A program made the translations under genes and the position numbers. Below, piece after piece: positions 1 to 64,000 of a stretch of 64,000 nt of DNA (within the stretch, counting starts at the first letter, position 1; each line of letters starts with the position of its first letter). The notes under the pieces were generated by a model, which worked only from the letters and a program-made list of their open reading frames with translations, ran no database searches and was not told the DNA's origin. Where the stretch lies: contig OZ316896.1 of assembly GCA_973895155.1 (NCBI GenBank), forward strand, positions 7,511,278 to 7,575,277, given 5' to 3'. Source of the DNA: Marsupella aquatica (lineage: Eukaryota > Plantae > Marchantiophyta).

Positions 1-1951
1 CCTATGCGTCTCTCAGCTCTTGCTTCCACTTCTCCTTCTCCTTGATCGAATTGGCCAGATCACATTGGGTCCAAGTAAGTTTATCCTTGATAATCTGATT
101 ATCAGACTGCGCGCTATCCAATTGCCCTTGCATGATGTTGAGCTCATGCCGCTTAATCCGCAACTCATCTTGGGCTTTCTTGGACGCCTTCAGGTCTTCT
201 ACCTCGGCTTCCCTTGCCCTAAGCCGATGGATGACCTCGTCCTTCTTGCTTCTTTCCAAAGCCATCGCTTCTTCTAATCGGTGCTTCTCCAATATTTCCC
301 TCTGGAAAAAAGGTCCCTGCTCCAACTCCTCCCCAAAGATGCCGAGCGCAAGTTCCCCACACATCTCCCCGTACTCCATGGCTCGTTCTTTAGCATAGGC
401 AGAGTGAGCAGAAGTCATCGGCATCATCCACCGCAGCCTTTGTTCCCAGGCAGCCTTGTGAATTTCTTCTATCGTGGCTGGCGGGTTGCTTCATTTTTCT
501 GCAAGCCGTCGGATGTCCTCTGGCCATTCTCCTCCTGGTAAATCCTTCTCCCTTGCCAGGGCTGCCTCCTCTTCCTCCCTGAGTCATTCCTAAAACTCTT
601 GTGCCGTCTGTTTTATGCCGTCAAAACTTGGGGGAGCAACATCTGGTGGGGGAGACTCGGGGCTGCTCTGCTGGGTCGGGTCCCCTTGAACTACTCTTGG
701 AAGAGTGGGAATGAATTTGCCACAGGTCCTTATTCCTGGAACATGATGGTCCGACCCGTAGCCGGAGTCATCATTGTCGTAGCCTTCTACCGCCTCCTCC
801 CCGGCTTGGACTAGCGGCTCCCCCCGCTGCTATCCTGGTCCTGCCGTGAACACAACCCCACAGATCACGGGTCCTGGTTCCTCCGGCTTCCACATTGATC
901 TCATCTTCTCCCTGTCGTGACCAGGGGCCTTGGGCTGCTTCTCCTCGGCTTCGGGACTTGAAGCTCCTACATACATTCGGACTCCCGGCTCGTGTTCCGG
1001 CCTCCTTCTCTCCTTGGCCCCGGTAAAGGGGTTTTCCCTAGTAAGTTGGCTAAGGCCAACTTCGGAAGCAGTATTCTATGATGGCCCCATTGCCATTGCC
1101 GTTCTCCTTTCCTTCTCCAGCAACTTCAGCAGATTTTGCATGCCTGGTTGCTGCATTGGCAAGTCCTCCTTCCTCGGCCTAAACACCTGCTCGATTGTAG
1201 GATTGTCGGGCTGGGTCAGTTTCTCTGTTGTCGGCCTTGGTTCCGGAACCTCCTCTGGTGCTCTCACCTGCAGGGGCAATACCGGGGAAAATATCTGGCT
1301 TCGGGCATACGGGCACAACAGCGGCATGTGATAACCAAGTCAGGACACGCTTCCCATGCCGATCAGCAGCTGTTCCTCCTTCAAGATCTTCTTTAGTTGG
1401 GTGAGGAGGTACCCGTTGTAGTCTCGGGTTGGGTCTGGCATCTCTGCTAGATAGACCTGTGCCTTGCCAATCTCTGCCCTCGGCAAGTTACAATGCATGG
1501 TCACCCGCAAGAAATCGATCATTTCTCGTATGTGCGGATTTCTGCAGGTGTTTTGGAAGAAGCCATTCTTTGTTGATGGCCCTGGAAACGACTGGAACTC
1601 CTTGTCTGGCAAGGTCTTCCTGGTATCTACTTTGGTCTTATTGCCCATCGGCAAGCCAAACACTTCGGCAATCACCCGAGGAGTGAGATAGAAATCCTTC
1701 CCATACACCCTTGTGGAATTGGTCTCGGGCTCCCATGATCCCACGAATTCCAATAAGTCTGAATCCGGCACCTCCGGCTTCAGCCATGGTAACTTTACGA
1801 ATGCTTCCAAGCTGGATCCGGCCATGAAGCCCTGGTATTTCCGAGTGTGCATAGCCATAAAGCATGCATCCTCCTCCCGTGCAAAGTGTAATTGCACCTC
1901 CTCAGGGAGGGTCGCCGCCCAGCCTTTCCAGGTGTCATCTCTTGTTGGAAC
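1..1951 (-). mobile_element. Family-A TG...CA element, copy A1 (runs off the window on the left, truncated on the right); decayed long ORF
   Basis: ORFs 1340..1966, 1076..1327 and 2..427 are near-identical to parts of the proteins at 33105..36767 (TRDDTWKGWAATLP, MEYGEMCGELALG). DNA similarity to A2 stops at about 1951. Confidence 0.9.
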
Positions 1952-2672
1952 GGGTATGATAGCCATGACAGAAAACAGAAAACCTGTTACCAGGATTTTT
2001 TTTGCTGTTAACAGTCAAATTTAACTGTTACCAGTAAGCGATTCCCTGTTACCAGTTTTGCATCAATCATAGCCCTTTGGTCCAAATGAAAAACTACGCT
2101 AATCACAGAATTATTCTTTAGTGAATTAGGTTTAAAACAAACAATTATTTTGTGCCATCCGATGGATGAAGAGTACTAGCAATCCTCCCTTGCAACAACA
2201 TTTTGTTCTGGAAGATAACTGAACACGGTATGGGGACTATACTCAATGAAACATTCATTCAAATTTCACTATTCGTCCAAGCTAAAAAGCGAACCTTAGG
2301 GTGGGACCCACCACAAAACAAGTGAAGAGTAGTGTCAAAATGAACTCAATCAAAATGAGTTCACTTAAATGGACAGAGTACCGTGACAAACAAATGACAA
2401 AACACCTCCTAACGATTTATTTCAGAATAATTGAATAAACGCGGCTTGAAAGATAAAACATAATGATATCAACTTACACATTTTAAATAAAACATGTTGT
2501 AATGCTTACACTACATGCGTACATAATAAAGCAAGAAAAATAAGATTTTTGGAAGCAGCGCCCGGCGCTAACTAAAAAATACTGAACAAAACAAGTAACA
2601 TATCCGTTGGGTAAAGACAAAATAGTGACTATCCGTTATATTGAACGACCTATACGGAAGTTTCGGCCCCTA

Positions 2673-5511
2673 TTATAATCCATTCAAGTTCTGCCTCTCC
2701 AACACAAGACTGACTTCGCCCACAGTCAAAATTGGTTGGCTACAAAGAGTCGACTCCTCAACCTCAAGTTTGAAAACATTTATGTACACCCAGTATAGAT
2801 GTTTACAAGGCATGTACAACTTGCCACGCGAATGTCGTAGGAAGAAGTCCTCACAAGAGCAAGCAGGGAAGATACAGATTTGCACGAAGTACGTGCTTGG
2901 TGATCCAAGGTTCTCATGGGTTCGAATTCGAAATTGCTTTCCAAAAGCATTTCCAGTCCGAAGATTCCATTCCCCATCCAAAGTCATCTCTTCTTGTCGT
3001 GCAGACTCCATTCGCTTAGTGTGACCCACAGTGAGATTAGACCGAGGTCTTGAGTTCCTCCCATTCCGACTACCCAACCGGACATTTGGCTCCAAAAACC
3101 TTATTGTTTCTGGGAACACGTTCACATTTATCCTGAGGTCAAACGAAGATGGCGCAGATTGACTCGATCCTGTTGTTTGGGCTAAGACAAGTTCTTGCTC
3201 TTCGAGGAATGTGATTTCAGAAGGAGATAGGCTCGTACCCTTGAGAACAGGCAAAATTTCAGGAAGAGGAGGAATCTGATGAACACCACGACGTGGACGA
3301 CTCTTTATAACAGGTTTGGTTTGGGCAGAACCAAATCATTTCGGAGATTGGTTTGCCCCTAAAGAGACGATGGCCCTTCACAACAATTCCAACAACACCG
3401 TCAGACGAATGGAAGCCAACCTTCTTGATACGATTTCGACACTCATCGCGATCAGAACTCCCATTGAGTGTCCCATTACATTGGGGACCTGCTCCATACT
3501 TGGACGTCCGTCGCAGCTGCCACTGCCCCAGAGGGACATCCTTCTCTAGAACAATCGTGCGTGGAAGTGGATTCTGAAGTGAGGCTGGTGCACTGAGCGG
3601 AGGTTTTGTGGATCTTGTTGTACGGGTTGTTTGAGGGGTATTGTCCAGTGAATCAGTATCACCATCTGATGTGTCCATACCAGAGAGATTCACCAATCTT
3701 GTCAGAGGATCATTAGAATTTGAGGGAATGGAGGCAAAGTCAGTTCTGTTTAGGTTTTTCTTTTTCAAACCACGAGTATTTGGTGTGGTTAGGAGAACGG
3801 TGTCATGCCGATGGGAGTCTTGTGGAGAGACAATCCCAGTTGCATGTCCCTTTCTCTTCATTGACTTGGTCACAATATCTCCGTTAAGGGGAGTACTTCT
3901 TTCCAAATCGAAGTCCGCTGCGTTGGAAAGAAGCATGTTGGTCGCATCTTCAAATAACCTTGGCGAACCTGCTTGATCGGCGGAACGGAACGCCAATTCC
4001 CGTATAGTCGGTCCCTTTCCTCTGTTCAACCCTTTTCGATATGCACTGTATCCCGCAACTTGAGACAGGGCTCGGTTTTGGTCCACTTTGCATGCTTCAA
4101 AAAGACCAACTTTTTTCTTTGTAGCCCAAGCTTTCATAGACGCATGCCTTGATTCTGACCCTGTACAGTTGGGAATCAAGGCACCTTATTATGCGCTTTT
4201 GCTCTGCCATAGTCCGAATGCAATAATCAGTACTAGCACTGTATTATCAGCGCCCGGCGCTGACACCGACAAGTATTTATAACAAACATGAAATACAATT
4301 GCAAGTATGATTCTGGAACTTTATGGACATGTTGGACTCAAATACGAGCAAATCATACCAGCGCCTGGCGCTAATATAAAGTTGATGGAACTGTAAGACA
4401 AGAGAGGAGATGGATGTCATACCACTTGAATAAAATTGCCCCACTGGCGCCATCGAACAACCCACCAGGATATCCAGCTTTGTAGCATCATGAGCTTTCC
4501 AGGGACACAGTTTCCAGATTGCCACCAAACCACAATCTCTCGGGACACGCGATACGCTACCACAAATGTTGGAACATTTCTTAGTTTCTCCCAAAGTCTT
4601 TGATGTTCCGATTGACATTCTTCGAGTACTCCTTCCTTGGAATGCCGATGGAAAGATTGATAAAAGTGAAATGCATCAGAGCGCTCCCTCTCCGGGTCTG
4701 GGTGTCCACCGAAAAAAACATTCCGCACAGCATTCCATCCAGCTTGTGCATTGTCCGCCATAAACCCTTGGATGACAACCTCCTGTAATCCATTCTCCTT
4801 GCAAACCTCAATCATAACTCTCCAAGCCTTTTCGAAAGACTCAGTGTCTTCACCTTTCAACTTGCATGTGAAAATTGTACAAAGTGCACGGAAATTATGG
4901 TCGTAGACATGCGCGCTAAAAGTAAACCAATTGGTTGTGATACGCTGCATCACATCGAAACTGACCCAGGCTCCTTCGAGTCTTCCACCAGGTTGCATCT
5001 GTCTCAAAAGATCCACACCGGAACCGTGACCCTTCGTGGTCATTTTAAAGACGTGAGGCCTGTCGTCTTGACATCCCTGACCCGGGAGCAAATACCTCTG
5101 CAGAAACGACAGGTTAATCTTCTTCTGCATTTGCGAGAGAAAATCAAGTTCACCCCAACCCTTTTGGTCTATCCTAACGCTCCGACAAAGAGATGCAAAC
5201 TTCTAGGGAGTGGAAAGTACCATCAGAGACTTCCATATTTCAGTTTCTTCGATATCGACCATGTCGTCAACATGTTCGCAGAGAGCTTTCACTATGGACC
5301 CTGTAGCAGAATTCAAGATCCCAGCTGGTTTTGCCAGAGGATTGGCTTCATGATTTTTTTTAATTAAATCCTCAGCCATCTTCTCCGCACTCCTACAGAA
5401 GGTTTTTCTACCTGGATGGTTATGCTCACCTATATGAATTGCCAGGCGGGACATATGACTACATGTTTCCGCATCAAGTAATACTTGCGGGTACATATAG
5501 AAGGCCTTCAA
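2673..5511 (-). pseudogene. Mutator-like (MULE) transposase with C-terminal SWIM zinc finger; 5' part missing, spliced, disrupted
   Basis: IHIGEHNHP (WRKY/GCM-like tail), VSFDVM, FMADNAQAGWNAV...DAFHFYQS, GSESRHASMK (catalytic Glu region) and CSCEDF...PCKHLYWVY (SWIM). Splice donor at 4422; in-frame stops. Confidence 0.75.
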
Positions 5512-5512
5512 G

Positions 5513-8500
5513 TCATGAGATCAATGTGTCCCTTTTTTTCTCCTGCATATCTTCCTTCAAAATATCGGAATAATCCTCTCGACTTGGCTTGATTGTCTCC
5601 TCCAGGTCGGACTCCTCCAATACAAAGTGACCGGTAAAATCCTTGAAATGCTTTTCCCAATCAGGAACCCGATCTTGGGAGACGCCAAGGAAAAGAACCA
5701 TGTCCGCATCGCCTCTCATGTGTTGCGAAGGAGCATTAACCAAATAACTCCTAATGAACGAACCATATTCAAGGTGCGCATTATAGTTCTCCGAGAGATC
5801 TCGAACAGCTTCAATTATTCTTGCAAGAATAATACCAGGATGAACAAAAAAACAATTGTTACCAGATCATTTGTTGGTGTGACGCCGATGACATGGTCCT
5901 TATTCTTTAATCTGATTAACTAGGCTGCTATATGCAAGGAGTAGCTATTGATATTGCATAACAATTAGCAAGATGGCAAGAATAAGGGCAATCATGGCAT
6001 TAAGAGTAGGGGAATAAAAGCTATGTCACGGGTGGTCGGCGACCATATCTCTTTCAATATGTCACCAAATCTGGATCTGTAAAGAGTATTGGAAAGATCT
6101 GGTCAAGGCGAGTAAAATCGATATAAAACACTCGGGAAACGGAGGTGTATTAAGGGAGATACGACCTGATTAGTGTGACGGGTTAACTTGTGGCCGGAAT
6201 TAGCGGGTTCGGCTTCAGTTTCGGGTTAACCCAAAGCTCGGCCATGGCTTAGCTTAGGTAAGCACGGCTTCAGCTTAGCTCAAGTAAGCACAGCTTCAGC
6301 TTAGGCTTAGCCCGGGTTCGGATTAGATTGATCCCGGGTTAGAGTTAACTCGGGTTAGCCTAAACTCGGGCTCAAGTTAGCATAGGTAAGCTCGGGTTCG
6401 GTCTCAGCTTAGGCTAGGTTAGCGGATAGCGGATAGCGGGTAGCGGGTAGCGGCCTAACTCGAAACCACGGGTTAGCTCTACTTGGGTTAGATAGGATAG
6501 CTAGGTTAGCCGAACGCAGGTTAGCTATGTAACTCGGGTTAGCGCAGCAGTGAGTACCCCCTCTCGGTTGCGGGGGCATAACTCTCTGTGTATTTGACCA
6601 AATCGGCTATAATTGACCTCGTTGGAAAGAGGAGCTCAAGCCGCTTCCAACGCTGCTATCCACGCAGAAAATGGTTGAATAGAGAAATCGGGAGAGGAGG
6701 CGCAAGCTCGCAAAAACCATGGAGGAGGGCCAAATCCGAAGTACATAGCCAATTCGAGATAGAAATAAAGTTGCGAGTTAGGGTTCAGTAGTTAGAGATA
6801 GTGGCGGCTCTGTTAGGGTTGGGATGGGGCTCCAGCAACGTAGTATCCACCCATTTGGGCTCAGTATGAGAGTATATAGAGCAGCCCCCCGGTAGAGGCA
6901 GGGGGGCTTCAGTTGTGTGATCTCACTTAGACTGAGCAGCAGGGAGGAGCTCTGTGCAAGCAAGGCTGGACTTGGATGCTGCGTGTTGGGGAGAGCTTGG
7001 TTGTGCTATTACTCAGGGAGTAATCAGCCAAGCTTCACAGCTCCAACGGGTTGCTAGGTTTGCGAGCTGGATTGTGGCTCTTTCTAGTGGGCAGCACAAC
7101 TGGGTTCTTTTCCCCCGATACAGAGCCTTGGTGATAGGTGATGTATTGGTGATTGTAAACTATGGGGAGGATGTCAATTTGATTTGTGGTGAGCACATTA
7201 GGGAGGCTGAGATACTGATTGAGGGGCAGCAGAAGGAGCATTTATAGTTTGGTTTGGCAAGGCTAGGTGATCCATGGGGAGTCCCGGCCTTTGTCTGGTA
7301 GAGATCTGTACGTGCCCCCAAGAATGAAGTGCAGTGAAGGAGGTTGAGTTCAGGGTTGAGTTTGCAAGGCAAGTACGGGATTGGTTCGAGTCCAATCTGT
7401 CGTCGCAATCTGGAGTGAGCCGGGCTCAGGTTCAGGATTGAGCTTGCATGGCAAGCACGGGGCTTGCGGGGCAAGCATGTCGCAACCTGGAGGAGACAGC
7501 CTTCAGGCCTAGTGTTCAGATCAAGTGTTCTCAGTGAACTATTGTGCACATCTTTGAATCTAATTGAGTTTTCCTCTCAGGCCTCATTTCTCTCATGGAT
7601 GTGTGTGTGTGTGAGGCAATCTGAGTGTATGACGAGACTAGGAGCGCCACTGAGAGATGTACCGGGTGCATTGAAGTGGGTTGGGTGAGGGCTGTCACAG
7701 CTCTGATTGCTGAGAGTGGAATGGCAGAGTGGTGGGGCAATGGCTTAGAAGTCCCTAAGCCGGGAATCAGTCAGGTGTCACTGGTTTATGGGTACATTTC
7801 GGCGGCGGAATAGAAATATACCTATGACAGTAAGCATACGTATAGACATATGCGCACCGTAGCGCTAGGCCCTGTGTGTACGGGCCCGATATGAAGACCC
7901 CTTCTCACCAGAACTATCATGAGCACGGATCTGATTCCCAACCTTGGTTCCTAGGGATTGAGCTTGGGTGATGTGTGACAGAGTCTTGCTATGATAGTCT
8001 GGTGTTAAGGGCATAAATTGGTGTTTACCGGCCTTCACAACATCCCTTCGTGATCCTCAGGTACAAGGAGATGGTTTTGGCACCCATAGTGACGTTTTTG
8101 GTGTTAAGACCCATGTCAATCGCGTGACAGTTGGGATATTCACAACGATCTTCAAGAAGTTCAAGATTTTGGATTGCGTCCAAACCGGTTTTCCAGTATG
8201 GGTCAAATCAACAATCGCTAGAGATGCCAATATTGACTCCTTGCAGCTAGCCGAATCAAAAGGAGGATCAGCAGATGCGAGCAGATTTACAGTATAGAAA
8301 ACTCGGTAAGGATCCATCCTTGCGCGGAGATGGCCGCCAAACCTCTTTTGATGAATATTTCTCAACCTATGTTTCAATGGCTCCGGCATCTCTGCTTTTA
8401 ATGACACCTTCACAAGGCTCTTGAAATATCCAGTGTCCACCATTGCACAACAACGATCCAATTCCTCATTTGTGAAATTATATTGCTGAACTACATCACC

Positions 8501-11440
8501 CCAAGTTGATCCTTGCGAGAAAACCCCTTCGTACTTCTCCCGATAAAATCAAAGTATTGCCCCCTTAAGTTTGTCAATATACTTTGCTTTTCTTGCCAAT
8601 TCTGACATGGCGGGAAGATCAGTCAAAGCATGTTTCTTTTTCATCAAAAGCGCCTCCCCCAAATTCACTTTGTGGAGGATTTCCAAGATGTCGGATTCTA
8701 CTGCACCCTCAAAAACCTGGAATGTTGTCCCTATCAACTGTTTTGCTTCTTTTGATTTTCCAGTCATTTGTCCGGTTGAATCCAAAAGATTACCCTTGAG
8801 CCAATTATTGCAAACCTCTCTCCATAAAGAGTAGAGCTTCTCGGGAGCAAACAAAATCCAATTGTACCCACTGATGCTATTCACCTTTAACGTAACTTTT
8901 GCAAGTGTTTCATACTCCTGGGAGGAAAGACCAAACAACTCAAAGTTAGCCAGCTCAAAGTTTTGAATCCCAAAATACTAGAAAGGCTCTACACGACTCT
9001 CGCGTAGAAAGGAGAGAAGGACAAAGTGTCTGAATTTTGTTCACAACTCTCATGGAGAACCTACCTGAAATTCTGGAGATTTCCGACCCGATGGAAGTGG
9101 ACGAGCTGGTCGCCCCATATCATTGTATTGCATTCTTGCATGTTTCACTTGGTCAATAAATGGAGATGAAAACCGATGTGCCTCCGCCTGAAGGTTGTTC
9201 GCGTGTGAAATTTCCACAAGAACTTTCACCGGAGTTGACCCTTTGAGAATTCGCGCTCGACGATATTTGAGCAAATTGGCTGTTTGCATGAGAGATGGTT
9301 GAGTCTTTGAACTCCGGATAATTTTCTTGGCGGCCATTGTGGAATGTTGACCACTGATGGCAAAGAACTTGAATTCCGCAAGCTTCTTGGTGTCAATATC
9401 CTTTCCCGCAAGGTCAATTAAACTCGGTACTCCGTTGATCATCTTGTAAGAAACCAAATCTGTAGGTAAAGGTTCTTGCCCTGCATTTGTCATCATCAAT
9501 TGCGCAAGATGGTTGACATGCTCCTCATTGAGGAGTCTCTCATTCATCTTTGCAGGAGGGGGATGGATGTTTTCAACCGGGATAGAAAAAAATTTGGATA
9601 TCCCGAAACAATACCAAGACTTATTCAACTCCGATGTTTTTTTTGCAGTCTCCAGACGAGCACGGTCGACAACTAGCTTCGCGGAACTAGGGTTCTCATC
9701 AATATCCACATCTTCCTGATTTTTCTTTGCTTTCTTGGGCTTGCGAACGACAGCTTGAGAGGTGATGACAACCTTCTTCTCAACGTTTGGGGCCTTCTTC
9801 TCCACGGCTCTGACCATGGGAGTTTTCACAACAATTTCAGCCGACTCTGTGGCCGTTCCCCTTCGCTTAGGAGGCTTTGCCCTTGATTCCACAACTACTG
9901 ATTCAACATCAAGTTTTGCTTTTTTCTTTCCCTTTGGTGAAGGATCTTTTACGACTCCCTTTCGCTTCAGCGTCCTGATCTCCGGTTTGACCTTTTCAAC
10001 TTTCTTCCTGACCAACGCAGATTTCTGTCCAACCCGAGACTTTTGAGACGGTTTCTCCTCCTGAGGTTTTGCTGGTGAATTGACTTTCTTTGCTTTGCTT
10101 GATTTTCGTATTCTGTCCTCGATTCCTTGCACTTCCTCAACAACTTGAATTCTTTTTTGAGAAGACGTTGCCTCTTCTTGTTTATCAACCGAAGATACAT
10201 TTTTTCCACCTTTCACTTGAGGCATGACTTTGCGCTGGTCAGAAACAAGAACTCTCTTTTGAGATGGTTTCTTGTCTTCTTTTTGTTCTTCCCGTTGAAC
10301 CTTCTTGCGGCCTGTTTCGCCGCAGGCGGCTCATCTGCTTGATCAACGACTTTCACTCTCTTCCGAGGTAGTTTAGCTTCTTCTTTTGTTTTCTCAAAAT
10401 CAACCTTCTTCCGGCCTAGTTTCCCTGATGGTGATTTTTTGTCCATTGCTTTTTTCTTCCCACTGGGTGTGGATGACTTTGACACGACACCAGCTTTCCC
10501 CTTCCTGGGCAAAACTCCGTTTGAAGTCTTTGCATATCGCTTCTCTGTTGGAGGCTTTGCTGGGGGGATGACCTCATTTTGTTGAATTTCCCCACTCTCA
10601 ACATCATTGTTAATTGGTTCAACTCCACCTTCTAAACTTGTTGACTCTGACTCATTCTCTGACCCCGCCCGATTCTGAAAAGTCTTCTTGCTCTCTTCTT
10701 GGACACTTCCCTCCTCTCCATCATCCTCATTTTCTGACTCATAGACTGATATCGTTTCATGGGACTTGCTCTCTCCAGAGGCGGGCGAGTCATTGTCGGA
10801 GGAGTCATCCTCGTCCTTTCCCTCCCCATCATCATCGTCAATCTCTTTTCCACCAGCTTCTTTCTTCTTTGGGCGTACCAAGTCTTGGATTACTGGATGC
10901 CCTCGAATCCATTCCTCCACCTTTGTCTCACTGAAGTGTTTCATGAACACAACATTCGGAGAAATAGTCATCTTTCTCCTCCAGTCATCGTCTGGGATCT
11001 TCATCCGCATTATGTGATCCACCTCTCGTGTCCAAGAGATAAAATATTCCGACTGCTTCATGACATAGGAAACCCGTCCAAGCCCCATAATTATTTCATC
11101 AGCCGTAAAGACCCGATCAGGTGAGAGCCATCTATCCGCCAAAGGATCAAAGAAACCGCATGAGACAACATTTGTGTCCTGGTTGTAAGGTTCAAGACAA
11201 TGTGCTGAGAAAAACCCATGAAGTGGAGCAACCATCAGCTTGAAATTCCAAGAACTCTCAGACTCCAATGTCAGCAGAAGAGATGGGTTGTCCTTTGGGG
11301 ATGCAAATCTCGTACAGTACGAGAGTGCCAAAACTCATAAAGTTTCTTTGTCCATTTTCTGTTTTAACTCCCCTCACAATCAAACGGTAGTTGCCTTTGA
11401 CTGGTTGCAATTCAAAAGACCATGAATTCATAGTCGCCAA
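5513..11440 (-). pseudogene. ParB-1: spliced gene with acidic/Lys-rich N-terminus, ParB/Srx-like domain and a possible degenerate methyltransferase-like C-terminus; split by element B1
   Basis: FSIPVENIHP...NERLLNEEHVNHLA...FFAISGQHS resembles the ParB/Srx core. A GT-AG intron at 8978..9064 joins ORF 9050..10225 in frame to 8549..8938. The frame VNIPT|NDLVTIV continues across B1. ADPPF motif in ORF 8057..8461. Confidence 0.6.
5878..8129. mobile_element. Family-B solo-LTR-like element B1 (2252 bp, non-coding), inverted relative to B2
   Basis: Ends TGTGACGCC...GTGACA; exact 5-bp TSD GTTGG (5873-5877 and 8130-8134); reverse-complement homologue of 18083..20579. Confidence 0.92.
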
Positions 11441-12132
11441 AATATTCTCAAGTTTTGCGACCGTTGGAGTTTCAATCCGGAGCCTGTCAAAACAGAAATA
11501 AACAGAGCGAACTCCTAGAAGACAAGGAGAAATATGTCAAACATCTGCACGACACTCGCGTAGAAAATAAAGTGAGCCGACAAACTGTTGCTTCATTATA
11601 AACAAAATGATGTGAAAACATCCTTTACAAAATGGCCTCTTTGGCGTGTAAACAGTCCGGCAAAAAATGACTATCAGAACTTTGGAGATAGTCTTATGAG
11701 CCATTTGAGCTCATCATGATTTGGAGTCAAAACATTGTCCAGATTTAAGAAAACAATCTGATCCGCTAGAAACATAAGAGTTCCCTAACTCAAAGTATGC
11801 GCACACATGTGGCCATGAAGGCAACAATTTTTCTTTTCCAATTCAATCCATCGCACTTTGGTATCCAATTGTCTTTCCCTCTCTCAGCCATCGGCCAGCT
11901 CCTGTCGCAAGTCATGAACTTGACGATCTTGAATTTTCTCCATCTCAAGGGGTATAGCGACGGAGACAGGAAATAGGTAAACAAGAATTTTTTTTCCTAT
12001 TTTTAATATGCTATTACCAGGAAAAATCCACTGTTACCAGGAAAAATGACAATTTAAAAATATCTCATAAAACATGTTATTTCCAAAAAAAATTAACAAT
12101 GCAACATTTTTGGCTAGCTTTGGGCGCTACTA

Positions 12133-13336
12133 TTAGCAGCGCCGGGCGCTAGCAAAAAAAACTGGCCAACCGAAACAAAAAATTTCAAAAAAAATTCCAC
12201 CCATTTTCCTGTTACCAGTTTTTTTCCTGTTACCAGTTTCTGTTATTAAATCCTGTTTCCTGTTTGCTATCTTTTGTAAACACCTCATCTCAAGAGAAGC
12301 TTTCATGGACTTTGCCGCTACGTCGCAAGTAGTCAAATGCTGGATCTGTGCCCATCGATACTTTGCAAACATCTGCTCCCGTTCGTATTCTATTGCTTCC
12401 TTTTCATCCTCCAACGCTTTTTGGAGAATGGAATTCTCCATCAAACTCATATCAAATGCAGAAATACTTTTTTGTAACAATCCCTCAATCTTCTCAAAAT
12501 CGTCCTTGCGATGAGCGCCTTCCTCTAGAAAAGTTGAACGAACAAAGTCACATGAACAATGTTTTGATTCCATATGGTACATATGAACGAGGATTCTACA
12601 TGACAGTCGCGTAGAAAACATGAGTTTCTACACGACAGTCGCGTCGAAATCCATTATCTCCAAGATTGGAGAATTGGTTCTACGTGAGACTCGTGTAGAA
12701 CTAAACAGGAAATTCTAAATTCTGACATAACGGCTCTCAAATAGAGACTATGGGTCGATGAAAGAGACCCATTCTACACGACTCTCGTGTAGAGCAGACT
12801 CAAGTTTAGCACAATCCATTGAAAACAGAGAAATGTAGGTCAGAATTACCTTTGAGCTTCCTCAATGCAGTGAGAGCAAGTAATTCGGCATCATTTTTTG
12901 CCAAATAAGTCGTCATTCCCTTCGCATGTGCGAACTCCTCCACAATAATGTCAAGGACCGACGAGTTGAGCAAAATAAAATAGAAAACACAAATGATCCA
13001 AGGTCCGAGGTCCGAGGTCCTTTTATAGTCCGAGATGAGCGTGAAAGAGCATATCGTCCGAGGCGAGCGTGAAAGAGCGTATTGTCCGAAGCGAGCGTGA
13101 AAGAGCGTGAAACAATCTGAGGGCCAAGCGTGAGAGAGAGAGCGTGAGAGAAAGAGAGAGAGTGAGAGAGAAAGAGAGAGAGTTCGTGATTGAGAGAGAA
13201 AGACAATGAGAGCGACAGCGAGCTGGAAAGCAACATATACCCCTTCCACGTGGAATACTGTCAAACAATGATTGCGGTTGCTACCCGGCCGCCAAACCTG
13301 ACACTCGGGATCTGGTGGAGGACGTGTCATTAACAT
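12133..13336 (-). other. Possible small spliced gene remnant (short coiled-coil exon) with CT-rich leader
   Basis: Helical ORF segment (DDFEKIEGLLQKSISAFDMSLMENSILQKALEDEKEAIEYERE) and a donor-like site near 12850; no recognisable domain. Confidence 0.25.
13035..13203. repeat. GAGCGTGAAAGAGC repeats grading into a (GA)n microsatellite
   Basis: Read directly from the sequence. Confidence 0.85.
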
Positions 13337-13701
13337 GGCAAACCACCACCCGCCGCCAAACCAATCCGCATTTATGGAAACGACTGGTCACCACACTCCA
13401 CGCCGCCACAAAAAAGTACTACACGACAATCTGGTAGAGTTGAATGTCTGAAATTCTTGCACCCCCACTCACTATATAACGTGACAGACCACTTCATGCA
13501 AGTCATTTTTTGAGACCTGACTCATTCGTGCCTTCAGTCCGAGGTGGGACTGTCGTTAAAGCGTGCTCTATTGTTTCTGAAACTGCATCGGTACAGTTTC
13601 TCATACAGTTTTTCTCCTGTCATTTTCAATTTTGTTTTAGTGATTGTGTCAGTATGTGAATGCATGTGCTTGAGTCTTTCCCATTGGGATGTGGTTTAAC
13701 T

Positions 13702-14293
13702 GTATATTCAGTAGTAATCTAGTAATCTCTATTGAATTTTGGACTTTTGATTTGCTACACGAGTCTCGTGTTGTTCCCCTGGTCTATCTAAATACAACAT
13801 TCAATACAAAGTTCCTCTAATGAGAATACTCATTTCAGAATATCCATCTCTCTATAGAAGTTTTAAGAGCCTACGAGTGTGTATTCAGTAGTAATCTCTA
13901 TTGAATTTTGGACTTTTGATTGTCTACACGAGCCTCGTGTTGTTCCCCTCGTCTATGCAAATACAACGTTCAATAGGAAGTTCCTAAAAGAAGAATACTC
14001 ATTTCAAAATATCCATCTCTGTATAGAAGGTTTAAGAGCCTACTAGTTTGGATTCAGTCGTAAACTGTATTGAATATTGGACTTTGGATTGTCTACACGA
14101 GCCTCGTGTTGTTCCCCTCGTCTATCCAAATACAATATTCAATAGAACGTTCCTCTAAGAAGTATACTCATTTCAAAATATGCATCTTTGTATAGAAGGT
14201 TTAAGAGCCTACTAGTGTGGATTCAGTCGTAATCTCTATTGAATATTGGACTTTTGATTGTCTACACGAGTCTTGTGTTGTTCCCCTCGTCTA
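13702..14293. repeat. 169-bp tandem repeat, about 3.5 units, each carrying a CTACACGAG-N-CTCGTGT site
   Basis: Anchor AATCTCTATTGAA or a variant at 13724, 13893, 14062 and 14231. Confidence 0.92.
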
Positions 14294-14489
14294 AGATACA
14301 ATAGAATTTTCTATTTAATGAAAGAACCTTCAACTTTGTAGATGACTGTCTCCATTGCTTGTTTAAACTGGATTTGAATTTTCAGTTCTGTGATATTTGC
14401 TTAGATTAGAGTTAGACATTTTCACACGAGCCTCATGTAGGCTGTTTTAAAAGATGTTTTTGTTGCAAATATTTTTCCTTAGATCCAAA

Positions 14490-17400
14490 ATGGCTTCAAG
14501 AACATAGCTTCTACCTGGAGAAGTCGTTCACCTGCTTATCAATGAACAACCAATTGCTGGTGGAAAGGTTTTTTGTGTTCTACCATCCGACACCTGCCAC
14601 TCTGTGTTGCTTGGAGCAGAACGGATAAGTGTGGCGGTGGACAATGCTTTCTTTCACCTCGAACAACTGCCGTATCCACATGCGGGAGTTGATCTAGTAG
14701 GAGAGTCGGTGAACTCCATTGTTTTGTGGGATCGGCAAGATGTCCGCCATGCAAATGACATGAATCTTGGAGGTCAAACAGAGTCAGCTTATGTCATTGA
14801 TGACCCAGTTGACAATATTCAAGGTAATTCTGAATCAGCCACCAGACTGGAGGGGACAGAGGTTTTTGCAGAGGATCTGAAAGATCATAGCACATGGTTC
14901 AAGAAGTTTGCCCTTCTCTATGCGGACGACGGAGAAACCTTGCTCGCAAGAGGTTGCATCATAAACCCACATCCTCTCGCATCCATTAACAACGAGCGAG
15001 TTGGGGAAGATCATGTTGGTGTGAATATTTGAGTCTAGCTATTGAAGCTGGCTTGGGAAAAGTTCTGTTCCCTCAATTTGTTGATGGATCACCATGCACA
15101 GGTCGATGGCCAATCAACAAAACTAGGATTGAGCCTGGAATGGAATGTCTGAGTGATCTTTTAGATCGGAATGATGGTAACGATGAGGGAGTTAGAATTC
15201 TCTCATATATCAAGCCAAAAAGGGGCTATAACAATCAACGAAGAAATCCTCAAGATTCAAACAAGAAGGAGAGAAAACGACTCGAGAAAAGACGCAATCA
15301 AAAGATGTCTCGAGTGTCCATAGATACTCTTTATCGGGTTGATTGTTGCTCACAGAGTTGTTGTCGACGACAACTCCGTGAGACCGTCACTGACATTAGG
15401 GAAGAGTACTATGGTCTATCTCATGTTGAGCAACATACTTACGTGCTCAATCATCTTCACTGTCGTGACGATGAAACCATCGCCTCAGGCATGATTGTAT
15501 TCAAGGGAAGCAGGATCTGCAAGGAAGCTTTCTGGAATATTCATGGATTTTCTCGAGGAACATTTTACACAATGTATTCACAATACATGGAGGGGGCAAA
15601 AGTTGGTGTTCATGGGAATGAAGGGACCATCAAGACCAAAGACTACGTTGTGTTGTTCACAGAATCAATTCGAAGTATCCTACATAAATGTGCAGAACCA
15701 ATGCCACATCTTCACAAAATTGGTGTTTCAGGCAAGCCGGAAGTTGTTTTCAGGGTTCCAATAAGTTTCGAGAGAAAAGATGTTTTTGAAGAGGCTTGCG
15801 AGCTTAACAAAAACCTGGGTATTCACTTACCCTCTCTCCCAACCTTCTACAAGCTTTTGGATAAATATTTCCCCAATTTCCAATTCCAAGATCGGAGCAA
15901 CTTTGCAAAATGCGATCTCTGCACGACCATTAAAGAAACACTTCGGGGGGAGAAACGGGTGGATAAGATTTTAGAAATCAAGGCAAAGCGCGAACGGCAT
16001 ATGTTGGAACAACAATCACTCAGGAGTATGTACTATGCAACAAAACTTGCGGCGGACCAAGAGCCCGACAAATATTTGTCTGTGATTCATGATAAAATGG
16101 ATCAAGCCAAGACCGGAATCCCTAAAATGACTTCTACACTCAAGAGCCAAGGAGGAAAATCAATCCCGCTACCAATGACGTTGACGAGGATGTTAACGCA
16201 TGGACGGGAGCCTGGAATTTATGCACATTTTGCCCTTTCTGGTTTGTGGGCAAGCAATCCTGATTTTACAGTCTCTTCGATTGCAAAGTTATTTCATGAT
16301 CTCGAATCATTTGTGGGAGATAAGACCGGCGATCTAGCTCTCAACACCTTTGACGTCACAGATCCAATCTTTGTATCCCTCTTGGATCGGCGTGCCTTTG
16401 AGGTAGGATACCTCGAAACCAAAAAGATCTCTCTCGCTCACTTCGCAGGGCTTGGTGATAATGTGCCACACGAGAGTCGTGTAGAGCCTTCAACATTGCT
16501 ACCCTTCAAGGCGCTTCCTCGACACCTCCACCTTCAACTTGATAACTCTGAAAGGATAACAAGAACCAGATAGTTCTGGCTTTCAATAGTGAGCTTGTTC
16601 TAAGAGGAGTGTTTGAGTCAGTAACTCTTTCCTTTTTGATGGTGGGGCACACTCATGAGGATGTGGATGCCTTCTTCTCTAGAGTCAGGATAAGGATCTA
16701 CAATCGAGAGCTTACCACATTTTTTGGTTTGATGGCGGAGGTTTGGGAGTGCGAGAAGAAACATCCGGTTCCAAGGTTCATCCGCGAAGTTGCATCTTAC
16801 AAAGCTTATGTAGGACCATTTGTCAAAAGGATCCAGGGTCAATCAGCACCTGTTCAATTCTTGTTCTCAATGAAGGAGAATGTCCCAGTCTACCAATATT
16901 GAGAGAAAATTGATACGCCTTGGCTACCAACAAAGGGTCAAACAATTTGGTTGTTTGACTTAGAGAGAAACCAATACAAATTTCCAATTGGAAGTCCTTA
17001 TTCCAAGCGGATGGAGTCTTCTCACAAGCGAGCGAATGACATTTTGGAATACTTGATCCATTATATCTCATGGCTAAAGACTTCATGGAAGGATGTTACA
17101 TCGGAGGGATATCGTCTCTGAAGTCCAGAGATTCAATACTGGGAAAACATTGTTTCTGTGTTTCAGGACACACTTTGCTCTCCTTTGCTAGCAGGGGTAG
17201 ATTATCCATTACTTGATGGATTCTGGCCTCAAACGAACCATGGAACTGGGTATCGTCAGGATGGTCAGAACGTGGATACCAACCTAAGCAAAGACAATGG
17301 GGTGATGCATAATCTGGAAAGAGAGCTTCAAGAAGATGAAGAAGAGAGGCAAACAATCTTTGTCGGACACCCTTCTGAGCGTGAGAGGTCAAGATTTAGT

Positions 17401-17799
17401 CCTCTAGAAGATATTAAAAAGAATACATTTGTTATTATTTGACCCCCCGATGAATTTGAAACCAGAATTCCGCAACGATTTTGGCTTGCAAAAGCAATCG
17501 ATTGTGTCGTAAGAGATCCCGACGATGCGCATGTTGGAGAGTTCCAAGTTGAATGGTGGCGCCCTCTTAATCGCAAGAGTTTGGCAACCGAATCAGAAAG
17601 ATATCAGGACTGCTTTAATTCAAAGCAAACGTGGGAAAGGGATCCCAATTACCTCATTCCCCCAGTCACAAATGATTGGATCCTAGCAACTTCAACCATC
17701 ACCAGATGGACATCAAAAGCAAAAGCAAAGGTAAAAGTTCCAGCGAGAGTTTTGGAAAGTGTGAAGGTTTACATTACAGAAACGATTGAAGAGAACTAA
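14490..17799 (+). pseudogene. DDE/DDD transposase of Sola-like/DUF7869 type with two N-terminal beta-barrel-like repeats and a C-terminal BAH/Tudor-like segment; stops and frameshifts
   Basis: CCSQSC, ICKEAFWNIHG, FAKCDLC, IHDKMDQAK, LHLQLDNSE and FLMVGHTHEDVDAFFSR motifs; C-terminal FWLAKA...FQVEWWRP. Confidence 0.75.
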
Positions 17800-18082
17800 A
17801 ATCCTTTCTCGACGCGAGACTCGCATGGAAGAAACTTGGTGATGCACGACACGTCCTAATTGTCGGGTTCAGGATTGTGGAAGAACAATAGGCGAGGTTG
17901 GAGCTGGTTTGTTCCAATCATTTTCCGCACGAGGCTCGTGTAGGCCGGATTACTTAGCTCGAGGATCATTTTTCAGAAAGTGAAAGGTGTGTACTTGTAC
18001 TCAATGTCATATTCACTGCAATGGCGCGCATATCGACCTTTGGCTCGTGTCTGTTGTGGCCACAATGATGGTTTGGTGCCGG

Positions 18083-20579
18083 TGTCACACGATTGACATG
18101 GGTCTTAACACCAAAAACGTCACTATGGGTGCCAAAATCATCTCCTTGTACCTAAGGATCACGAAGGGATGTTGTGAAGGCCGGTAAACACCAGTTTATG
18201 CCCTTAACACCAGACTATCATAGCAAGACTCCGTCACACATCACCCAAGCTTAATCCCTAAGAACCAAGGTTGGGAATCAGATCCTGTGCTCATGATAGT
18301 TCTGGTGAGAAGGGGTCTTCATATCGGGCCCGTACACACAGGGCCTAGCGCTACAGTGCGCATAGGTCTATACGTATGCTTACTGTCATAGGTATGTTTC
18401 TATTCCGCCGCCGGAATATATGTACCCATAGACCAATGACTCTGACTGATTCCCGGCTTAGGGACTTCTAAGCCATTGACCCACCACTCTGCCATTCCAC
18501 TCTCAACAATCAGAGCTATGACAGTCCTCACCCAGCCCGCTTCAATGCACCCTGTACACCTCTCAGTGGCGCTGCTAGTCCCATCATACACTCAGATTGC
18601 CTCACACACACACACATCCATGAGAGAAATGAGGCCTGAGAGGAAAACTCAATTAGATTCAAAGATGTGCACAATAGTTCACTGAGAACACTTGATCCGA
18701 ACACTAGGGCCGAAGGCTGTCTCCTCCAGATTGCGACATGCTTGCCCCGCAAGCCCCGTGCTTGCCATGCAAGCTCAATCCTGAACCTGAGCCCGGCTCA
18801 CTCCAGATTGCGATAGCAGATTGGACTCAAACCAATCTCGTACTTGCCTTGCAAACTCAATCCTGAACTCAACCTCCTTCACTGCACTTTATTCTTGGGG
18901 GCACATACATATCTCACACCTCCATTTCCGAATGTCAAGTTACGCATGCACAGTTGACTCGACTTCAAAGCTGGTACCAGGCCTAACGGCGATCTACCCC
19001 AGACTGCAATGAGGCCCGGCCTCACGCTTGCCCTGCAAGCTCATCCCTGGCCATAAATCCCTTAGTGCTCTCCACCAGACAAAGGCCGGGACTCCCCATG
19101 GATCACGTAGCCTTGCCAGACTGAACTGTAAATGCTCCTCCTGCTGCCCCTCAATCAGTGTCTCAGCCTCCCTAATGTGCTCACCGCAAAGCACATTGAA
19201 ATCCTCCCCACAGTTTACAATCACCAACACGTCACCTATCACCAAGGCTCTATATCGGGGGAAAAGAACCCAGTTGTGTTGCCTACTAGAAAGAGCCACA
19301 ATCTAGCTTGCAAACCTGGCCAACTATTGCTGTGAAGCGTGGCTGATTACTCCCTGAGTAATAGCACAACCAAGTTCTCCCAAACACACAGCTTGGACCA
19401 AGCCCAGCCTTCCTTGCACAGAGCTCCTCCCTGCTGCTCAATCCACGTGAGATCACACGACTGAAGTTCCCCCCCCTTGCCTCTACCGGGGGCTGCTCTA
19501 TATACTCTCATACTGAGCCCAAATGGGTGGATACTACGCTGCTGGAGCCCCATCCCAGCCCTAACAGAGCCGCCACTATCTCTAACTACTGAACCCTAAC
19601 TCGCAACTTTATTTCTATCTCGAATTGGCTATGTACTTCGGATTTGGCCCTCCTCCATGGTTTTTGCAAGCTTGCGCCTCCTCTCCCAATTTCTCTATTC
19701 AACCATTTGCTGCATGGATAGCAGCGTTGGAAGCGGCTTGAGCTCCTCTTTCCAATGAGGTCAATTATAGCCGGTTTGGCCAAATACATAGAAAGTTATG
19801 CCCCCGCAACCGAGAGGGGATACTCATTGCTACGCGCTAACCCGAGTTATATAGCTAACCCGAGTTCGGCTAGCCTAGCTATCCTATCTAACCTTAGAAG
19901 AGTTAACCCGTGGCCTCGGGCTAAGCCGCTATCCGTGTCCGTGTCCGCTATTCATGTCCGTTGTCCGTGTTAGTTGTCCATGTCTGTTGTCCGTGTTTGT
20001 TGTCCGTGTCCGTTATCCGTGTCCGCTATCTGTGCCTGCTGTCTACTATCCGTGTCCGTTGTTCGTGTTCGTTGTCTGCTATCCATTGTCTGTGTCCGTT
20101 GTCCGTTGTCCGCTATCCGTTGTCCCGGGTTTAGTCTAACCCCAATCTAAATCCGCTAGCCACTAGCCACTATCCGGTATCTGTATCCGCTAACCGTGTC
20201 CGCTAACCTCTATCCGTATCCGCTATCCGTGTCCGCTAACCTCTATCCGTATCCGCTATCCCGGGTTACACAAACCCGTCACACTAATAAGATCATATCT
20301 TTCCTAATACACCCCCGTTTTGAGAGTGTTTTATATCAATTTTACTCGTCTTGACCAGATCTTTCCAATGCTCTTTACAGATCCGGATTTGGTGACATAT
20401 TGAAAGAGATATGGTCGCCGACCACTCACGACATAGCTTTTATTTCCCTACTCTTAATGCCATGATTGCCCTTATGCTTGCCATCTTGCTAATTGTTATG
20501 CAATATCAATAGCTACTCCTTGCATCCAGCAGCCTAGTTAATCAGATTAAAGAATAAGGACCATGTCATCGGCATCACA
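18083..20579. mobile_element. Family-B solo-LTR-like element B2 (2497 bp)
   Basis: Ends TGTCACAC...GGCATCACA; exact TSD GCCGG (18078-18082 and 20580-20584); empty site visible in the neighbouring repeat unit near 20977. Confidence 0.95.
19926..20260. repeat. Degenerate TCCGTG/TCCGTTG/TCCGCTA 6-7-mer microsatellite inside B2
   Basis: Read directly; the B1 counterpart (TAGCGGA/TAGCGGG at about 6420-6453) is much shorter. Confidence 0.85.
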
Positions 20580-21247
20580 GCCGGATCACGAGATTTGGGT
20601 GGGATGAGCTCAATTTCCTTCATTATTGAGGTTAAATTGACAGGTGCTTTTGTATCATAATTGTGCTACATGAGGCTCGCGTAGGATGTCATAATCAACT
20701 TATGACTTGCAAATCTCGGATCTTATCACAGACACCCATATTCACACGGCATGTACTAATTTTCGGGTTGAGGACTGTGGGAGAACAATAAGCGAGGTTG
20801 GAGTTGGTTGGTTCCATTCACTTTCCGCACGAGGCTCATGTAGGCCGGACAGCTCTAGGATCATTATGACCTTTGGAAAGTGAAAGGTGTGTACTTGTAT
20901 TGAATGTCACTTTCACTGCAATGGCGCGCATGTCGACTTATGGCTCGGGTTCGTTGTGGCCACAATGATGGTGTGGTGCCGGGTCACGGGTTTTAGTATC
21001 ATAATTGTGCCATACGTGGCTCGTGTAGGATGTCATAATGAACTTATGACTTGCAAATCCCGGATCTCATCACACACACCTTTATTCGAGAGGCTTGTTT
21101 CTCTCCTTCAAGTTATGCTTTGTGATGAACTTCTGGCTCAGTCTCCAACATCTCTCTGATCAAATCTCCTTCTGATCAAATCTTCCTTTTCCAAATTGAG
21201 CATTTGACAACCATTTTGGATCGTGGTGATTTTCCTTAACTTTCATA

Positions 21248-21733
21248 TTGGCACTTGGGAGACGATTGAGGAGTTCTTCGGCATTACATACGGAGGAGAG
21301 TTCTAGAGCATTACAGGCAGAGAATGCAAATGAGGAGCGGTCCAACTTCTCTATGTGCTCGGAGCCATCCAATAGTTTCAACTCTGGAGTTGCTACAAGA
21401 ACAGAAACCATTCCTCCTCTTGGCAACCAAACTGTGGTTAGTCATGACAAGACAAACGACCAGGCACCTGTTGCAGATGAGGTGGAGGAGGAACAGAAAG
21501 AGCAAGAGAAGAAGCCGACAAAGGCCACGGAGGAGGAACAAAAGAGGATCCGTCGGGAGGAATGTCAAAAGATGAGGCATCGTTGGAAGAGGGAGCATTT
21601 GGCTGAGTATTACGGACCTTTGAAAAAGAAACGAAGCTCCGAGAGAAGTCTGAAGGAATGGGCAAGGGAAGAATTTCTAGATAGCGATAATGCGGACTCC
21701 GACAAGTGGATGCCATCATCCTGGAACGATTGA
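21248..21733 (+). CDS. Hypothetical charged low-complexity ORF, probably the 3' exon or remnant of a TE accessory gene
   Basis: 161-aa ORF rich in E/K/R with an NLS-like LKKKRS; no domain recognised. Confidence 0.3.
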   Translation: MALGRRLRSSSALHTEESSRALQAENANEERSNFSMCSEPSNSFNSGVATRTETIPPLGNQTVVSHDKTNDQAPVADEVEEEQKEQEKKPTKATEEEQKRIRREECQKMRHRWKREHLAEYYGPLKKKRSSERSLKEWAREEFLDSDNADSDKWMPSSWND

Positions 21734-23845
21734 ATGAGGCATTCTGGAGTCAGCTCTCGGGAGGTATTTTGGAGCTGTTTTTTGTGCGGATGCGATCATC
21801 GCGTAGGAATTTGTTAGTTGATCATGCATTTTGTTTAGGTGTGAACAGAAAGTGCTTGCGTTTTCCGCCTTAGTGTTTTTCGCTTGGGAGGCTTCGGCGT
21901 TTCTGAGCCTAGGAGGTTGATTTCAGGGATGCCTACGCCGACATCAACCAGAATTTTTGTTAGGCACATATGTTTCCTATGAATATACCAAGCTTATCTT
22001 TATGTGTACAAATGTGGAATGTTGTTTTGTTATGCAAATTGGATGTTGGTGCTCTTTGATTTGCAATCCCCTTGTTCTTTGGTCTTGGTCTTCGGCAGAG
22101 AGGAGCCTCTTTTCACACAACGCTTCTCCCTCTGCGTGTGGGATGGGAGGAGAGAGTATAGAGGAGCCTTTATTCTCACGATGCCTTCTCCTATTGCGTG
22201 TGTTGGTGGAGGAGAGTGGCTCACGCTCGATTGCAGATGAACGGCTTGTGCAAAGTCCTTCGTCTATCATACTCCTCCCTCACAACTAGACTTGTAGAAT
22301 TCCTGTATGCAGCATTCTAGGCATCGATAAAGCTTGCAAAAATGCTTGCTAAACTATATGCTCCTCTGGACTGTTACACTTGGTCCCGCCCACTTTTTAT
22401 GATCATATGTAGTCATCTCCAGTATCTTACTCTTCATTGAAGCTTTGAGTGCACCTTTTGTTCCGTCGTGCCCCTTAGGTGTCAGGGCGACTCTTGTTGT
22501 TGAGCTTTTACTCTTTACTCTTGTGCGACTCTCTGGCCCTCTTCTTTTTGGGGCTTTTAGGGGTATGTTGTGCATGTTCTTTGTTGTGTGTGAGGCTGCT
22601 TGTTCCCCCTTGTCGTGTGGCTTGTCGTGGCTGGTCTCTATCTATTAAAACACTCATTGGGATGAAGTTAACAACGTGTGAACCTAAGCCCCTTTTCTTA
22701 TGCTATGTCTCAAAAGTTTGTACCAAATCACAACTTGAAGTTTCCAAAATTGGTGCTGAAGTATCCGGAAGAAAATTGGAATTGTTCAGAACCCTTATTT
22801 AAAACTCAAAAAGTATGTTTTCAAATTTCTAAAAAGTAACATTCAATTTTCCAAAAGTACACTATCAAAATTCCAAGTGGACTATAATATTCCAGAGTTA
22901 GTGAAAGTATTGATAAATCCTGATGTGTACACTTGATGTTTCTAGACTTGGTGAAGTAAATCCGATGCCCGTAAATGCAGTTCAAAACTCTTAGACATCC
23001 CCTTGACACATTTTACATGAGTCAGTTCGTGTTTTTTGATGCTTAGTCTTATGGATATGAGTCAATCTTTGCACCAAATATCATTTGAAAGTCTTCAAAA
23101 TGCTTGTAGTTTCTGGTGGAGGGGTCTTACCCGTGACACGTTCCATATTAGCGCTCGGCGCTATCATTGGAATGCTCAAAATTATAGTTCTGATACCAAT
23201 GGAATTCTGAAAAATATTTGTGGATATGGATGAGTTTGTATTACGCTCTCGTGATGAGTAGCATCGAATCGGATGTTGTTTATGATAGCGCCAAGCGCTA
23301 ATAAACACTTATGGATTAATCGGTCAAAAAAGGGTCCATTTTGTCCATCAATGCTAGAATTCCATTGGAATTGTGTAAAAACACATATGTGGACGATTTG
23401 TTAGCGCTCGGCGCTATTGAAATTAGTAGTTTAAATTGGGTAATATCGAGTTGTTTTTGCTAGCGCTTGGCGCTATCAATAAGGCCAAACGATCAACGGT
23501 CATATTTTATCGGTAACATTGAGGATTGCTGGTCACGTGTAACATTGAGTTTGCTGGTCACATAAGACGGTTGCTGGTCCAATGGTAATCTTCCAAGTGT
23601 TCAGATCTATTGGTGTTACCGTTAAGCAACACTCTAATGTGCTAGAGACTCCATCTCTTAACCTTCTATGGGGACTTGGCGCTCGTGGGAGATATGTGAT
23701 TCTCTAGGAGCAGCCTGTTCAAACGTGACATTCTGTTCCTGAGTCTGTTACTCCGTACTGGCCTTAGGGGCTCTGGGAGAGTTGTACGATACTATTCGAC
23801 GTTCTACTCAACGCCATCGCCATCTCTTAGTGGGGTAATACAAGG

Positions 23846-26800
23846 ATGGGAGATAGTCATGCCGGTCATTTTGAGTCCTCACAGTCCTCTTTTTCAGGTT
23901 CTGTGTACACCCGTCGTGTGACTCGGTCCGTTGCGTCTCATTCACATTCAGACATTGGCTCAACTCTTCCAACCACGCGATCAAGAAGGGGGAGAATGGA
24001 CATGACTGAGGAAGTTGCGTGGGTTGATTTTGGTGTTGCTGGACTTTCAATGGACGAGTACATATCCAAGCATGTCTTGTCCTTTGGCAAAGATTTTAGA
24101 GGATTGGAGACTCAGGAGCCTCCACAAATTCCTCTGTGTCGATTGATTCATATGGAAGTGGTGCGGATGTTGCAGAAGCAGAGCGCCTCCATTGACAAAT
24201 TGAAGAAGTCATTCCGGATTTCTGGATACAATTCACGCATGGGCATGCCATTTTACGTACAGCCAACGAATGCGGATGGGGTTCCACAGATTTGCACTAA
24301 TGAGATTAGAGCCTCTTGGGACCCAATCTTGGTTGCCGTGAATGACAAGTTCGAGGAAGAGTGTGACGCTGTTCCTGATTTCAGAGTTTTGAAGGACAAG
24401 ATGTTTTGTGTCTTTGATGGAAATCACCGTTTGTATTCATGGTCGATTGTGACAGTAGAGCATCCGGACAACATTAAGTACCACCCTCGTGTGACTTGCA
24501 TTGTTTTCAATGGAGATAAAGGTTCCCTCGTGGAGCTTGAGGCTGCCATGCACGCTGTCAACCAGTAAGTCATTCCTCCGGATAACCTCATTTAATATGA
24601 CGTACTAGTTCAAGATGTACTTTTGATGTGATATTATCTTTGGTGTTTTACTAGCGCCCGACGCTACTAATTTCCATTTAAATTTTGACGTAGGTTGGGA
24701 CAAGCTATGGTTGAGCCATCTTGGATTCTTGATGCTGACAGAATCTCTCGTCTTTTATCCCGCGACCTAGAGCACTACAAACCCCTCATTGATGCTACAA
24801 GTTATGCAAAGTTTGAAGCCATTCAAAAGAAGACTCGCAAGGGTTCTTGGTATACACACAAGATGCCACAAGACGCGCTCATCTACATTTTGTATGAGAA
24901 CAAGACTAAATCTTACACAAACCAGTTCAAAGTGGACATGGATTTTGCAGCAGCCCAGGGGACTCCTTGGTCTGAAGAGGAGACGCAGAAGAGGCATGAA
25001 GGTATGATGAAAGAAGCGACAAAAGATTGGGCTATCAAAGTAACAAAGATCACTCCATTGCTACACCCTGATTTTGGTGACTACTTGGCCACATGTGCGG
25101 ACATGTTTCCCGTGACAAAGAAGAACAAAAGAGAAAAGAAACCCAATACAGTTGTTTGCACTATGGATCGCGCTCGCCTGTTTACTGCAGTGACTTATCT
25201 AGATCCAAAGCCAAGGTGTACACTTCTTGTCGCCCATTGTACTCCAGAGATTCGGAAACAGTTCTTTCATCCGACTAGTGTGAACGACAATCCAGTAAAA
25301 CAGTGGTGCCATACCTAGCATATCTAGAATTCAGTGGAGGAAATTGCTACTGGATTGATCCTCACCTCGCTCGAGCAGATTTTGGATCGCATGCCAGATG
25401 ATCGTCTAGTCAAGTCTGGTTGTGAGTCCGTGGATTTTCTCATGAAGTCCATTATTGAAGAATTCAAATCATTTGGAGACCTTGTCAAGGCTAAACTTTT
25501 CAACATAATGTGGCCATCAAAGTATGCAGACAAGGAGGACTACACTGAGCGGAACCAGAAACGAGCCAAACGATACGTTTACCATTTCTACATGTGGATG
25601 GAGTTGCGATCTCCTGAGGTTTTGTGGGCTTACCCTGGTGCATTTCAAAAGTGGGTGATGATCAAAGATGGTGACCACCTTGTTGATCTATATTCGATGT
25701 ACCCAGCTGAGGGAAAGTTTCCACCTCGTGCCTTGTCAGAGTGGGAGAGACTCCACTGCCCATGGTATCTAGACACTGACAAATGGGATCTGCCTTTTGA
25801 CGAGGTGGAGAAAGACGCTTTCATGAAGTTGCAAAAGTCACAAATCCCGGCAAGGTATGTATCGGAGATGAAGCAAGGTCTTGCAATTGAAGTGGACGCT
25901 TTGACAACTAAGCTGCAAAAGAAATGCGAGACAGTCGTCGTGCATGTTGATCGGAGCCGAAAGCCAAGAGTGAAGGCCAAGAATGAATCTGCAGCTCCCA
26001 GTGAATTAACTCGATCTCTTAAAAAACATAAGTATGCCTCTTAGGATTCAGTAAGGGATTCCCGCTCTTGTTCGTATGACATATTTTTCCCCAATTGATA
26101 CTAGCGTCGAGCGCTATTATGAGAACTAGTTCCGTTGAGTAACGTATCTCTGTCTTTCAGGGGGAAGGAAGTTGGATGCCACCACTGATGTAAAAGATGA
26201 CGCTACTCCTCAGGCCTCTAAAGCTAACACTGGTGCGGAAAATACACCAGATCCGGGAACCCTTGGGGAGAGTGGAAAGGCAGTGGTTCCAGTGGACGCG
26301 ACAAGTATGAAGAAGAAGAAAAAGAGAGGAACACTTGATGATAGGTTCGGATCTTCGTCCCGAGATTCAGTTGCATCTACTGGATTGCAAAGAGATGTGA
26401 GGAATTTCAAACAAAAGTGTACTCGACATTGTTTTGTGGAGTTGAGTGTTACAGAATGTTTTGATTCCCTGTTTAACAAGGGAGAAAAGCCGGACTGGGT
26501 TTCTAATATTGAAGGTTGGGGGAAAGAGCTGGTGAAGTCTGGGGATTGAGCAAAAGGGGTTGTCCAAGGGGGAAAAGAAAGAGCTTTTGGAGTTGATGCT
26601 GGTTTCATATATCTTTCGACTGGGTTGAAACCAACACTTGTGGATAGGAAGGTTCCTAAATGGAACCTACAAGATTATACAATTCCAAGTGCCTTCTTCA
26701 GAACAATGGATCCTTTCCTAGCAGATGATGGATTGCTAGCGATTTTGCACAGGGGCGACTACGACCAAGTTTCTGAAGTCATTGCAGCTTGTCAAGATTC

Positions 26801-28002
26801 ACAGAAATTTCAGTGTATCTCGACACACAATGTTGTGATGGGCACTCCAATGTACAGGCCTCGCTCAGATATGCAGGTATGTATAATGGCGCTTGGCGCT
26901 ATTCCAGAGTTTCTATTTTGTGTCCTCCTTTGGACATTTGACGGTGACGCTAGCGCCAGGCGCTAGTGTGGCATATCCTCTTCATGCAAGGTTTCTATAT
27001 TCTTGACATTGTATCTGATGTTTATTCTGAACAAAACGTTATTCGATGTGCAGATTTTTATGCTCACCCTCAATGTTTTTGGGCGTGTTTTGTCCAAAGG
27101 TAGGGTCCCGAAGGATCCCAAATTTTTGGCCTCTTTCACATACAGAGGATCCTTTGATAACCAATCTCATTGGTTTTCCCGTGCCAAAAAATGATCCTCT
27201 ACCGGAGCTTGCGTTTGCTGGGAATTCAAGGCTGCCTGTGGTTTTCATGTAGTCAATTTTAGGATTAATTACCCTCCCTGGGGATATTGTCATGGACTGG
27301 ACTGTTGGGGCCGGAAGTACATTTGTTGTTGGAGATCATTGTGGGAGGTTTGTAGTCGGGATTGAAAATCGTAAAGAGTTTCTTGACACTGCCACAAAAG
27401 TTTTCTTTGGACTTCTCGAGAACAAAGAGGCCTCCACATCCATGCCTCCGCACCGGCAGGTGGGGAGTAAGAAGCAGGACAGACTCAGTGTCCAAAGATG
27501 ATGGTGCCTCCAAGAAAGTGGTGAACCTCGGGTCTTCTGAATCTGAGGATAATGAAGAGTCTTCTGAGTAATGATCTTCAGCTTCCCTGTCTTTATTTTC
27601 TTTTTAAGGGTGACGTTAGTGTCTCCAAAATTCCACCATTTTCCCGGATCCAACTAAAGATATCGGATTCAACTTTCCAGGTCTGAGTGGAATCTTTGGA
27701 AGTGCTTTCAACTACGGAGGAAAGTCGCTAGGAATGCAATAGAAACCCCGGAGAAGCCATTTGTCTTGCCTTCCTATGCGGAAAAGGCAGCTCGAAAAGC
27801 AAATTTTGTGAGAATGCTGACTTGGGAAAGCAAAGGCCTGAGGCTCAAAAGGGGCTCGGATAGGAAGTTTATGAGGAACCGCTATGTCGATGACATCGTC
27901 CCGAACGAGTATGTAGACGACAAAGCTGAGTCTACTGATAGATCACAAAGTAGTGAAGAAGAATCAGAACTAGATACGACTGATTCAGAATCTGATGGCT
28001 AG
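23846..28002 (+). pseudogene. ParB-2: five-exon gene, N-terminal ParB/Srx-like domain fused to a C-terminal beta-class N6-adenine/N4-cytosine DNA methyltransferase-like domain
   Basis: IPLCRL...VVRML...IDKLKKSF...FCVFDGNHRL (ParB/Srx GxHR). FFRTMDPFLADDGLLAIL and TLPGDIVMDWTVGAGSTF...GRFVVGIE resemble the SAM-binding motif I region of N6_N4_Mtase. Introns 24565..24693, 26051..26160, 26877..27053 and about 27569..27680. Premature stops at 25316, 26042 and 26547. Confidence 0.75.
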
Positions 28003-28566
28003 CCAGACTTTAAAACAAATGAATAGTTTTTGGATAGAGATATAGGCTATTTTACAAAATAGCGCTTGGCGCTATTGTGAACACACGTAATATTGATGGG
28101 TGTTTATAAAGTGAGACGGACTGTCCAGATTGCTTTTTGACTATACTTTCCTCTATGAAGAGGACAATCTTAACTTGGGATGTATTATAATTCAGTGATA
28201 TTAGAATATGACTGCCCCCTTCCCAATCTTTCATCAATTGGCATCTGATGGTCTTTAATTGATCTCTATTTTTTAGGTCTGTTATTGAGGTCTGTATACT
28301 AGCACTAGGCGCTAGTATACATTTGTTTTTGGGCATACTTTTGCAGATAGATGTTTTGAATGAGGTTTTGGGTATTCTAGACTGTTTCAAGACTGTAGTG
28401 CTGGGCGCTAGTATTGCGATGTGTTTCAAAATAACGGATTTTAGAGGTTTCAATTTCATTTTGCGAGAGATGTAGGATTAGGGAAGATTTTTTTGGTGCA
28501 GACATTTGCTGTTATGAGCTTTACTGTTTGCTGTTTGTTGTTTGCTGTCACCGTGAAAAGCCTCGT

Positions 28567-31500
28567 ACGTAACCAGAGACACTCTCGACTGGCTTCATAT
28601 AACGCTATTATCTCAAAGTGATTAGAGGATGTAGTAGTGAGTGATTGTTTACTACTCTTCCAAGAAATTGTTGTGTGTCCAATAAGGAAAACGTAGCCCG
28701 TTTGTGACTTCATGTCTGCAGGATCTAAAAGATAGCCTGCATCTGCATAGCCGTATAATGTAATGTCGAGTTTTGCAGGAAAGAATAAACCAAGGTTGAT
28801 GGTGCCAAAGAGATAGCAAAGTATTCGTTTAAGGCCATTCCAATGTTGTATAGTGGGTTGGGAGCTATAACGGGCTAAAAGATGTACTACAAATGCAATA
28901 TCTAGCCTTGTTTGGCTAGCTAAGAACATTAAAGCGCCTATTAAAGATAGGTAACGCTTATCGGAGCCCAATAGGGGCTCATGTTCTTCTCTTTTCCGGA
29001 AAATATCTTTTGTTTGATCCAAGGAGCATAGGTCCATTGGAGACTTAACGGACTTGGTCATATGCATATGAAACTGTTTAAGTACTTTCCGTGTATACAT
29101 AGATTGATGAAGGAGAATTCCTTGAGGTAAGTGCTCGAACTGTAATCCAAGGCAGAATGTAGTCTTGCCAAGATCCCTCATTTTGAATACACGTTGTAGG
29201 AGCTTAAAGGTGTCAAGCATTATTTTACTTGTTCCAAATAAGTTTAAGTCATCGACGTAGATCGCTACGATGATTACTTATGTTCCTTCTCTCTTTATGA
29301 ATATACATGGTGCAATTTCCGCATTCTTGAAACCCATAGATTTCATTTCCGCCTGGAAACGTTGATACCATGTGCGACCGCTCTGTTTCAAGCCATACAG
29401 TGAACGTAGGACTTGTATGGCAAATCGAAGACAAGCTGTAAGAGTCTCCTTGTCGGATCTTGGCCCTGAAGGGGACTTCTAGGATATAGATTTGGAAATG
29501 GAATGCAGTATCTACAAGTTTTTGTGGTTGAAAGAAGCATTGGCTTGTTCTTGCTGTAAGGAATTCCCCTCACTGTGATACTGTACTCAAGTGATTAGCT
29601 CCGGTGGAGCTTCCGTGTATATTTGCTTATCCAGTTCTCCATACAGGTAACCCGTCACTATATCTAGCTGATGCATTGATAACTTATAGTGAATTGCAAA
29701 TGCTATGAGATACCTGTATGTAATGATATCCATCACGGGAGAATATGTCAAGTCATAATCCCTTCCTGGGATAGTGAATCCTCTGGCCACTAGCCGGGCC
29801 TTATATCTCACTATTTTTCCTCTTGCATTGCGTTTCTTAACAAAAATCCACTTGTATCCAGTGAGGTGTGTGTCAGGTGGAGCACGTGGAATTGGTCCGA
29901 ATACTTTACGTGAGATCAAAGAATCTAGTTCAGAATTAATAGCGGATTCCCACTTTTCCCAATCAGTGTGTTTTTGAGCCTCCAATATTGTCTTGGGATC
30001 AAGTAATTCATTAAGTATTTCTTGGGATACTTGAAATGCAAATGTTTGATCAAGAAGTGTATTCATTCGATCCCATATGTGACCGGTAGTGTTGTAGTTA
30101 ATTGAAATCTCTTCTTTTTCGAGACATAGGGCTTGGGTAGATAACGCAGTTATTGATGGAGGCTGTACAGTCTGGGAGATGTCTCGAGGGCGTCTGTGTC
30201 TTGGTTGCTTATCTGCTGCTCCAGGTGGCCTTCCATGTTTTACTCTTGGCGCAGTGTGTGTGGCAGGTTTGTTAAAATCCTGGATGCAGGATGGAGCGTT
30301 AACTGCTGGTACATGTGATCTGGTTACTTTTGCAGCATCTGCAAAAGAGTCTGGGAGTTGGTCCATCATCCGGGTGAGATGCAGTGTTCGCTGGACTTCA
30401 GAGTCGGCCTGTTGTGTTCTAGGATTGTTCCAGAATCCTGTATGGATATGCCATTGTAAGTCGTGAGGTAATTTCTGCTCCTATTTCTGTGTTGTCAATT
30501 TTGGGAATATTGCTTCATAAAAATGGCAGTCTGCAAAGCGTGCTTTAAAGACGTCTGCTGTGCTCGGTTCCAGATATCTGATAATAGCTGTAGAGTCAAA
30601 ACCCACATAAATGCCCGTCTGTCTCTAGGGACCCATCTTAGTCCTTTTAGGTCCCAAAATTGGTATCAATACTTGGCAGCCAAACGTCCTCAAGTGGGAA
30701 ACGTCTGGTATGTTCCCAAAAGCCAAATGATGTGGTGTGTTAGAATTAAAAGCTGACGGGCGGTATCTGAGTAGTGAGGTAGCATGGAGTACAACATGGC
30801 CCCATGCTGACGCCGGGAGATTGGTCTTCATAAGCAGTGGCCGAGCTATTGTTTGCACTCTCTTAATTAATGATTCGGCGATTCCATTTTGAAAGTGAAC
30901 GTGCGGGACAGGATACTGGACGTCGATACTTGCTGAGGTACAGAAATCATCAAAGGTTTGTGAAGTAAATTCACCTGCATTGTCCACTCGAAGGATTTTG
31001 ATCGGATTATCGGGGAATTCCGCTTTTAATTTCAGTATGTGCGCAAGTATTTCGGGGAATACTAGATTTTGAGTAGACAAGAGAGAATTTGTGACCATTT
31101 GGATGAGGCACAAATAAGAGCTAAAAAGAATCAAAAAGGTCCACTTGGGGGTTCTATGGGACCACAAACGTCGGCATGTATTCTCTCAAGAAATTTTGGT
31201 ATGGCTGTTTCTATAGTTGGGGGTGCAGGTCTGGTCACCATTTTTCCTTTGGAGCATGCCAAACAGGGAGATATCAAAGCTCTGGGGTGGACTGTTTTTG
31301 GTATTCCTTGAGAATTCTTTATGATTCTATAAAACATGGTTGTGCCTGGGTGGCCCAACCTGTTATGCCATAATTTTGTAATTACGTTATTCTTGAGTTC
31401 TGTATGAAAAACATGGGTTTTAGTGGTGTAAAAACCCAATGGCAATGCAGGTAGGGTCTCTATTATTTTGGTACCCATGGGTGTCTTTTCTACAATGTGG

Positions 31501-31852
31501 AGGACTTCTTGAGAGTCTTTGGTATCTGTCTGTATATGTAGGTGGTTTTCCCGTATATCTTTGAAACTCAAAAGATTTCTTGTAGCTTAGGAGCATAGAT
31601 AGCCGACTTGATATGTATTTGGGTCCCTTTAGGTAAAATTAGTGTAGCTGGGCCGTGCCCTTCCTCCAGTTGGTACTGTCCCATGATAGTAGTGAGTCTC
31701 TTCCGGGAGGGTGTAATGTATTTAAAATATGAAGGATCCTGTAGGATGGTATGTGATGTAGCACTGTCTACAATACAACAACTGAAGGCATTTAAAGTCG
31801 TATGAGGTTCAGGGACCAAGTGTACCTCAAGTAAGACTGTAGGGGTTTCCAT
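28567..31852 (-). pseudogene. pol: Copia pol (PR-INT-RT-partial RNase H), frameshifted
   Basis: Consecutive ORF fragments 31568..31852, 31131..31571, 30625..31167, 29587..30369 and 28456..29220 carry canonical motifs. Confidence 0.92.
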
Positions 31853-32193
31853 AAATGTCCCATGTGTTTCATATGTTTATGTATTGAGACTCTTTTTATA
31901 TAACTCCACTAGATGTGCAGGAGCTCTGCACATGCGTTGAGTATGCCCTTTAGTGCCACATCGATAACAAATACTAGGAGGATTGGTATACTTATCTCTA
32001 TTTACTGTAGTCCTCTTATGTTGGTTATTTGTTTGACCTCTCTGCCAGGTATTTCTGGAGCCTCCAAAACTGGATCGGCCCCTACCTCGTCCACGAAAAG
32101 ATTGAAATCTTCCTCCCCGTTGGGAACTTTGGCCTCTGCCTCTGAAATTTCCTCTACCACGTGATGAAGTTGTAGCAATTTGCCGTGGAGCAT

Positions 32194-35100
32194 TGTGGTG
32201 CGTCCCATGGCTCCCTAAACCCAAGAAACCCCCCAGCTCAAGCCGATTCCCGCAGGTTTCGTGCTTGGCGAGGCCGTTTCCGCGGCTTAGCGGCATGGGA
32301 CGCTGCTAACCTTCTACTACTACTATTAACATTTTACACACATATACTGGACAGATCCTTCATCGGGTCATGAGATACGTAGCCGGCCTAATATAGGCCT
32401 TCCCCTGTCTTCCCCTCCGTCTTGTTAGGTATGTTTGGATTCCGCCGCCGGAATGATCCCCAATAGGCTTGGTTAAGCCGCTAAGACCTCTCTCAGCTCG
32501 ACACATCCAACTCTCACTCCCCTGCTTACTTTCCTTCCTTCTGTTGATGTGGGCACTCTTCACACAAGTTAATGCGACACACAAATAGCAAAATGACTCA
32601 TTCTGACTGAGTCATACCATGCACTTGCCATACAAACAGTACATCTCATACACAAGTTCTGCGAACTAAGCCGTGAGGCCAACTCTATTCAGCTCTTAGG
32701 CATGAGGAAACATGAATATACACAAGGGTCACTGTATGACTAACCGAGAGCTTCTCGTACTACTTGATCCCAGCCCGGCTGGTGCAAACTAAAAACTTGC
32801 TAAAGAAGAGGCCCTGAGCTCCCCACTGCCCAGGTACTTATCCTGGTAGTGGATCCGCCCTTCTTTGCATCGTAAGCCTAATCTACTTAACAGTAATCTA
32901 CTTGCCCGAATCTACCTATGTACAGCAAGGCAGGAGCACAAGTGTTGCTCCTACCAGTGGGACCGCAATCCCACTAAGCTAAGTGTCAGGGCCGCTGCTG
33001 GTTCTGATCCTAATCCTAAACGTGGAGATCCGTGCCCGCCCTGCCCACTCACGCCTCCTCCCTCCACGTCCGCCCTCCCTAAAAGGAACGGCGCCCTTGC
33101 ACCGTCACGACACCGGTGGTGGATCCTCAATGGACGCCCCCAATACTTCCTCCTCAGCCACCGCCGTTGGCCCGCCTACTGACAGATTACCTGCCCTTGA
33201 CCGAGTCAACTCTCCATCGGCCTGACTGGGTCCACCTTCGGCTTCAGCCTCGACACTGGCCTCGGCAATACCCACGGCTTCGGCCTCAGCCACTCCCACG
33301 GCTTCGGCTTCAGCCACTCCCACGGCTTCGGCTTCCCCTTCCCCTAGGGTAGTTGGATCCTTAGCCGTGACCCTGTCTGGGGTCGGTGCTGGGTCTACCT
33401 CCTTGATCACCACGGCCTGTGAAGTCGTATTACTCCTTGACCCTGAAGGTTTCCGCTTCTTCTTCGTTGGTGGCTCGGCAGCTGGTCCCTTCCCCTTCCC
33501 ACTTACCTCCGGCACTGGTGCAGGTGGCGCGGCTTGTCCTTCGGCAATTACCACCCCTGGTAACTGGTTTGTCCCAACAGGAGATGGACCTACTGCAGCT
33601 AAGCATTTAAATACTGCGGCTTGTTTCTTCAGCCGCTCTGTTTGGTTGTCGGCCCGCCGCTGTAGGTTCTCCATCTTCCTCGTGATTTCCTCCAACTCCT
33701 CTTGGGTTTCATCCAGGTCCTTACGTGCCCCCTCCAGCTTGTTTTTGGCCTCCTCCTGCTCCCTGTGGGCTTCCTCCAATTCTTTCTTCAAGGTAGCCCT
33801 CTCCTCCTGGGTTGCTCTTAGCTCCTTGTCGAGCTCTGCAATGATGACAGACTCCATCTGGTTCATCTTGGCGTAAGTCTGTTCGAGCATCTCGTCCTTC
33901 TCCCTTAGGTCGGCCTTGAAGCTGGCCGTCAGGGACGCAAGCTCCTGCTGCAGCGCCATAATCCCTTGATAGGATTTCCCTAACTCGACCTCCTTCTGCT
34001 CAAGGGCTCCGCGGATTTTCTCGAGCTCCCCTTTCAACGCCCATTCCTTTCTTTGGGTCTCCGCCATGGCCCGGCTGTTGGCTGTTATGTGGGCCTCCTC
34101 TGTATTCTTCAGCTCTTGCTTCCACTTTTCCCTTTCTTTGATCGTGTCGGCCAACTCTTCCTGCGTCTGAGTCAGTTTATCCTTGATATTCTGATTATCA
34201 GCCTGCGCGGCGTCCAACTGCCCCTGCATGATGTTCAGCTCATGTCGTTTAATCCGCAGTTCATCTTGGGCTTTCTTGGCCGCCCTTAGATCTTCAATCT
34301 CGGCTTCCATCCTCCTAAGCCGCCGAATGACCTCGTCCTTCTTGCTTCTCTCTAAAGCCACCGCTTCTTCTAATTGGTGCTTCTCCAACTGCTCCCTATG
34401 GAAAAAGGGTCCTACCTCCAACTCCTCTCCAAAGATGCCGAGCGCAAGTTCCCCACACATCTCACCATACTCCATGGCTCTATTCTTAGCGTAGGTGGAG
34501 TAAGTAGAAGTGATCGGCATCGCCCATCGTGGCCTCTGCTCCCAAGCCGTCCTGCGGATCTCTTCAATCGTGGCTAGAGGTTTGCTTCCTTTTTTGGCTA
34601 GCCGCCTGATGTCCTCCGGCCAATCTCCTCCTGGTAAATCCTTTTCCTTAGCCAGGGCGGCCTCTTCCTCCTGCTTGATTCGCTCCTGAAATTCCTGCAC
34701 CGTCTGTTTTATGCCGTCGAAGCTCGGGGGAGAAACATCTGGTGGGGGAGACTCAGGGCTACTCTGCTGGTTGGGGTCCCCTCGTACTACCCTTGGAAGT
34801 GTGGGGACAAACCGGCCACAGGTCCTTACTCCTGGAACGTGATGGTCCGACCCATAGCCGGAATTATCATGGCTGCAGTCCTCCACTGCCTCCTCTACCT
34901 CTTGGACGTCCGGCTTCTCCCTCTCCTCTTCGTTGGTAGGAGCTTCAGGCAATTCTGCCTCAGATTCGGAGCTTGAGGTTCCCACGTACATTCGAACACC
35001 TGGCTTGGATTCCGGCCTGATTCTCTCCTTGTCTCCAGCAAAGGGGTTTTCTCTTGTGAGCCGGTGTAGGCCTACCTCTGTAGTAGTGTCCTACATTGTT

Positions 35101-36843
35101 GCCGTTGCCGTTGTTGTTGCCGATGCCGATTTCTTTTCTTTCTCCAGTAGTTTCAGCAGACTCTGCATGCCTGGTTGCTGCATCGGCAAGTCTTCCTTCC
35201 TGGGCCTAAACACCTGCTCGATCGTAGGACTAACAGGTGGTTGAGGCTTCTCAGCCAACGGCCTCGGCGTTGGAGCTTCCTCGGGTGCCCTTACCTGCAG
35301 GGGAAGTACCGGGGCAAAAGTCTGACCTCTGGCATACCGGCACAACAGCGGCATGTGATAGCCAAGCCGCGACACGCTCCCCATGCCGATTACCTGCTGC
35401 TCCTCCTTTAAGATCTTCTTCAATTGGTTGAGGAGGTACCCGTTGTAGTCCCGGCTTGGGTCTGGCCTTTCTGCCAGATAGACCTGTGCTTTGCCGATCT
35501 CTGCCCTCGGCAAGTTACAATGCATGGTCACCCGCAAGAAGTCGATCATCTCTCCTATGTGCGGGTTGGTGCAGGTGTTCCGGAAGAAGCCATTCTTCGT
35601 TGATGGCCCGGGGAACGACCGGAACTCCTTGTCAGGCAAGGTCTTCCTGGTATCAACTTTGGTCTTATTGCCCATCGGCAAGCCAAACACTTCGGCAATC
35701 ACCTTGGGAGTAAGATAGAAATCCTTCCCATATATCCTCGTGCAATTGGTCTCGGGTTCCCATGACCCCACGAATTCTAATAGGTCTGACTCCGGTACCT
35801 CCGGCTTCAGCCATGGTAATCTTACAAAGGCCTCCAAGCCGGATCCGGCCATGAAGCCTTGGTACTTCTTGGTCTGCATGGCCGTAAAGCATGCATCCTC
35901 CTCCCGTGCAAAATGTAGTTGCACCTCCACCGGTAGGGTTGCCGCCCAGCCCTTCCAGGTGTCATCCCTGGTTGGAATGGCCTTGATGGGATCGACCTCC
36001 TCCTCTTCGGCTTCTCCCTGCCTCCTGCTCTGCTGCTCGGCTGGCTTCTTTGGTGCCGCCGACCTCGTTCTTTTTGCCGGGGTGGCTTCATCGTTGACGG
36101 CTCCCTTCCTCTTCATCTCTGCTGCTGTGGAGGTTTCTCCTAGCACCGTTGCCCGGGTCCACCTTTCTGTGCTACCCTTTAATTCCCAGTGTATGTCGTT
36201 GCAGTTCTTGATGGCCTCTCGGATGCCGACGACGCTGTCTTTGCAAAACAGAAGATCGTCGAGTTGATTGGAAGTAGGCGTCCACAGGAACTCGTCCTTG
36301 ATGAGTTCACCTCCTAAGAAAGCCGTCTTCTGCAGCTCCCACAATCGAGCGAGCTCTAGCCGTTCTCGAGCTGCCCTTTTTGACTCCTCGTCCTCATAAG
36401 TCTTGATGTACTCAGTTGCCCGTTCGAACAGGCATCCCCAGAAATGTGCCGCTTGATTGACGTTGCTCATACCCTCCTTAGGTTGATCGTCGGTATCTAC
36501 TCTCTCCCCGAGTGCTTGCCTAAGCAGCTGACAGTAGTTGGCCTCCCGTAGTCGTCTGCCTAGTTCGTGCTCGCAAATGAGCCACCATCTCCTGCAAGCG
36601 CTCCTTACCCCTCTCCTCTGCCGGTCCTTCTTCCCGTTGATCCTTCCTAGCCGCCGACGCTTAACGCGCCCTAACCCTAATCGGGTTTTCACCCTCAGCC
36701 TTACCTCCGGCCTCTGCCCGGGTTCCATGGTTGCCCCTAATTGTTTATATTTTCCTTGTTTTGTCACTATACTAAGGTGTTCCTAGGGTGCCTTCCTGCT
36801 TTACCCACTTAACCGGCCGAGTGATTCCTGTCTAGGCATCACA
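32194..36843 (-). mobile_element. Family-A TG...CA element, complete copy A2 (4650 bp), solo-LTR-like but coding
   Basis: Ends TGTGGTGC...GCATCACA (8-bp imperfect inverted repeat); exact TSD AGCAT (32189-32193 and 36844-36848). Confidence 0.95.
33105..36767 (-). CDS. About 1220-codon reading frame with one in-frame TAG at 35091-35093: plant retrotransposon accessory-type domain plus long coiled coil
   Basis: ORFs 35091..36767 and 33105..34991 are in the same frame. LEFVGSW...TRIYGKDFYLTPKVIAEVFGLP resembles putative plant transposon protein/PMD-like domains of retroelement extra ORFs. No gag, RT or integrase motifs seen. Confidence 0.7.
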
Positions 36844-37793
36844 AGCATTGTAATGAGTTTCCGTCTGGGTTTGGGGAGGTAAAGTGCCCGGTGGTCTTTC
36901 CTTAGAGTTTTGAAGCAATAAAATCTGGTATTTCTCTTGCAATAGCATATGCGCTATTAACTCTGAATACTTGTTGAATCTCATATTTCTATATTGGGTA
37001 GATAATATCAGATTTGCAGAATGGAACGTCGACAATGTCTTCTCTATTTGTTCTGCGTCATCTACAGGTTCTCCACAAATTGCAAGTTGAGAGACTATGC
37101 AAAATAATTTGCTATTATATTCGGCAATCGACTTATGATCCTACACTTGTAGGTTAATCCAGTCATGCTGAGCTGCTAGGAGAAATACTGTACAAGTATG
37201 ATCAAATCGGGATTGAAGTTCATCCCAAAGGATTCTTGGATTTGCTGCATTCAGATATTGACGCTTAAGTGGGTCCGCTAGGTGGTGTCGTATTAAAATT
37301 AGCGCCTTTGCTTTTTGCTGTAGAGTTGGACCATTATCAATTGTAATGGTTTCTTGTAGATCTTTTGAGATTAGGTGCGCCTCTGCATTGAGAGACCAAG
37401 ATAAATAATTTGTTCCATCTATTTGTAGAGCTTGAAAAAGTAGCTTCTCCATACCATTTTGGGTCATTATTCCTTGCAGGTCTGGACTTGGGAATTTCCA
37501 AATTCAAGTATTCTTGAATGTAGGATTCAATTAAATTGAATTGATCGTCTTCGCTTTGCTCGCTCTTAATGTGGTGTATTTCCTTAAGAACACTCTCTTC
37601 TTGTGTCAATTTGTTCAATTTGAAGTTGAGATCTTCTTTCTCGGTCTAAATTTGTGTGTCCATGTTGTTGAGTCTTGACCAAATGTTCTAAAAAAAATCT
37701 GAGCATGGGTGTAACGATTTGAATTGAAATTTTGATCATTGATGAATTCACTATCCCATAGATTTTCTAAGTAAAACACATTCTGAGAAGCAC

Positions 37794-37807
37794 TCGTGCT
37801 GATAACA
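37794..37807 (-). promoter_or_regulatory. Primer-binding site TGTTATCAGCACGA (Bianca-type, internal initiator-tRNA-Met priming)
   Basis: Lies upstream of gag and directly after an ...AAAACA LTR-like end; matches the PBS pattern typical of Bianca elements. Confidence 0.75.
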
Positions 37808-37966
37808 TGTTTTATCACAATGCTCAGCCAGAAAATCAATCCCTTCATTCATGATCTCAAAGGTATATGTACAAGGTAGTTATCCTAGGTAGTTGTGGTA
37901 GTTACCTAAGGTTAAGGAGTAACCTTAACTTAGACTTAAACTATCCTATCCTATGTATCATAATAA
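37808..37966 (-). repeat. Putative short 5' LTR of the Copia element (outer boundary approximate)
   Basis: Abuts the PBS; there is no second LTR in the window to confirm its length. Confidence 0.45.
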
Positions 37967-39499
37967 GGCTTAATCAGTACTCTGTGATCTTGGCAAGGCA
38001 TCACAGAGTCTTACAAAGATTTTGTGATGGAGGATGGGGGTGAGGGTGTAAGTAGTGGGTAATTCCAAAAGCATGAAGAAACTGAAAAATTTTAAATTTT
38101 TTACGGTGATTAGACTGCAATTATTGCTAACTATAACTAAAACAACATTCAAAGTTACTAAGTTACTATGTATCCTGAAAGGCAATTGAGATGCCTACCC
38201 TACTCTCGAGGATCCCCACGCCAGGCTGAACTGATGGAAGTTACTCAAGCTCGGACTGTTACCCTCGTGGAGCTACTCGAACTAGAAGACATCCGACAAC
38301 AAGCTTGAGGAGTAGTCTAAGTCTTTTTAGTTAGTTTTAAGAATAGTGCATCTTTTCCTATTTTTCAAAATGAGCTATAGAGCTTTAAAAACTATGAGAC
38401 TTCTTTAGTATATAGTCTATACCTAGGAAAACCTGCTGGCAAATTTTCAGAATTTTCCGAGCTAGGAGTAGAAAGTTAAAAATAGTTAAATTTGCTAAGT
38501 CTTTAAGTCTACCGCATTTACCGGATTACGCCTTTACGCTCTTACGCTTTTACGAGTTTACGTTTTTACGCTTTTAAGGGTTTACGGTTCTTACTTAGCC
38601 ATTTCCCGGCTTTTCACTTACTGAATTGCTATTTTGACTTTTTGAGGAGTATGAAGAGGCATGTCTCTTCGACCCTATGACCTCTTACCCTGTAGGTTTT
38701 TACTATAAGACCCCTCCACCACTAGTGTAGTTTATGGTTAAGTTATGCATTTCTGCCTCTTCCTTGTGTTAAACTAGTTGATCATGAATCTATGAGTTCG
38801 AGATCAGGTTTAACATTTGGAGAGACTTACCTCCTTCTTGTGTTTTTACCTATGATTATAAACACAGGAAGTAAAATTCCTTTTGTGCAAATCTTTGGAG
38901 TTGTAATGACAGATTCCTCTTTGGTGACTCATTACAATTTCCTGAGGTCTTGAAGTTAACTCACTGAGTTTAAGTCTTATTTGAAATTGATGGATTTTCT
39001 TTTGTGTTGCTTAGTACCATCTAAATGTTGAAGTAGCTACCTTTTAGATCTTATCTGAGTACCACTTAGAAAGAAAGGATAAGACGTGTTGATGGCACTT
39101 TAAAGAGTACTCTAGTAAGCATTTTAGATCTGAAAAGCAAATGTGGATTTGAATCCTTGAGTCTTTTCATTTTGACTTATGTCTAAGGAGTAACCTTGGA
39201 AAATTCCAGACTCCCTTAGCGTACTTTGAGATTATTTTCTCTTGTGTTTTGTTAATTATTCCTTTTTCATTAATTTATGGTTACCTGATGCTGAGTTATC
39301 ATTGTAAACTACTCACCGCTGTGGAGCGATCTTCAAAATACCTTATTGAAGTAATCAAACTTGATTACTATGTGTGGAAAACATTTTTAGTTTTTTTATT
39401 ATTGTTTCAATCTATCAAACCAACCCCATCTTGTTCTTTACGGGAACGAATACCGAGTTTGAAGACCTTTAAGTGTGTTTTTGGTTCTTCATAGCAAAC

Positions 39500-40755
39500 T
39501 ACAGAGGGAGTTCTATCCATGGATGCTGTCATTGCCAAATACGCAATGTCATTTGGAGTAGATTTCCGCGGGGAGAAGAAAGAGTCGTCGGGTATCCCTC
39601 TTTGCCGCCTTGTTCACATGGAAGTCGTTCGGACTTTCTAGAAAAATAGTGCATCTATCGACAAGCTCAAGAATTCATTTTGCAGCTCTGGGTACAACTC
39701 TTCAATTGGGATACGGTTTTATGTGTCCAGCCTGCGGATTCAGAAGGAGTTGTTCAATTGTGCACGCCTGAAATTTGGAAGACCTGGGATGCTGTTTGGG
39801 TTGCTCATAACGACTTGTTTGAAGCAGAATGTGCTTTTGATCCGTACTTCCACATTTTGAAGGATAAGATGCTTTGTGTCTTTGATGGGAATCATCGACT
39901 CTACACGTGGACTCAAGTAACAAATGAGAACCCAGACAATATCAAGTACCATCTGCGTGTTCAATGCACTATCTTTAAGGGAGATTGAGGTTCTCTAGTT
40001 GAGCTTGAAGCGGCTATGCACACGGTGAACTAGTAACTCATCCTTCAGTTGCATAAACGGTATTAAATTTGATGGATTGCTTGATTTTTGCAAGGTTGGT
40101 TAGCGCCTGGCGCTGCTAACTTAAGGTATCTCTCTCAGGTGAGGGCAAGCAGTAGTGGAACCGTCATGGATTCTCGACGCCAATAGAATCAATCGGATTC
40201 TAACACATGACCTGGAGGCCTACAAGCCTATCATCGACCCTGCCAGCTTCAAGCAATTTTAGACTATTTGCGCAAAGACAAGAAAGGGGTCGTGGTATCC
40301 CAAGCACATGCCATTGGAAGCATTGGTTTACATCTTGTGCGAAAACAAGATTAAGTCGTATTCACTTCAATTTAAGCTTGACTTGGCTGCTGCTACAACT
40401 CAAGGTTGCCCGTGGTCATCTAAAGAGATCGGTAAGCGGTATGCTGCCATGATGAAGGAGGCAACAAAGGAGTGGAGCATAAAGACATCCAAGATTACCC
40501 CCTGATAAGCCCAGAGTGGCAATTTTCTGTCAACTTGTGCAAAAATGTACATACTTACGGAGAGGAACAAACGGGAAAAGAAACCAAACTTTGTAGTTTG
40601 TACGATGGACCGCGTGCGTCTGTTCACTGTTGTCTCTTATTTGGATCCAAAGCTGCGATGTACCCTTCTTGTCGCTCACTGTACACCCGAGCTCAGAAAA
40701 CAATTTTTCCACCCCCCGAGTGTTAATGATGACCCTGTTAAACAGTGGTGTCGAT
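39500..40755 (+). pseudogene. Second, diverged fragment of the ParB-2 gene, cut at the CACTA terminus
   Basis: IPLCRLVHMEVVR, CVFDGNHRLY and KNKREKKPN..VCTMDR..LF...SVND.PVKQWC match 23846..25318; same intron position (40033..40138). Confidence 0.9.
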
Positions 40756-41143
40756 CACTAGAAGAAAACAGGGCCCTTTATGACCAATCACCTAATGATG
40801 GAAATGAATCAATGACCAAAATTTCTAATGACACAAAAAGAATGACGGGAGAATGACTGTCCACAATGACCAATAGACTGAAATGACAAAATGATAACTT
40901 TTGCGTCATTTTGTATAATGTCTGAAATGACAATTGCGACCTAAATGACACAATTTTCCCAAAATGGTCAATTTAGACACATGTCCTAAATGACCCAATA
41001 AATAACAACAATGATAAATCAATGTTTAGCAACATTATACTCACTCTAGACAATAAATGAAATGACCAAAAATCTATTTGGGTCATTTTGGACAGCGGTG
41101 ATAAATGACAAAAATGTATTTCCGTCATTTTAATCAACGATGT

Positions 41144-41420
41144 TAAATGACAAAATCTAGGGTCAATCTGAAAATAAGAATATATTAGTGTTTACAACAA
41201 CATACCGTCATTATGGACTTCTCTCATAAATGATTAAATCTAGGGTCAATCTTGAAATTAGGATATATCAGTGTTTACAATAACATACTGTCATTATGGA
41301 CTTGTTGCATAAATGACTAAATATAAGGTCAATCTAAACATCATGATATATCAATGTTTACAATAACATACAGTCATTATGGACTTATTGCATAAATGAC
41401 TAGTTATAGAGTCATTAAAG
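41144..41420. repeat. 83-bp tandem repeat, about 3.5 units
   Basis: AATCTAGGGTCAATCT-like anchors at 41154, 41237 and 41320. Confidence 0.85.
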
Positions 41421-44400
41421 AACCCAAGAGATATCAAGATTAAAATACTCAATAGTCATTCCAGACACCGGTCATAATTGTAGAGTCATTGAAGAATGCC
41501 AATGACTACAATAAGGGTAATATCAATCGTCATATTAGAGGTCATTTTGACCAAATGACTATATAAGTTGTCATTGAAGACATCCCTCATGGTGTCATTA
41601 TGGACCAGCATAAATGACCATTTTGGTCTACAAGCTTCAGGTGGGCCCGAGTGTGTCATGGGCCCTACATAGAGGTGAGAACCCCTCCACTTGGTGCGAG
41701 ACACTATACTCATCATTGTCCAACCACTAGTTGCGGCATTAGCAATTTGAACACATGTCTTTGCATTTACTTAAGGCATGATGCACCTTTGGGGAAATCA
41801 CTCCCAAGTCGTACGACTTTGGAGTGATTTGCCAAAAGTGTCACCATGGATGCATACCATCACATCCAAAGGCAAATAAAAGTTGTTTTTGGGTTCTCCA
41901 AGAGGTAGTGTTGCACCAATGGAATGGGCAGGGGAGTCGTGCTTCTCTGTATGGTGTGGGTGCGGGTTTAGGGAAGAGGAATATTCCAACCTTGCAAGGA
42001 ATCTAAAGCGGGCTCTCTTTGGAGGTACTAGGGCCTTCATTGGGTCATATGTGAGCAATGGACCATCATAAATGCCAATGACTACAAGTAGGGTCATTAA
42101 ATCTGTCATATGGGCAATCATATAAATCTAATGACTGCAGTTGTGGTCATTTGAGGGGTCCCTTGTGTGTCATTAAAGAAAAGCACAAATGACCAGTTTG
42201 GGGCTAGGGGCTGGAGGTGGGCCCTAGAGTGCCATGTGGCCCCACATAGAGGTGAGAACCCCTCCACTGGGTGCGGGACACTATATTCATCATTGTCCAA
42301 CCACTAGTTGCGACATAAACACTTTGGACACACGGTTTTGCATTTACTTAACGCATGATGCACCTTTGGGGAAATCACTCCCAAGTTGTACAACTTTGGA
42401 GTGATTTGCCAAAAGTGTTACCATGCATGCACACCATGACATCCAAAAGGCAAATAAAAGTTGTTTTTTGGTTCTCCCAGAGGTGGTGCTGCACCAATGG
42501 AATGGGCAGGGGAGTCGTGCTTCTCTGTATGGTGTGGGTGCGGGTTTAGGAAAGAGGAATATTCCAACCTTGCAAGGAATCTAAAGCGGGCTCTCTTTGG
42601 AGGTACTAGGGCCTTTATTGGGTCATATGTGACCAATGGACCATCATAAATGCCAATGACCAAAATGCGAGTCATTAAAACTGTCATATGGGCAGTCATA
42701 TAAGTCAATTGACTGGACTTGTTGTCATTTGTGTGGTCCCTTGTGCAGTCATTAAACAGAAGCACAAATGACCAGTTTGGGGCTAGGGGCTGGAGGTGGG
42801 CCCTAGAGTGCCATGTGGCCCCACAGAGAGGTGAGAACCCCTCCACTGTGTGCGGGACACTATACTCATCATTGTCCAACCACTAGTTGCGACATAAACA
42901 CTTTGGACACATGTTTTTGCGTTTACTTAAGGCATGATGCACCTTTGGGGAAATCACTCCCAAGCCGTACGACTTTGGAGTGATTTGCCAAAAGTGTCAT
43001 CGTGCATGCACACCATCACATCCAAAGGCAAATAAAAGTTGTTTTTTGGTTCTCCAAGAGGTAGTGCTGCACCAATGGAATGGGGAGGGGAGTCGTGCTT
43101 CTCTGTATGGTGTGGGTGCGGGTTTAGGGAAGAGGAATATTCCAACCTTGCAAGGAATCTATTGCGGGCTCTCTTTGAAGGTACTAGGGCCTTTGTTGGG
43201 TCATATGTGACCAATGGCCCATCATAAATACCAATGACTACAAGAAGGGTCATTAAAACTGTCATATGGGATGTCATATAAGTCTAATGACTGGACTTGT
43301 TGTCATTTGAAAGGTCCCTAGTGCAGTCATTGAAGACAAGCTTGAATGACCAATTTGGGGCTAAGGGCTGGAGGTTGGCGCTAGAGTGCCATGTAGCCCC
43401 ACATAGAGCTCGCAACCCCTCCACTAGGTGCCAAATACTATATTTATTATTCTCCAACCACTAGTTGCACCATTAGCACTTTGGTATCTCATTTCTATGT
43501 TTACTTAAGGGATGATACAATCTTGGGGAAATCACTCCCAAGTCATACGACTTTGGAGTGATTTGCCAAAAGTGTCACCCTTGATCCATACCATCCTATC
43601 CAAAGGGAAATGAAGCCATTTTTGTCTCTGCAAGAAGTAGTGCAACACCAATGGAAGACTATCATCCTTCCATGTAATTGTGTCATGTTTGTGCCTTTGT
43701 TTGGATGAGGAATATTCTATTTTGCAAATGAATAGTGATGGGGCAATCAAGGATGTGATGTAATCTTTATTGGGTTATTTCTAGACAAATTTGTGTCATA
43801 AATGCCAATGACTACAAGTAGAGTCATTAAAACTGTCATATGGGATGTCATATAAGTCAAGTGACTAGACTTGTGGTCATTTGTGTGGTCCCCCATGCAG
43901 TCATTAAATAGAAGCACAAATGACCAGTTTAGGGCTAGGGGCTGAAGGTGGGCCCTAGAGTGCCATGTGGCCCCACATAGAGGTGAGAAACTCTCCACTA
44001 GGTGCGGGGCACTATACTCATCATTGTCCAACCACTAGTTGCGACATAAACACTTTGGACACATGTTTTTGCGTTTACTTAAGGCACGATGCACCTTTGG
44101 GGAAATCACTCCCAAATCATACGACTTTGGAGTGATTTGCCAAAAGTGTCACCATGGATGCATACCGTCGTATCCAAAGGCAAATGGAACCATTTCTTTG
44201 TCTCTCCAAGAAGTAGTGCAACACCAATGGAAGGTTGTCATCTTGCGATGTAATTGTGTCATGTTTGTGCCGGTGTTTGGATGGGGAATACTCCATTTTG
44301 TATATGAATAGTGTCAGGGCATTGTGAGTAGGTGTTGTAATCTTCATTGGGTCATTTTGGAGGAATTGTGTCATTAATGCCAAAGACTGCAGTAAGGGTC

Positions 44401-45194
44401 ATTGTGGCAGTCCACTTGGAAGTCATTTGTGCCAAATGACTGCATATGGGGTCATTATAGAGGTTCCTCATGGTGTCATTATGGACCATCAGAATGACCC
44501 TTTTGGGTCTAGAAGCTTAAGGTGGCCCTAGTGTGCCATGGGGCCCTACATGAAGGTGGCAACCTCTCCACAAGGTGCAGGGTACTATACCCACTATTCT
44601 CCAACCACTAGTTGCACCATGAGCACTTTGGAGCCATGTTTTTGCAATTACTTAAGGGATGATGGAACCTTGGGGAAAATCACTCCCAAGTCATACAACA
44701 CAGTGACGGACCAAACGAGAAGTGTGACCACACTTCTCGTTTTGCCCGCGGCGAAAAACTTTTCTAAGGCAAAAAAGTCTTGGATACGGAATTAGTATTC
44801 CCCCTAAAAACTAGTTTTTCAAATTTAAAAAATGGAAAATATCGACACGAATACGAAGATGGGATACGGCGTATCCCATTTTGGATCCAACCGCGGAATT
44901 CCAAAAAACATTAAAACAAATGCAGTAAAAGTGCCGATATTGGTTTACCCATCAAGAATATTCCCAAATGATTCTTCTCAACGGTAACATTTAACCGACT
45001 GCGATGCAACTGCAGTCAAATACTAACCACGGTCAAAGAGAACTATAAATAGGAGATCATCGCTTGAGAATTTTCCGCTCATTTCTTCTCGCTCTGTATC
45101 CTCTTACTCTCGACGAATGCACACCGTCTATACAAACTTGTATTCCCCGAAAACCAGATTTGACTAACAAGTGAGAATCTTCATGGAAATGGCG

Positions 45195-45690
45195 AGGATG
45201 AATCCCAAATGGGATACGGCGTATCCCGTTTGGGATTCAACCTTCAAATGTCCAGTTTTTATTTCACTTTAGCTAAAAAAGAAGGTTGGATGCAAAGTGG
45301 GATACGGGGTATCCCATATCGCATCCAACCTCCGAATATGAAGTATCTTAGACTCCAAATGTCAAAACCTCAACGTTGAATGCGAAATGGGATACAGCGT
45401 ATCCCGTTTGGGATTCACCCTTCAAATGTCCAGTTTTGATTTCTCTTTAGCTAAAAAAGGAGGTTGGATGCGAAGTGGGATACAGGGTATCCCATGTCAC
45501 ATCCAACCTCCGAATATGAAGCATCTTAGACTCCAAATGTCAAAACCTCAACGTTGAATGCGAAATGGGATACGACGTATCCCGTTTGGGATTCAACCTT
45601 CAAATGTCCAGTTTTGGTTTCTCTTTAGCTAAAAAAGGAGGTTGGATGCGAAGTGGGATGCAGGGTATCCCATGTGATATCTACCTAGAG
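45195..45690. repeat. 178-bp tandem repeat, about 3 units, each with two GGGATAC-N3-GTATCCC palindromes
   Basis: Anchors at 45211, 45389 and 45567; a further partial unit near 45855-46000. Confidence 0.88.
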
Positions 45691-46401
45691 TTTTCTTGGA
45701 ATGATGGGAAAAGTCTTATGGATTGCTGATTGTTTCGCAGGCGCAGTTTGACTAAACACGCACTGAAGCTCTTGCTGCCATTCAATGACAGACACCGACT
45801 CAAGCTTTAGCTTTCCTGGGAAAACAACATTTTCTCTTGTGAGTCTAATGGCGGTCCAGATACGACGTATCCCATTTGGGATTCAATCTTCAAAAATCCA
45901 GTTTGGGTATCATAAACGTGAAAAAATGAGGTTGGATGCGAAGTGGGATATGGGGTATCCCACTTTGCATTCAACCTCTGAATATGAAGCATTTAGGTGC
46001 GAAATGCAAGATTGACTAAGATATGATCAGATTAAGTTGTGGGGTGAAATTTATAAAATTACAAAAACTTAAGTTTGTACCCTCTCACGCTTTGGAAGCC
46101 ATATCTTTATCGGTATTTATCCAAATTCTTTATAATTGATACCATTAGAAAGAAGAGCTTGAGCTTTTTGGCCGCTTTACTCGGCGCTGCAAAAATAGAA
46201 AAAAAAAAATCTGAGATCAGGCAAAATCTTGCAAAAAAATCAGATTGCATTTGTAAAAAGATCACAAATGATCAAAATTTCAAGAGGAATACCAAGTGGG
46301 ATACCAAGTATCCCATGTAGTATTCAAACATGTTATTTCACAAATCTAGAAAAGAAAAAGTCATAAAACCTTGTATGAATACCAAGTGGGATCCATGGAT
46401 C

Positions 46402-46822
46402 TGTTGAGCATAGACGACGATCGCAATGGCAAGCCCATGAACCATCCAACGCATAATAGTCGACACAAGAGATACGTGATTCACCTCCTTGAGGCTACGT
46501 CCACGGGAACACACAAGAGAGCTTTACTGAACTCTAAGCCCGTCGGCTATACCGAGTCTCCACAGTGTAAGCTCTCCCTATCTCTCAAGTGGCTCCATAA
46601 CAATGAGCCTTGGTTCTACCTCTCCAAGCACACATGCCTCTTATGATATAGTGTGCAACTTAGTTGTACCTAACCACATAGTTGTACCTAATCACGTAGT
46701 TGTACCTAACCACATAGTTGTACCTAATCATGTAGTTGTACCTAACCACGTAGTTGTACCAACCCACGTTGTTGTACCAACCATGTCATACCTAACCTAG
46801 ACGTAAGAGTAAATACCCAACA
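46402..46822. mobile_element. Small solo LTR (421 bp) containing an 18-bp tandem repeat (TAGTTGTACCTAACCACR, about 7 copies, 46661-46785)
   Basis: TGTTG...CAACA ends; exact TSD GGATC (46397-46401 and 46823-46827). Confidence 0.92.
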
Positions 46823-49783
46823 GGATCCCACATTTGGTATAAGAACATGTTGTTTTATCCCATTTGGTATAAGAACATGTTATTTTACAAATCAAGAACT
46901 TTACAAAGTGTGATAATAATTATACAAAGACCAAATGAAATCCAATTTTGTATTCAAATGTGAAAATGGATGAGTAACTTGTGACCGAGGGCCAATCCGG
47001 GACTTTGAATCTGAGGTGGGATCCACAAACCCACTTGGTATTTGCCTCCATTTTTAGGTAGGTCTGTTGATTGGTCCTACATATTTTGAAAGAGTAAAAA
47101 ATGGATGTGATTGGGGTTGTGCTGAGCAAGGAAAAATCCAAAATTGTTTTGGAGTTGAATCAACAAATGGGACTCATGGATTCGTGTCGGTATGGATCCG
47201 TGTCGGTATTCAAACCTCAATATTGAGGTGCAAGGTGTGGCAATGGCAAATTTTGGCGGGTGAATACCAAATGGGATCCATGGATCCGTGTTGGTATTCA
47301 AACCTCAATATCAAGGTGCAAGGTGCGGCAAGGGCAAATTTTGGCAGGCGAATACCAAATGGGATCCATTTGGTATTCATCCTTGGTTTTGAGTGGGTTA
47401 TTTTTGGACTTGTTCAGAAAAATGGGATACATGGATCCCTATTGGCGTTCCCTGAGTGGTCCATACAAGGGTTTTTTAAAGTGAGAGTCTGTCTTTTCAA
47501 GGAATGCTGAAATTTAAATTGTAGATTTTTGAGGAAGTCGTCGCGGATCCTAGTTGGTCTTCAAACTAGAATATCAAGGTATGCAATGCGAAAAGTTCAA
47601 AATGTAGAGGTTGAATACTAGATGGGATCCATGGATCCCATTTGGTATTCATCCTCCTGTTTTCCCGATGAGGTTTTGGACTTGCGAAAAAAATGGGATC
47701 CATGGATCTCAGTTGGTATTCATGTCGAAAGATCTCCTGATGCAAAGTTGCAAGTTGAATACAATAGTGGATACTTGGATCCCATCTCGTATTCATCATG
47801 CGTTATGGGCTAAAAAAATTCTGGACATATCGTCGGGTTAACTTAACTAGCTGTGTGGGTCGATTGTAGTCCGCGGTCAATTTTTTGCAGTTTTTGGTTT
47901 TACCGCAGTTAAAAATTCAAATATTTTTAACCCGAAGTTAAATGGAAGCGTCAAGAGAATGATTTGGTGTGGTTTTCACATTCAATGGTTGAATCCAAAA
48001 TGGGATACCCCATATCCCATTTTCAGTTTGCCATTTTGATGGCAAAAATGAAATCTTGTGTTTTACTCGTTTTGTTTGACGCTCGGATTTAGCTTTTAGA
48101 AGGATCACGTGAAAAGCATTGTTTTTCTAGGTTTGGGAATTTGCACTTTTTTTAGATGAAGTGTATCAGAATTCTGGATTGTGACAATTCTTTGTTTTTG
48201 TGTCGATAGTATCTCGATTTGAAATCCGATGTTGGATGCGATTTTGGATTCATCCTCAAAATAGCGTTTTTGATCTTAATTTTACTGATTTTTCGCCGTT
48301 TTTCGCGAAATCGAAAACACACTTCTCGTTTGGTGGTCATACTTCTTGTTTGGTCCGTCACTGTGTTATACGACTTTGGAGTGATTTGCCAAAAGTGTCA
48401 CCATGCATGCATACCATCTGTTCCAAAGGCAAACAAAAATTGTTTTTGTCTCTCCAAGGTTTATATAGTGCAATACTAGTGGAAGACTATGTCCTTCTAT
48501 ATAACTATGTCATGTTTGTGCCGATATTTGGATTTTGGATATATTCTATTAAATTCCAAAGGAATTGTAAGGGAGCACTCCGAGAGGTATGATACTCTTC
48601 ATTGGGTCATTTTCACATAATGTCTGTCATTAATGCCAATGACTACAATAATGGTCATTTTGGTAGTCACATTGGAGGTCATTTGGAGCAATTGACTGCA
48701 TATGTGGTCATTAATGAAAACACCTCAAATTAGGGTAATCTTGGTTGTCATACTAGAGGTCAGAAGTACCAAATGACTGGAAATGTGGTCTTTACAAAGG
48801 CTATTGGGGGGTTTCTTTGGGGTACAAGGGAGTTCATTGGGTCATTTGAATTAAATGGTGCTTCAATCTGAGGACTAAACATGGGGTCACTCACGCTGTC
48901 ATATTGGAAACCATTAATGTTGGCATATTGGAGGTCATATAGTCATGGGAAGGCTCACTTGTTAATGCTTTGGTGTAATGCTCTCAAAAACTCTTAGACG
49001 ACATAGCCTCATATGTAGTGGTCATGTAGCATGTAAGGGGCCCGTGAAGTGGGCCCTAGACGAGGGTGCTGGCAAGGGCATGTACAAAAGTACACATACT
49101 ATACATATGTCTATGAAACTAATAGTTGCCCTATAAATGTGCTTGAGTCATGATTGAGGGTTTCTCTCAATTGAGTCATGAGTGGAAAGCTATTAAATGC
49201 TAACATTTGGATGAGTATCACTATCATATGGTGAGACTAATAAGGTAGTCTAAAATTGTGTTCATGCATGCATATATTTTTGCAGACATAACCTATCACC
49301 CAAAAACCATGGCCGGTACATAGTTAATTACACTAATGTAATTCACAACACCCTCACCTCCCATGAAGGATTAATTTGTTTAAATGAGGAGTGGGTTATG
49401 GGTTTAGGGTCAATGTGATTTTGAGCCATAACTCTAGAGCACCAAGTTAGAAAACCAAGGTTTTCCCTTGGTCCAAAAGGACCTTTTATATTGCGGGCAT
49501 CATTTTTTATATATAACATGCGTCCTTAACATTCTTGTTGGCACCTACACAAACAGCCATGACCTTTAGGGCTCTCTTTAAATTGGATATACCATAACCT
49601 TCATTGGGTTTTTTGCAAACCAATAATGGAGAGGTATTAAGTTTATAACCTAGTGGAGAGGTCCGTATTAAATTGTCCAACCTAGTGGAGAGGTATTAAA
49701 TTTTTGGCACCTACACAAGTGCCAACGGCTGAGATCACACCCTGGATCATACAATCAACATCGTGCTCCAATTCTTGCATTCT

Positions 49784-51584
49784 TGTAGTAGGCCCTCGGA
49801 ACAAAAGTGGTCGACAAATCTGCATTGGAGGTGCACAATGGCAAACGTCGAGTCGAGCACAAGTCGTGAAATGTCACATCGTCGACCTTGGCCTTACTCG
49901 GGCTTCGGCTTAAATAGGCACATCCTTTGTCAAAGTGAGGGTTTGGGCAGGGAGGGAGGCACGGAATGCACCCAACTTACATAAAATAGCGCTAAGTGCG
50001 CCTATCATCATATACGGACACCTCCTAGGTATGGTTTGTGTTCCGCCGCCGGAACGTACCTCAATCGATAGTAGGATCGACCCTGGCTTAAGGGCTTCTA
50101 AGCCTTCGTATTGTCCGCCTTCGATCCGGATTTTGGTGGTATGGGTGCTCAACCCGGGCTCGCAACCACGTACACGCAAGCTGCACCCCATGCACTAGTA
50201 CTTGGGTAGTGTGTTCGACCAAGCGTTGGCACCTATACACGAGATTTACACACATACATACGCACAAGCATAAAATCTTGATTTATACGAAGGAAATAAC
50301 GGGAAGGGATTTTACTCCATAAGAGACATATGCGTACACTTAGTTGACCCGAATGCTCTGGAGTGAACAGGTCCGAGGCCAAGGGTGTACACTACAACAG
50401 AGCCCGGCTCCACACTCGCCCAACGAGCTTAGTCTTACACCCTCCCCTTGGTACTCTTCCACTCCCAGAGGTCGGGACTCCCCACACATACCGCGGATGT
50501 CCAATACTGAGACTAAAAACCCCCTGCCTCTACCGAGGGGTGCACTAAATACCAAGGGCCGAGGAACAGAGTGTCCTCCCGCCCGAAGATTTGCTGACTT
50601 AAGTCCTAACTAATCTGACTGTCAGGCCAAAAAATGGCTGTGTCTTATTAGAAGATCCTAACCTACATAGGCTGGACAGCATGGCGGTGCTGCTCTAACT
50701 AGGGCAGGTTCCTGTCCCCATAGCCTGATTTAGCTATTCCTAACCCTATTCTATTCCTACTCCGCCGCTAATGCCTGGCATGCTTGCCAGAGCCGCCCGA
50801 GTGGGAGCGGCCATCCCGCTGCTTATGAAGTCTGTCGTTGTCCGCCTTGAGGAGCTGGACCTGGTCCAGCAGAGATTTGTTCTCTCGCTTTGCCGCGTCC
50901 GTCTCCTCCGCTGCCTCCTGGCATGCCTCCTCCAGCTGCTGGGCGTCGCTCGTCAGCTTGCCCGCCAGCTGGTCCTGCTTCTTGGCTTTGGTTTGGAGCC
51001 GCGCCACTTCAGCCTGTAGCGTGGCTATCTCCGCAGTGTCCCGCTGGGCCCGTTCTTCGGCCTCCTCCAGGTCTTTCTGCCAGATGACAGTTTGATTTTT
51101 CAAACTATCAATCTGGTTCTGGAGTCGTGCAATCTCGGCCTCATTCCCAGCTTTGGCCTATTCGGCTAGGGCGGTAAGGGCATGCGCCTTCGCTAACAAC
51201 TCATCGGCGGCTGCAACTTTGGGTCGTAGTTGCAGAAGCTCAGCCTCTTGAGACGCAACTTTGTTATTTAAGTATACAGACTCCACCCGATACCGCTCTA
51301 TCCTCTGAAGGGCCTCTGACTGGGCCCGACCTGCCTTTACTGCGGCAACCAACTCCTGATTGAAGAAATAGGCTACCTTCCGGGCCATGAACTCCCCGGT
51401 ATCCCGGGCAATTTGATGAGAGAAATCTTCCAGAAGCCCGTTCAGAAATGTACCCGGTACGAAGAGTTCCGGGTGGTCCATGTTGTGCCTGTCCGGAGTT
51501 GGGCACGGGCAGACGTCAACACGCGCGGGGGCCGGGGCAGTGACATCCAGCCCTGGGGACGTAGTGTTGGAAGGGGTTGGAGTG
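49784..51584 (-). mobile_element. Family-C element fragment related to A/B/D, with the 3' part of a coiled-coil ORF (50768..51584)
   Basis: Candidate end TGTAGTAGGCCC at 49784; conserved hairpin motif at 50040; FVPGTFLNGLLEDFS...VAYFF aligns with VAPGTMAYDLVQKFS...VSAYF of family D. Confidence 0.65.
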
Positions 51585-52060
51585 TGTGATGCCGCCGGTA
51601 CGGTGAGTAATGAGTAATTTAGTCTGGACCGCGCTTAGCACGCGCGTTAGGGGTATCTTAGGCCGCTATTATTAGCATAACGATAGTATTTAGGTAACCA
51701 TTATGAGTAGGAAATCATTAGTTAATAAGGGGAATTCATGTTCGGACTGGCGGCGTGTCGCCATTCGCACGCCCGGGTTGCGAGTGTGGAGGGGCCCCTC
51801 CCTCGGGTTCGTATAACAAACTTAGGGAAGCGGCCACTGACACGCATTGACTTAGACCGGCGGAGTCGCCGGTACACTACAAGCGTGAACGGTTCAGCCT
51901 ATAGGCAACAAGGAGACGTCAGGTGATCGACAAGCCCTCAAGGTATAAAAAGGGAGCAATGCTACAAAGGGTCGGCTCCCCTTTTATACCTTGAGGGCTT
52001 ATACCCCCTGGCTAACCAGACCTGACGGCCTTCGGATAATTGCAAGTCTAACTTATTACA

Positions 52061-55000
52061 GGTAATCCGCGTTCCCGAGGTAGTCTGGATCGCAATCAAG
52101 AAACTTGACCACGAGGACTATCTCAAGGAGCATCAGTTGGAGCAGTTCGCTCACTTGCTATGGAGACTGTGCGCGGCCGGGCCAAAGGAGATTTGTGAGT
52201 TCATCTCCAATTTCGACACCGACGCATCGACCACTAAGGTTTCAGGGCAAACCTTATCACTCACGGAGCATCGGTTAGCATAGATCTTTTGCCTTCGCAC
52301 CGGGCCGGTGCCGGTTGAACTCCAAATTTGGGATAAGGAGTATACACCTCGGCACTTTGTGGTGTGTCCCATGGCTCCCCAAACCCAAGAAACCCCCCCG
52401 CACAAGCCGATTCCCGTAGATTTCATCCTCGGCGAGGCCGTTTCCGTGGCTTAGCGGCATGGGACGCTGCTAATCTCCTCTACTACTACTATTAACATTT
52501 TACACACATATACTGGACAGATCCTTCATTGGGTCATGAGATACGTAGCCGGCCCAATCTAGGCCTTCCCTTGTCGTCCCCTCGCTTTCTTTAGGTATAT
52601 TTGGATTCCGCCGTCAGAATGATCCCCAATTGGCTTGGTTAAGCCGGTAAGACCTCTCTCAGCTCGACACATCCAACTCTCACTCCCTTGCTACTTCCCT
52701 TCATGATGTGGGCACTCTTCACACAAGTTAATGCGACACACAAATTGCAAAATGACTCCTTCTGACTGAGTTATACCATGCACTTGCCATACAAATAGTA
52801 CATCCCATACACAAGCTCTACGAACTAAGCCGTGAGGCCAACTCTATTCAGTTCTTAGGCATGAGGAAACATGAATATACACAAGGGTCACTGTATAACT
52901 AACCGAGAGCTTCTCTTACTACTTGATCCCAGCCCTGCTGGTGCAACTAAAAACTTGTTTAAAGAAGAGGCCCTGAACTCCCCGTAGCCCAGGTACTTAT
53001 CCTGGTTGTGGATCCGCCTGATTCCTTGCAGCGTAAGCCTAATCTACTTATCTGTAATCTACCTAACTGTAATCTACCTATGTACAGTGAGGTAGGAGCA
53101 CAAGTGTCGCCCTTACTCGTGGATCCGCAATCCCACTAACCTAAGTGTCAGGGCCGTCTCCTGGTCCTGATCCTTAGTCTAAACTTGGAGATCAGCGCCC
53201 GCCCTGCCCACTCACGCCTCCTACCTCCACGTCCGCCCTCCCTAAAAGGGACGGCTCCCTTACACCGTCACGACCCCGGTGGCTGGTCCTCAATGGACGC
53301 CCCCAACGCTTCCTCCGCAGCCACTGCCGTTGGTCCGTCCTCTGACAGATTACCTACCCCGGACCGAGTCAACTCTTCATCGGCCTGACTGGGTCCACCC
53401 TCGGCTTCGGCCTCAGCATCGGCCACGGCCTCCCCAGCATGTTCTAGTGGAGCATCTGGGACCTCGGCTTCACTACTGGTTGTCCCGGCCTCGGCCTTGC
53501 CATCCCCACTTCCTAGGACTGGTGGATCCACCCCCGTGTCGATGCCGGAGGTTGGTGTTGGGTTTATCTTCTTGGTCACAATGGCTTGAGAAGCCGTATA
53601 ACTCCCAGACCCAGAAGGTTTCCGCTTCTTCTTCCCTATTTCGACAGCTGGTCCCTTCCCCTTGCTACCTACCTCCAGCACCGGGGCGTGTGTCTCGGCT
53701 TGTCTTTCGGCCAGTACCCCTCCTGGTAACGGAGTTCCCACAATTGGAGTTGGACCAGATGAAGCTAAGCACTTAAATACTGCGGCCTGTTTCTTCAGCC
53801 GCTCCGTTTGGTTGTCGGCCCGCCGCTGTAAGTTCTCCATCTTCTTGGTGGTTTCCTCCAACTCCTCCTGGGCTTTCTCGAGGTCCTTCCGTCCCTCTTG
53901 CAACTCCTTTCTGGCTTCTTCCAATTCCAATTTTAAGGTAGCCCTCTCCTCCTGGGTTGCTCTTAGCTCCTTGTCGAGCTCTGCTACGACCTCAGACTCC
54001 ATCTTATTCATCTTGGCATAAGTCTGGTCGAGCTGGTCATCCTTTTCCCAAGCAGCCTTGCGGATTTCTTCTACGGTGGCAAGAGGGTTGCTTCTTTTTT
54101 TGGCAAGCCGCCTGATGTCCTCCGGCCAATCTCCTCCTGGTAAATCTTTCTCCCTAGCCAGGGCTGCTTTCTCTTCCTCCCTAAGTCGCTCCTGAAATTC
54201 TTGTGCCGTCTGCTTTATGCCGTCAAAGCTCGGGGGAGCAACCTCTGGTAGGGGAGACTCGGGGCTACTCTGCTGGGTGGGGTCCCCTCGAACTACTCTT
54301 GGAAGCATGGGGATAAATAGGCCACAGGTCCTTACTCCTAGAACATGATGATCCGACCCATAGCCGGAGTTATCATTGTTGTAGTCCTCCAACGCCTCCT
54401 CCACTGCTTGGACTCCCGGCTTCCCCCTCTGTTCCCCTGTTCCTGCCGTAAAAATGGCCTCACAGACCACGGGCTCTTTTTCCTCCTCTGGGTTCCAGGC
54501 TGTCCTCTCCCTCTGCTCTCCGCGGGAAGGAGCCTTAGGCTGCTCTGCCTCCGATTTGGGGCTTGAGGCTCCCACATACATTCGCACTCCCGGCTTGTGT
54601 TCCGGCCTCCTTCTCTCCTTGGCTCCGGTAAAGGGGTTTTCCCTCCTGAGTCGGCTTAGGCCGGCCTCTGGGGCAGTGTCCCATACCGGTGCCATTGCCG
54701 TACCATTGTCCGGTACCAGTGCCGTTGCCGTTGCTGGTGCCGTTCTCTCTTTCTCCAGCATTTTCAGCAGATTCTGCATGCCTGATTGCTGCATCGGCAA
54801 GTCTTCTTTCCTTGGCCGAAACACCTGCTCAATCGTAGGACTGGCAGGCTGGTTGGGCTCTTCTGTTGCCGGCCGCTGATCCGGAACCTCCTCCGGTGCC
54901 CTTGCTGATAGGGGAAGTACTAGGGCAAAGATTTGACTTCTGGCATACCGGTACAATAGCGGCATGTGATAGCCAAGCCGGGACACGCTTCCCACGCCAA

Positions 55001-57617
55001 TCGCCTACTGCTCCTCCTTCAAGATCTTCTTCAGTTGGCTGAGGAGGTACCCATTGTAATCCCGGCTTGGGTCTGGCGTTTCTGCCAGGTAGATCTGAGC
55101 CTTGCCGATCTCTGCCCTCGGCAAGTTACAATGCATGGTCACCCGCAAGAAATTGATCATCTCTCCGATGTGCGGGTTGGTGCAGGTGTTCCGGAAGAAG
55201 CCATTCTTCGTTGATCGTCCTGGGAACGACCGGAACTCCTTGTCAGGTAAGGTCTTCCTGGTATCAACCTTGGTCTTATTACCCATCAGCAAGCCAAACA
55301 CCTCGGCAATCACCCGGGGAGTGAGATAGAAATCCTTCCCATACACCCTCATGGAATTGGTCTCAGGTTCCCATGATCCCATGAATTCTAATAAGTCTGA
55401 GTCCGACACCTCCAGCTTCAGCCATGGTAATCTTACAAAGGTTTCCAAGCCGGATCCGGCCATGAAACCCTGGTACTTCTTGGTCTGCATGGCCGTAAAG
55501 CATGCATCCTCCTCCCGTGCAAAATGTAATTGCACTTCCTCTGGTAGGGTCGCCGCCAGCCTTTCCAGGTGTCATCCTTTGTTGGAATGGCATTGATGGG
55601 ATCAACCTCCTCCTCTTTGGCTTCTCCCTGCCTCCTGCTCTGTTGTTCTGCTGGCTTCCTTGGTGTCGCCGACCTCGTTCTTTTTGCCGGGGTGGCCTCT
55701 TCGTTGTTGTTTCCTTTCCTCTTCATCTCGGCTGCCGTGGATATTTCTCCTAGCACAGTTGCCTTTGTCCACCCCTCCGTGCTACCCTTCAACTCCCAGT
55801 GCATGTCGTTGCAGCGGTGGATGGCTTTCCGAATGCCAATGATTCTGTCTTCGCAAAACATAAGGTCATCAAGCTGATTGGCAGTAGGAGTCCACAAGAA
55901 CTCGGCCTTGATGAGTTCTCCTCCTAAGAAGGCAGACTTCTGTAGCTCCTACAGTCGAGCAAGCTCCTACTGTTCTCGAGCTGCTCTCTCTGATTCTTCA
56001 TCCTTGTAAGTCCCAATGTACTCAGTTGCCCGTTCGAACAGGCATCCCCAAAAATGTGCCGCTTGATTGATGTTGCTCATACCCTCCTTGACTCGATTGT
56101 TGGTATCTGTTCCCACCCAGAGTGCTTGCCTAAGCAGCTGACAGTATTTGGCCTCTCGTAGTCGTCTGCCCAGTTCGTGCTTGCAAATGAGCCACCATTC
56201 CTCATGAGCGGTCCTTACCCCTCTCCTCCTCCGGTCTCCCCTTCCGTTGGTCACCCCTAGCCGCCGACGCTTAGCATGCCTTAACCCTAATCTTGTTCTC
56301 CCCCCGGCGTCCTTACTTCCGGCCTCGGCCCGGGTTCCATAGTCACCCTTAATTGTTTATATTTTCCTTGTCTTGTTACTATACTAAGGTGTTTCCAGGG
56401 TACACTCCTGCTTTTACCATGTAAACCGGCCTAGTGATTCCTGGCTAGGCATCACACACTTCAAACCCGAAGGTAAGATGGACAATGGATACAAGCAGGG
56501 GTCGTGCAGCAACTTAATCTGCATGGAGCGGCTTAACTTCATACGGACTACCCTACACATGATTGAGCCACGATCCAAGATTTCCCTCTGCACGATCGTG
56601 CAGGTGGAACAGTACAAACGGCGGAACTGGGCCCAATTCTTTTACCAAAGGTTCTTGGGAGAGCTTAAGCGGGCTCAGGGAGGTATGGCTATCGGGGGGA
56701 AGACTTACTTGGGAAGTCATATCGCCATCATCCTCACCTGGTACAAGGCACGGCGGGAGGCCAGGGGAAAGAATATGGCCACCTCACCTCAGCCCCCAGT
56801 ACAACCACCTCCAATCCCTCCACCACCTGAAGAAACCTTCCCCTCCCCAGCGCAGACTACGGAGGAGCTCGTTGCCCCGCCCGAGGAACCACCGGTACCC
56901 GAGAGGATGGAGGACTACCAAGTAGCCCCAGGGACCATGGCCTACGACCTGGTCCAGAAGTTTAGTCAGACTCTATCAGGGGAGCTGACGACGTACATCG
57001 GACAACAAGTCTCGGCGTACTTTCAACCAGCCTTCTTCATGTTAGAGCACCAACCACGGATCGTAAGCCAGTTGGAAGAAGAACTCATGGCGAAGGGGAA
57101 TGAGATCGGGCGCCTCCAAATGCTGGTAGAACACCTCGAGGAGGAGGCCACTACCCGCCATGAGGAGTTCGTCCGCACCTTCGAGCAGCGGGATGGACTA
57201 ACCCAGGAGTTAAGTAGGGCGCAAGCGGATCTCAAGAAGCTGGATGACATCGTGCTTCAGTTGCGCTCGGAATCCTTGGCTCGGGTTACCAACCTGACCG
57301 ACCTCAACAACCAATTCCTAAAAGCAGCTCTGCAAGTAGCTAGTCTCTCCGCCAAACGGGATAAATTGCTGACGCAGGACCAGACCCATCACGACTCCAT
57401 TAACCAGCTCAACCTGGAGATAGCACGGCTCCAGACAGAGGCCGATGAAGCTGCAAACGAGGCTGAGGAGGCGGTGCGGGACAACAAGGCCTTACAAGAC
57501 CGCATTACCCTGCTCGTCCTCCAGCGGGGAAGACCTGGGCCGACCTCTGATCAAGGCTGCTCGAGGTCTCACCCCGACAGAGGGACAAACCCTGGTCCGA
57601 CCACGGCTCGCACGTAA
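52061..57617 (+). pseudogene. Family-D ORF, distant homologue of the family-A protein (accessory domain + Pro-rich linker + coiled coil), split by A3
   Basis: Removing A3 and one CACTT gives ...EYTPRHF|KPEGKMDNGY in frame. EFISNFDTDASTTKVSGQTLSLTEHRLA*IFCL aligns with EFVGSWEPETNCTRIYGKDFYLTPKVIAEVFGL. Confidence 0.8.
52358..56456 (-). mobile_element. Family-A element, complete copy A3 (4099 bp) with decayed ORF (53268 to about 56340)
   Basis: Ends TGTGGTGT...GCATCACA; exact TSD CACTT (52353-52357 and 56457-56461); colinear with A2. Confidence 0.95.
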
Positions 57618-59260
57618 GGGGTGGTTAGCGAAGGGAGGAAGCAGGCGCCGCGCAAGGCGGTTGAGTCAGCGGCATCTTTTGGTTAGGCGTAACGACAGAA
57701 TAGCTATCATTAGGCACCGATTAGTGGCACAGTAGGAAGAATTAGGACCGGATCAATTAGGATCAGCCAACATAGGATAGAGTCCATCAACGGACTAGAT
57801 TTTGGTCAGTAGACTTAGCTGCTACCATTCCGGTCAGTGCCCTTGTCATCAATGGTCAACCGGTCAAAGGAGTGCGGCCGGCTAGTCAGAGGGTAGTTAG
57901 TCAGTAGGCATTACCCCCGAAAGGTAGTATCTTCTGGTTCCTTTCCGCAACCGTAGTATTTAGGCTCTTCCTTCCGCTCTGGGAGGGGGAGGAGGTGTAG
58001 TTATCTCAGCGTAAGGAAAGGCGAGGCACGGGGAGTCCCGGCCTGAGTAGGGTCAGAGCGCACCAAGGAGTGAGAGCCAGAGTTGAGCTTGCTGGGCAAG
58101 TGCAGGGCAGGGCCTTGTAGAGACTGGGCATCGACTACCATTGGGCCTGCTGACCCCCTTAGAAGTCGAGTCAACTATGTAAACTGATTCTTCGTTGAGT
58201 AAATGTAGTCTTTTCCCTCTAATGTTTCTGCGAGTAACTGGGGTTGTGTGTATGCTTTGTCTGGGCAAAGGCGCCATTTCAAGGGACGTACCGGGTGCGG
58301 ACTAATGGTAGGGATTGCCACCCATTGCATGTCACAAGGTCCTGTTGCGTCGAAAGCCCCAAGCCGGGAGTTAGTCCGAGTCACTAACTGTGGGAATATT
58401 CCAGCGGTGGAAAACAAATATACCTATGACTAGTACGAGTTGTGTGAGTGTTATACCAGTAAGTATAACACCATGACATTGACCCTACACTAGGCACTCC
58501 TGCTAGGAGCCACATATCTTGGATTTGATTGAGGCTGGATGGAACACAAACTTGAGATAGAGCTTTTTGATGGTTTCACGTGGACTTAACAATTTTCAGA
58601 GTGCTAAAACATGTGGACTATTTATATGCAGTTTGATGAACTCCTCATGTATACACACTCTACGATACTGCATTGCCGATTAAGGCAATTAATTTTGAGA
58701 AATCAACTTTACATATCTTTTCCAGGGTAGGATTCCGATTTTCATGCATGTGCTTTGAGTGTGACTCGGGTCATTGTTGATGTCTAAACTTCACTTGTAA
58801 ATTTGTCACTGGTGTCACAAACGTTACTTATTCCAAACCTGTCTGCTCACATTCCTAATAGGCAAACAAATACTGGAAATGATGAAGGCACAAAGATTTA
58901 TGTTCATAGTATCATTCTGATGACACTGTACGTGATGCTCTATTTGTATGCAAGAAGGAGAAGGTGCCTCACTACAGTGGATTTGAGAAACTGGGCTCTG
59001 TGGGTTTGAGCAATTGGACTGTGGTTGGCATCGGTTGTACAACTGTGACGGTAGGCCCAATTTTGTATGCATGTCACACTGATTCAGTTTGAAAATCATA
59101 GTTTGAATACAATTTCAATCAAGCTAGCATGGCACAATTGCCACAAAATACGTTAGGTGTGGGTAGAACTCCAAAGTTGCCGCTCTTCCATCCAACTAGA
59201 GTACAACATCGTGATGATGCTTTGCGGGTTTGAGAACAGAAGCCCTGCCACAAGAGTGGG

Positions 59261-59500
59261 TGTCACGCGATTGACATGGGTCTTAACACCAAAAACGTCA
59301 CTATGGGTGCCAAAACCATCTCCTTGTACCCGAGGATCACGAAGGGATGTTGTGAAGGCCGGTAAACACCAATTTATGCCCTTAACACCAGACTATCATA
59401 GCAAGACTCTATCACACATCACCCCAGCTCAATCCCAAGGAACCAAGGTTGGGGATCAGTTCTGCGCTCATGATAGTTCTGGTGAGAAGGGGTCTTCATA
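59261..59500. mobile_element. Family-B element fragment B3 (first 240 bp), cut by a CACTA insertion
   Basis: TGTCACGCGATTGACATGGGTC... near-identical to 18083-18323. Confidence 0.93.
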
Positions 59501-62500
59501 CACTAGAAGAATCCGAGGTGAACTGAGACCGCAATATATGACTCATTTTGGCTCATGTGACTTCATTGTGACTCAACGTGACTTGACCCACGCTGTGACC
59601 CTTGGAGTTGCAAAAGTTGAGACCAAAAAATGGAAGTCACTATTGATACTGGGCTTTGCAACTTGCTTGATACCCATTTGTGACTGATCTGTGACTTTAT
59701 TGTGGAGTCAACTTGTTTCGACGTGACTGCAATATGACTTCAGCGAGTCACATCGTAAGTCACATACATGACTTACCCGCATTCAACAACGACTAGCGTG
59801 TGACTATTTAGTGTCACAGGAGAGACCAATGGAGACCCTGGCCCGCGTCACACAACAGAACCATTTGGGACTCTATATACTCATGTTTATAACTAATAAG
59901 GTTCACATGCAAGTTATAACCATGACTAATGAACACAGAGGGACCGTTCATAAGGAGAGAGAGCACTCGACATTACAATACATAGAAACCTGATGTTCTA
60001 ACTTTAGAAATATAACACATTGAATACAAGAAATGAACATAGCATGAATGACATCCACATGAAACAAAGCATCATATAAGCAGATCCTACATAAAACATT
60101 CATAAGAATTAAACACAATCACAATCTTGCTAAAAAATGAAGATCATTTGAATTCCAATGGAATAGTTTACAATGTGATCAATGTAATTTAGACAAAACA
60201 GGAACTCATAATTGATGACTGTAGGATGAGATAACTGAAAGCACATGCATGATACTATGAATCTCCAAGAGGACATGATTCTTGTACTGCTTCTTGACAT
60301 CTAAAATCTACATAACATGACTCACACTACAAACAAATAATGGCATGACATTGTTATGGATCCTCTATGAACTTGCTTGGCCATAATACCAAAGAACCTG
60401 CAGCATCTCCAAGTGTCTTTTGAGGAGGATCATCATTTGTGTTTGGAATGGGAAGGACAGCTTTAGGTTTCACTAGTAATGTGACTAACACTACTGAATA
60501 ACCTGGGGGAATCCTCTTGCCATGGAACGTTGTGGAACCAACCTGCACTCTGGCAAATCCTACTCGTGTTCCACTCTCATCAACAGCTAACAAGCCACTT
60601 TGTCCCTCAGCATTAGGTGCTTTCCCCACTTCCACCTTAGATCTTTCTGCCAGCACTGTTCTTGGAGGTTTGTATGAAACCTTTGACGTGGCTCTGCTCC
60701 CACCAGCAGACTTGCTTCATGTGCGCATGCTTCCTCTCTTCACAGTAGTGAAGCTAGGCTCAGTAGGTTCCTCTGTTAGGACTGTCACAGTAGCAGGTTC
60801 ATCACCTGGGAGTGTCATACCAACTAACTCTTTGGTTGGATTTATCTCAACAAGAGGCACACCTGTCATTGAGAATGATACATTCTGCAAATCATTTATC
60901 TCTACAATGGAGTCAAGATCTACATAGCATGAATCTGGCTCAATGGTATCATTGTCATGCTTGCTGATATCCTCATTTGCCCCAACATTGATATCATCCA
61001 CTTCCTTGCCAATGTCATCCTCATCCAAACATGGTTGACTGCCCTCTGTCAAACAAGTTGCTTGTACAGACTGCAACTTTGTTGCCTCTAAATTACAGCG
61101 AGTATTTGCCAGGTTCTCATACTTCTTCTCTGTAGCACCTGTCTTATTCTCTATGGACACAACAACCACAATATATGTTACTAAAAATAACACATTCAAC
61201 AAACAATGTCAATTCAAACTATACATTTAATAATCATATCCCACACAGTTGTAAAGGCCTTACCTTCAAGCCTACATGTCGTTGGCATGCCAGAAGAGTG
61301 CATCGACTTTGCCACCTCAAGTGGTGATGGTGGAACTCCTGCAGAATTGGAATCAATTTTATCTCTCACCGACACAACAGCTTCCATTAATGTCTTGAAG
61401 TTCACATGGAACAAGTCAGTCAATGAATTCAAACGTTCATTGATCTCTGGAAGACATGTTTCGACAGCTTTCAAACGACCACTTATCTCTGTAAGTGAAG
61501 ATCCACCTCCCTACATGACACAGGGGTATAGGTTCAATCACTCCATATGAAATGTTGGGCAATATATGCACAATCAATGTTATATACAGTGTACACCTGA
61601 AATTCAACGCAGGTCATTCAATTACCAATCAGAACTCATATAACTTACATGCTTGGAGGATTCAGATGCACCCTCTTGAGCCCGGGTGTTCACAATTTCA
61701 GCCCTCAACTCTTCTTTTGAAGGGCTTTGCCCCAATTGGGCTTTCTGCACATGCATGGCAAACACAAGTTATCGATCAATATTCAGGGAACGTACACTAA
61801 AAAACAAAGTTTACATGTATGGGTTTACACTAAAAAATAGTACATAGTGTAGCATAAATTACATAGCTAGGCCATTCATTCTTACCAAACGTTTAGCTGT
61901 CGGTGCAGTGCCGGTCCTTCCTGTCAGATTAGGGTTCTGAACACTCAACCTGGCCTCGGTCATCTGTGAACTCTTCTTTTTTGAAGCATCTGTTACAAAA
62001 TAAGCTACTAACCTTGCCCACACTTTATCATCACAACTGGCTGGTGGAGGCATATCTGGCTTCTCCCCACCTTCCTTCCAAGCCTTATGCATTCTCCACC
62101 TCTCTTGCTTGATAATTTTACCTGCTGTACTCTCTAGGCAACCTATGTCCACGCCATCATCACTGCCCACATAATTCCATTTGGCAGCAACATTTTCACA
62201 TACAGTCTTCCAATCTTTTGGATGTTGTTTTTTAAAATTAATAACACTCACATCTAACCAACGCAATACTTCAGCTTTCAAATCAGCATGCCATCGGTTC
62301 TTGCGAGGACACTCCACCCATTGTCTCTCATTCAACTTTACGTTCCCTTTCTTTGTCACCTCCCCTCGTGCACTGCTCTCGGTAGTACTGGGCGTTGTAT
62401 TGGCCACCCCTTCATTCACCCTACCTGGGGTTCTGAAGCCACCTGGGAAAATACAATGCCATTCATGCTTGAGAACTACATATAGCAGAATGGATGACGG

Positions 62501-64000
62501 CAACATTCAATGCTTCACTTCAAGAAAAATTCTTCAAACATACATACCTGTAGCTCTGCCTGTAGATGCCTGTGCAGGGACTGCACTCTGAAATTGTTGC
62601 GACCCTGGACCACCTGTCCAGCCTAGTATAGGGGCCGGATGATGTCACTTTCTAGGTATGTGTGTGCAAACATATGTACTGAAAACTAAGTACAAACTGT
62701 AGGAAAACAACTGAACATTCACCGACATACCTGTCCCCCTTCCGTGCTGCATCTGCATAGGGGCATTAGTGAATACTTGAGTCGATGGTTCGACTGTCCA
62801 ACCTGCACACATACATTTTCTATCATTATACATGTGCAGAGTCCCCCCCACGTGAATGGACTCCACATATAATGAGTTCTTCCATTGCTGACAAGATCAG
62901 ACATTACCTGCTCCTCTTCCAGCGTTTGTAGGTACTGAATTTTTATATCCCTGCCAATTACCTTCACCACCTTCCCAACCTTGTTCATTCCACGACCCAC
63001 CACCATCCTCCCAACCTGGTTCAACCCATGTCTGTCCTTGTGGACATTGGAACTGATCATTACTAGCATTTGCCCAATCAGGTTGGGCAGAATCTGCATG
63101 CAATGGCAGGTGGACAGAATTTCATGTTGTCTGAATCCAATACATCCCAAACAATGTCAAAAATTGATATGCAGTCTGAAATTCAGGAGTGCCATGCCTT
63201 CACAAAGAACTGGCATATAGATATATACTCACATCCCCATGGTTGAGGTGGACGTCCATACCCACGAGATTGTGGGTTTGGACCTGCTCTGCCTCTACCA
63301 CGGGCATAACCTAGAGCTTGCCCCCTGCCATAGTATTGGGCACCAGCCTGGGATCTACCACTACTACCACCTCGCCAACCTTGATCAGAGGTCAGCCCCC
63401 CTGCTGGTATGGTGCATGCACAGGCTTCGAAGGCAAAACAGAACTGGCAGGACGCTGCATCACATCACCAACTACAATGTCAGGAACTAAGCAAGGTACA
63501 TATGTGTAGTACTGAACATATGAAACCTCTAAACAAGAGTTTTTAACTCAAAACCTTGTTGGGAAAACTACTTACATGTTTCTTTTGGGGCTGCTCTGCA
63601 ATGTATTCATCTTCATAACCCCCATCCTCATCCATTTCCTCTGGAAAATACTCATCATCTACATCTTCTTGTCTAGTGTCTGCACCCACCTGTGCAGCAT
63701 CAATGTCATCTCCACATTCTGCCATTGTAGGTACGACCTTCTTGCTCAACCTGTCACTCCGACGCACAGGCCCAGAGATAGTGCTGGTCACCCTTCTTGC
63801 GTACTCCTTTTGTTTCTTTGAAAATGCTGTGGCTCTGCGACATTCCAATATGAGAATACAATCACAATTTCAGTGCCACATTGAACTATTCATGTCACAC
63901 AAACTCAGCGGAGGGGTGTAGTTGAGAATCGTTCCCTTACAATTCAGCCACATCCTTTTCCAGATCCAGTTCTGCGATTTTGGCTTTCACGTATGCTCGT
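59501..64000 (-). mobile_element. CACTA (En/Spm) transposon, 3' end; continues beyond the window
   Basis: Terminus CACTAGAAGAATC exactly at the B3 breakpoint; TGTGAC/GTCACA subterminal repeats 59530-59860. Confidence 0.88.
60354..63848 (-). CDS. Multi-exon TnpA-like CACTA accessory protein
   Basis: WARLVAYF...KKKSSQMTEARLSVQNPNLTGRTG (Ptta/En/Spm Transposase_24-like); C-terminal FHGKRIPPGYSVVLV...LPIP...TLGDAAGSLVLWP (Tnp1/En/Spm-like). Exon boundaries not fully resolved. Confidence 0.75.

Follow-up and report, generated by a model that had tools for sequence, protein, structure and literature searches.

Does the DNA between positions 1952 and 28563 of the analysed window, a 64-kb stretch from the liverwort Marsupella aquatica, represent one giant transposon that recognizes its own DNA through ParB-like proteins and palindromic sites, as the original prediction proposed? 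Its about 22 kb do carry the two different transposases predicted, one Mutator-like and truncated at its 5' end near 5510, the other matching DUF7869 (E 2e-28). The single giant element did not survive analysis. The region is very probably a decayed nest of two unrelated cut-and-paste transposons, one inside the other: a Sola-like element sits within one of Mutator-like type, and the whole shows an internal deletion and lacks a TSD (Table 1). A third insertion, a MITE, had been missed, and the right end lies at 28563.

Table 1. Coordinates of the nest, its genes and its palindromic sites in the window.
Feature	Position	Strand	Remarks
Decayed composite	1952..28563		Outer Mutator-like + inner Sola-like + MITE + two solo LTRs; no TSD
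Outer left end	1952..2060		GGGTAT...; subterminal CTGTTACCAG repeats at 1984, 2025, 2046
Mutator-like DDE transposase, 3' part	2673..5514	-	SWIM-like end; first 280-380 residues missing
Deletion junction	5501..5520		Truncated 3' end of gene 1 fused to truncated transposase
Gene 1	5513..11334	-	Acidic/basic N-terminus; likely ParB-like domain 9053-9700 (SGQHS); helical region; DPPF near 8260
B1, solo-LTR-like	5878..8129		TG..CA; TSD GTTGG; later insertion
Palindrome B, 18 sites	8989..21028		Restricted to the inner element; 169-bp tandem units at 13722-14303 carry four of them
Small coiled-coil-like reading frame	11780..12590	-	Interrupted by MITE
MITE of outer family, 336 bp	11950..12285		Inside inner element; 9-bp TSD CATCTCAAG
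Sola-like transposase	14490..17799	+	Frameshifted; divergent from gene 1; PF25273 DUF7869 E 2.3e-28
B2, inverted copy of B1	18083..20579		TG..CA; TSD GCCGG; later insertion
Zone without A or B sites	21100..23140		Contains inner/outer boundary
Palindrome A, four perfect sites	23149..23475		370-700 bp upstream of gene 2
Gene 2, pseudogenised	23846..28002	+	ParB/Srx domain 24047-24565; helical region; beta-order amino-methyltransferase 26550-27501
Palindrome A, three sites	28060..28410		Downstream of gene 2
Outer right end	28440..28563		...AAGCCT; interrupts Copia RT/RNase H frame
Second partial copy of gene 2	39500..40760	+	64.5% identical; A site 40101 in same intron 1

The outer element is filed as Mutator-like. 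Its predicted transposase, for which 47 relatives were found, carries DDE, D/CxxH and SWIM motifs that we picked out by eye and take to match the signatures of that superfamily; Pfam MULE matches were 0 of 35, and SWIM profile scores were weak (E 1.5 and 0.17). Alignments of full-length transposase relatives (tblastn) end at 5502-5514, and the N-terminus of these relatives maps nowhere in the whole window. Both termini of the outer element resemble those of the MITE (left z 4.8, right z 4.4; 0 of 500 shuffles each). No TSD was recovered for the large element: its flanks, TGTTGGAAC and CGTACGTAA, are unlike each other, whereas the family's MITE has a 9-bp TSD. The subterminal repeats, which are distinct from the palindromes described below, may serve as transposase sites.

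The inner transposase carries QLDN..NKN..FLxxGHTHxDxD motifs and is presumably of Sola type; Sola has no Pfam model according to PMC5751038. The left end of the inner element is deleted. Gene 1 and the Mutator-like transposase, which meet at 5510, are both truncated, and a diverged 872-nt contig tracks gene 1 to 5501, beyond which its next ~430 nt have no match listed in the window. B1 and B2 proved to be separate later insertions, as had been supposed: contigs join the empty sites of both, that of B1 (5872>8130) in all four runs. The empty-site joint of the MITE (11940>12286) appears in two of four runs, with 9 letters compatible with either side.

Palindrome A (TAGCGC-YNR-GCGCTA) has 16 sites at up to two mismatches, against 0.15 expected (Markov-3), in the 21.9 kb that remain of the region once B1 and B2 are removed; palindrome B (CTACRCGA-NNN-TCGYGTAG) has 18 sites at up to four mismatches, against 0.05 expected. 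The predicted abundance of at least 15 copies each is thus confirmed. Confinement to the element holds for B, with no site at up to four mismatches outside the 21.9 kb in the 64-kb window, but not entirely for A, which has three sites at up to two mismatches in the other 42 kb: one at 40101, in the second gene 2 copy, and two-mismatch sites at equivalent positions in B1 and B2 (7860 and 18339). Placement almost exclusively in introns and intergenic DNA was also foreseen, and 33 of the 34 sites are non-coding by exon limits predicted from homology and GT-AG models (coding DNA, 61% of the region, contains none of the 16 A sites and a single one of the 18 B sites; p ~5e-13). There are A sites in each of the predicted introns of gene 2 (24565-24693, ~26032-26160 and 26877-27053) and two in that of the outer transposase (~4186-4422), and a B site lies in the predicted intron of gene 1 (8978-9064).

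The inner zone holds none of the 16 A sites and all 18 B sites (Fisher p 4.5e-10); the limits of the two zones were drawn partly from the sites themselves, and the MITE and the 5510 junction were defined by contig joints and tblastn. The two families are unmixed once the MITE, which contains A sites 12115 and 12137 together with CTGTTACCAG repeats, is assigned to the outer family. Because A and B thus occupy separate, nested zones, the region is not a single element. A giant transposon needing both transposases, both ParB genes and the palindromes as one system would account for the fact that everything lies between a correct left terminus and a correct right one, and fixed nested insertions are reported for giant Ectocarpus families (PMC12477816). 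Contigs that are 97-99% identical, with similar depth (~150-220 in one run, contig depth not being copy number), extend across the inner block and 21811-22914, and contigs lack B1, B2 and the MITE; this may mean that the whole nest was multiplied together before these insertions. Against such a system stand not only the unmixed palindromes, the truncated genes and the missing TSD but also a roughly tenfold step in contig depth, seen in all four runs, on passing from the outer transposase to the inner block, and the occurrence of the outer pair elsewhere without the inner one; we regard it as very unlikely. The copy of the nest in the window is dead.

The original prediction of two ParB/Srx genes with methyltransferase-like tails stands for gene 2; gene 1 is weaker than was stated. 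For gene 2 the structure check came out clearly, and the modelled ParB/Srx fold is firm: the AlphaFold model has a pLDDT of 95.8, Foldseek gives a probability of 0.99 with TMq ~0.4 to 7bm8, 7bnr and 6sdk (E 0.03-0.1), the 25 best rows listed all being ParB, Noc, PadC, KorB or Srx-superfamily, and the top 12 VIA matches all belong to the ParB/Srx superfamily (best Z 7.2, rmsd 3.1, 96 aligned), with KorB among them (Z 6.8). The domain shares its N-terminal fold and the position of an arginine patch with bacterial ParB, Noc and KorB, systems that likewise have multiple palindromic sites such as parS. The conserved nucleotide-binding form G-x-x-R is present in this patch, although the ParB consensus is GxRR: it reads FDGNHR in both window copies and [DE]GNHR in 118 of the 168 family proteins examined. 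No ParA-type Pfam match was found among the 27 frames scanned, and a role in segregation is unlikely for the window proteins.

The tail of gene 2 matches PF01555 (E 6e-6 on 27253-27501), and in alignments of the family motif IV precedes motif I in one chain, which is the beta-class order. Motif IV reads DLPT, DMPS, DMPT, DVPF or DFPI in all seven relatives aligned there and YLST in the window copy; the family thus shows D-x-P-x in place of the canonical (D/N/S)PP(Y/F). This makes methyltransferase activity uncertain, and we are doubtful that the enzyme is catalytically active. Differences between gene 2 and its second copy by codon position (27/15/61%, 378 codons) suggest purifying selection.

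Gene 1, which is frameshifted and interrupted by B1, is likely a second, very divergent ParB-like gene. Its domain has Atlas language-model look-alikes at 0.92 in a ParB_N cluster (35% of members) and at 0.94-0.95 in eukaryotic clusters; it matches the ParB-like PHROG 1033 weakly (E 0.17), hhalign gives 0.4% against the gene 2 family, and SGQHS stands at the nucleotide-patch position. The putative methyltransferase tail consists of a DPPF motif, recognized by eye after a hydrophobic strand, and the gene ends before motif I; there was no Pfam, NCBIfam or PHROG match to a methyltransferase, and the gene 2 profile scored below shuffles. Gene 1 is paired with the Sola-like transposase by position at this single locus, and no gene 1 match was found at three Sola-like loci elsewhere.

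Relatives of gene 2 are present in Riccia and Adiantum, including a full-length Riccia protein, P0203, which is ParB-like with PF01555 (E 5e-5). Among 56 locus clusters of the same transposase family on metagenome contigs, four have an adjoining gene 2 relative; in three of these four the two genes are arranged head-to-head, as they are in the window (3 of the 17 clusters with at least 5 kb upstream); the divergent arrangement is seen in the outer pair of the window and at L051, L060 and L080. Three of these loci revealed another dyad, palindrome M (ACTTTY-N6-RAAAGT). Exact copies number 6 in L036, 3 in L051 and 7 in L060, against 0.02-0.04 expected, and the remaining 75 loci (556 kb) have none. 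The M sites concentrate within the ParB gene and upstream of it, regardless of the side on which the transposase lies. In the transposase tree L036 falls in a different clade from L051 and L060 and has motif-free sisters. Such sister loci may have lost the entire internal region; L034 retains a 500-bp remnant. Inverted-repeat arrays lie beside the ParB gene in both window modules and in three of the four external clusters.

We propose, with a probability of about 0.55, that each nested transposon has a palindrome family and a ParB-like protein of its own, and that this protein would bind that palindrome as a dimer and keep the element's promoters expressible against host silencing. Binding of the ParB-methyltransferase to its cognate palindrome is fairly probable. 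The expectation of one site family per protein agrees with the data: A accompanies gene 2 and its second copy, B accompanies gene 1, and M is found at related gene 2 loci. Cognate pairing is favoured because A recurs in intron 1 of a gene 2 copy whose synonymous positions differ at 61%, and because separate subterminal repeats are available for the transposase. Counting against it are the weakly supported domains of gene 1, its single-locus link to the Sola-like element, the absence of M (up to one mismatch) from L080 despite its ParB gene, palindrome arrays without a detected ParB gene (window 44860-48001, L046, L064) and the lack of clear CpG protection.

These same arrays, and L080, would be expected if the palindromes were transposase sites, with the transposase activating cognate copies and the ParB-methyltransferase a passenger or sequence-nonspecific. 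The Arabidopsis AtMu1 transposase is reported to give sequence-specific activation alone (bioRxiv 10.64898/2026.08.24.746577), the split between A and B follows the transposases no less than the ParB genes, and the MITE has kept two A sites. We nevertheless consider this explanation unlikely: close transposase relatives that lack the ParB gene also lack M, the sites in L036, L051 and L060 surround the ParB gene with none inside the transposase match, and the distinct subterminal repeats and the intronic A site of the gene 2 copy speak against it as well.

In bacterial ParB the ParB/Srx domain is a nucleotide switch and a helix-turn-helix reads parS. Under cognate recognition, each plant protein would for this reason probably read its dyad through the central helical region or the target-recognition part of the methyltransferase. 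The conserved [DE]GNHR patch would bind nucleotide, the protein would load onto sites in promoters and introns, then spread, and the methyltransferase fold would then mark (4mC/6mA) or shield local DNA; new element families would evolve new protein/palindrome pairs, like VANC/VANDAL.

If the protein does bind, activation or anti-silencing seems somewhat more probable than repression. KorB's place among the structural matches and the clustering of sites a short way upstream of the ParB gene, at this locus as at three others, would suit a KorB-like repressor or silencer (for autoregulation or copy-number control) or a protein laying a repressive mark. So would CpG content: observed/expected values of 0.57-0.89 in element parts overlap those of neighbouring retroelements (0.54-0.68), giving no clear protection of the window copy, and the A and B sites themselves show CG>TG/CA decay. 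However, sites also occupy introns and downstream stretches throughout the element and the MITE, the distribution seen with VANC, and purifying selection and spread over several superfamilies fit a benefit to the element, although restraint could be beneficial too; repression appears quite improbable. Non-coding placement, promoter clustering and tandem multiplication would equally fit host transcription factor sites captured and multiplied by each element for expression, unrelated to the cargo protein. The entirely different dyads (A and M) beside the same gene family fit lock-and-key divergence better, and we give host factors hardly any weight.

Cargo of this type and the self-recognition hypothesis are already published for brown and red algae. 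The giant 21.5-kb Sola-type element Sola1-1_Ec32 of Ectocarpus carries, on the strand opposite the transposase, a 1104-aa ParB-like + N4/N6-methyltransferase gene whose product is proposed to bind and modify its own element (Dinatale et al. 2025, PMC12477816). By its description it is set apart from the window: it is from a brown alga, and its main text does not mention palindromes, whereas here a land plant has two nested modules on two superfamilies with defined dyads. In red algal Plavaka elements the ParB-like accessory gene PAG3 lies beside tandem inverted-repeat arrays, again with a self-recognition hypothesis, and PAG3 homologues are described on Chondrus Mutator and Zisupton elements (Petroll et al., bioRxiv 10.1101/2025.02.11.637652). 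PAG3 and the gene 2 domain share a weak structural match, 7BNR. As described, however, PAG3 combines ParB with a 2OG-oxygenase, PF01555 being on a separate PAG2 with SET, and the Plavaka sites form tandem arrays; here ParB and PF01555 are in one protein and sites are also dispersed through introns. What is new is the occurrence in land plants and the explicit gene-palindrome pairs. The range of the cargo thereby comes to include genomes of liverwort and fern type, in which full 5mC silencing operates, and three distinct palindromes (A, B and M), each tied to a ParB gene and missing from the algal main texts, make the idea testable.

Among transposons whose accessory protein recognizes and de-silences their own DNA, VANDAL/VANC has been studied best. 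These Mutator-type Arabidopsis elements share with the window elements family-specific motifs multiplied in non-coding DNA, there in introns, intergenic and terminal DNA and multiplied in tandem (Hosaka et al. 2017, PMC5735166). VANC motifs are 8-9 bp, in one orientation and not described there as palindromes; VANC function is shown, whereas ours is proposed, and no similarity to VANC appeared. In Marchantia, the prokaryotic-type beta amino-methyltransferase MpDN4MT1 shows that 4mC is writable in the liverwort lineage (bioRxiv 10.1101/2021.02.12.428880); it is described as encoded by the host, carrying TSPPY and working across the genome in sperm, with no ParB mentioned, whereas the window genes are transposon cargo. 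If our reading is true, a bacterial CTP-clamp fold works in plant chromatin and might offer a programmable anti-silencing tool. A broader and rather unlikely extension is that several unrelated DNA-transposon superfamilies of seed-free land plants carry phage-derived ParB-methyltransferases, each forming a private lock-and-key pair with a cognate palindrome that diverges fast. The protein, as a nucleotide-gated clamp, would load on the dyads of its element, spread, and write 4mC or 6mA that shields that family alone from 5mC silencing, a family-specific epigenetic code encoded by the transposon, possibly in relation to the DUF3723 cargo of fungal Starships.

The plant ParB-methyltransferase proteins are ~1200 aa long, spliced and transposon-borne, with a long helical insert, and sequence searches detected no prokaryotic relative. 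The eukaryotic ParB-HTH Dam family described by Iyer et al. (2016, PMC4738411) belongs to another methyltransferase group, whereas phage ParB_N + N6_N4_Mtase fusions and ParB-terminase loci in the same account have the same two-domain order as the plant proteins. It is phage clusters of these two kinds that are, as leads only, the nearest named Atlas neighbours of P0203 (0.82-0.83).

The single giant transposon of the original prediction resolves into a Sola-like (DUF7869) element inserted in a Mutator-like one, since its two palindrome families, A and B, occupy separate zones, no TSD surrounds the composite and an additional MITE is present. The window overall is a nest of repeats. Both A sites within the zone of B sites belong to the MITE (336 bp, 9-bp TSD), whose empty site is spanned by contigs in two of the four runs compared with the window. 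Its ends resemble those of the large element (left, at 1952, z 4.8; right, at 28563, z 4.4), with no shuffle out of 500 reaching this level and z only 2.3-2.7 for the four other pairings, and this match places the MITE in the outer family. Once it is so assigned, the inner zone holds none of the 16 A sites and all 18 B sites.

Features of the nest and its surroundings (positions within the window)
Feature	Position	Strand	Remarks
Outer Mutator-like element	1952-28563		
A sites	2556-4359, 12115-12137, 23149-28396		
Deletion	5501-5520		
Gene 1 (likely ParB-like, inner element)	5513-11334	-	
Gene-1 domain	9053-9700	-	
B sites	8989-21028		
MITE	11950-12285		
Boundary-zone frame	21230-21733	+	these two frames short, lysine/glutamate-rich and other
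Boundary-zone frame	21977-22641	-	
Gene 2 (ParB-like and methyltransferase, outer element)	23846-28002	+	
Second partial gene-2 copy	39500-40760		Copia interrupts upstream; cut at about 40756 by CACTA-type end
Tandem array	41495-44699		~577-bp units, in CACTA-like element
Third palindrome family	44860-48001		
B1/B2 LTR-end fragment	59259-59500		

The left flank of the composite is one retroelement, with no continuation found on the right side, and the right flank is Copia; together with the missing TSD, these mismatched flanks indicate that recombination or deletion took place. In one run (X1), contig depth summed to 157-498 across the inner block and 434-1097 across gene 2, and to 1531-3822 across the outer transposase and about 3000 for the bins of the MITE, a difference between outer and inner parts that is a hint only, depth not being copy number; the step past the outer transposase was seen in all four runs. 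Depth did not place the inner/outer boundary within 21100-23140. Near-identical contigs of similar depth lie on both sides of this zone, a hint of duplication of the whole nest as one block, as reported for giant Ectocarpus elements (PMC12477816). The two boundary-zone frames had no tblastn match in 80 external loci, and the first also had no Pfam match. The deletion fuses the truncated tail of gene 1 to a transposase without its first 280-380 residues; a diverged contig tracks gene 1 up to 5501 and then continues into sequence without a listed window match. A location for the missing residues at 21100-23100 was rejected, as they map nowhere in the window. A 13-bp near-repeat is shared by the deletion junction (5507-5519) and a position just past the last B-bearing repeat (21104-21116), and could reflect chance, the inner insertion or the deletion. 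The solo-LTR-like insertions B1 and B2 (distinct from palindrome B) are later, with TSDs of 5 bp; another fragment of their LTR end lies elsewhere in the window.

As predicted, the 21.9-kb core contains two palindrome families of at least 15 copies each, far above the expectation from Markov-3 simulations: A, TAGCGC-YNR-GCGCTA, has 16 sites at up to 2 mismatches (0.15 expected), and B, CTACRCGA-NNN-TCGYGTAG, has 18 at up to 4 mismatches (0.05 expected). The remaining 42 kb of the window holds three A sites and no B site. Their near-restriction to noncoding DNA was likewise borne out, with 33 of the 34 sites outside predicted coding DNA (A 0/16, B 1/18 coding; p about 5e-13, given 61% coding in the predicted exon models). 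The exception, a B site at 16466, falls within 16403-16510, a 108-nt stretch in frame, of low conservation and with GT-AG ends, which may itself be an intron. Each predicted intron of gene 1, gene 2 and the outer transposase contains a palindrome site. Four B sites derive from 169-bp tandem units, the flanks of the A sites are mutually unrelated, and mismatches to either consensus are frequently CG>TG/CA. A third family in the window, TGGGATAC-NNN-GTATCCCA (11 sites at up to 3 mismatches, some of them within tandem units of 178 bp), has the same 3-bp spacer as A and B and lies in an approximately 3.6-kb element with CACAGTGACGGACCAAAC inverted ends, in which no ParB gene was detected.

Of the two ParB/Srx domains predicted, that of gene 2 is supported by predicted structure. 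Its N-terminal domain was modelled by AlphaFold at pLDDT 95.8 with 105 sequences but at only 34 from the single sequence, so that recovery of the fold required a deep alignment. The best 25 listed Foldseek matches were ParB, Noc, PadC, KorB and sulfiredoxin (probability up to 0.99, TMq about 0.4, E 0.03-1), and the top 12 of 14 VIA matches belong to the same superfamily (best Z 7.2). Pfam ParBc missed the domain, with no match among the window frames and 47 relatives, and PDB sequence searches gave chance matches only. At E <= 0.001, the family defined by exon 1 comprises 364 clusters (50% identity), and many of the 150 members listed stop where intron 1 of the window gene starts. Riccia sorocarpa, Adiantum nelumboides and A. 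capillus-veneris are the sources of the named relatives of the window proteins, at about 30-34% identity, so that the window itself probably comes from a seed-free land plant. [DE]GNHR is present in 118 of 168 family proteins examined. The 1207-aa Riccia protein P0203 has the complete plan of ParB-like domain, helical region and PF01555, and aligns, as does P0054, along the exons of gene 2. Methyltransferase motif I is present; motif IV is D-x-P-x in all seven relatives that could be aligned, and the window gene reads YLST there. The UniRef label 'Trimethylguanosine synthase' on P0203 and two other Riccia members (P0201, P0204) is likely a misannotation.

In the Atlas, P0203 resembles two streptophyte clusters (0.95, 0.93) and then phage ParB_N + N6_N4_Mtase fusions (0.82-0.83), which are leads only. 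Phages gave only three short matches, all to motif I; viral contigs yielded no ParB domain, motif B or transposase, and prokaryote genomes no ParB domain. The second gene-2 copy differs from gene 2 by 27/15/61% across codon positions (378 codons), which shows purifying selection on the gene, and its intron 1 retains an A site. This copy is a third remnant of the outer family within 64 kb.

Gene 1, on sequence likeness, is much less secure as a ParB-like gene. Its domain scored 0.94-0.95 in the Atlas to eukaryotic clusters (Basidiomycota, Mollusca, Porifera), 0.94 to a cluster in which 31% of members bear DUF3723 and 0.92 to a ParB_N cluster; the PHROG ParB family is weakly matched by both genes (gene 1 E 0.17, gene 2 E 0.11). 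It has no detectable relationship to the gene-2 family, no match in the 80 external loci and, as weak evidence, no homologue among longer proteins. The methyltransferase-like tail predicted for both genes is confirmed in the gene-2 family by PF01555 and motif I; in gene 1 there is only a DPPF motif downstream of the domain, motif I is missing through deletion, and no methyltransferase profile scored the tail. The DUF3723-bearing proteins resembling the domain are ascomycete. DUF3723 is conserved Starship cargo, described without mention of ParB in the available part of bioRxiv 2021.12.13.472469, and may conceal a ParB/Srx domain.

A scan for relatives of the outer transposase returned 395, of which the best 80 metagenome loci (56 clusters; 17 with at least 5 kb upstream, 14 with at least 5 kb downstream) were used. 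A gene-2 relative occurs in four clusters, head-to-head with the transposase as in the window in L050/51, L060/61 and L080, and downstream of it in L036. L051 and L060 share the gene and transposase block at about 80% identity, and their flanks differ. ACTTT-N8-AAAGT was flagged de novo in these two loci and subsequently found in L036. Exact copies of ACTTTY-N6-RAAAGT (M) number 6 in L036, 2 in L050, 3 in L051 and 7 each in L060 and L061 (0.02-0.04 expected per locus), with none in the remaining 75 loci (556 kb); they concentrate upstream of and inside the ParB gene. Among the 80 loci, M was found only in clusters with a gene-2 relative. Against a link of gene and palindrome, L080 has the gene without M, and other dyad arrays without a detected ParB gene occur in L046, L064 and the TIR element of the window. 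Those of L046 (14888-15617; ACYAGGTGGCCACCWRGT in 144-bp units) and L064 (1313-2089; AGCCTAGG-NNN-CCTAGGCT) lie near Mutator-like genes. In a midpoint-rooted FastTree of about 900 bp (31 of the 80 loci plus the window, short loci excluded), the L036 transposase falls in another clade than L051/L060, and sisters of both carry neither gene nor M; these sister loci may have lost their entire interior. L034 retains a remnant of the interior. A and B were found in none of the 80 loci, and 11 long loci yielded no TIR/TSD-bounded element. In this small sample, the palindrome that accompanies the gene-2 family changes from lineage to lineage, a pattern consistent with lock-and-key divergence. L051 also carries, downstream of the transposase and apart from the upstream ParB gene, a fragment like the family motif-IV region (14390-14587, +; E 0.0013). 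In L046, L049 and L073 a Sola-like (DUF7869-type) transposase lies 5-6 kb upstream of the Mutator-like one, as juxtaposed in the window.

Cargo of this kind is known. A 21.5-kb Sola1 element carries a divergent ParB + N4/N6-methyltransferase gene proposed to bind and modify its own element (Dinatale et al., PMC12477816), and PAG3 (Petroll et al., bioRxiv 2025.02.11.637652), adjoined by inverted-repeat arrays, also occurs on Mutator and Zisupton elements; the supplements of both reports may already define dyads. The open-access literature searched contained no land-plant report of ParB transposon cargo. The lineage and the gene-palindrome pairs are new, and the pairs render the proposed self-recognition testable.

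In bacterial ParB, a helix-turn-helix reads the dyad and the ParB/Srx domain binds CTP. Beyond the observed architecture, fold, linkage and site distribution, we propose that a dimer of the element's protein would read its dyad, load at promoter and intron sites and spread, marking or shielding the DNA so that the family would remain expressible. The placement of the palindromes is like that of the sites of Arabidopsis VANC, which occupy introns, DNA between genes and element termini (PMC5735166). The main rival is that the transposase binds the palindromes, in support of which bioRxiv 2026.08.24.746577 may be cited; against it, separate CTGTTACCAG subterminal repeats on the outer element offer a distinct candidate transposase target. 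Next comes a KorB-like repressor acting through the palindrome. If the protein does mark its DNA, one target base would not be common to the palindromes, as the arms of M lack CpG. CpG o/e is 0.57-0.89 in the element parts and 0.54-0.68 in the retroelements, giving no clear sign of protection of the window copy, as expected of a dead copy. The tandem array in the CACTA-like element is strongly depleted (CG o/e 0.27, CHG o/e 0.43).

Follow-up and report, generated by a model that had tools for sequence, protein, structure and literature searches.

Sequence-specific anti-silencing of transposons is established for Arabidopsis VANC (PMC5735166, PMC10398659) and for Spm TnpA (bioRxiv 10.64898/2026.08.24.746577). 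VANDAL elements, which are Mutator-like and carry VANC as an accessory gene, contain family-specific short motifs in introns, intergenic DNA and terminal non-coding DNA (PMC5735166, PMC10398659). These motifs are 8-9 bp in length, accumulate in tandem repeats and also occur in a non-VANDAL element; the main text of that paper does not mention palindromes for them (PMC5735166). Spm TnpA and the AtMu1 transposase are further transposon proteins that bind family-specific motifs, of 8-10 bp, and reduce methylation, and these regulators are transposase-derived (bioRxiv 10.64898/2026.08.24.746577). Neither ParB nor bryophytes are mentioned in that text. In bacteria, the ParB-type regulators KorB (PMC11790492) and VirB (PMC10770331) act through palindromes scattered across a mobile element, and VirB counteracts silencing at a distance (PMC10770331). 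Bacterial-derived beta-class N4/N6 methylases occur in eukaryotes, such as MpDN4MT1 in Marchantia (10.1101/2021.02.12.428880) and N4CMT in rotifers (PMC8885841), and a clade of ParB-HTH-fused Dam-like methylases is present in chlorophytes and chytrids (PMC4738411). We found no description of a ParB-methylase-like transposon system with palindromic sites in the literature searched; this is a weak negative because that literature was mostly without subscription papers.

The present study analyzed a 64-kb window of the liverwort Marsupella aquatica (contig OZ316896.1). This window contains a palindrome, herein called dyad A, that is part of a single Mutator-like (MULE) DNA transposon family whose ends are defined, and the genes of this family encode a transposase and a fusion of a ParB/Srx fold, a helical region and an N6/N4-methylase-like domain (Table 1). 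We propose, with a probability of approximately 0.45, that dyad A is a family-specific docking site for this ParB-fold, methylase-like protein, for which an anti-silencing role is predicted. The fusion protein may load as a dimer at dyad A on double-stranded DNA. By likeness to VANC and VirB, it would then clamp in a nucleotide-dependent manner and spread from the dyad sites, and the bound protein may keep the transposon open against host silencing. If true, the ParB-fold, methylase-like accessory protein represents an independent anti-silencing solution in mosses, liverworts and ferns and a candidate ParB-type DNA clamp in eukaryotic chromatin. The idea is directly testable because it specifies the 21-bp site, candidate intact proteins and, for control of specificity, a second palindrome (dyad B).

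Table 1. Positions of the features discussed, numbered from the first base of the window
Feature	Position	Strand	Basis or remark
Left-type terminus (GGGTAT...GACAG.AAA) with three CTGTTACCAG subterminal repeats	1952..2055	+	End type as at 11950
Dyad A, downstream of transposase gene	2556..2570		Pattern search
Decayed MULE-like transposase gene lacking its 5' part	2673..5520	-	ESM Atlas; one inferred intron, ~4186-4422
Two dyad A copies in transposase intron	4248, 4359 (4248..4373)		Pattern and matrix
Nested separate element	5513..21028		Dyad B, 17 copies (8989-21028); two solo LTRs
ParB-1, possible ParB-like gene of nested element		-	Homology putative
337-bp non-autonomous element	11950..12286		Both family termini; 8- or 9-bp TSD (ATCTCAAG / CATCTCAAG)
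DUF7869 gene (transposase-like) of nested element	14490-17799	+	
Upstream cluster, four dyad A copies	23149, 23286, 23402, 23461 (23149..23475)		Conserved across genomic copies
ParB-2, decayed ParB/Srx - helical - N6/N4-methylase-like gene	23846..27498	+	Pfam, PDB, homologues
ParB-2 exons	to 24564; 24694-~26050; 26161-26876; 27054-~27498	+	
ParB-2 intron 1	24565..24693	+	Dyad A at 24652, then directly CTAAT branch-like site
ParB-2 intron 2	26051..26160	+	Donor uncertain (26032 or 26051); dyad A at 26102
ParB-2 intron 3	26877..27053	+	Dyad A at 26887, 26951
Downstream group, three dyad A copies	28060, 28300, 28396 (28060..28410)		Pattern search
Right-type terminus (GAGG...GACAGCAAAC)	28484..28564	-	End type as at 12286
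ParB-3, truncated paralogue	39507..40757	+	Intron 40033-40138; dyad A at 40101 preceding CTAAC

All 16 copies listed in the sequence-only reading were recovered by a pattern search of the window with up to two mismatches (16 matches versus 0.05 expected; 0 of 100 shuffles reached 16), and one start was corrected from 4247 to 4248. However, the literal consensus given there, TAGCGCC-N-GGCGCTA, had a single exact match in the window, at 26951. The real core is YAGCGCY-N-RGCGCTR, with 18 matches at up to one mismatch versus 0.01 expected, comprising the 16 dyad A copies and one homologous site in each solo LTR (7860 and 18339). The full consensus spans 21 bp (T-R-N-YAGCGCY-N-RGCGCTR-N-Y-A). On the 21-bp matrix, the 16 copies scored 19-30 bits, a weaker 17th copy at 12115 scored 15 bits and the solo-LTR sites 3-5 bits; in 30 null sequences, the top score was 17 bits and the mean of the maxima 7.9. 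The outer positions, which played no part in the search pattern, were symmetrically purine/pyrimidine in 31 of 32 half-sites. The base adjoining the core is free, pairing across the dyad in just 5 of 16 copies.

The claimed confinement to introns and intergenic DNA was borne out. Introns 1, 2 and 3 of the ParB-like gene hold one, one and two copies, respectively, two are in the MULE intron, and four lie upstream and three downstream of ParB-2; of the 14 copies that the two large segments carry, none is in coding DNA (P ~1e-7). The flanks are also unrelated, as had been noted, with a best local score of 27 between flanks of different copies, and no copy is in a tandem repeat.

MULE elements have terminal inverted repeats and target-site duplications (TSDs) of 8-11 bp. 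The termini of the present family are short and degenerate, with a TSD of 8 or 9 bp at the 337-bp element. The ten best named ESM Atlas matches of the transposase were all in the MULE/ZSWIM (RNase H-like) family or clan (best score 0.92), and it carries residues typical of MULE transposases; the Pfam MULE profile, searched against the window ORFs, did not match it. Introns were deduced by GT-AG signals, by stops and by comparison with homologues; for the MULE intron, the acceptor is uncertain. The 337-bp element, located inside a gene of the motif-B element, carries no gene, yet retains two dyad A copies (12137 and the weak copy at 12115). The right-type terminus abuts a truncated Copia-like RNase H region. 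The two halves of the large composite at 1952-28564 (1952-5520 and ~23100-28564) share no TSD, and they are linked into one family by their matching end types and by the 337-bp element. The flanks are unlike each other and come from different elements, for which reason we rejected one intact insertion of 26.6 kb.

Fourfold sites are saturated between ParB-2 and ParB-3 (10 of 49 identical), whereas dyad A in their orthologous intron is identical at 12 of 14 positions. The 5' part of that intron aligned slightly above shuffles (41 of 500 reached its score). Of the 39 listed variable positions across genomic copies, none hit the 56 dyad positions outside the centres, where 6.0 were expected (P 9e-4; 5 of 361 in the rotation null). 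Among the differences listed, which represent 40 of 68 variant rows, the sole variant inside a dyad was the centre base 23293. Conservation against saturated synonymous sites and across copies, the more so for a CG-rich sequence, requires selection, and these sequence comparisons indicate that dyad A is under selection. The free centre, the free base on either side of the core and the symmetric outer R/Y preference suggest a dimeric protein reading double-stranded DNA. The dimeric reader claimed earlier fits these data as far as the selected dyad and its symmetric preferences past a free base are concerned; the reader protein itself is a candidate.

The dyad may also be a double-stranded site read by the MULE transposase or another protein of the element, functioning as an internal transposition enhancer or in self-activation similar to TnpA sites and AtMu1 transposase targets. 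The dyad is retained in the gene-less 337-bp derivative and is present in the transposase's own intron, and the AtMu1 transposase is a sequence-specific activator of cognate copies (bioRxiv 10.64898/2026.08.24.746577). The element that carries a third dyad family (dyad C, described below) has no visible ParB gene, which also fits a transposase. However, we regard this explanation as rather unlikely. Since the termini already bear a distinct subterminal repeat, CTGTTACCAG, dyad A is not the obvious end site of the transposase, and most dyads are kilobases internal, around the ParB-fusion gene. Moreover, the same arrangement of intronic dyads is seen in the nested element, whose transposase-like gene differs (DUF7869) and which possibly has a ParB-like gene. 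Our preference for the ParB fusion over the transposase as the reader is the weaker inference. The transposon may also have captured sites of a host transcription or chromatin factor, thereby securing expression. The upstream clustering is typical of enhancers, and selection by itself leaves the identity of the binder unspecified; however, neighbouring families have different dyads of similar design, for which element-specific co-evolution is a better fit, and the remaining ~53 kb of the window has no strong dyad A copies and three weak matches. We consider a host factor improbable.

The flanks are more difficult to reconcile with docking. Own flanks of the copies pair in register above permuted flanks (58 versus 43.6, p 0.0006; in the folding version of this test, p 0.057 once the two strongest copies are removed), and a protein that reads a consensus does not explain this mild complementarity. 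It would fit dyad A acting as a structure, either a pre-mRNA hairpin, for example near the branch point, or a single-stranded DNA or cruciform hairpin. With 12137 excluded, 12 of 15 stem mismatches could form G-U pairs in the sense strand, and the intron 1 dyad adjoins CTAAT or CTAAC in both paralogues. We nevertheless consider a hairpin unlikely. Positions 7 and 9 are unable to pair in a hairpin, yet all 16 copies have Y-N-R there, a sign of constraint, with an equal strand bias (7 T-G versus 2 C-A) and no T-A compensatory pair; because these unpaired positions share it, the G-U bias appears to be compositional. Folding of 8 copies gave modest z-scores (-0.75 to -3.07), there is no Rfam match, and 8 of the 16 copies are outside introns (2556, the upstream four and the downstream three), while 12137 is in the gene-less element. 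Dyad B flanks have no excess of self-complementarity (p 0.37), and template switching at the birth of a site could also produce flank symmetry. Some inverted symmetry in the flanks, and the presence of two copies within a short TSD-flanked element, would be consistent with a neutral origin, either as remains of a tiny MITE or through palindrome-perfecting mutation. However, no TSDs were present at the dyad borders, where the longest flank repeat averaged 5.0 versus 4.9 at random sites; the single 6-bp case, at 28300, is the self-palindromic GTATAC. The MITE alternative that the sequence-only reading had set against its own proposal fails on this point, and the conservation described above largely refutes neutrality, which is very improbable.

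The ParB-2 gene is decayed, its reading frame being broken by stops and, near 27123, by a frameshift; its intron 1 is well supported, as the donor position is common to the paralogue and to two of three related loci (L001 and L002). Homologues of the fusion were found in Ceratodon (KAG0631975.1), Riccia (KAL3677308.1) and Adiantum, and the first two are candidate intact proteins. The model of the Riccia homologue (pLDDT 76) indicates a ParB/Srx fold in the N-terminal domain. Its four best VIA-align matches were KorB, PadC, pNOB8-ParB and sulfiredoxin (Z 7.9-5.9), with a moderate Z of 7.9 (<8) and an rmsd of 2.6 over 95 residues for KorB. In Foldseek, 9 of the 10 top rows were ParB, Noc or DndB-complex entries, none at E 0.001. 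ESM Atlas, which agrees with Foldseek on this fold, assigned ParB_N to 11% of one cluster, along with DUF3723; the ParB-plus-middle profile had no real match among PDB sequences. For the middle domain, a ParB DNA-binding domain (Z 5.1, rmsd 6.4) and Spo0J (Z 4.2) were weak matches lying within the generic helical background; no helix-turn-helix emerged from this comparison, which counts against docking. No exon-2 homologues were found among longer proteins, and no related loci in metagenomes (single-protein query), or in viral contigs or prokaryote genomes (alignment query).

The C-terminal domain of ParB-2 matches Pfam PF01555 with 31 bits (cut-off 26.7) at profile positions 165-220, the SAM-binding motif I region, and PF01555 was also detected in Ceratodon KAG0631975.1. 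PDB sequence matches of this domain were DpnA and CcrM, and the motif I region aligns with DpnA. The catalytic strand reads DTPF, DMPS, DFPT, DLPT or DMPT in all seven homologues having it and YLST in the window copy. The wider catalytic motif of N4C/N6A methylases is (S/D/N)PP(Y/F/W). Active PF01555 methylases include SPPY, and MpDN4MT1 carries TSPPY and lacks additional domains (10.1101/2021.02.12.428880), in contrast to the present family, which has D-x-P-[T/S/F], is fused to ParB/Srx and resides in a transposon. Since the SAM-binding-type motif is kept and the usual catalytic motif is absent, the domain is less likely to methylate the CG-rich DNA than to bind or shield it.

In comparison with VANDAL, dyad A is a 21-bp palindrome that is dispersed singly, whereas VANC motifs form tandem repeats; it is similarly found in a non-autonomous derivative. 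It is also longer than the TnpA and AtMu1 motifs. The accessory protein is a ParB-methylase-like fusion instead of VANC, and any likeness to demethylation by VANC is by analogy. No Pfam match to a VANC-family gene was obtained in the 32+7 window ORFs or 15 homologues. The homologue shares the ParB/Srx N-terminal fold with KorB, which acts at OB of plasmid RK2 (PMC11790492), VirB at virS (PMC10770331) and Noc at NBS (PDB titles). The OB oligo contains TTTAGCGGCTAAA, an odd-length TAGC...GCTA dyad like dyad A, which is probably a coincidence (PMC11790492). In contrast to bacterial ParB, the present fusion is eukaryotic, contains introns and is joined to a methylase-like domain. It has GNHR in place of the classical ParB CTP-binding motif, GxRR, and no ParA was seen. 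D/E-GNHR was present in 79 of the 161 proteins compared.

Palindromes of similar design occur in other elements. Dyad B, CTACACGA-N3-TCGTGTAG, has 17 copies versus 0.09 expected, including copies in the putative introns of ParB-1 and four within a 169-bp tandem array. The ends of the nested element were sought and not found. The family profile of the fusion does not detect ParB-1, for which profile comparisons were not significant (weak similarities, PHROG E 0.16 and hhalign E 0.11) and the single-sequence fold model had a pLDDT of 33. Dyad C (GGGATAC-N3-GTATCCC, 11 copies) lies within a non-coding element where no ParB gene was seen. None of the related loci L001-L003 has dyad A. L001 has its own, different dyad twice in the equivalent intron 1, with a loop of 7 that was spotted by eye; in the palindrome scan of loops 0-5, L002 had no comparable dyad, a weak negative, and L003 has a longer foldback instead. 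That only one of the three loci has a comparable dyad, that dyad C lacks a ParB gene in view and that ParB-1 escapes the family profile all count against docking. It is possible, though we hold this doubtful, that DNA transposons of seed-free plants carry a bacteria-derived parS/ParB-like system, in which the fusion of each family would load as a nucleotide-dependent clamp at its own palindromes in introns and spacers, spread and block or mimic cytosine methylation, with co-evolution of binder and site across unrelated superfamilies. Such a system would correspond, in eukaryotes, to the VirB antisilencer.

The CpG observed/expected ratio, calculated without the dyads over these short regions, was 0.98 in the ParB-2 introns, 0.85 in the upstream DNA, 0.57 in the exons and 0.47 downstream. 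Given the short regions and the low downstream value, the higher ratio of the introns and upstream DNA carries no weight in the docking argument, although it hints at local protection from methylation.

All 16 claimed copies of the palindrome under study (dyad A) were recovered, as 16 matches with two or fewer mismatches versus 0.05 expected. The copy placed at 4247 starts at 4248, and the literal TAGCGCC-N-GGCGCTA occurs exactly once; the dyad itself is present, and the 16 aligned copies gave the consensus T-R-N-YAGCGCY-N-RGCGCTR-N-Y-A. The centre is free, as is the base immediately flanking each arm. Of 32 half-sites, 31 have a purine (left side) or a pyrimidine (right side) two bases beyond the core, and 22 have T/A three bases beyond it. 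A matrix scan of the window scored the copies at 19-30 bits (leave-one-out 14-29) and a weaker additional copy at 12115 at 15 bits, with all other sites at or below 6.7 bits. The 53 kb outside the family segments held three weak matches. The reported absence from exons was upheld: none of the 14 copies in the two large segments (MULE-like transposase part and ParB-2 part) lies in coding DNA, against a coding share of 69% in these segments (P ~1e-7; introns called solely from sequence and homologues). The last copy, at 40101, lies inside ParB-3, a truncated paralogue of the decayed gene ParB-2.

Positions of features in the window
Feature	Position	Details
Left-type termini	1952 and 11950	begin GGGTAT
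Right-type termini	12286 and 28564	begin GAGG
Complete non-coding element, 337 bp	11950-12286	8- or 9-bp TSD; 2 dyads inside
Subterminal repeat CTGTTACCAG	1984-2055, 12031, 12209-12236	near family termini
Nested element	~5513-21028	DUF7869 gene; second, possibly ParB-like gene (ParB-1)
Dyad B, CTACACGA-N3-TCGTGTAG	8989-21028	17 copies (0.09 expected)
Solo-LTR-like elements, related	5866-8129 and 18083-20579	opposite orientation; one weak dyad-A-like site each
Partial third solo-LTR-like copy	59261-59500	
Element with long coiled-coil ORFs	1-1951, 32193-36843, 52357-56456	three related copies
Copia-like retrotransposon	28565-37645	
Tandem array, ~577-bp units	41488-44680	internal palindrome in each unit
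Non-coding element	44698-48365	GGGATAC-N3-GTATCCC, 11 copies
CACTA-like region	59500-64000	GTGACT/AGTCAC repeated near 59500-59830
Transposase_24, weak match	61862-62506	in CACTA-like region; E 1.5e-4, below cut-off

The window is rich in transposons, and the four termini of the family carrying dyad A are related to one another. The 337-bp element is inserted in the reading frame of another element. A decayed MULE-like transposase lies inward of the end at 1952, and the end at 28564 closes off ParB-2. Since the outer flanks of these two ends differ and come from different elements, they represent two copies or a recombinant; the two parts are linked via the shared end type and the 337-bp element. 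The family is multi-copy, with 925 and 949 contigs in two runs.

ParB-2 and its paralogue share 136 of 204 amino acids, and fourfold sites are saturated (10/49 identical). The dyad in their orthologous intron is identical at 12 of 14 non-centre positions and lies directly 5' of a CTAAY site in both. Contigs of other copies, obtained from three runs (a fourth, X6, yielded none), were aligned to 23130-23490. The 40 differences listed, out of 68 variant rows, fall at 39 positions. One of these positions is a free dyad centre, and the 56 non-centre dyad positions contain none against 6.0 expected (P 9e-4). An equally low count came from 5 of 361 rotations, and the interior alone gave P 0.013. Some contigs matched the dyad islands and lacked the intervening spacer, with joints from 23169-23182 to 23279. 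The flanks of different copies are indeed unrelated, and no TSDs flank the dyads. Together with the conservation, these features show that dyad A is a maintained cis-element rather than a MITE scar. We conclude that dyad A is genuine and selected; its binder and function we infer.

Recognition as double-stranded DNA is favoured because the bases beside the core are free, the Y-N-R centre is constrained although unable to pair, and the copies contain no compensatory pair at positions 7/9. The alternative is a hairpin-type structure. The flanks of each copy showed excess complementarity to each other, totalling 58 pairs versus 43.6 under permutation (p 0.0006, among copies that are not fully independent). 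However, significance was lost in a folding version of this test once two copies were dropped, and dyad B, the palindrome of the nested element, showed no such effect. Sense-strand mismatches were mostly G-U-compatible; however, this bias was equally strong at unpairable positions, which suggests strand composition as its source. The main rival concerning the reader is the MULE transposase (cf. bioRxiv 10.64898/2026.08.24.746577); CTGTTACCAG, distinct from dyad A, is a candidate transposase-binding motif.

The sequence-only reading named ParB-2 a ParB gene. The ParB-like part stands, but the last exon is methylase-like, matching Pfam PF01555 (N6_N4_Mtase) above the cut-off as well as DpnA and CcrM (PDB). 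Homologues occur in Ceratodon, Riccia and Adiantum, which points to a land plant without seeds as the source of the window; the long ones align along the length of ParB-2, and Ceratodon KAG0631975.1 has the same Pfam domain. The locus tags of the two Ceratodon members, in two strains, are from different chromosomes, which only hints at mobility. For the Riccia homologue P0034, modelled from a 67-row alignment (pLDDT 76), the N-terminal domain has a predicted ParB/Srx fold; VIA matched it best, with Z of 7.9-5.9, to KorB, PadC, pNOB8-ParB and sulfiredoxin. The top 10 Foldseek rows included 9 from ParB, Noc or DndB complexes, none significant. Comparison of the model revealed no convincing HTH in the helical middle domain. 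Of 161 proteins compared, 79 carry D/E-GNHR and 54 lack any match to it, many of the latter being fragments. Methylase activity appears doubtful because the catalytic strand reads D-x-P-[T/S/F] in all seven homologues having it and YLST in ParB-2; the family cannot be classed as active methylases. The ESM Atlas clusters nearest to the ParB-like domain (23990-24562) are fungal, with DUF3723 on 31% of members. In fungal Starship elements, DUF3723 serves as an accessory gene.

Our preferred reading, at a probability of roughly 0.45, is that dyad A provides family-specific docking sites at which the ParB-methylase-like protein would bind its own family's elements, and that docking would probably serve anti-silencing. 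As described in PMC5735166 and PMC10398659, VANC/VANDAL binding motifs occupy introns, intergenic and terminal non-coding regions, a layout comparable to that of dyad A. However, the protein here is different and the motif is palindromic and not tandem, and identity with the VANC system was rejected. The fold modelled for the homologue links the predicted reader to ParB-type clamps, which are loaded at palindromic sites; among them are the antisilencer VirB (PMC10770331) and KorB (PMC11790492). Dyad A and ParB-2 are not assignable to ParB/parS, with both an HTH and a CTP clamp still putative here. The methylase part has known relatives in eukaryotes, whose architectures are different (10.1101/2021.02.12.428880; PMC8885841; PMC4738411). 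No description of a ParB-bearing plant transposon or of such dyads was found in the literature searched.

Three related metagenome loci were compared. In L001 (40% identity), two copies of ATCTCRGC-N7-GCCGAGAT lie in the same intron 1 as part of a duplicated ~50-bp unit. L003 contains three ~115-bp foldbacks built on TTTCTGCGATCGCAGAAA (388-690 and 3116-3233), two upstream of a distant ParB-like gene and one apparently inside its intron, and no dyad was seen in L002. Dyad B is confined to the nested element, in inferred introns of ParB-1, spacers and a 169-bp tandem array, with one copy in a coding stretch (16466). The element with the GGGATAC dyad has CACAGTGACGGACCAAAC terminal inverted repeats and related GGGATCC-ATG-GATCC forms. 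Dyad B, the L001 dyad and the GGGATAC dyad show that such dyads recur among the DNA transposons here; a link to a ParB gene is not possible for all of them.

The solo-LTR-like element at 5866 has a 5-bp TSD (GTTGG) and interrupts ParB-1. One copy of the coiled-coil-ORF element separates the gag-like part of the Copia-like retrotransposon from its pol-like part, and the DNA around the ~577-bp array contains many AAATGAC/GTCATT motifs.

What the first reader, a model, noticed from the sequence alone, without database searches (positions are those of the whole stretch)
23846..28002. Intron-containing ParB + beta-class amino-methyltransferase-like fusion in a plant-like TE
A clear DGNHR ParB/Srx motif and a C-terminal PGDIVMDWTVGAGST...GRFVVGIE segment mirror prokaryotic/phage ParB-MTase fusions, but here in a five-exon eukaryotic gene. 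The expected catalytic DPPY position appears degenerate (GFIYLSTG), so it may be a pseudo-enzyme or reader. Established: bacterial-derived 4mC methyltransferases operate in Marchantia and bdelloid rotifers. Inference: TE-borne capture of a prokaryotic modification module.
Basis: partly seen in the sequence, partly recalled or inferred. Interest (0 to 1): 0.82.

Follow-up and report, generated by a model that had tools for sequence, protein, structure and literature searches.

The report
Plant transposon's ParB–pseudo-methylase helper gene
A broken copy of a multicopy land-plant gene joins a bacterial-style ParB domain to a DNA-methylase fold that lacks the usual catalytic motif, and a 15-letter palindrome lies in its introns and flanks, so the protein likely lets its jumping gene recognise and shield its own DNA, as has been proposed for similar genes in seaweeds.

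Summary
23846-28002 is a spliced gene with a ParB/Srx-fold N-terminus and a beta-class amino-methyltransferase C-terminus. This copy is dead: four stops and a frameshift; related copies lack four of these five lesions.

It belongs to a multicopy family with fused members in the liverwort Riccia sorocarpa and in Adiantum ferns. None of 39 relatives has DPPY; most have D-[LM]-P-[TS]-G. The window's lineage has Y-[LI]-P-T-G, so the Ser in 'YLSTG' is a minority variant while loss of the Asp is lineage-wide.

It lies in the three defined introns and both flanks, never in exons, is kept in a paralogue whose synonymous sites are saturated, and is shared with a Mutator-like transposase gene. A neighbouring DUF7869 block and a distant relative carry different palindromes.

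The design is already described in algal transposons (Ectocarpus Sola1, Bostrychia Plavaka). I found no report for land plants. Element ends were not found, a direct prokaryotic capture is not shown, and function is untested.

The parts
23846..24564 (+). Exon 1: disordered N-terminus, then ParB/Srx-fold domain (DGNHR at 24416-24430)
24565..24693 (+). Intron 1, holding one palindrome (24652-24666)
   Evidence: same donor place in L001-L004 and in the paralogue
24694..26031 (+). Exon 2: conserved middle region of unknown fold (candidate DNA-recognition part; not modelled); stops at 25316 and 25325; 3' end uncertain (26031 or 26050)
   Evidence: aligned with Riccia P0153; 24% identity over exons 1-2, E 1e-43
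26032..26160 (+). Intron 2 (limits approximate), holding one palindrome (26102-26116)
26161..26876 (+). Exon 3: charged linker and first half of the beta-class MTase fold; motif IV position reads YLSTG (26610-26624); stop at 26547
26877..27053 (+). Intron 3, holding two palindromes (26887, 26951)
27054..27459 (+). Exon 4: second half of the MTase fold with motif I (DWTVGAG) and the GIE strand; frameshift at 27123, stop at 27250
27658..28002 (+). Probable last coding stretch (acidic tail); link to exon 4 unresolved
   Evidence: weak match to P0160, E 0.21
23149..23475 (.). Four perfect TAGCGCYNRGCGCTA palindromes upstream (23149, 23286, 23402, 23461)
28060..28410 (.). Three palindromes downstream (28060, 28300, 28396)
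2673..5520 (-). Broken Mutator-like transposase gene (RNase H-like core, SWIM-like finger read by eye); likely partner, with the same palindrome in its intron (4359; 4248 with 2 mismatches) and downstream (2556)
39513..40757 (+). Truncated paralogue (exon 1, intron 1, part of exon 2), 66-67% amino-acid identity, palindrome kept in intron 1 (40101)

Best explanation
This is a dead copy of a multicopy ParB-fold plus methyltransferase-fold gene that is likely the accessory gene of a giant Mutator-like DNA transposon, and its protein would bind the element's own palindrome TAGCGCYNRGCGCTA and likely act as a non-catalytic shield against host silencing. Shown: both folds; the fusion in liverwort and fern relatives; loss of DPPY across the family and of the Asp in this lineage; retention of the SAM-binding GxG; purifying selection between paralogues; the palindrome confined to introns and flanks and shared with a Mutator-like transposase gene. 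Inferred: that both genes belong to one element split by a nested DUF7869 block; that the protein (probably its unmodelled middle region) recognises the palindrome; that the ParB domain uses a nucleotide to load or spread from these sites; that the MTase fold binds DNA or SAM without methylating; and that the result is anti-silencing, like VANC of Arabidopsis VANDAL elements.
For: Folds. Fusion: 15 of 219 proteins held hit both profiles. Multicopy: two copies in this window, 1197 and 917 contigs laid in runs X1 and X3, dozens of Riccia paralogues. Motif IV: 0 of 39 relatives have DPPY, 38 of 39 start with D, 1 of 39 has an aromatic fourth residue. Lineage Tyr: no variant listed at its first two bases in four runs while the third base varies, and it is present in P0194 at 58% identity. 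Palindrome: 15 matches vs 0.03 expected, largest of 100 shuffles 1; 11 of 11 around the gene lie outside exons; kept about 40 nt before the intron-1 acceptor in a paralogue with pS 0.79-0.96 and pN about 0.2. Each system has its own palindrome: a second one has 16 matches confined to 8991-21012 around another ParB-like ORF and a DUF7869 gene; L002 has a third, twice in intron 1, reached by 0 of 1000 shuffles, with a 2-mismatch version in L003 intron 1. Precedent: VANC21 binds a motif in introns and intergenic parts of its own element (PMC5735166, passages).
Against: No binding, expression or methylation data. Element ends (TIR, TSD) were not found, and the transposase gene lies 18 kb away. Two type-A palindromes (12115, 12137) sit inside the supposed nested block, which does not fit a clean nesting. 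The Mutator call rests on an Atlas lead; Pfam gave no MULE hit. L001 (intron cut short) and L004 show no intronic palindrome. The palindrome patterns were read from this window, so the shuffle and exon tests are post hoc. 35 of the 39 motif-IV sequences come from one species. The MTase model is of a Riccia relative and has mean pLDDT 56. VANC proteins were not compared, so the anti-silencing role is an analogy.
Confidence: 0.5

Rival explanations
1. The family is an active amino-methyltransferase with a non-canonical site. ParB targets it to the palindromes and it writes 4mC or 6mA on its own element, which would block host 5mC; only the Tyr lineage seen here may be dead.
For: Asp kept in 38 of 39 relatives, one fern copy has D-V-P-F, and GxG is kept in 27 of 29 motif-I sequences by the printed list. 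The fold matches M1.HpyAVI, CcrM and M.BceJIV. The Ectocarpus authors propose self-modification. The palindrome holds AGCGC/GCGCT.
Against: The base-stacking aromatic of [DNSH]PP[YFW] (PMC4738411 Box 1) is missing in 38 of 39, the first Pro in 39 of 39, and the window's lineage also lacks the Asp.
Confidence: 0.2
2. The palindromes are binding sites for the Mutator transposase, used for synapsis or transcriptional control, and the ParB-MTase protein has some other helper role.
For: The palindrome also lies in the transposase gene's intron and downstream of it. A 2026 preprint reports sequence-specific activation by AtMu1 transposase (10.64898/2026.08.24.746577; start of abstract only).
Against: 11 of 15 sites lie in or around the ParB-MTase gene, with sites in each defined intron. 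The site is kept in a deeply diverged paralogue's intron. A distant ParB relative carries its own intronic palindrome. Bostrychia's inverted-repeat arrays adjoin the ParB gene.
Confidence: 0.2
3. The gene belongs with the DUF7869 transposase at 14508-17799, as in the Ectocarpus Sola1 element, and not with the Mutator-like gene.
For: It is the nearer transposase-like gene, about 6 kb away. That DUF7869 marks Sola-type transposases is recalled, not tested here.
Against: The DUF7869 block has its own palindrome, absent from the ParB-MTase gene, and its own divergent ParB-like ORF. It lies on the same strand as this gene, whereas the Ectocarpus gene is on the opposite strand.
Confidence: 0.07
4. 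It is a host gene recently acquired from a prokaryote or phage, like Marchantia DN4MT1.
For: Both folds have bacterial best matches in the PDB; introns are conserved.
Against: High copy number, broken copies and nested-repeat context; no prokaryotic or viral relative found; no TSPPY.
Confidence: 0.03

Closest known systems
Accessory gene of Sola1-1_Ec32, Ectocarpus (PMC12477816; passages read, figures and supplements not seen)
   Same: ParB-like domain fused to an N4C/N6A-type MTase domain in a protein of about 1100 aa, carried by a giant DNA transposon, opposite strand to the transposase, proposed to bind and modify its own element.
   Different: Here a land plant and likely a Mutator-like element; motif IV is degenerate (the passages read do not give the Ectocarpus motif); a defined palindrome is mapped to introns. 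Sequence relationship not tested.
PAG2/PAG3 of Bostrychia Plavaka elements, with homologues in Chondrus giant Mutators (bioRxiv 10.1101/2025.02.11.637652; section 8 read whole)
   Same: ParB-like accessory protein with inverted-repeat arrays beside its gene; an N6A-MTase accessory gene; cassette moves between transposon superfamilies.
   Different: There ParB is fused to a 2OG oxygenase and the MTase to SET, in separate genes, and the repeats form tandem arrays. Here ParB and the MTase fold are one protein and the sites are single copies in introns and flanks.
VANC anti-silencing proteins of Arabidopsis VANDAL elements (PMC5735166; passages read)
   Same: Accessory protein that binds a family-specific motif concentrated in introns, intergenic and terminal non-coding parts of its own element. 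That VANDALs are Mutator-like is recalled.
   Different: VANC motifs are short, asymmetric and arrayed in one orientation; here a 15-bp palindrome. No sequence relationship was tested, and VANC function is proven while this is not.
Bacterial beta-class amino-MTases (M1.HpyAVI/DpnA, CcrM, M.BceJIV, M.MboIIA) and phage ParB-MTase loci
   Same: Motif IV before motif I; same fold (Foldseek E 3.5e-7); weak PHROG hits to phage DNA MTases over motif I only.
   Different: No DPPY; 14-18% identity in the top structural matches; about 600 residues between the two domains; introns.
Marchantia DN4MT1 and bdelloid N4CMT (bioRxiv 10.1101/2021.02.12.428880 and PMC8885841; passages read)
   Same: Eukaryotic beta-class amino-MTase of bacterial type.
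   Different: They are active host 4mC enzymes; the Marchantia pair has TSPPY and no extra domain; 'ParB' does not occur in either text.

Membership tests
Beta-class amino-MTase (PF01555) | Permuted class I SAM fold, motif IV before motif I | tested here: met
   model of relative P0154 matches M1.HpyAVI at E 3.5e-7
Beta-class amino-MTase (PF01555) | Motif I glycine loop and acidic end of the next strand | tested here: met
   DWTVGAG and GIE align with the PDB motif; the Phe of FxGxG is replaced
Beta-class amino-MTase (PF01555) | Catalytic [DNSH]PP[YFW] | tested here: not met
   YLST here, Y[LI]PT in the lineage; 0 of 39 relatives canonical
Beta-class amino-MTase (PF01555) | Methyl transfer to N4C or N6A | not testable with these tools
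   needs an assay
ParB/Srx superfamily | ParB/Srx fold with nucleotide-binding GxxR-type motif | tested here: met
   (Z 7.8, only superfamily members listed); DGNHR in 109 of 162 aligned relatives; Atlas ParB_N cluster 0.93 with Pfam on 11% of members
True ParB/Noc (parS-loading CTP clamp) | HTH after the N-domain and C-terminal dimerisation domain | not tested
   middle region was not modelled
True ParB/Noc (parS-loading CTP clamp) | CTP binding and spreading from a palindromic site | not testable with these tools
   palindromes present; binding unknown
Mutator-like element (MULE) | MULE-type DDE transposase in the same element | tested here: inconclusive
   Atlas hits 0.91-0.94, one cluster 85% PF10551; no Pfam hit; linkage rests on the shared palindrome
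Mutator-like element (MULE) | Element ends with 9-11 bp target duplication, with or without TIRs (feature recalled) | tested here: inconclusive
   none found in self-comparisons; both flanks abut retrotransposon pieces; no genome held
Algal-type ParB-MTase transposon accessory genes | ParB + amino-MTase fusion inside a giant DNA transposon | tested here: inconclusive
   fusion met; element limits not shown; algal sequences not available for comparison
VANC-type anti-silencing system | Element-specific motif enriched in non-coding parts | tested here: met
VANC-type anti-silencing system | Protein binds the motif and hypomethylates the element | not testable with these tools
   needs transgenic or biochemical test

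The most novel reading that the evidence does not exclude
Seed-free land plants carry a large family of transposon-encoded, parS-like self-recognition systems: each element family pairs a ParB-fold protein with its own palindrome planted in introns, loads and spreads from it like a bacterial sliding clamp, and uses a repurposed methyltransferase fold to keep the whole element free of host methylation. Two such systems with different palindromes sit nested in this one window.
Probability: 0.25. Interest if true: 0.85.

Novelty: new variant of a known kind. Interest (0 to 1): 0.52.

Why it matters
According to the Bostrychia preprint, VANDAL/VANC is the only transposon system known to bind and modify its own sequence. 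The algal ParB accessory genes were proposed to do so but remain untested. This locus supplies a precise candidate site (TAGCGCYNRGCGCTA), shows that it is kept in introns over long divergence and differs between families, and points to liverwort and fern members, some full-length, that can be tested in Marchantia or Riccia. If true, it is a second, independent anti-silencing system in plants and a source of paired protein-site modules for epigenome work. It would also show whether a ParB clamp operates on eukaryotic chromatin.

Tried and rejected
No whole genome is held, so element ends and copy number could not be mapped. A word-index search with exon 1 among longer proteins found 0 of 394 candidates. 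Exon 1 has no Pfam or PDB sequence hit, and the profile gave one unrelated hit at E 0.057. Viral contigs: 0 of 66 candidate stretches; prokaryote genomes: 0 of 5; these are narrow pattern scans. No RNA holder was listed, which says nothing on expression. The homodimer job on the ParB domain gave 'no answer'.

I first read 5878-8129 and 18083-20579 as long TIRs of a nested element. Rejected: they are two solo LTRs in opposite orientation, each with its own 5-bp target duplication.

The second ParB-like gene (about 5513-11536, minus) looked by eye as if it ended in an MTase-like region. Profile tests did not support this, and its ParB-like motif scores only E 0.11 against the family profile. A possible first Mutator exon at 22270-22641 (minus) has no Pfam hit. 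No tree was built. The wide VIA search and an NCBIfam scan were not obtained.

Literature: nine searches found no land-plant report of this fusion. The Riccia sorocarpa genome paper has 0 occurrences of 'ParB' or 'methyltransferase', and the 2026 preprint on retrotransposon adenine MTases has 0 of 'ParB'. Subscription papers, Repbase, Ectocarpus reference 50 (doi 10.1016/B978-0-12-387685-0.00002-0; not read) and the supplements of the two algal papers were not seen and may hold such a report.
Full report
Observation. The gene runs 23846-28002 on the + strand with introns at 24565-24693, about 26032-26160 and 26877-27053. The 3' part after 27459 is unresolved. This copy carries stops at 25316, 25325, 26547 and 27250 and an extra base at 27123. 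Contigs from other runs lack the 26547 stop at full depth in 3 of 4 runs (the fourth has no cover there) and lack the extra base in 8, 7, 7 and 1 contigs; one loose end reads Trp at both exon-2 stops. The 27250 stop was not among the rows shown. The window copy is therefore a decayed member of a family with open frames.

The two domains. The C-terminal piece hits PF01555 (E 1.6e-5, below the curated cut-off) and beta-class MTases in the PDB. A profile of nine pieces hits CcrM and DpnA at about E 5e-6. A model of the Riccia relative P0154 (mean pLDDT 56) has M1.HpyAVI, CcrM and M.BceJIV as top Foldseek matches (E 3.5e-7 to 1e-5). Exon 1 has no sequence-level annotation, but its model (pLDDT 91) aligns to Noc, ParB, KorB, PadC, Srx and SerK, and to nothing else among the 31 entries listed (best Z 7.8). 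The Z is middling and Foldseek's best E was 0.015, so the call rests on the consistency of the list, the DGNHR motif and the Atlas result (a eukaryotic cluster, a fungal DUF3723 cluster, a bacterial cluster, a ParB_N cluster).

The family. Exon 1 found 194 proteins at E 0.001 or better among 1.84 billion. Of 30 representatives looked up, 12 are Riccia sorocarpa, 5 are Adiantum and 13 are unnamed; none is a named prokaryote. Riccia P0153 (1207 aa) aligns with exons 1-2 (E 1e-43) and exon 4 (E 5e-7). Of 219 proteins held, 15 hit both the ParB and the MTase profile. The organism is unknown; a seed-free land plant is the inference from these relatives. Many variant contigs in organisms A and B and a second copy at 39513-40757 show it is multicopy. 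Between the two window copies, synonymous sites are saturated (pS 0.79-0.96) while pN is about 0.2 over 373 codons, so the protein was under purifying selection for a long time.

The catalytic site. The alignment places the window's YLSTG on DLPTG of Riccia. Among 39 relatives with this column, 35 of them Riccia, none has DPPY: 38 begin with D and one (Adiantum nelumboides, DVPFG) has an aromatic fourth residue. In close copies the Ser codon mostly reads Pro, while the Tyr shows only a synonymous change; P0194, 58% identical, also has YLPTG. By the mechanism described in PMC4738411 (Box 1), both the polar first residue and the stacking aromatic are needed, so this lineage is most likely a pseudo-enzyme and the wider family is doubtful. 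Motif I keeps its glycines.

The palindrome. TAGCGCYNRGCGCTA occurs 15 times with at most one mismatch, against 0.03 expected (pattern taken from the window, so post hoc). Eleven lie around the gene: four upstream, one in intron 1, one in intron 2, two in intron 3, three downstream, none in exons that make up 65% of that stretch (P about 1e-5). One lies in intron 1 of the paralogue at the same distance from the acceptor although the rest of the intron has diverged. Two lie in and beside a broken Mutator-like transposase gene at 2673-5520 (minus), with a third at two mismatches, and one (plus a 2-mismatch neighbour) at 12115-12151. Between the two genes lies a block with a DUF7869 gene, a divergent ORF with a ParB-like 'ISGQHS' motif, two solo LTRs and a different palindrome, ACACGAS-N-STCGTGT, with 16 matches confined to 8991-21012 against a shuffle mean of 0.57. 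A distant relative, L002, has a third palindrome twice in intron 1, and L003 has a 2-mismatch version; L001 and L004 show none. The simplest reading is a giant Mutator-like element with transposase and ParB-MTase gene head-to-head, split by a nested second element. Ends and target duplications were not found, and the type-A sites near 12137 do not fit cleanly.

Mechanism. The likely function is self-recognition: the protein binds palindromes planted in the non-coding parts of its own element. This mirrors parS for ParB (established knowledge) and the intron and intergenic motifs bound by VANC21 (PMC5735166). The most likely outcome is protection from host methylation without catalysis. Binding, nucleotide use, spreading and anti-silencing are all inferred. 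Rivals are an active enzyme with an unusual site, transposase-bound palindromes, partnership with the DUF7869 gene, and a host gene.

Known context. A ParB + N4C/N6A MTase accessory gene is described in Ectocarpus Sola1-1, and ParB-2OG and MTase-SET accessory genes with inverted-repeat arrays in red-algal Plavaka and Mutator elements. The design is therefore known as a proposal. New here, as far as nine library searches show: a land-plant family, family-wide loss of the catalytic motif, and intron-planted, family-specific palindromes. No prokaryotic or viral relative was found, so the origin is old and the route unknown; inheritance through eukaryotic transposons is at least as likely as direct capture. 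Earlier notes of this scan describe the same design in other genomes; they are unchecked leads, were seen after my analysis, and lower the novelty somewhat.

Verdict: real, a new variant of a known kind, interest 0.52.

Noticed in passing
window 5513-21100: A second probable giant DNA transposon: DUF7869 gene (14508-17799, +, PF25273 E 2e-28), a divergent long gene with a ParB-like 'ISGQHS' motif (9050-11536, -), and its own palindrome ACACGAS-N-STCGTGT (16 matches, 8991-21012). By eye the gene may end in an MTase-like region with a DPPF word near 8260, but profile tests found nothing.
   Followed up: partly
window 44861-48018: A third palindrome, GGGATAC-N3-GTATCCC, 11 matches against a shuffle mean of 0.17, within 178-bp repeats beside a 578-bp tandem array (41500-44700). 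No ParB-family gene found nearby with the family profile.
   Followed up: partly
window 5878-8129 and 18083-20579: Two solo LTRs of one family in opposite orientation, TG..CA ends, 5-bp target duplications GTTGG and GCCGG; a third partial copy starts at 59261.
   Followed up: yes
window 1983-2055, 5857, 12032-12237: Repeated TGTTACCAG motif, 7 copies, all on one strand, near type-A palindromes; may mark subterminal sequence of the Mutator-like element or a small derivative at about 11990-12250.
   Followed up: no
window 28456-36843 (minus), with related pieces at 1-1953 and 52357-56456: Copia-type retrotransposon remains (gag knuckle, integrase, RVT_2) preceded by two long coiled-coil-like ORFs of unknown function that recur three times in the window.
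   Followed up: no
window 61862-62506 (minus): Weak Pfam Transposase_24 (En/Spm) hit, E 1.5e-4.
   Followed up: no
window 22270-22641 (minus): Cys/His-containing ORF piece that could be the first exon of the Mutator-like transposase, facing away from the ParB-MTase gene; no Pfam support.
   Followed up: partly
L002:881-907 and 977-1001; L003:744-762: A different intronic palindrome (ATCTCGGC-N7-GCCGAGAT) in intron 1 of distant ParB-family genes.
   Followed up: yes
Riccia sorocarpa proteins P0151-P0193: Many family members are auto-named 'Trimethylguanosine synthase' in UniRef, which looks like a mis-annotation of this transposon-type MTase fold.
   Followed up: no
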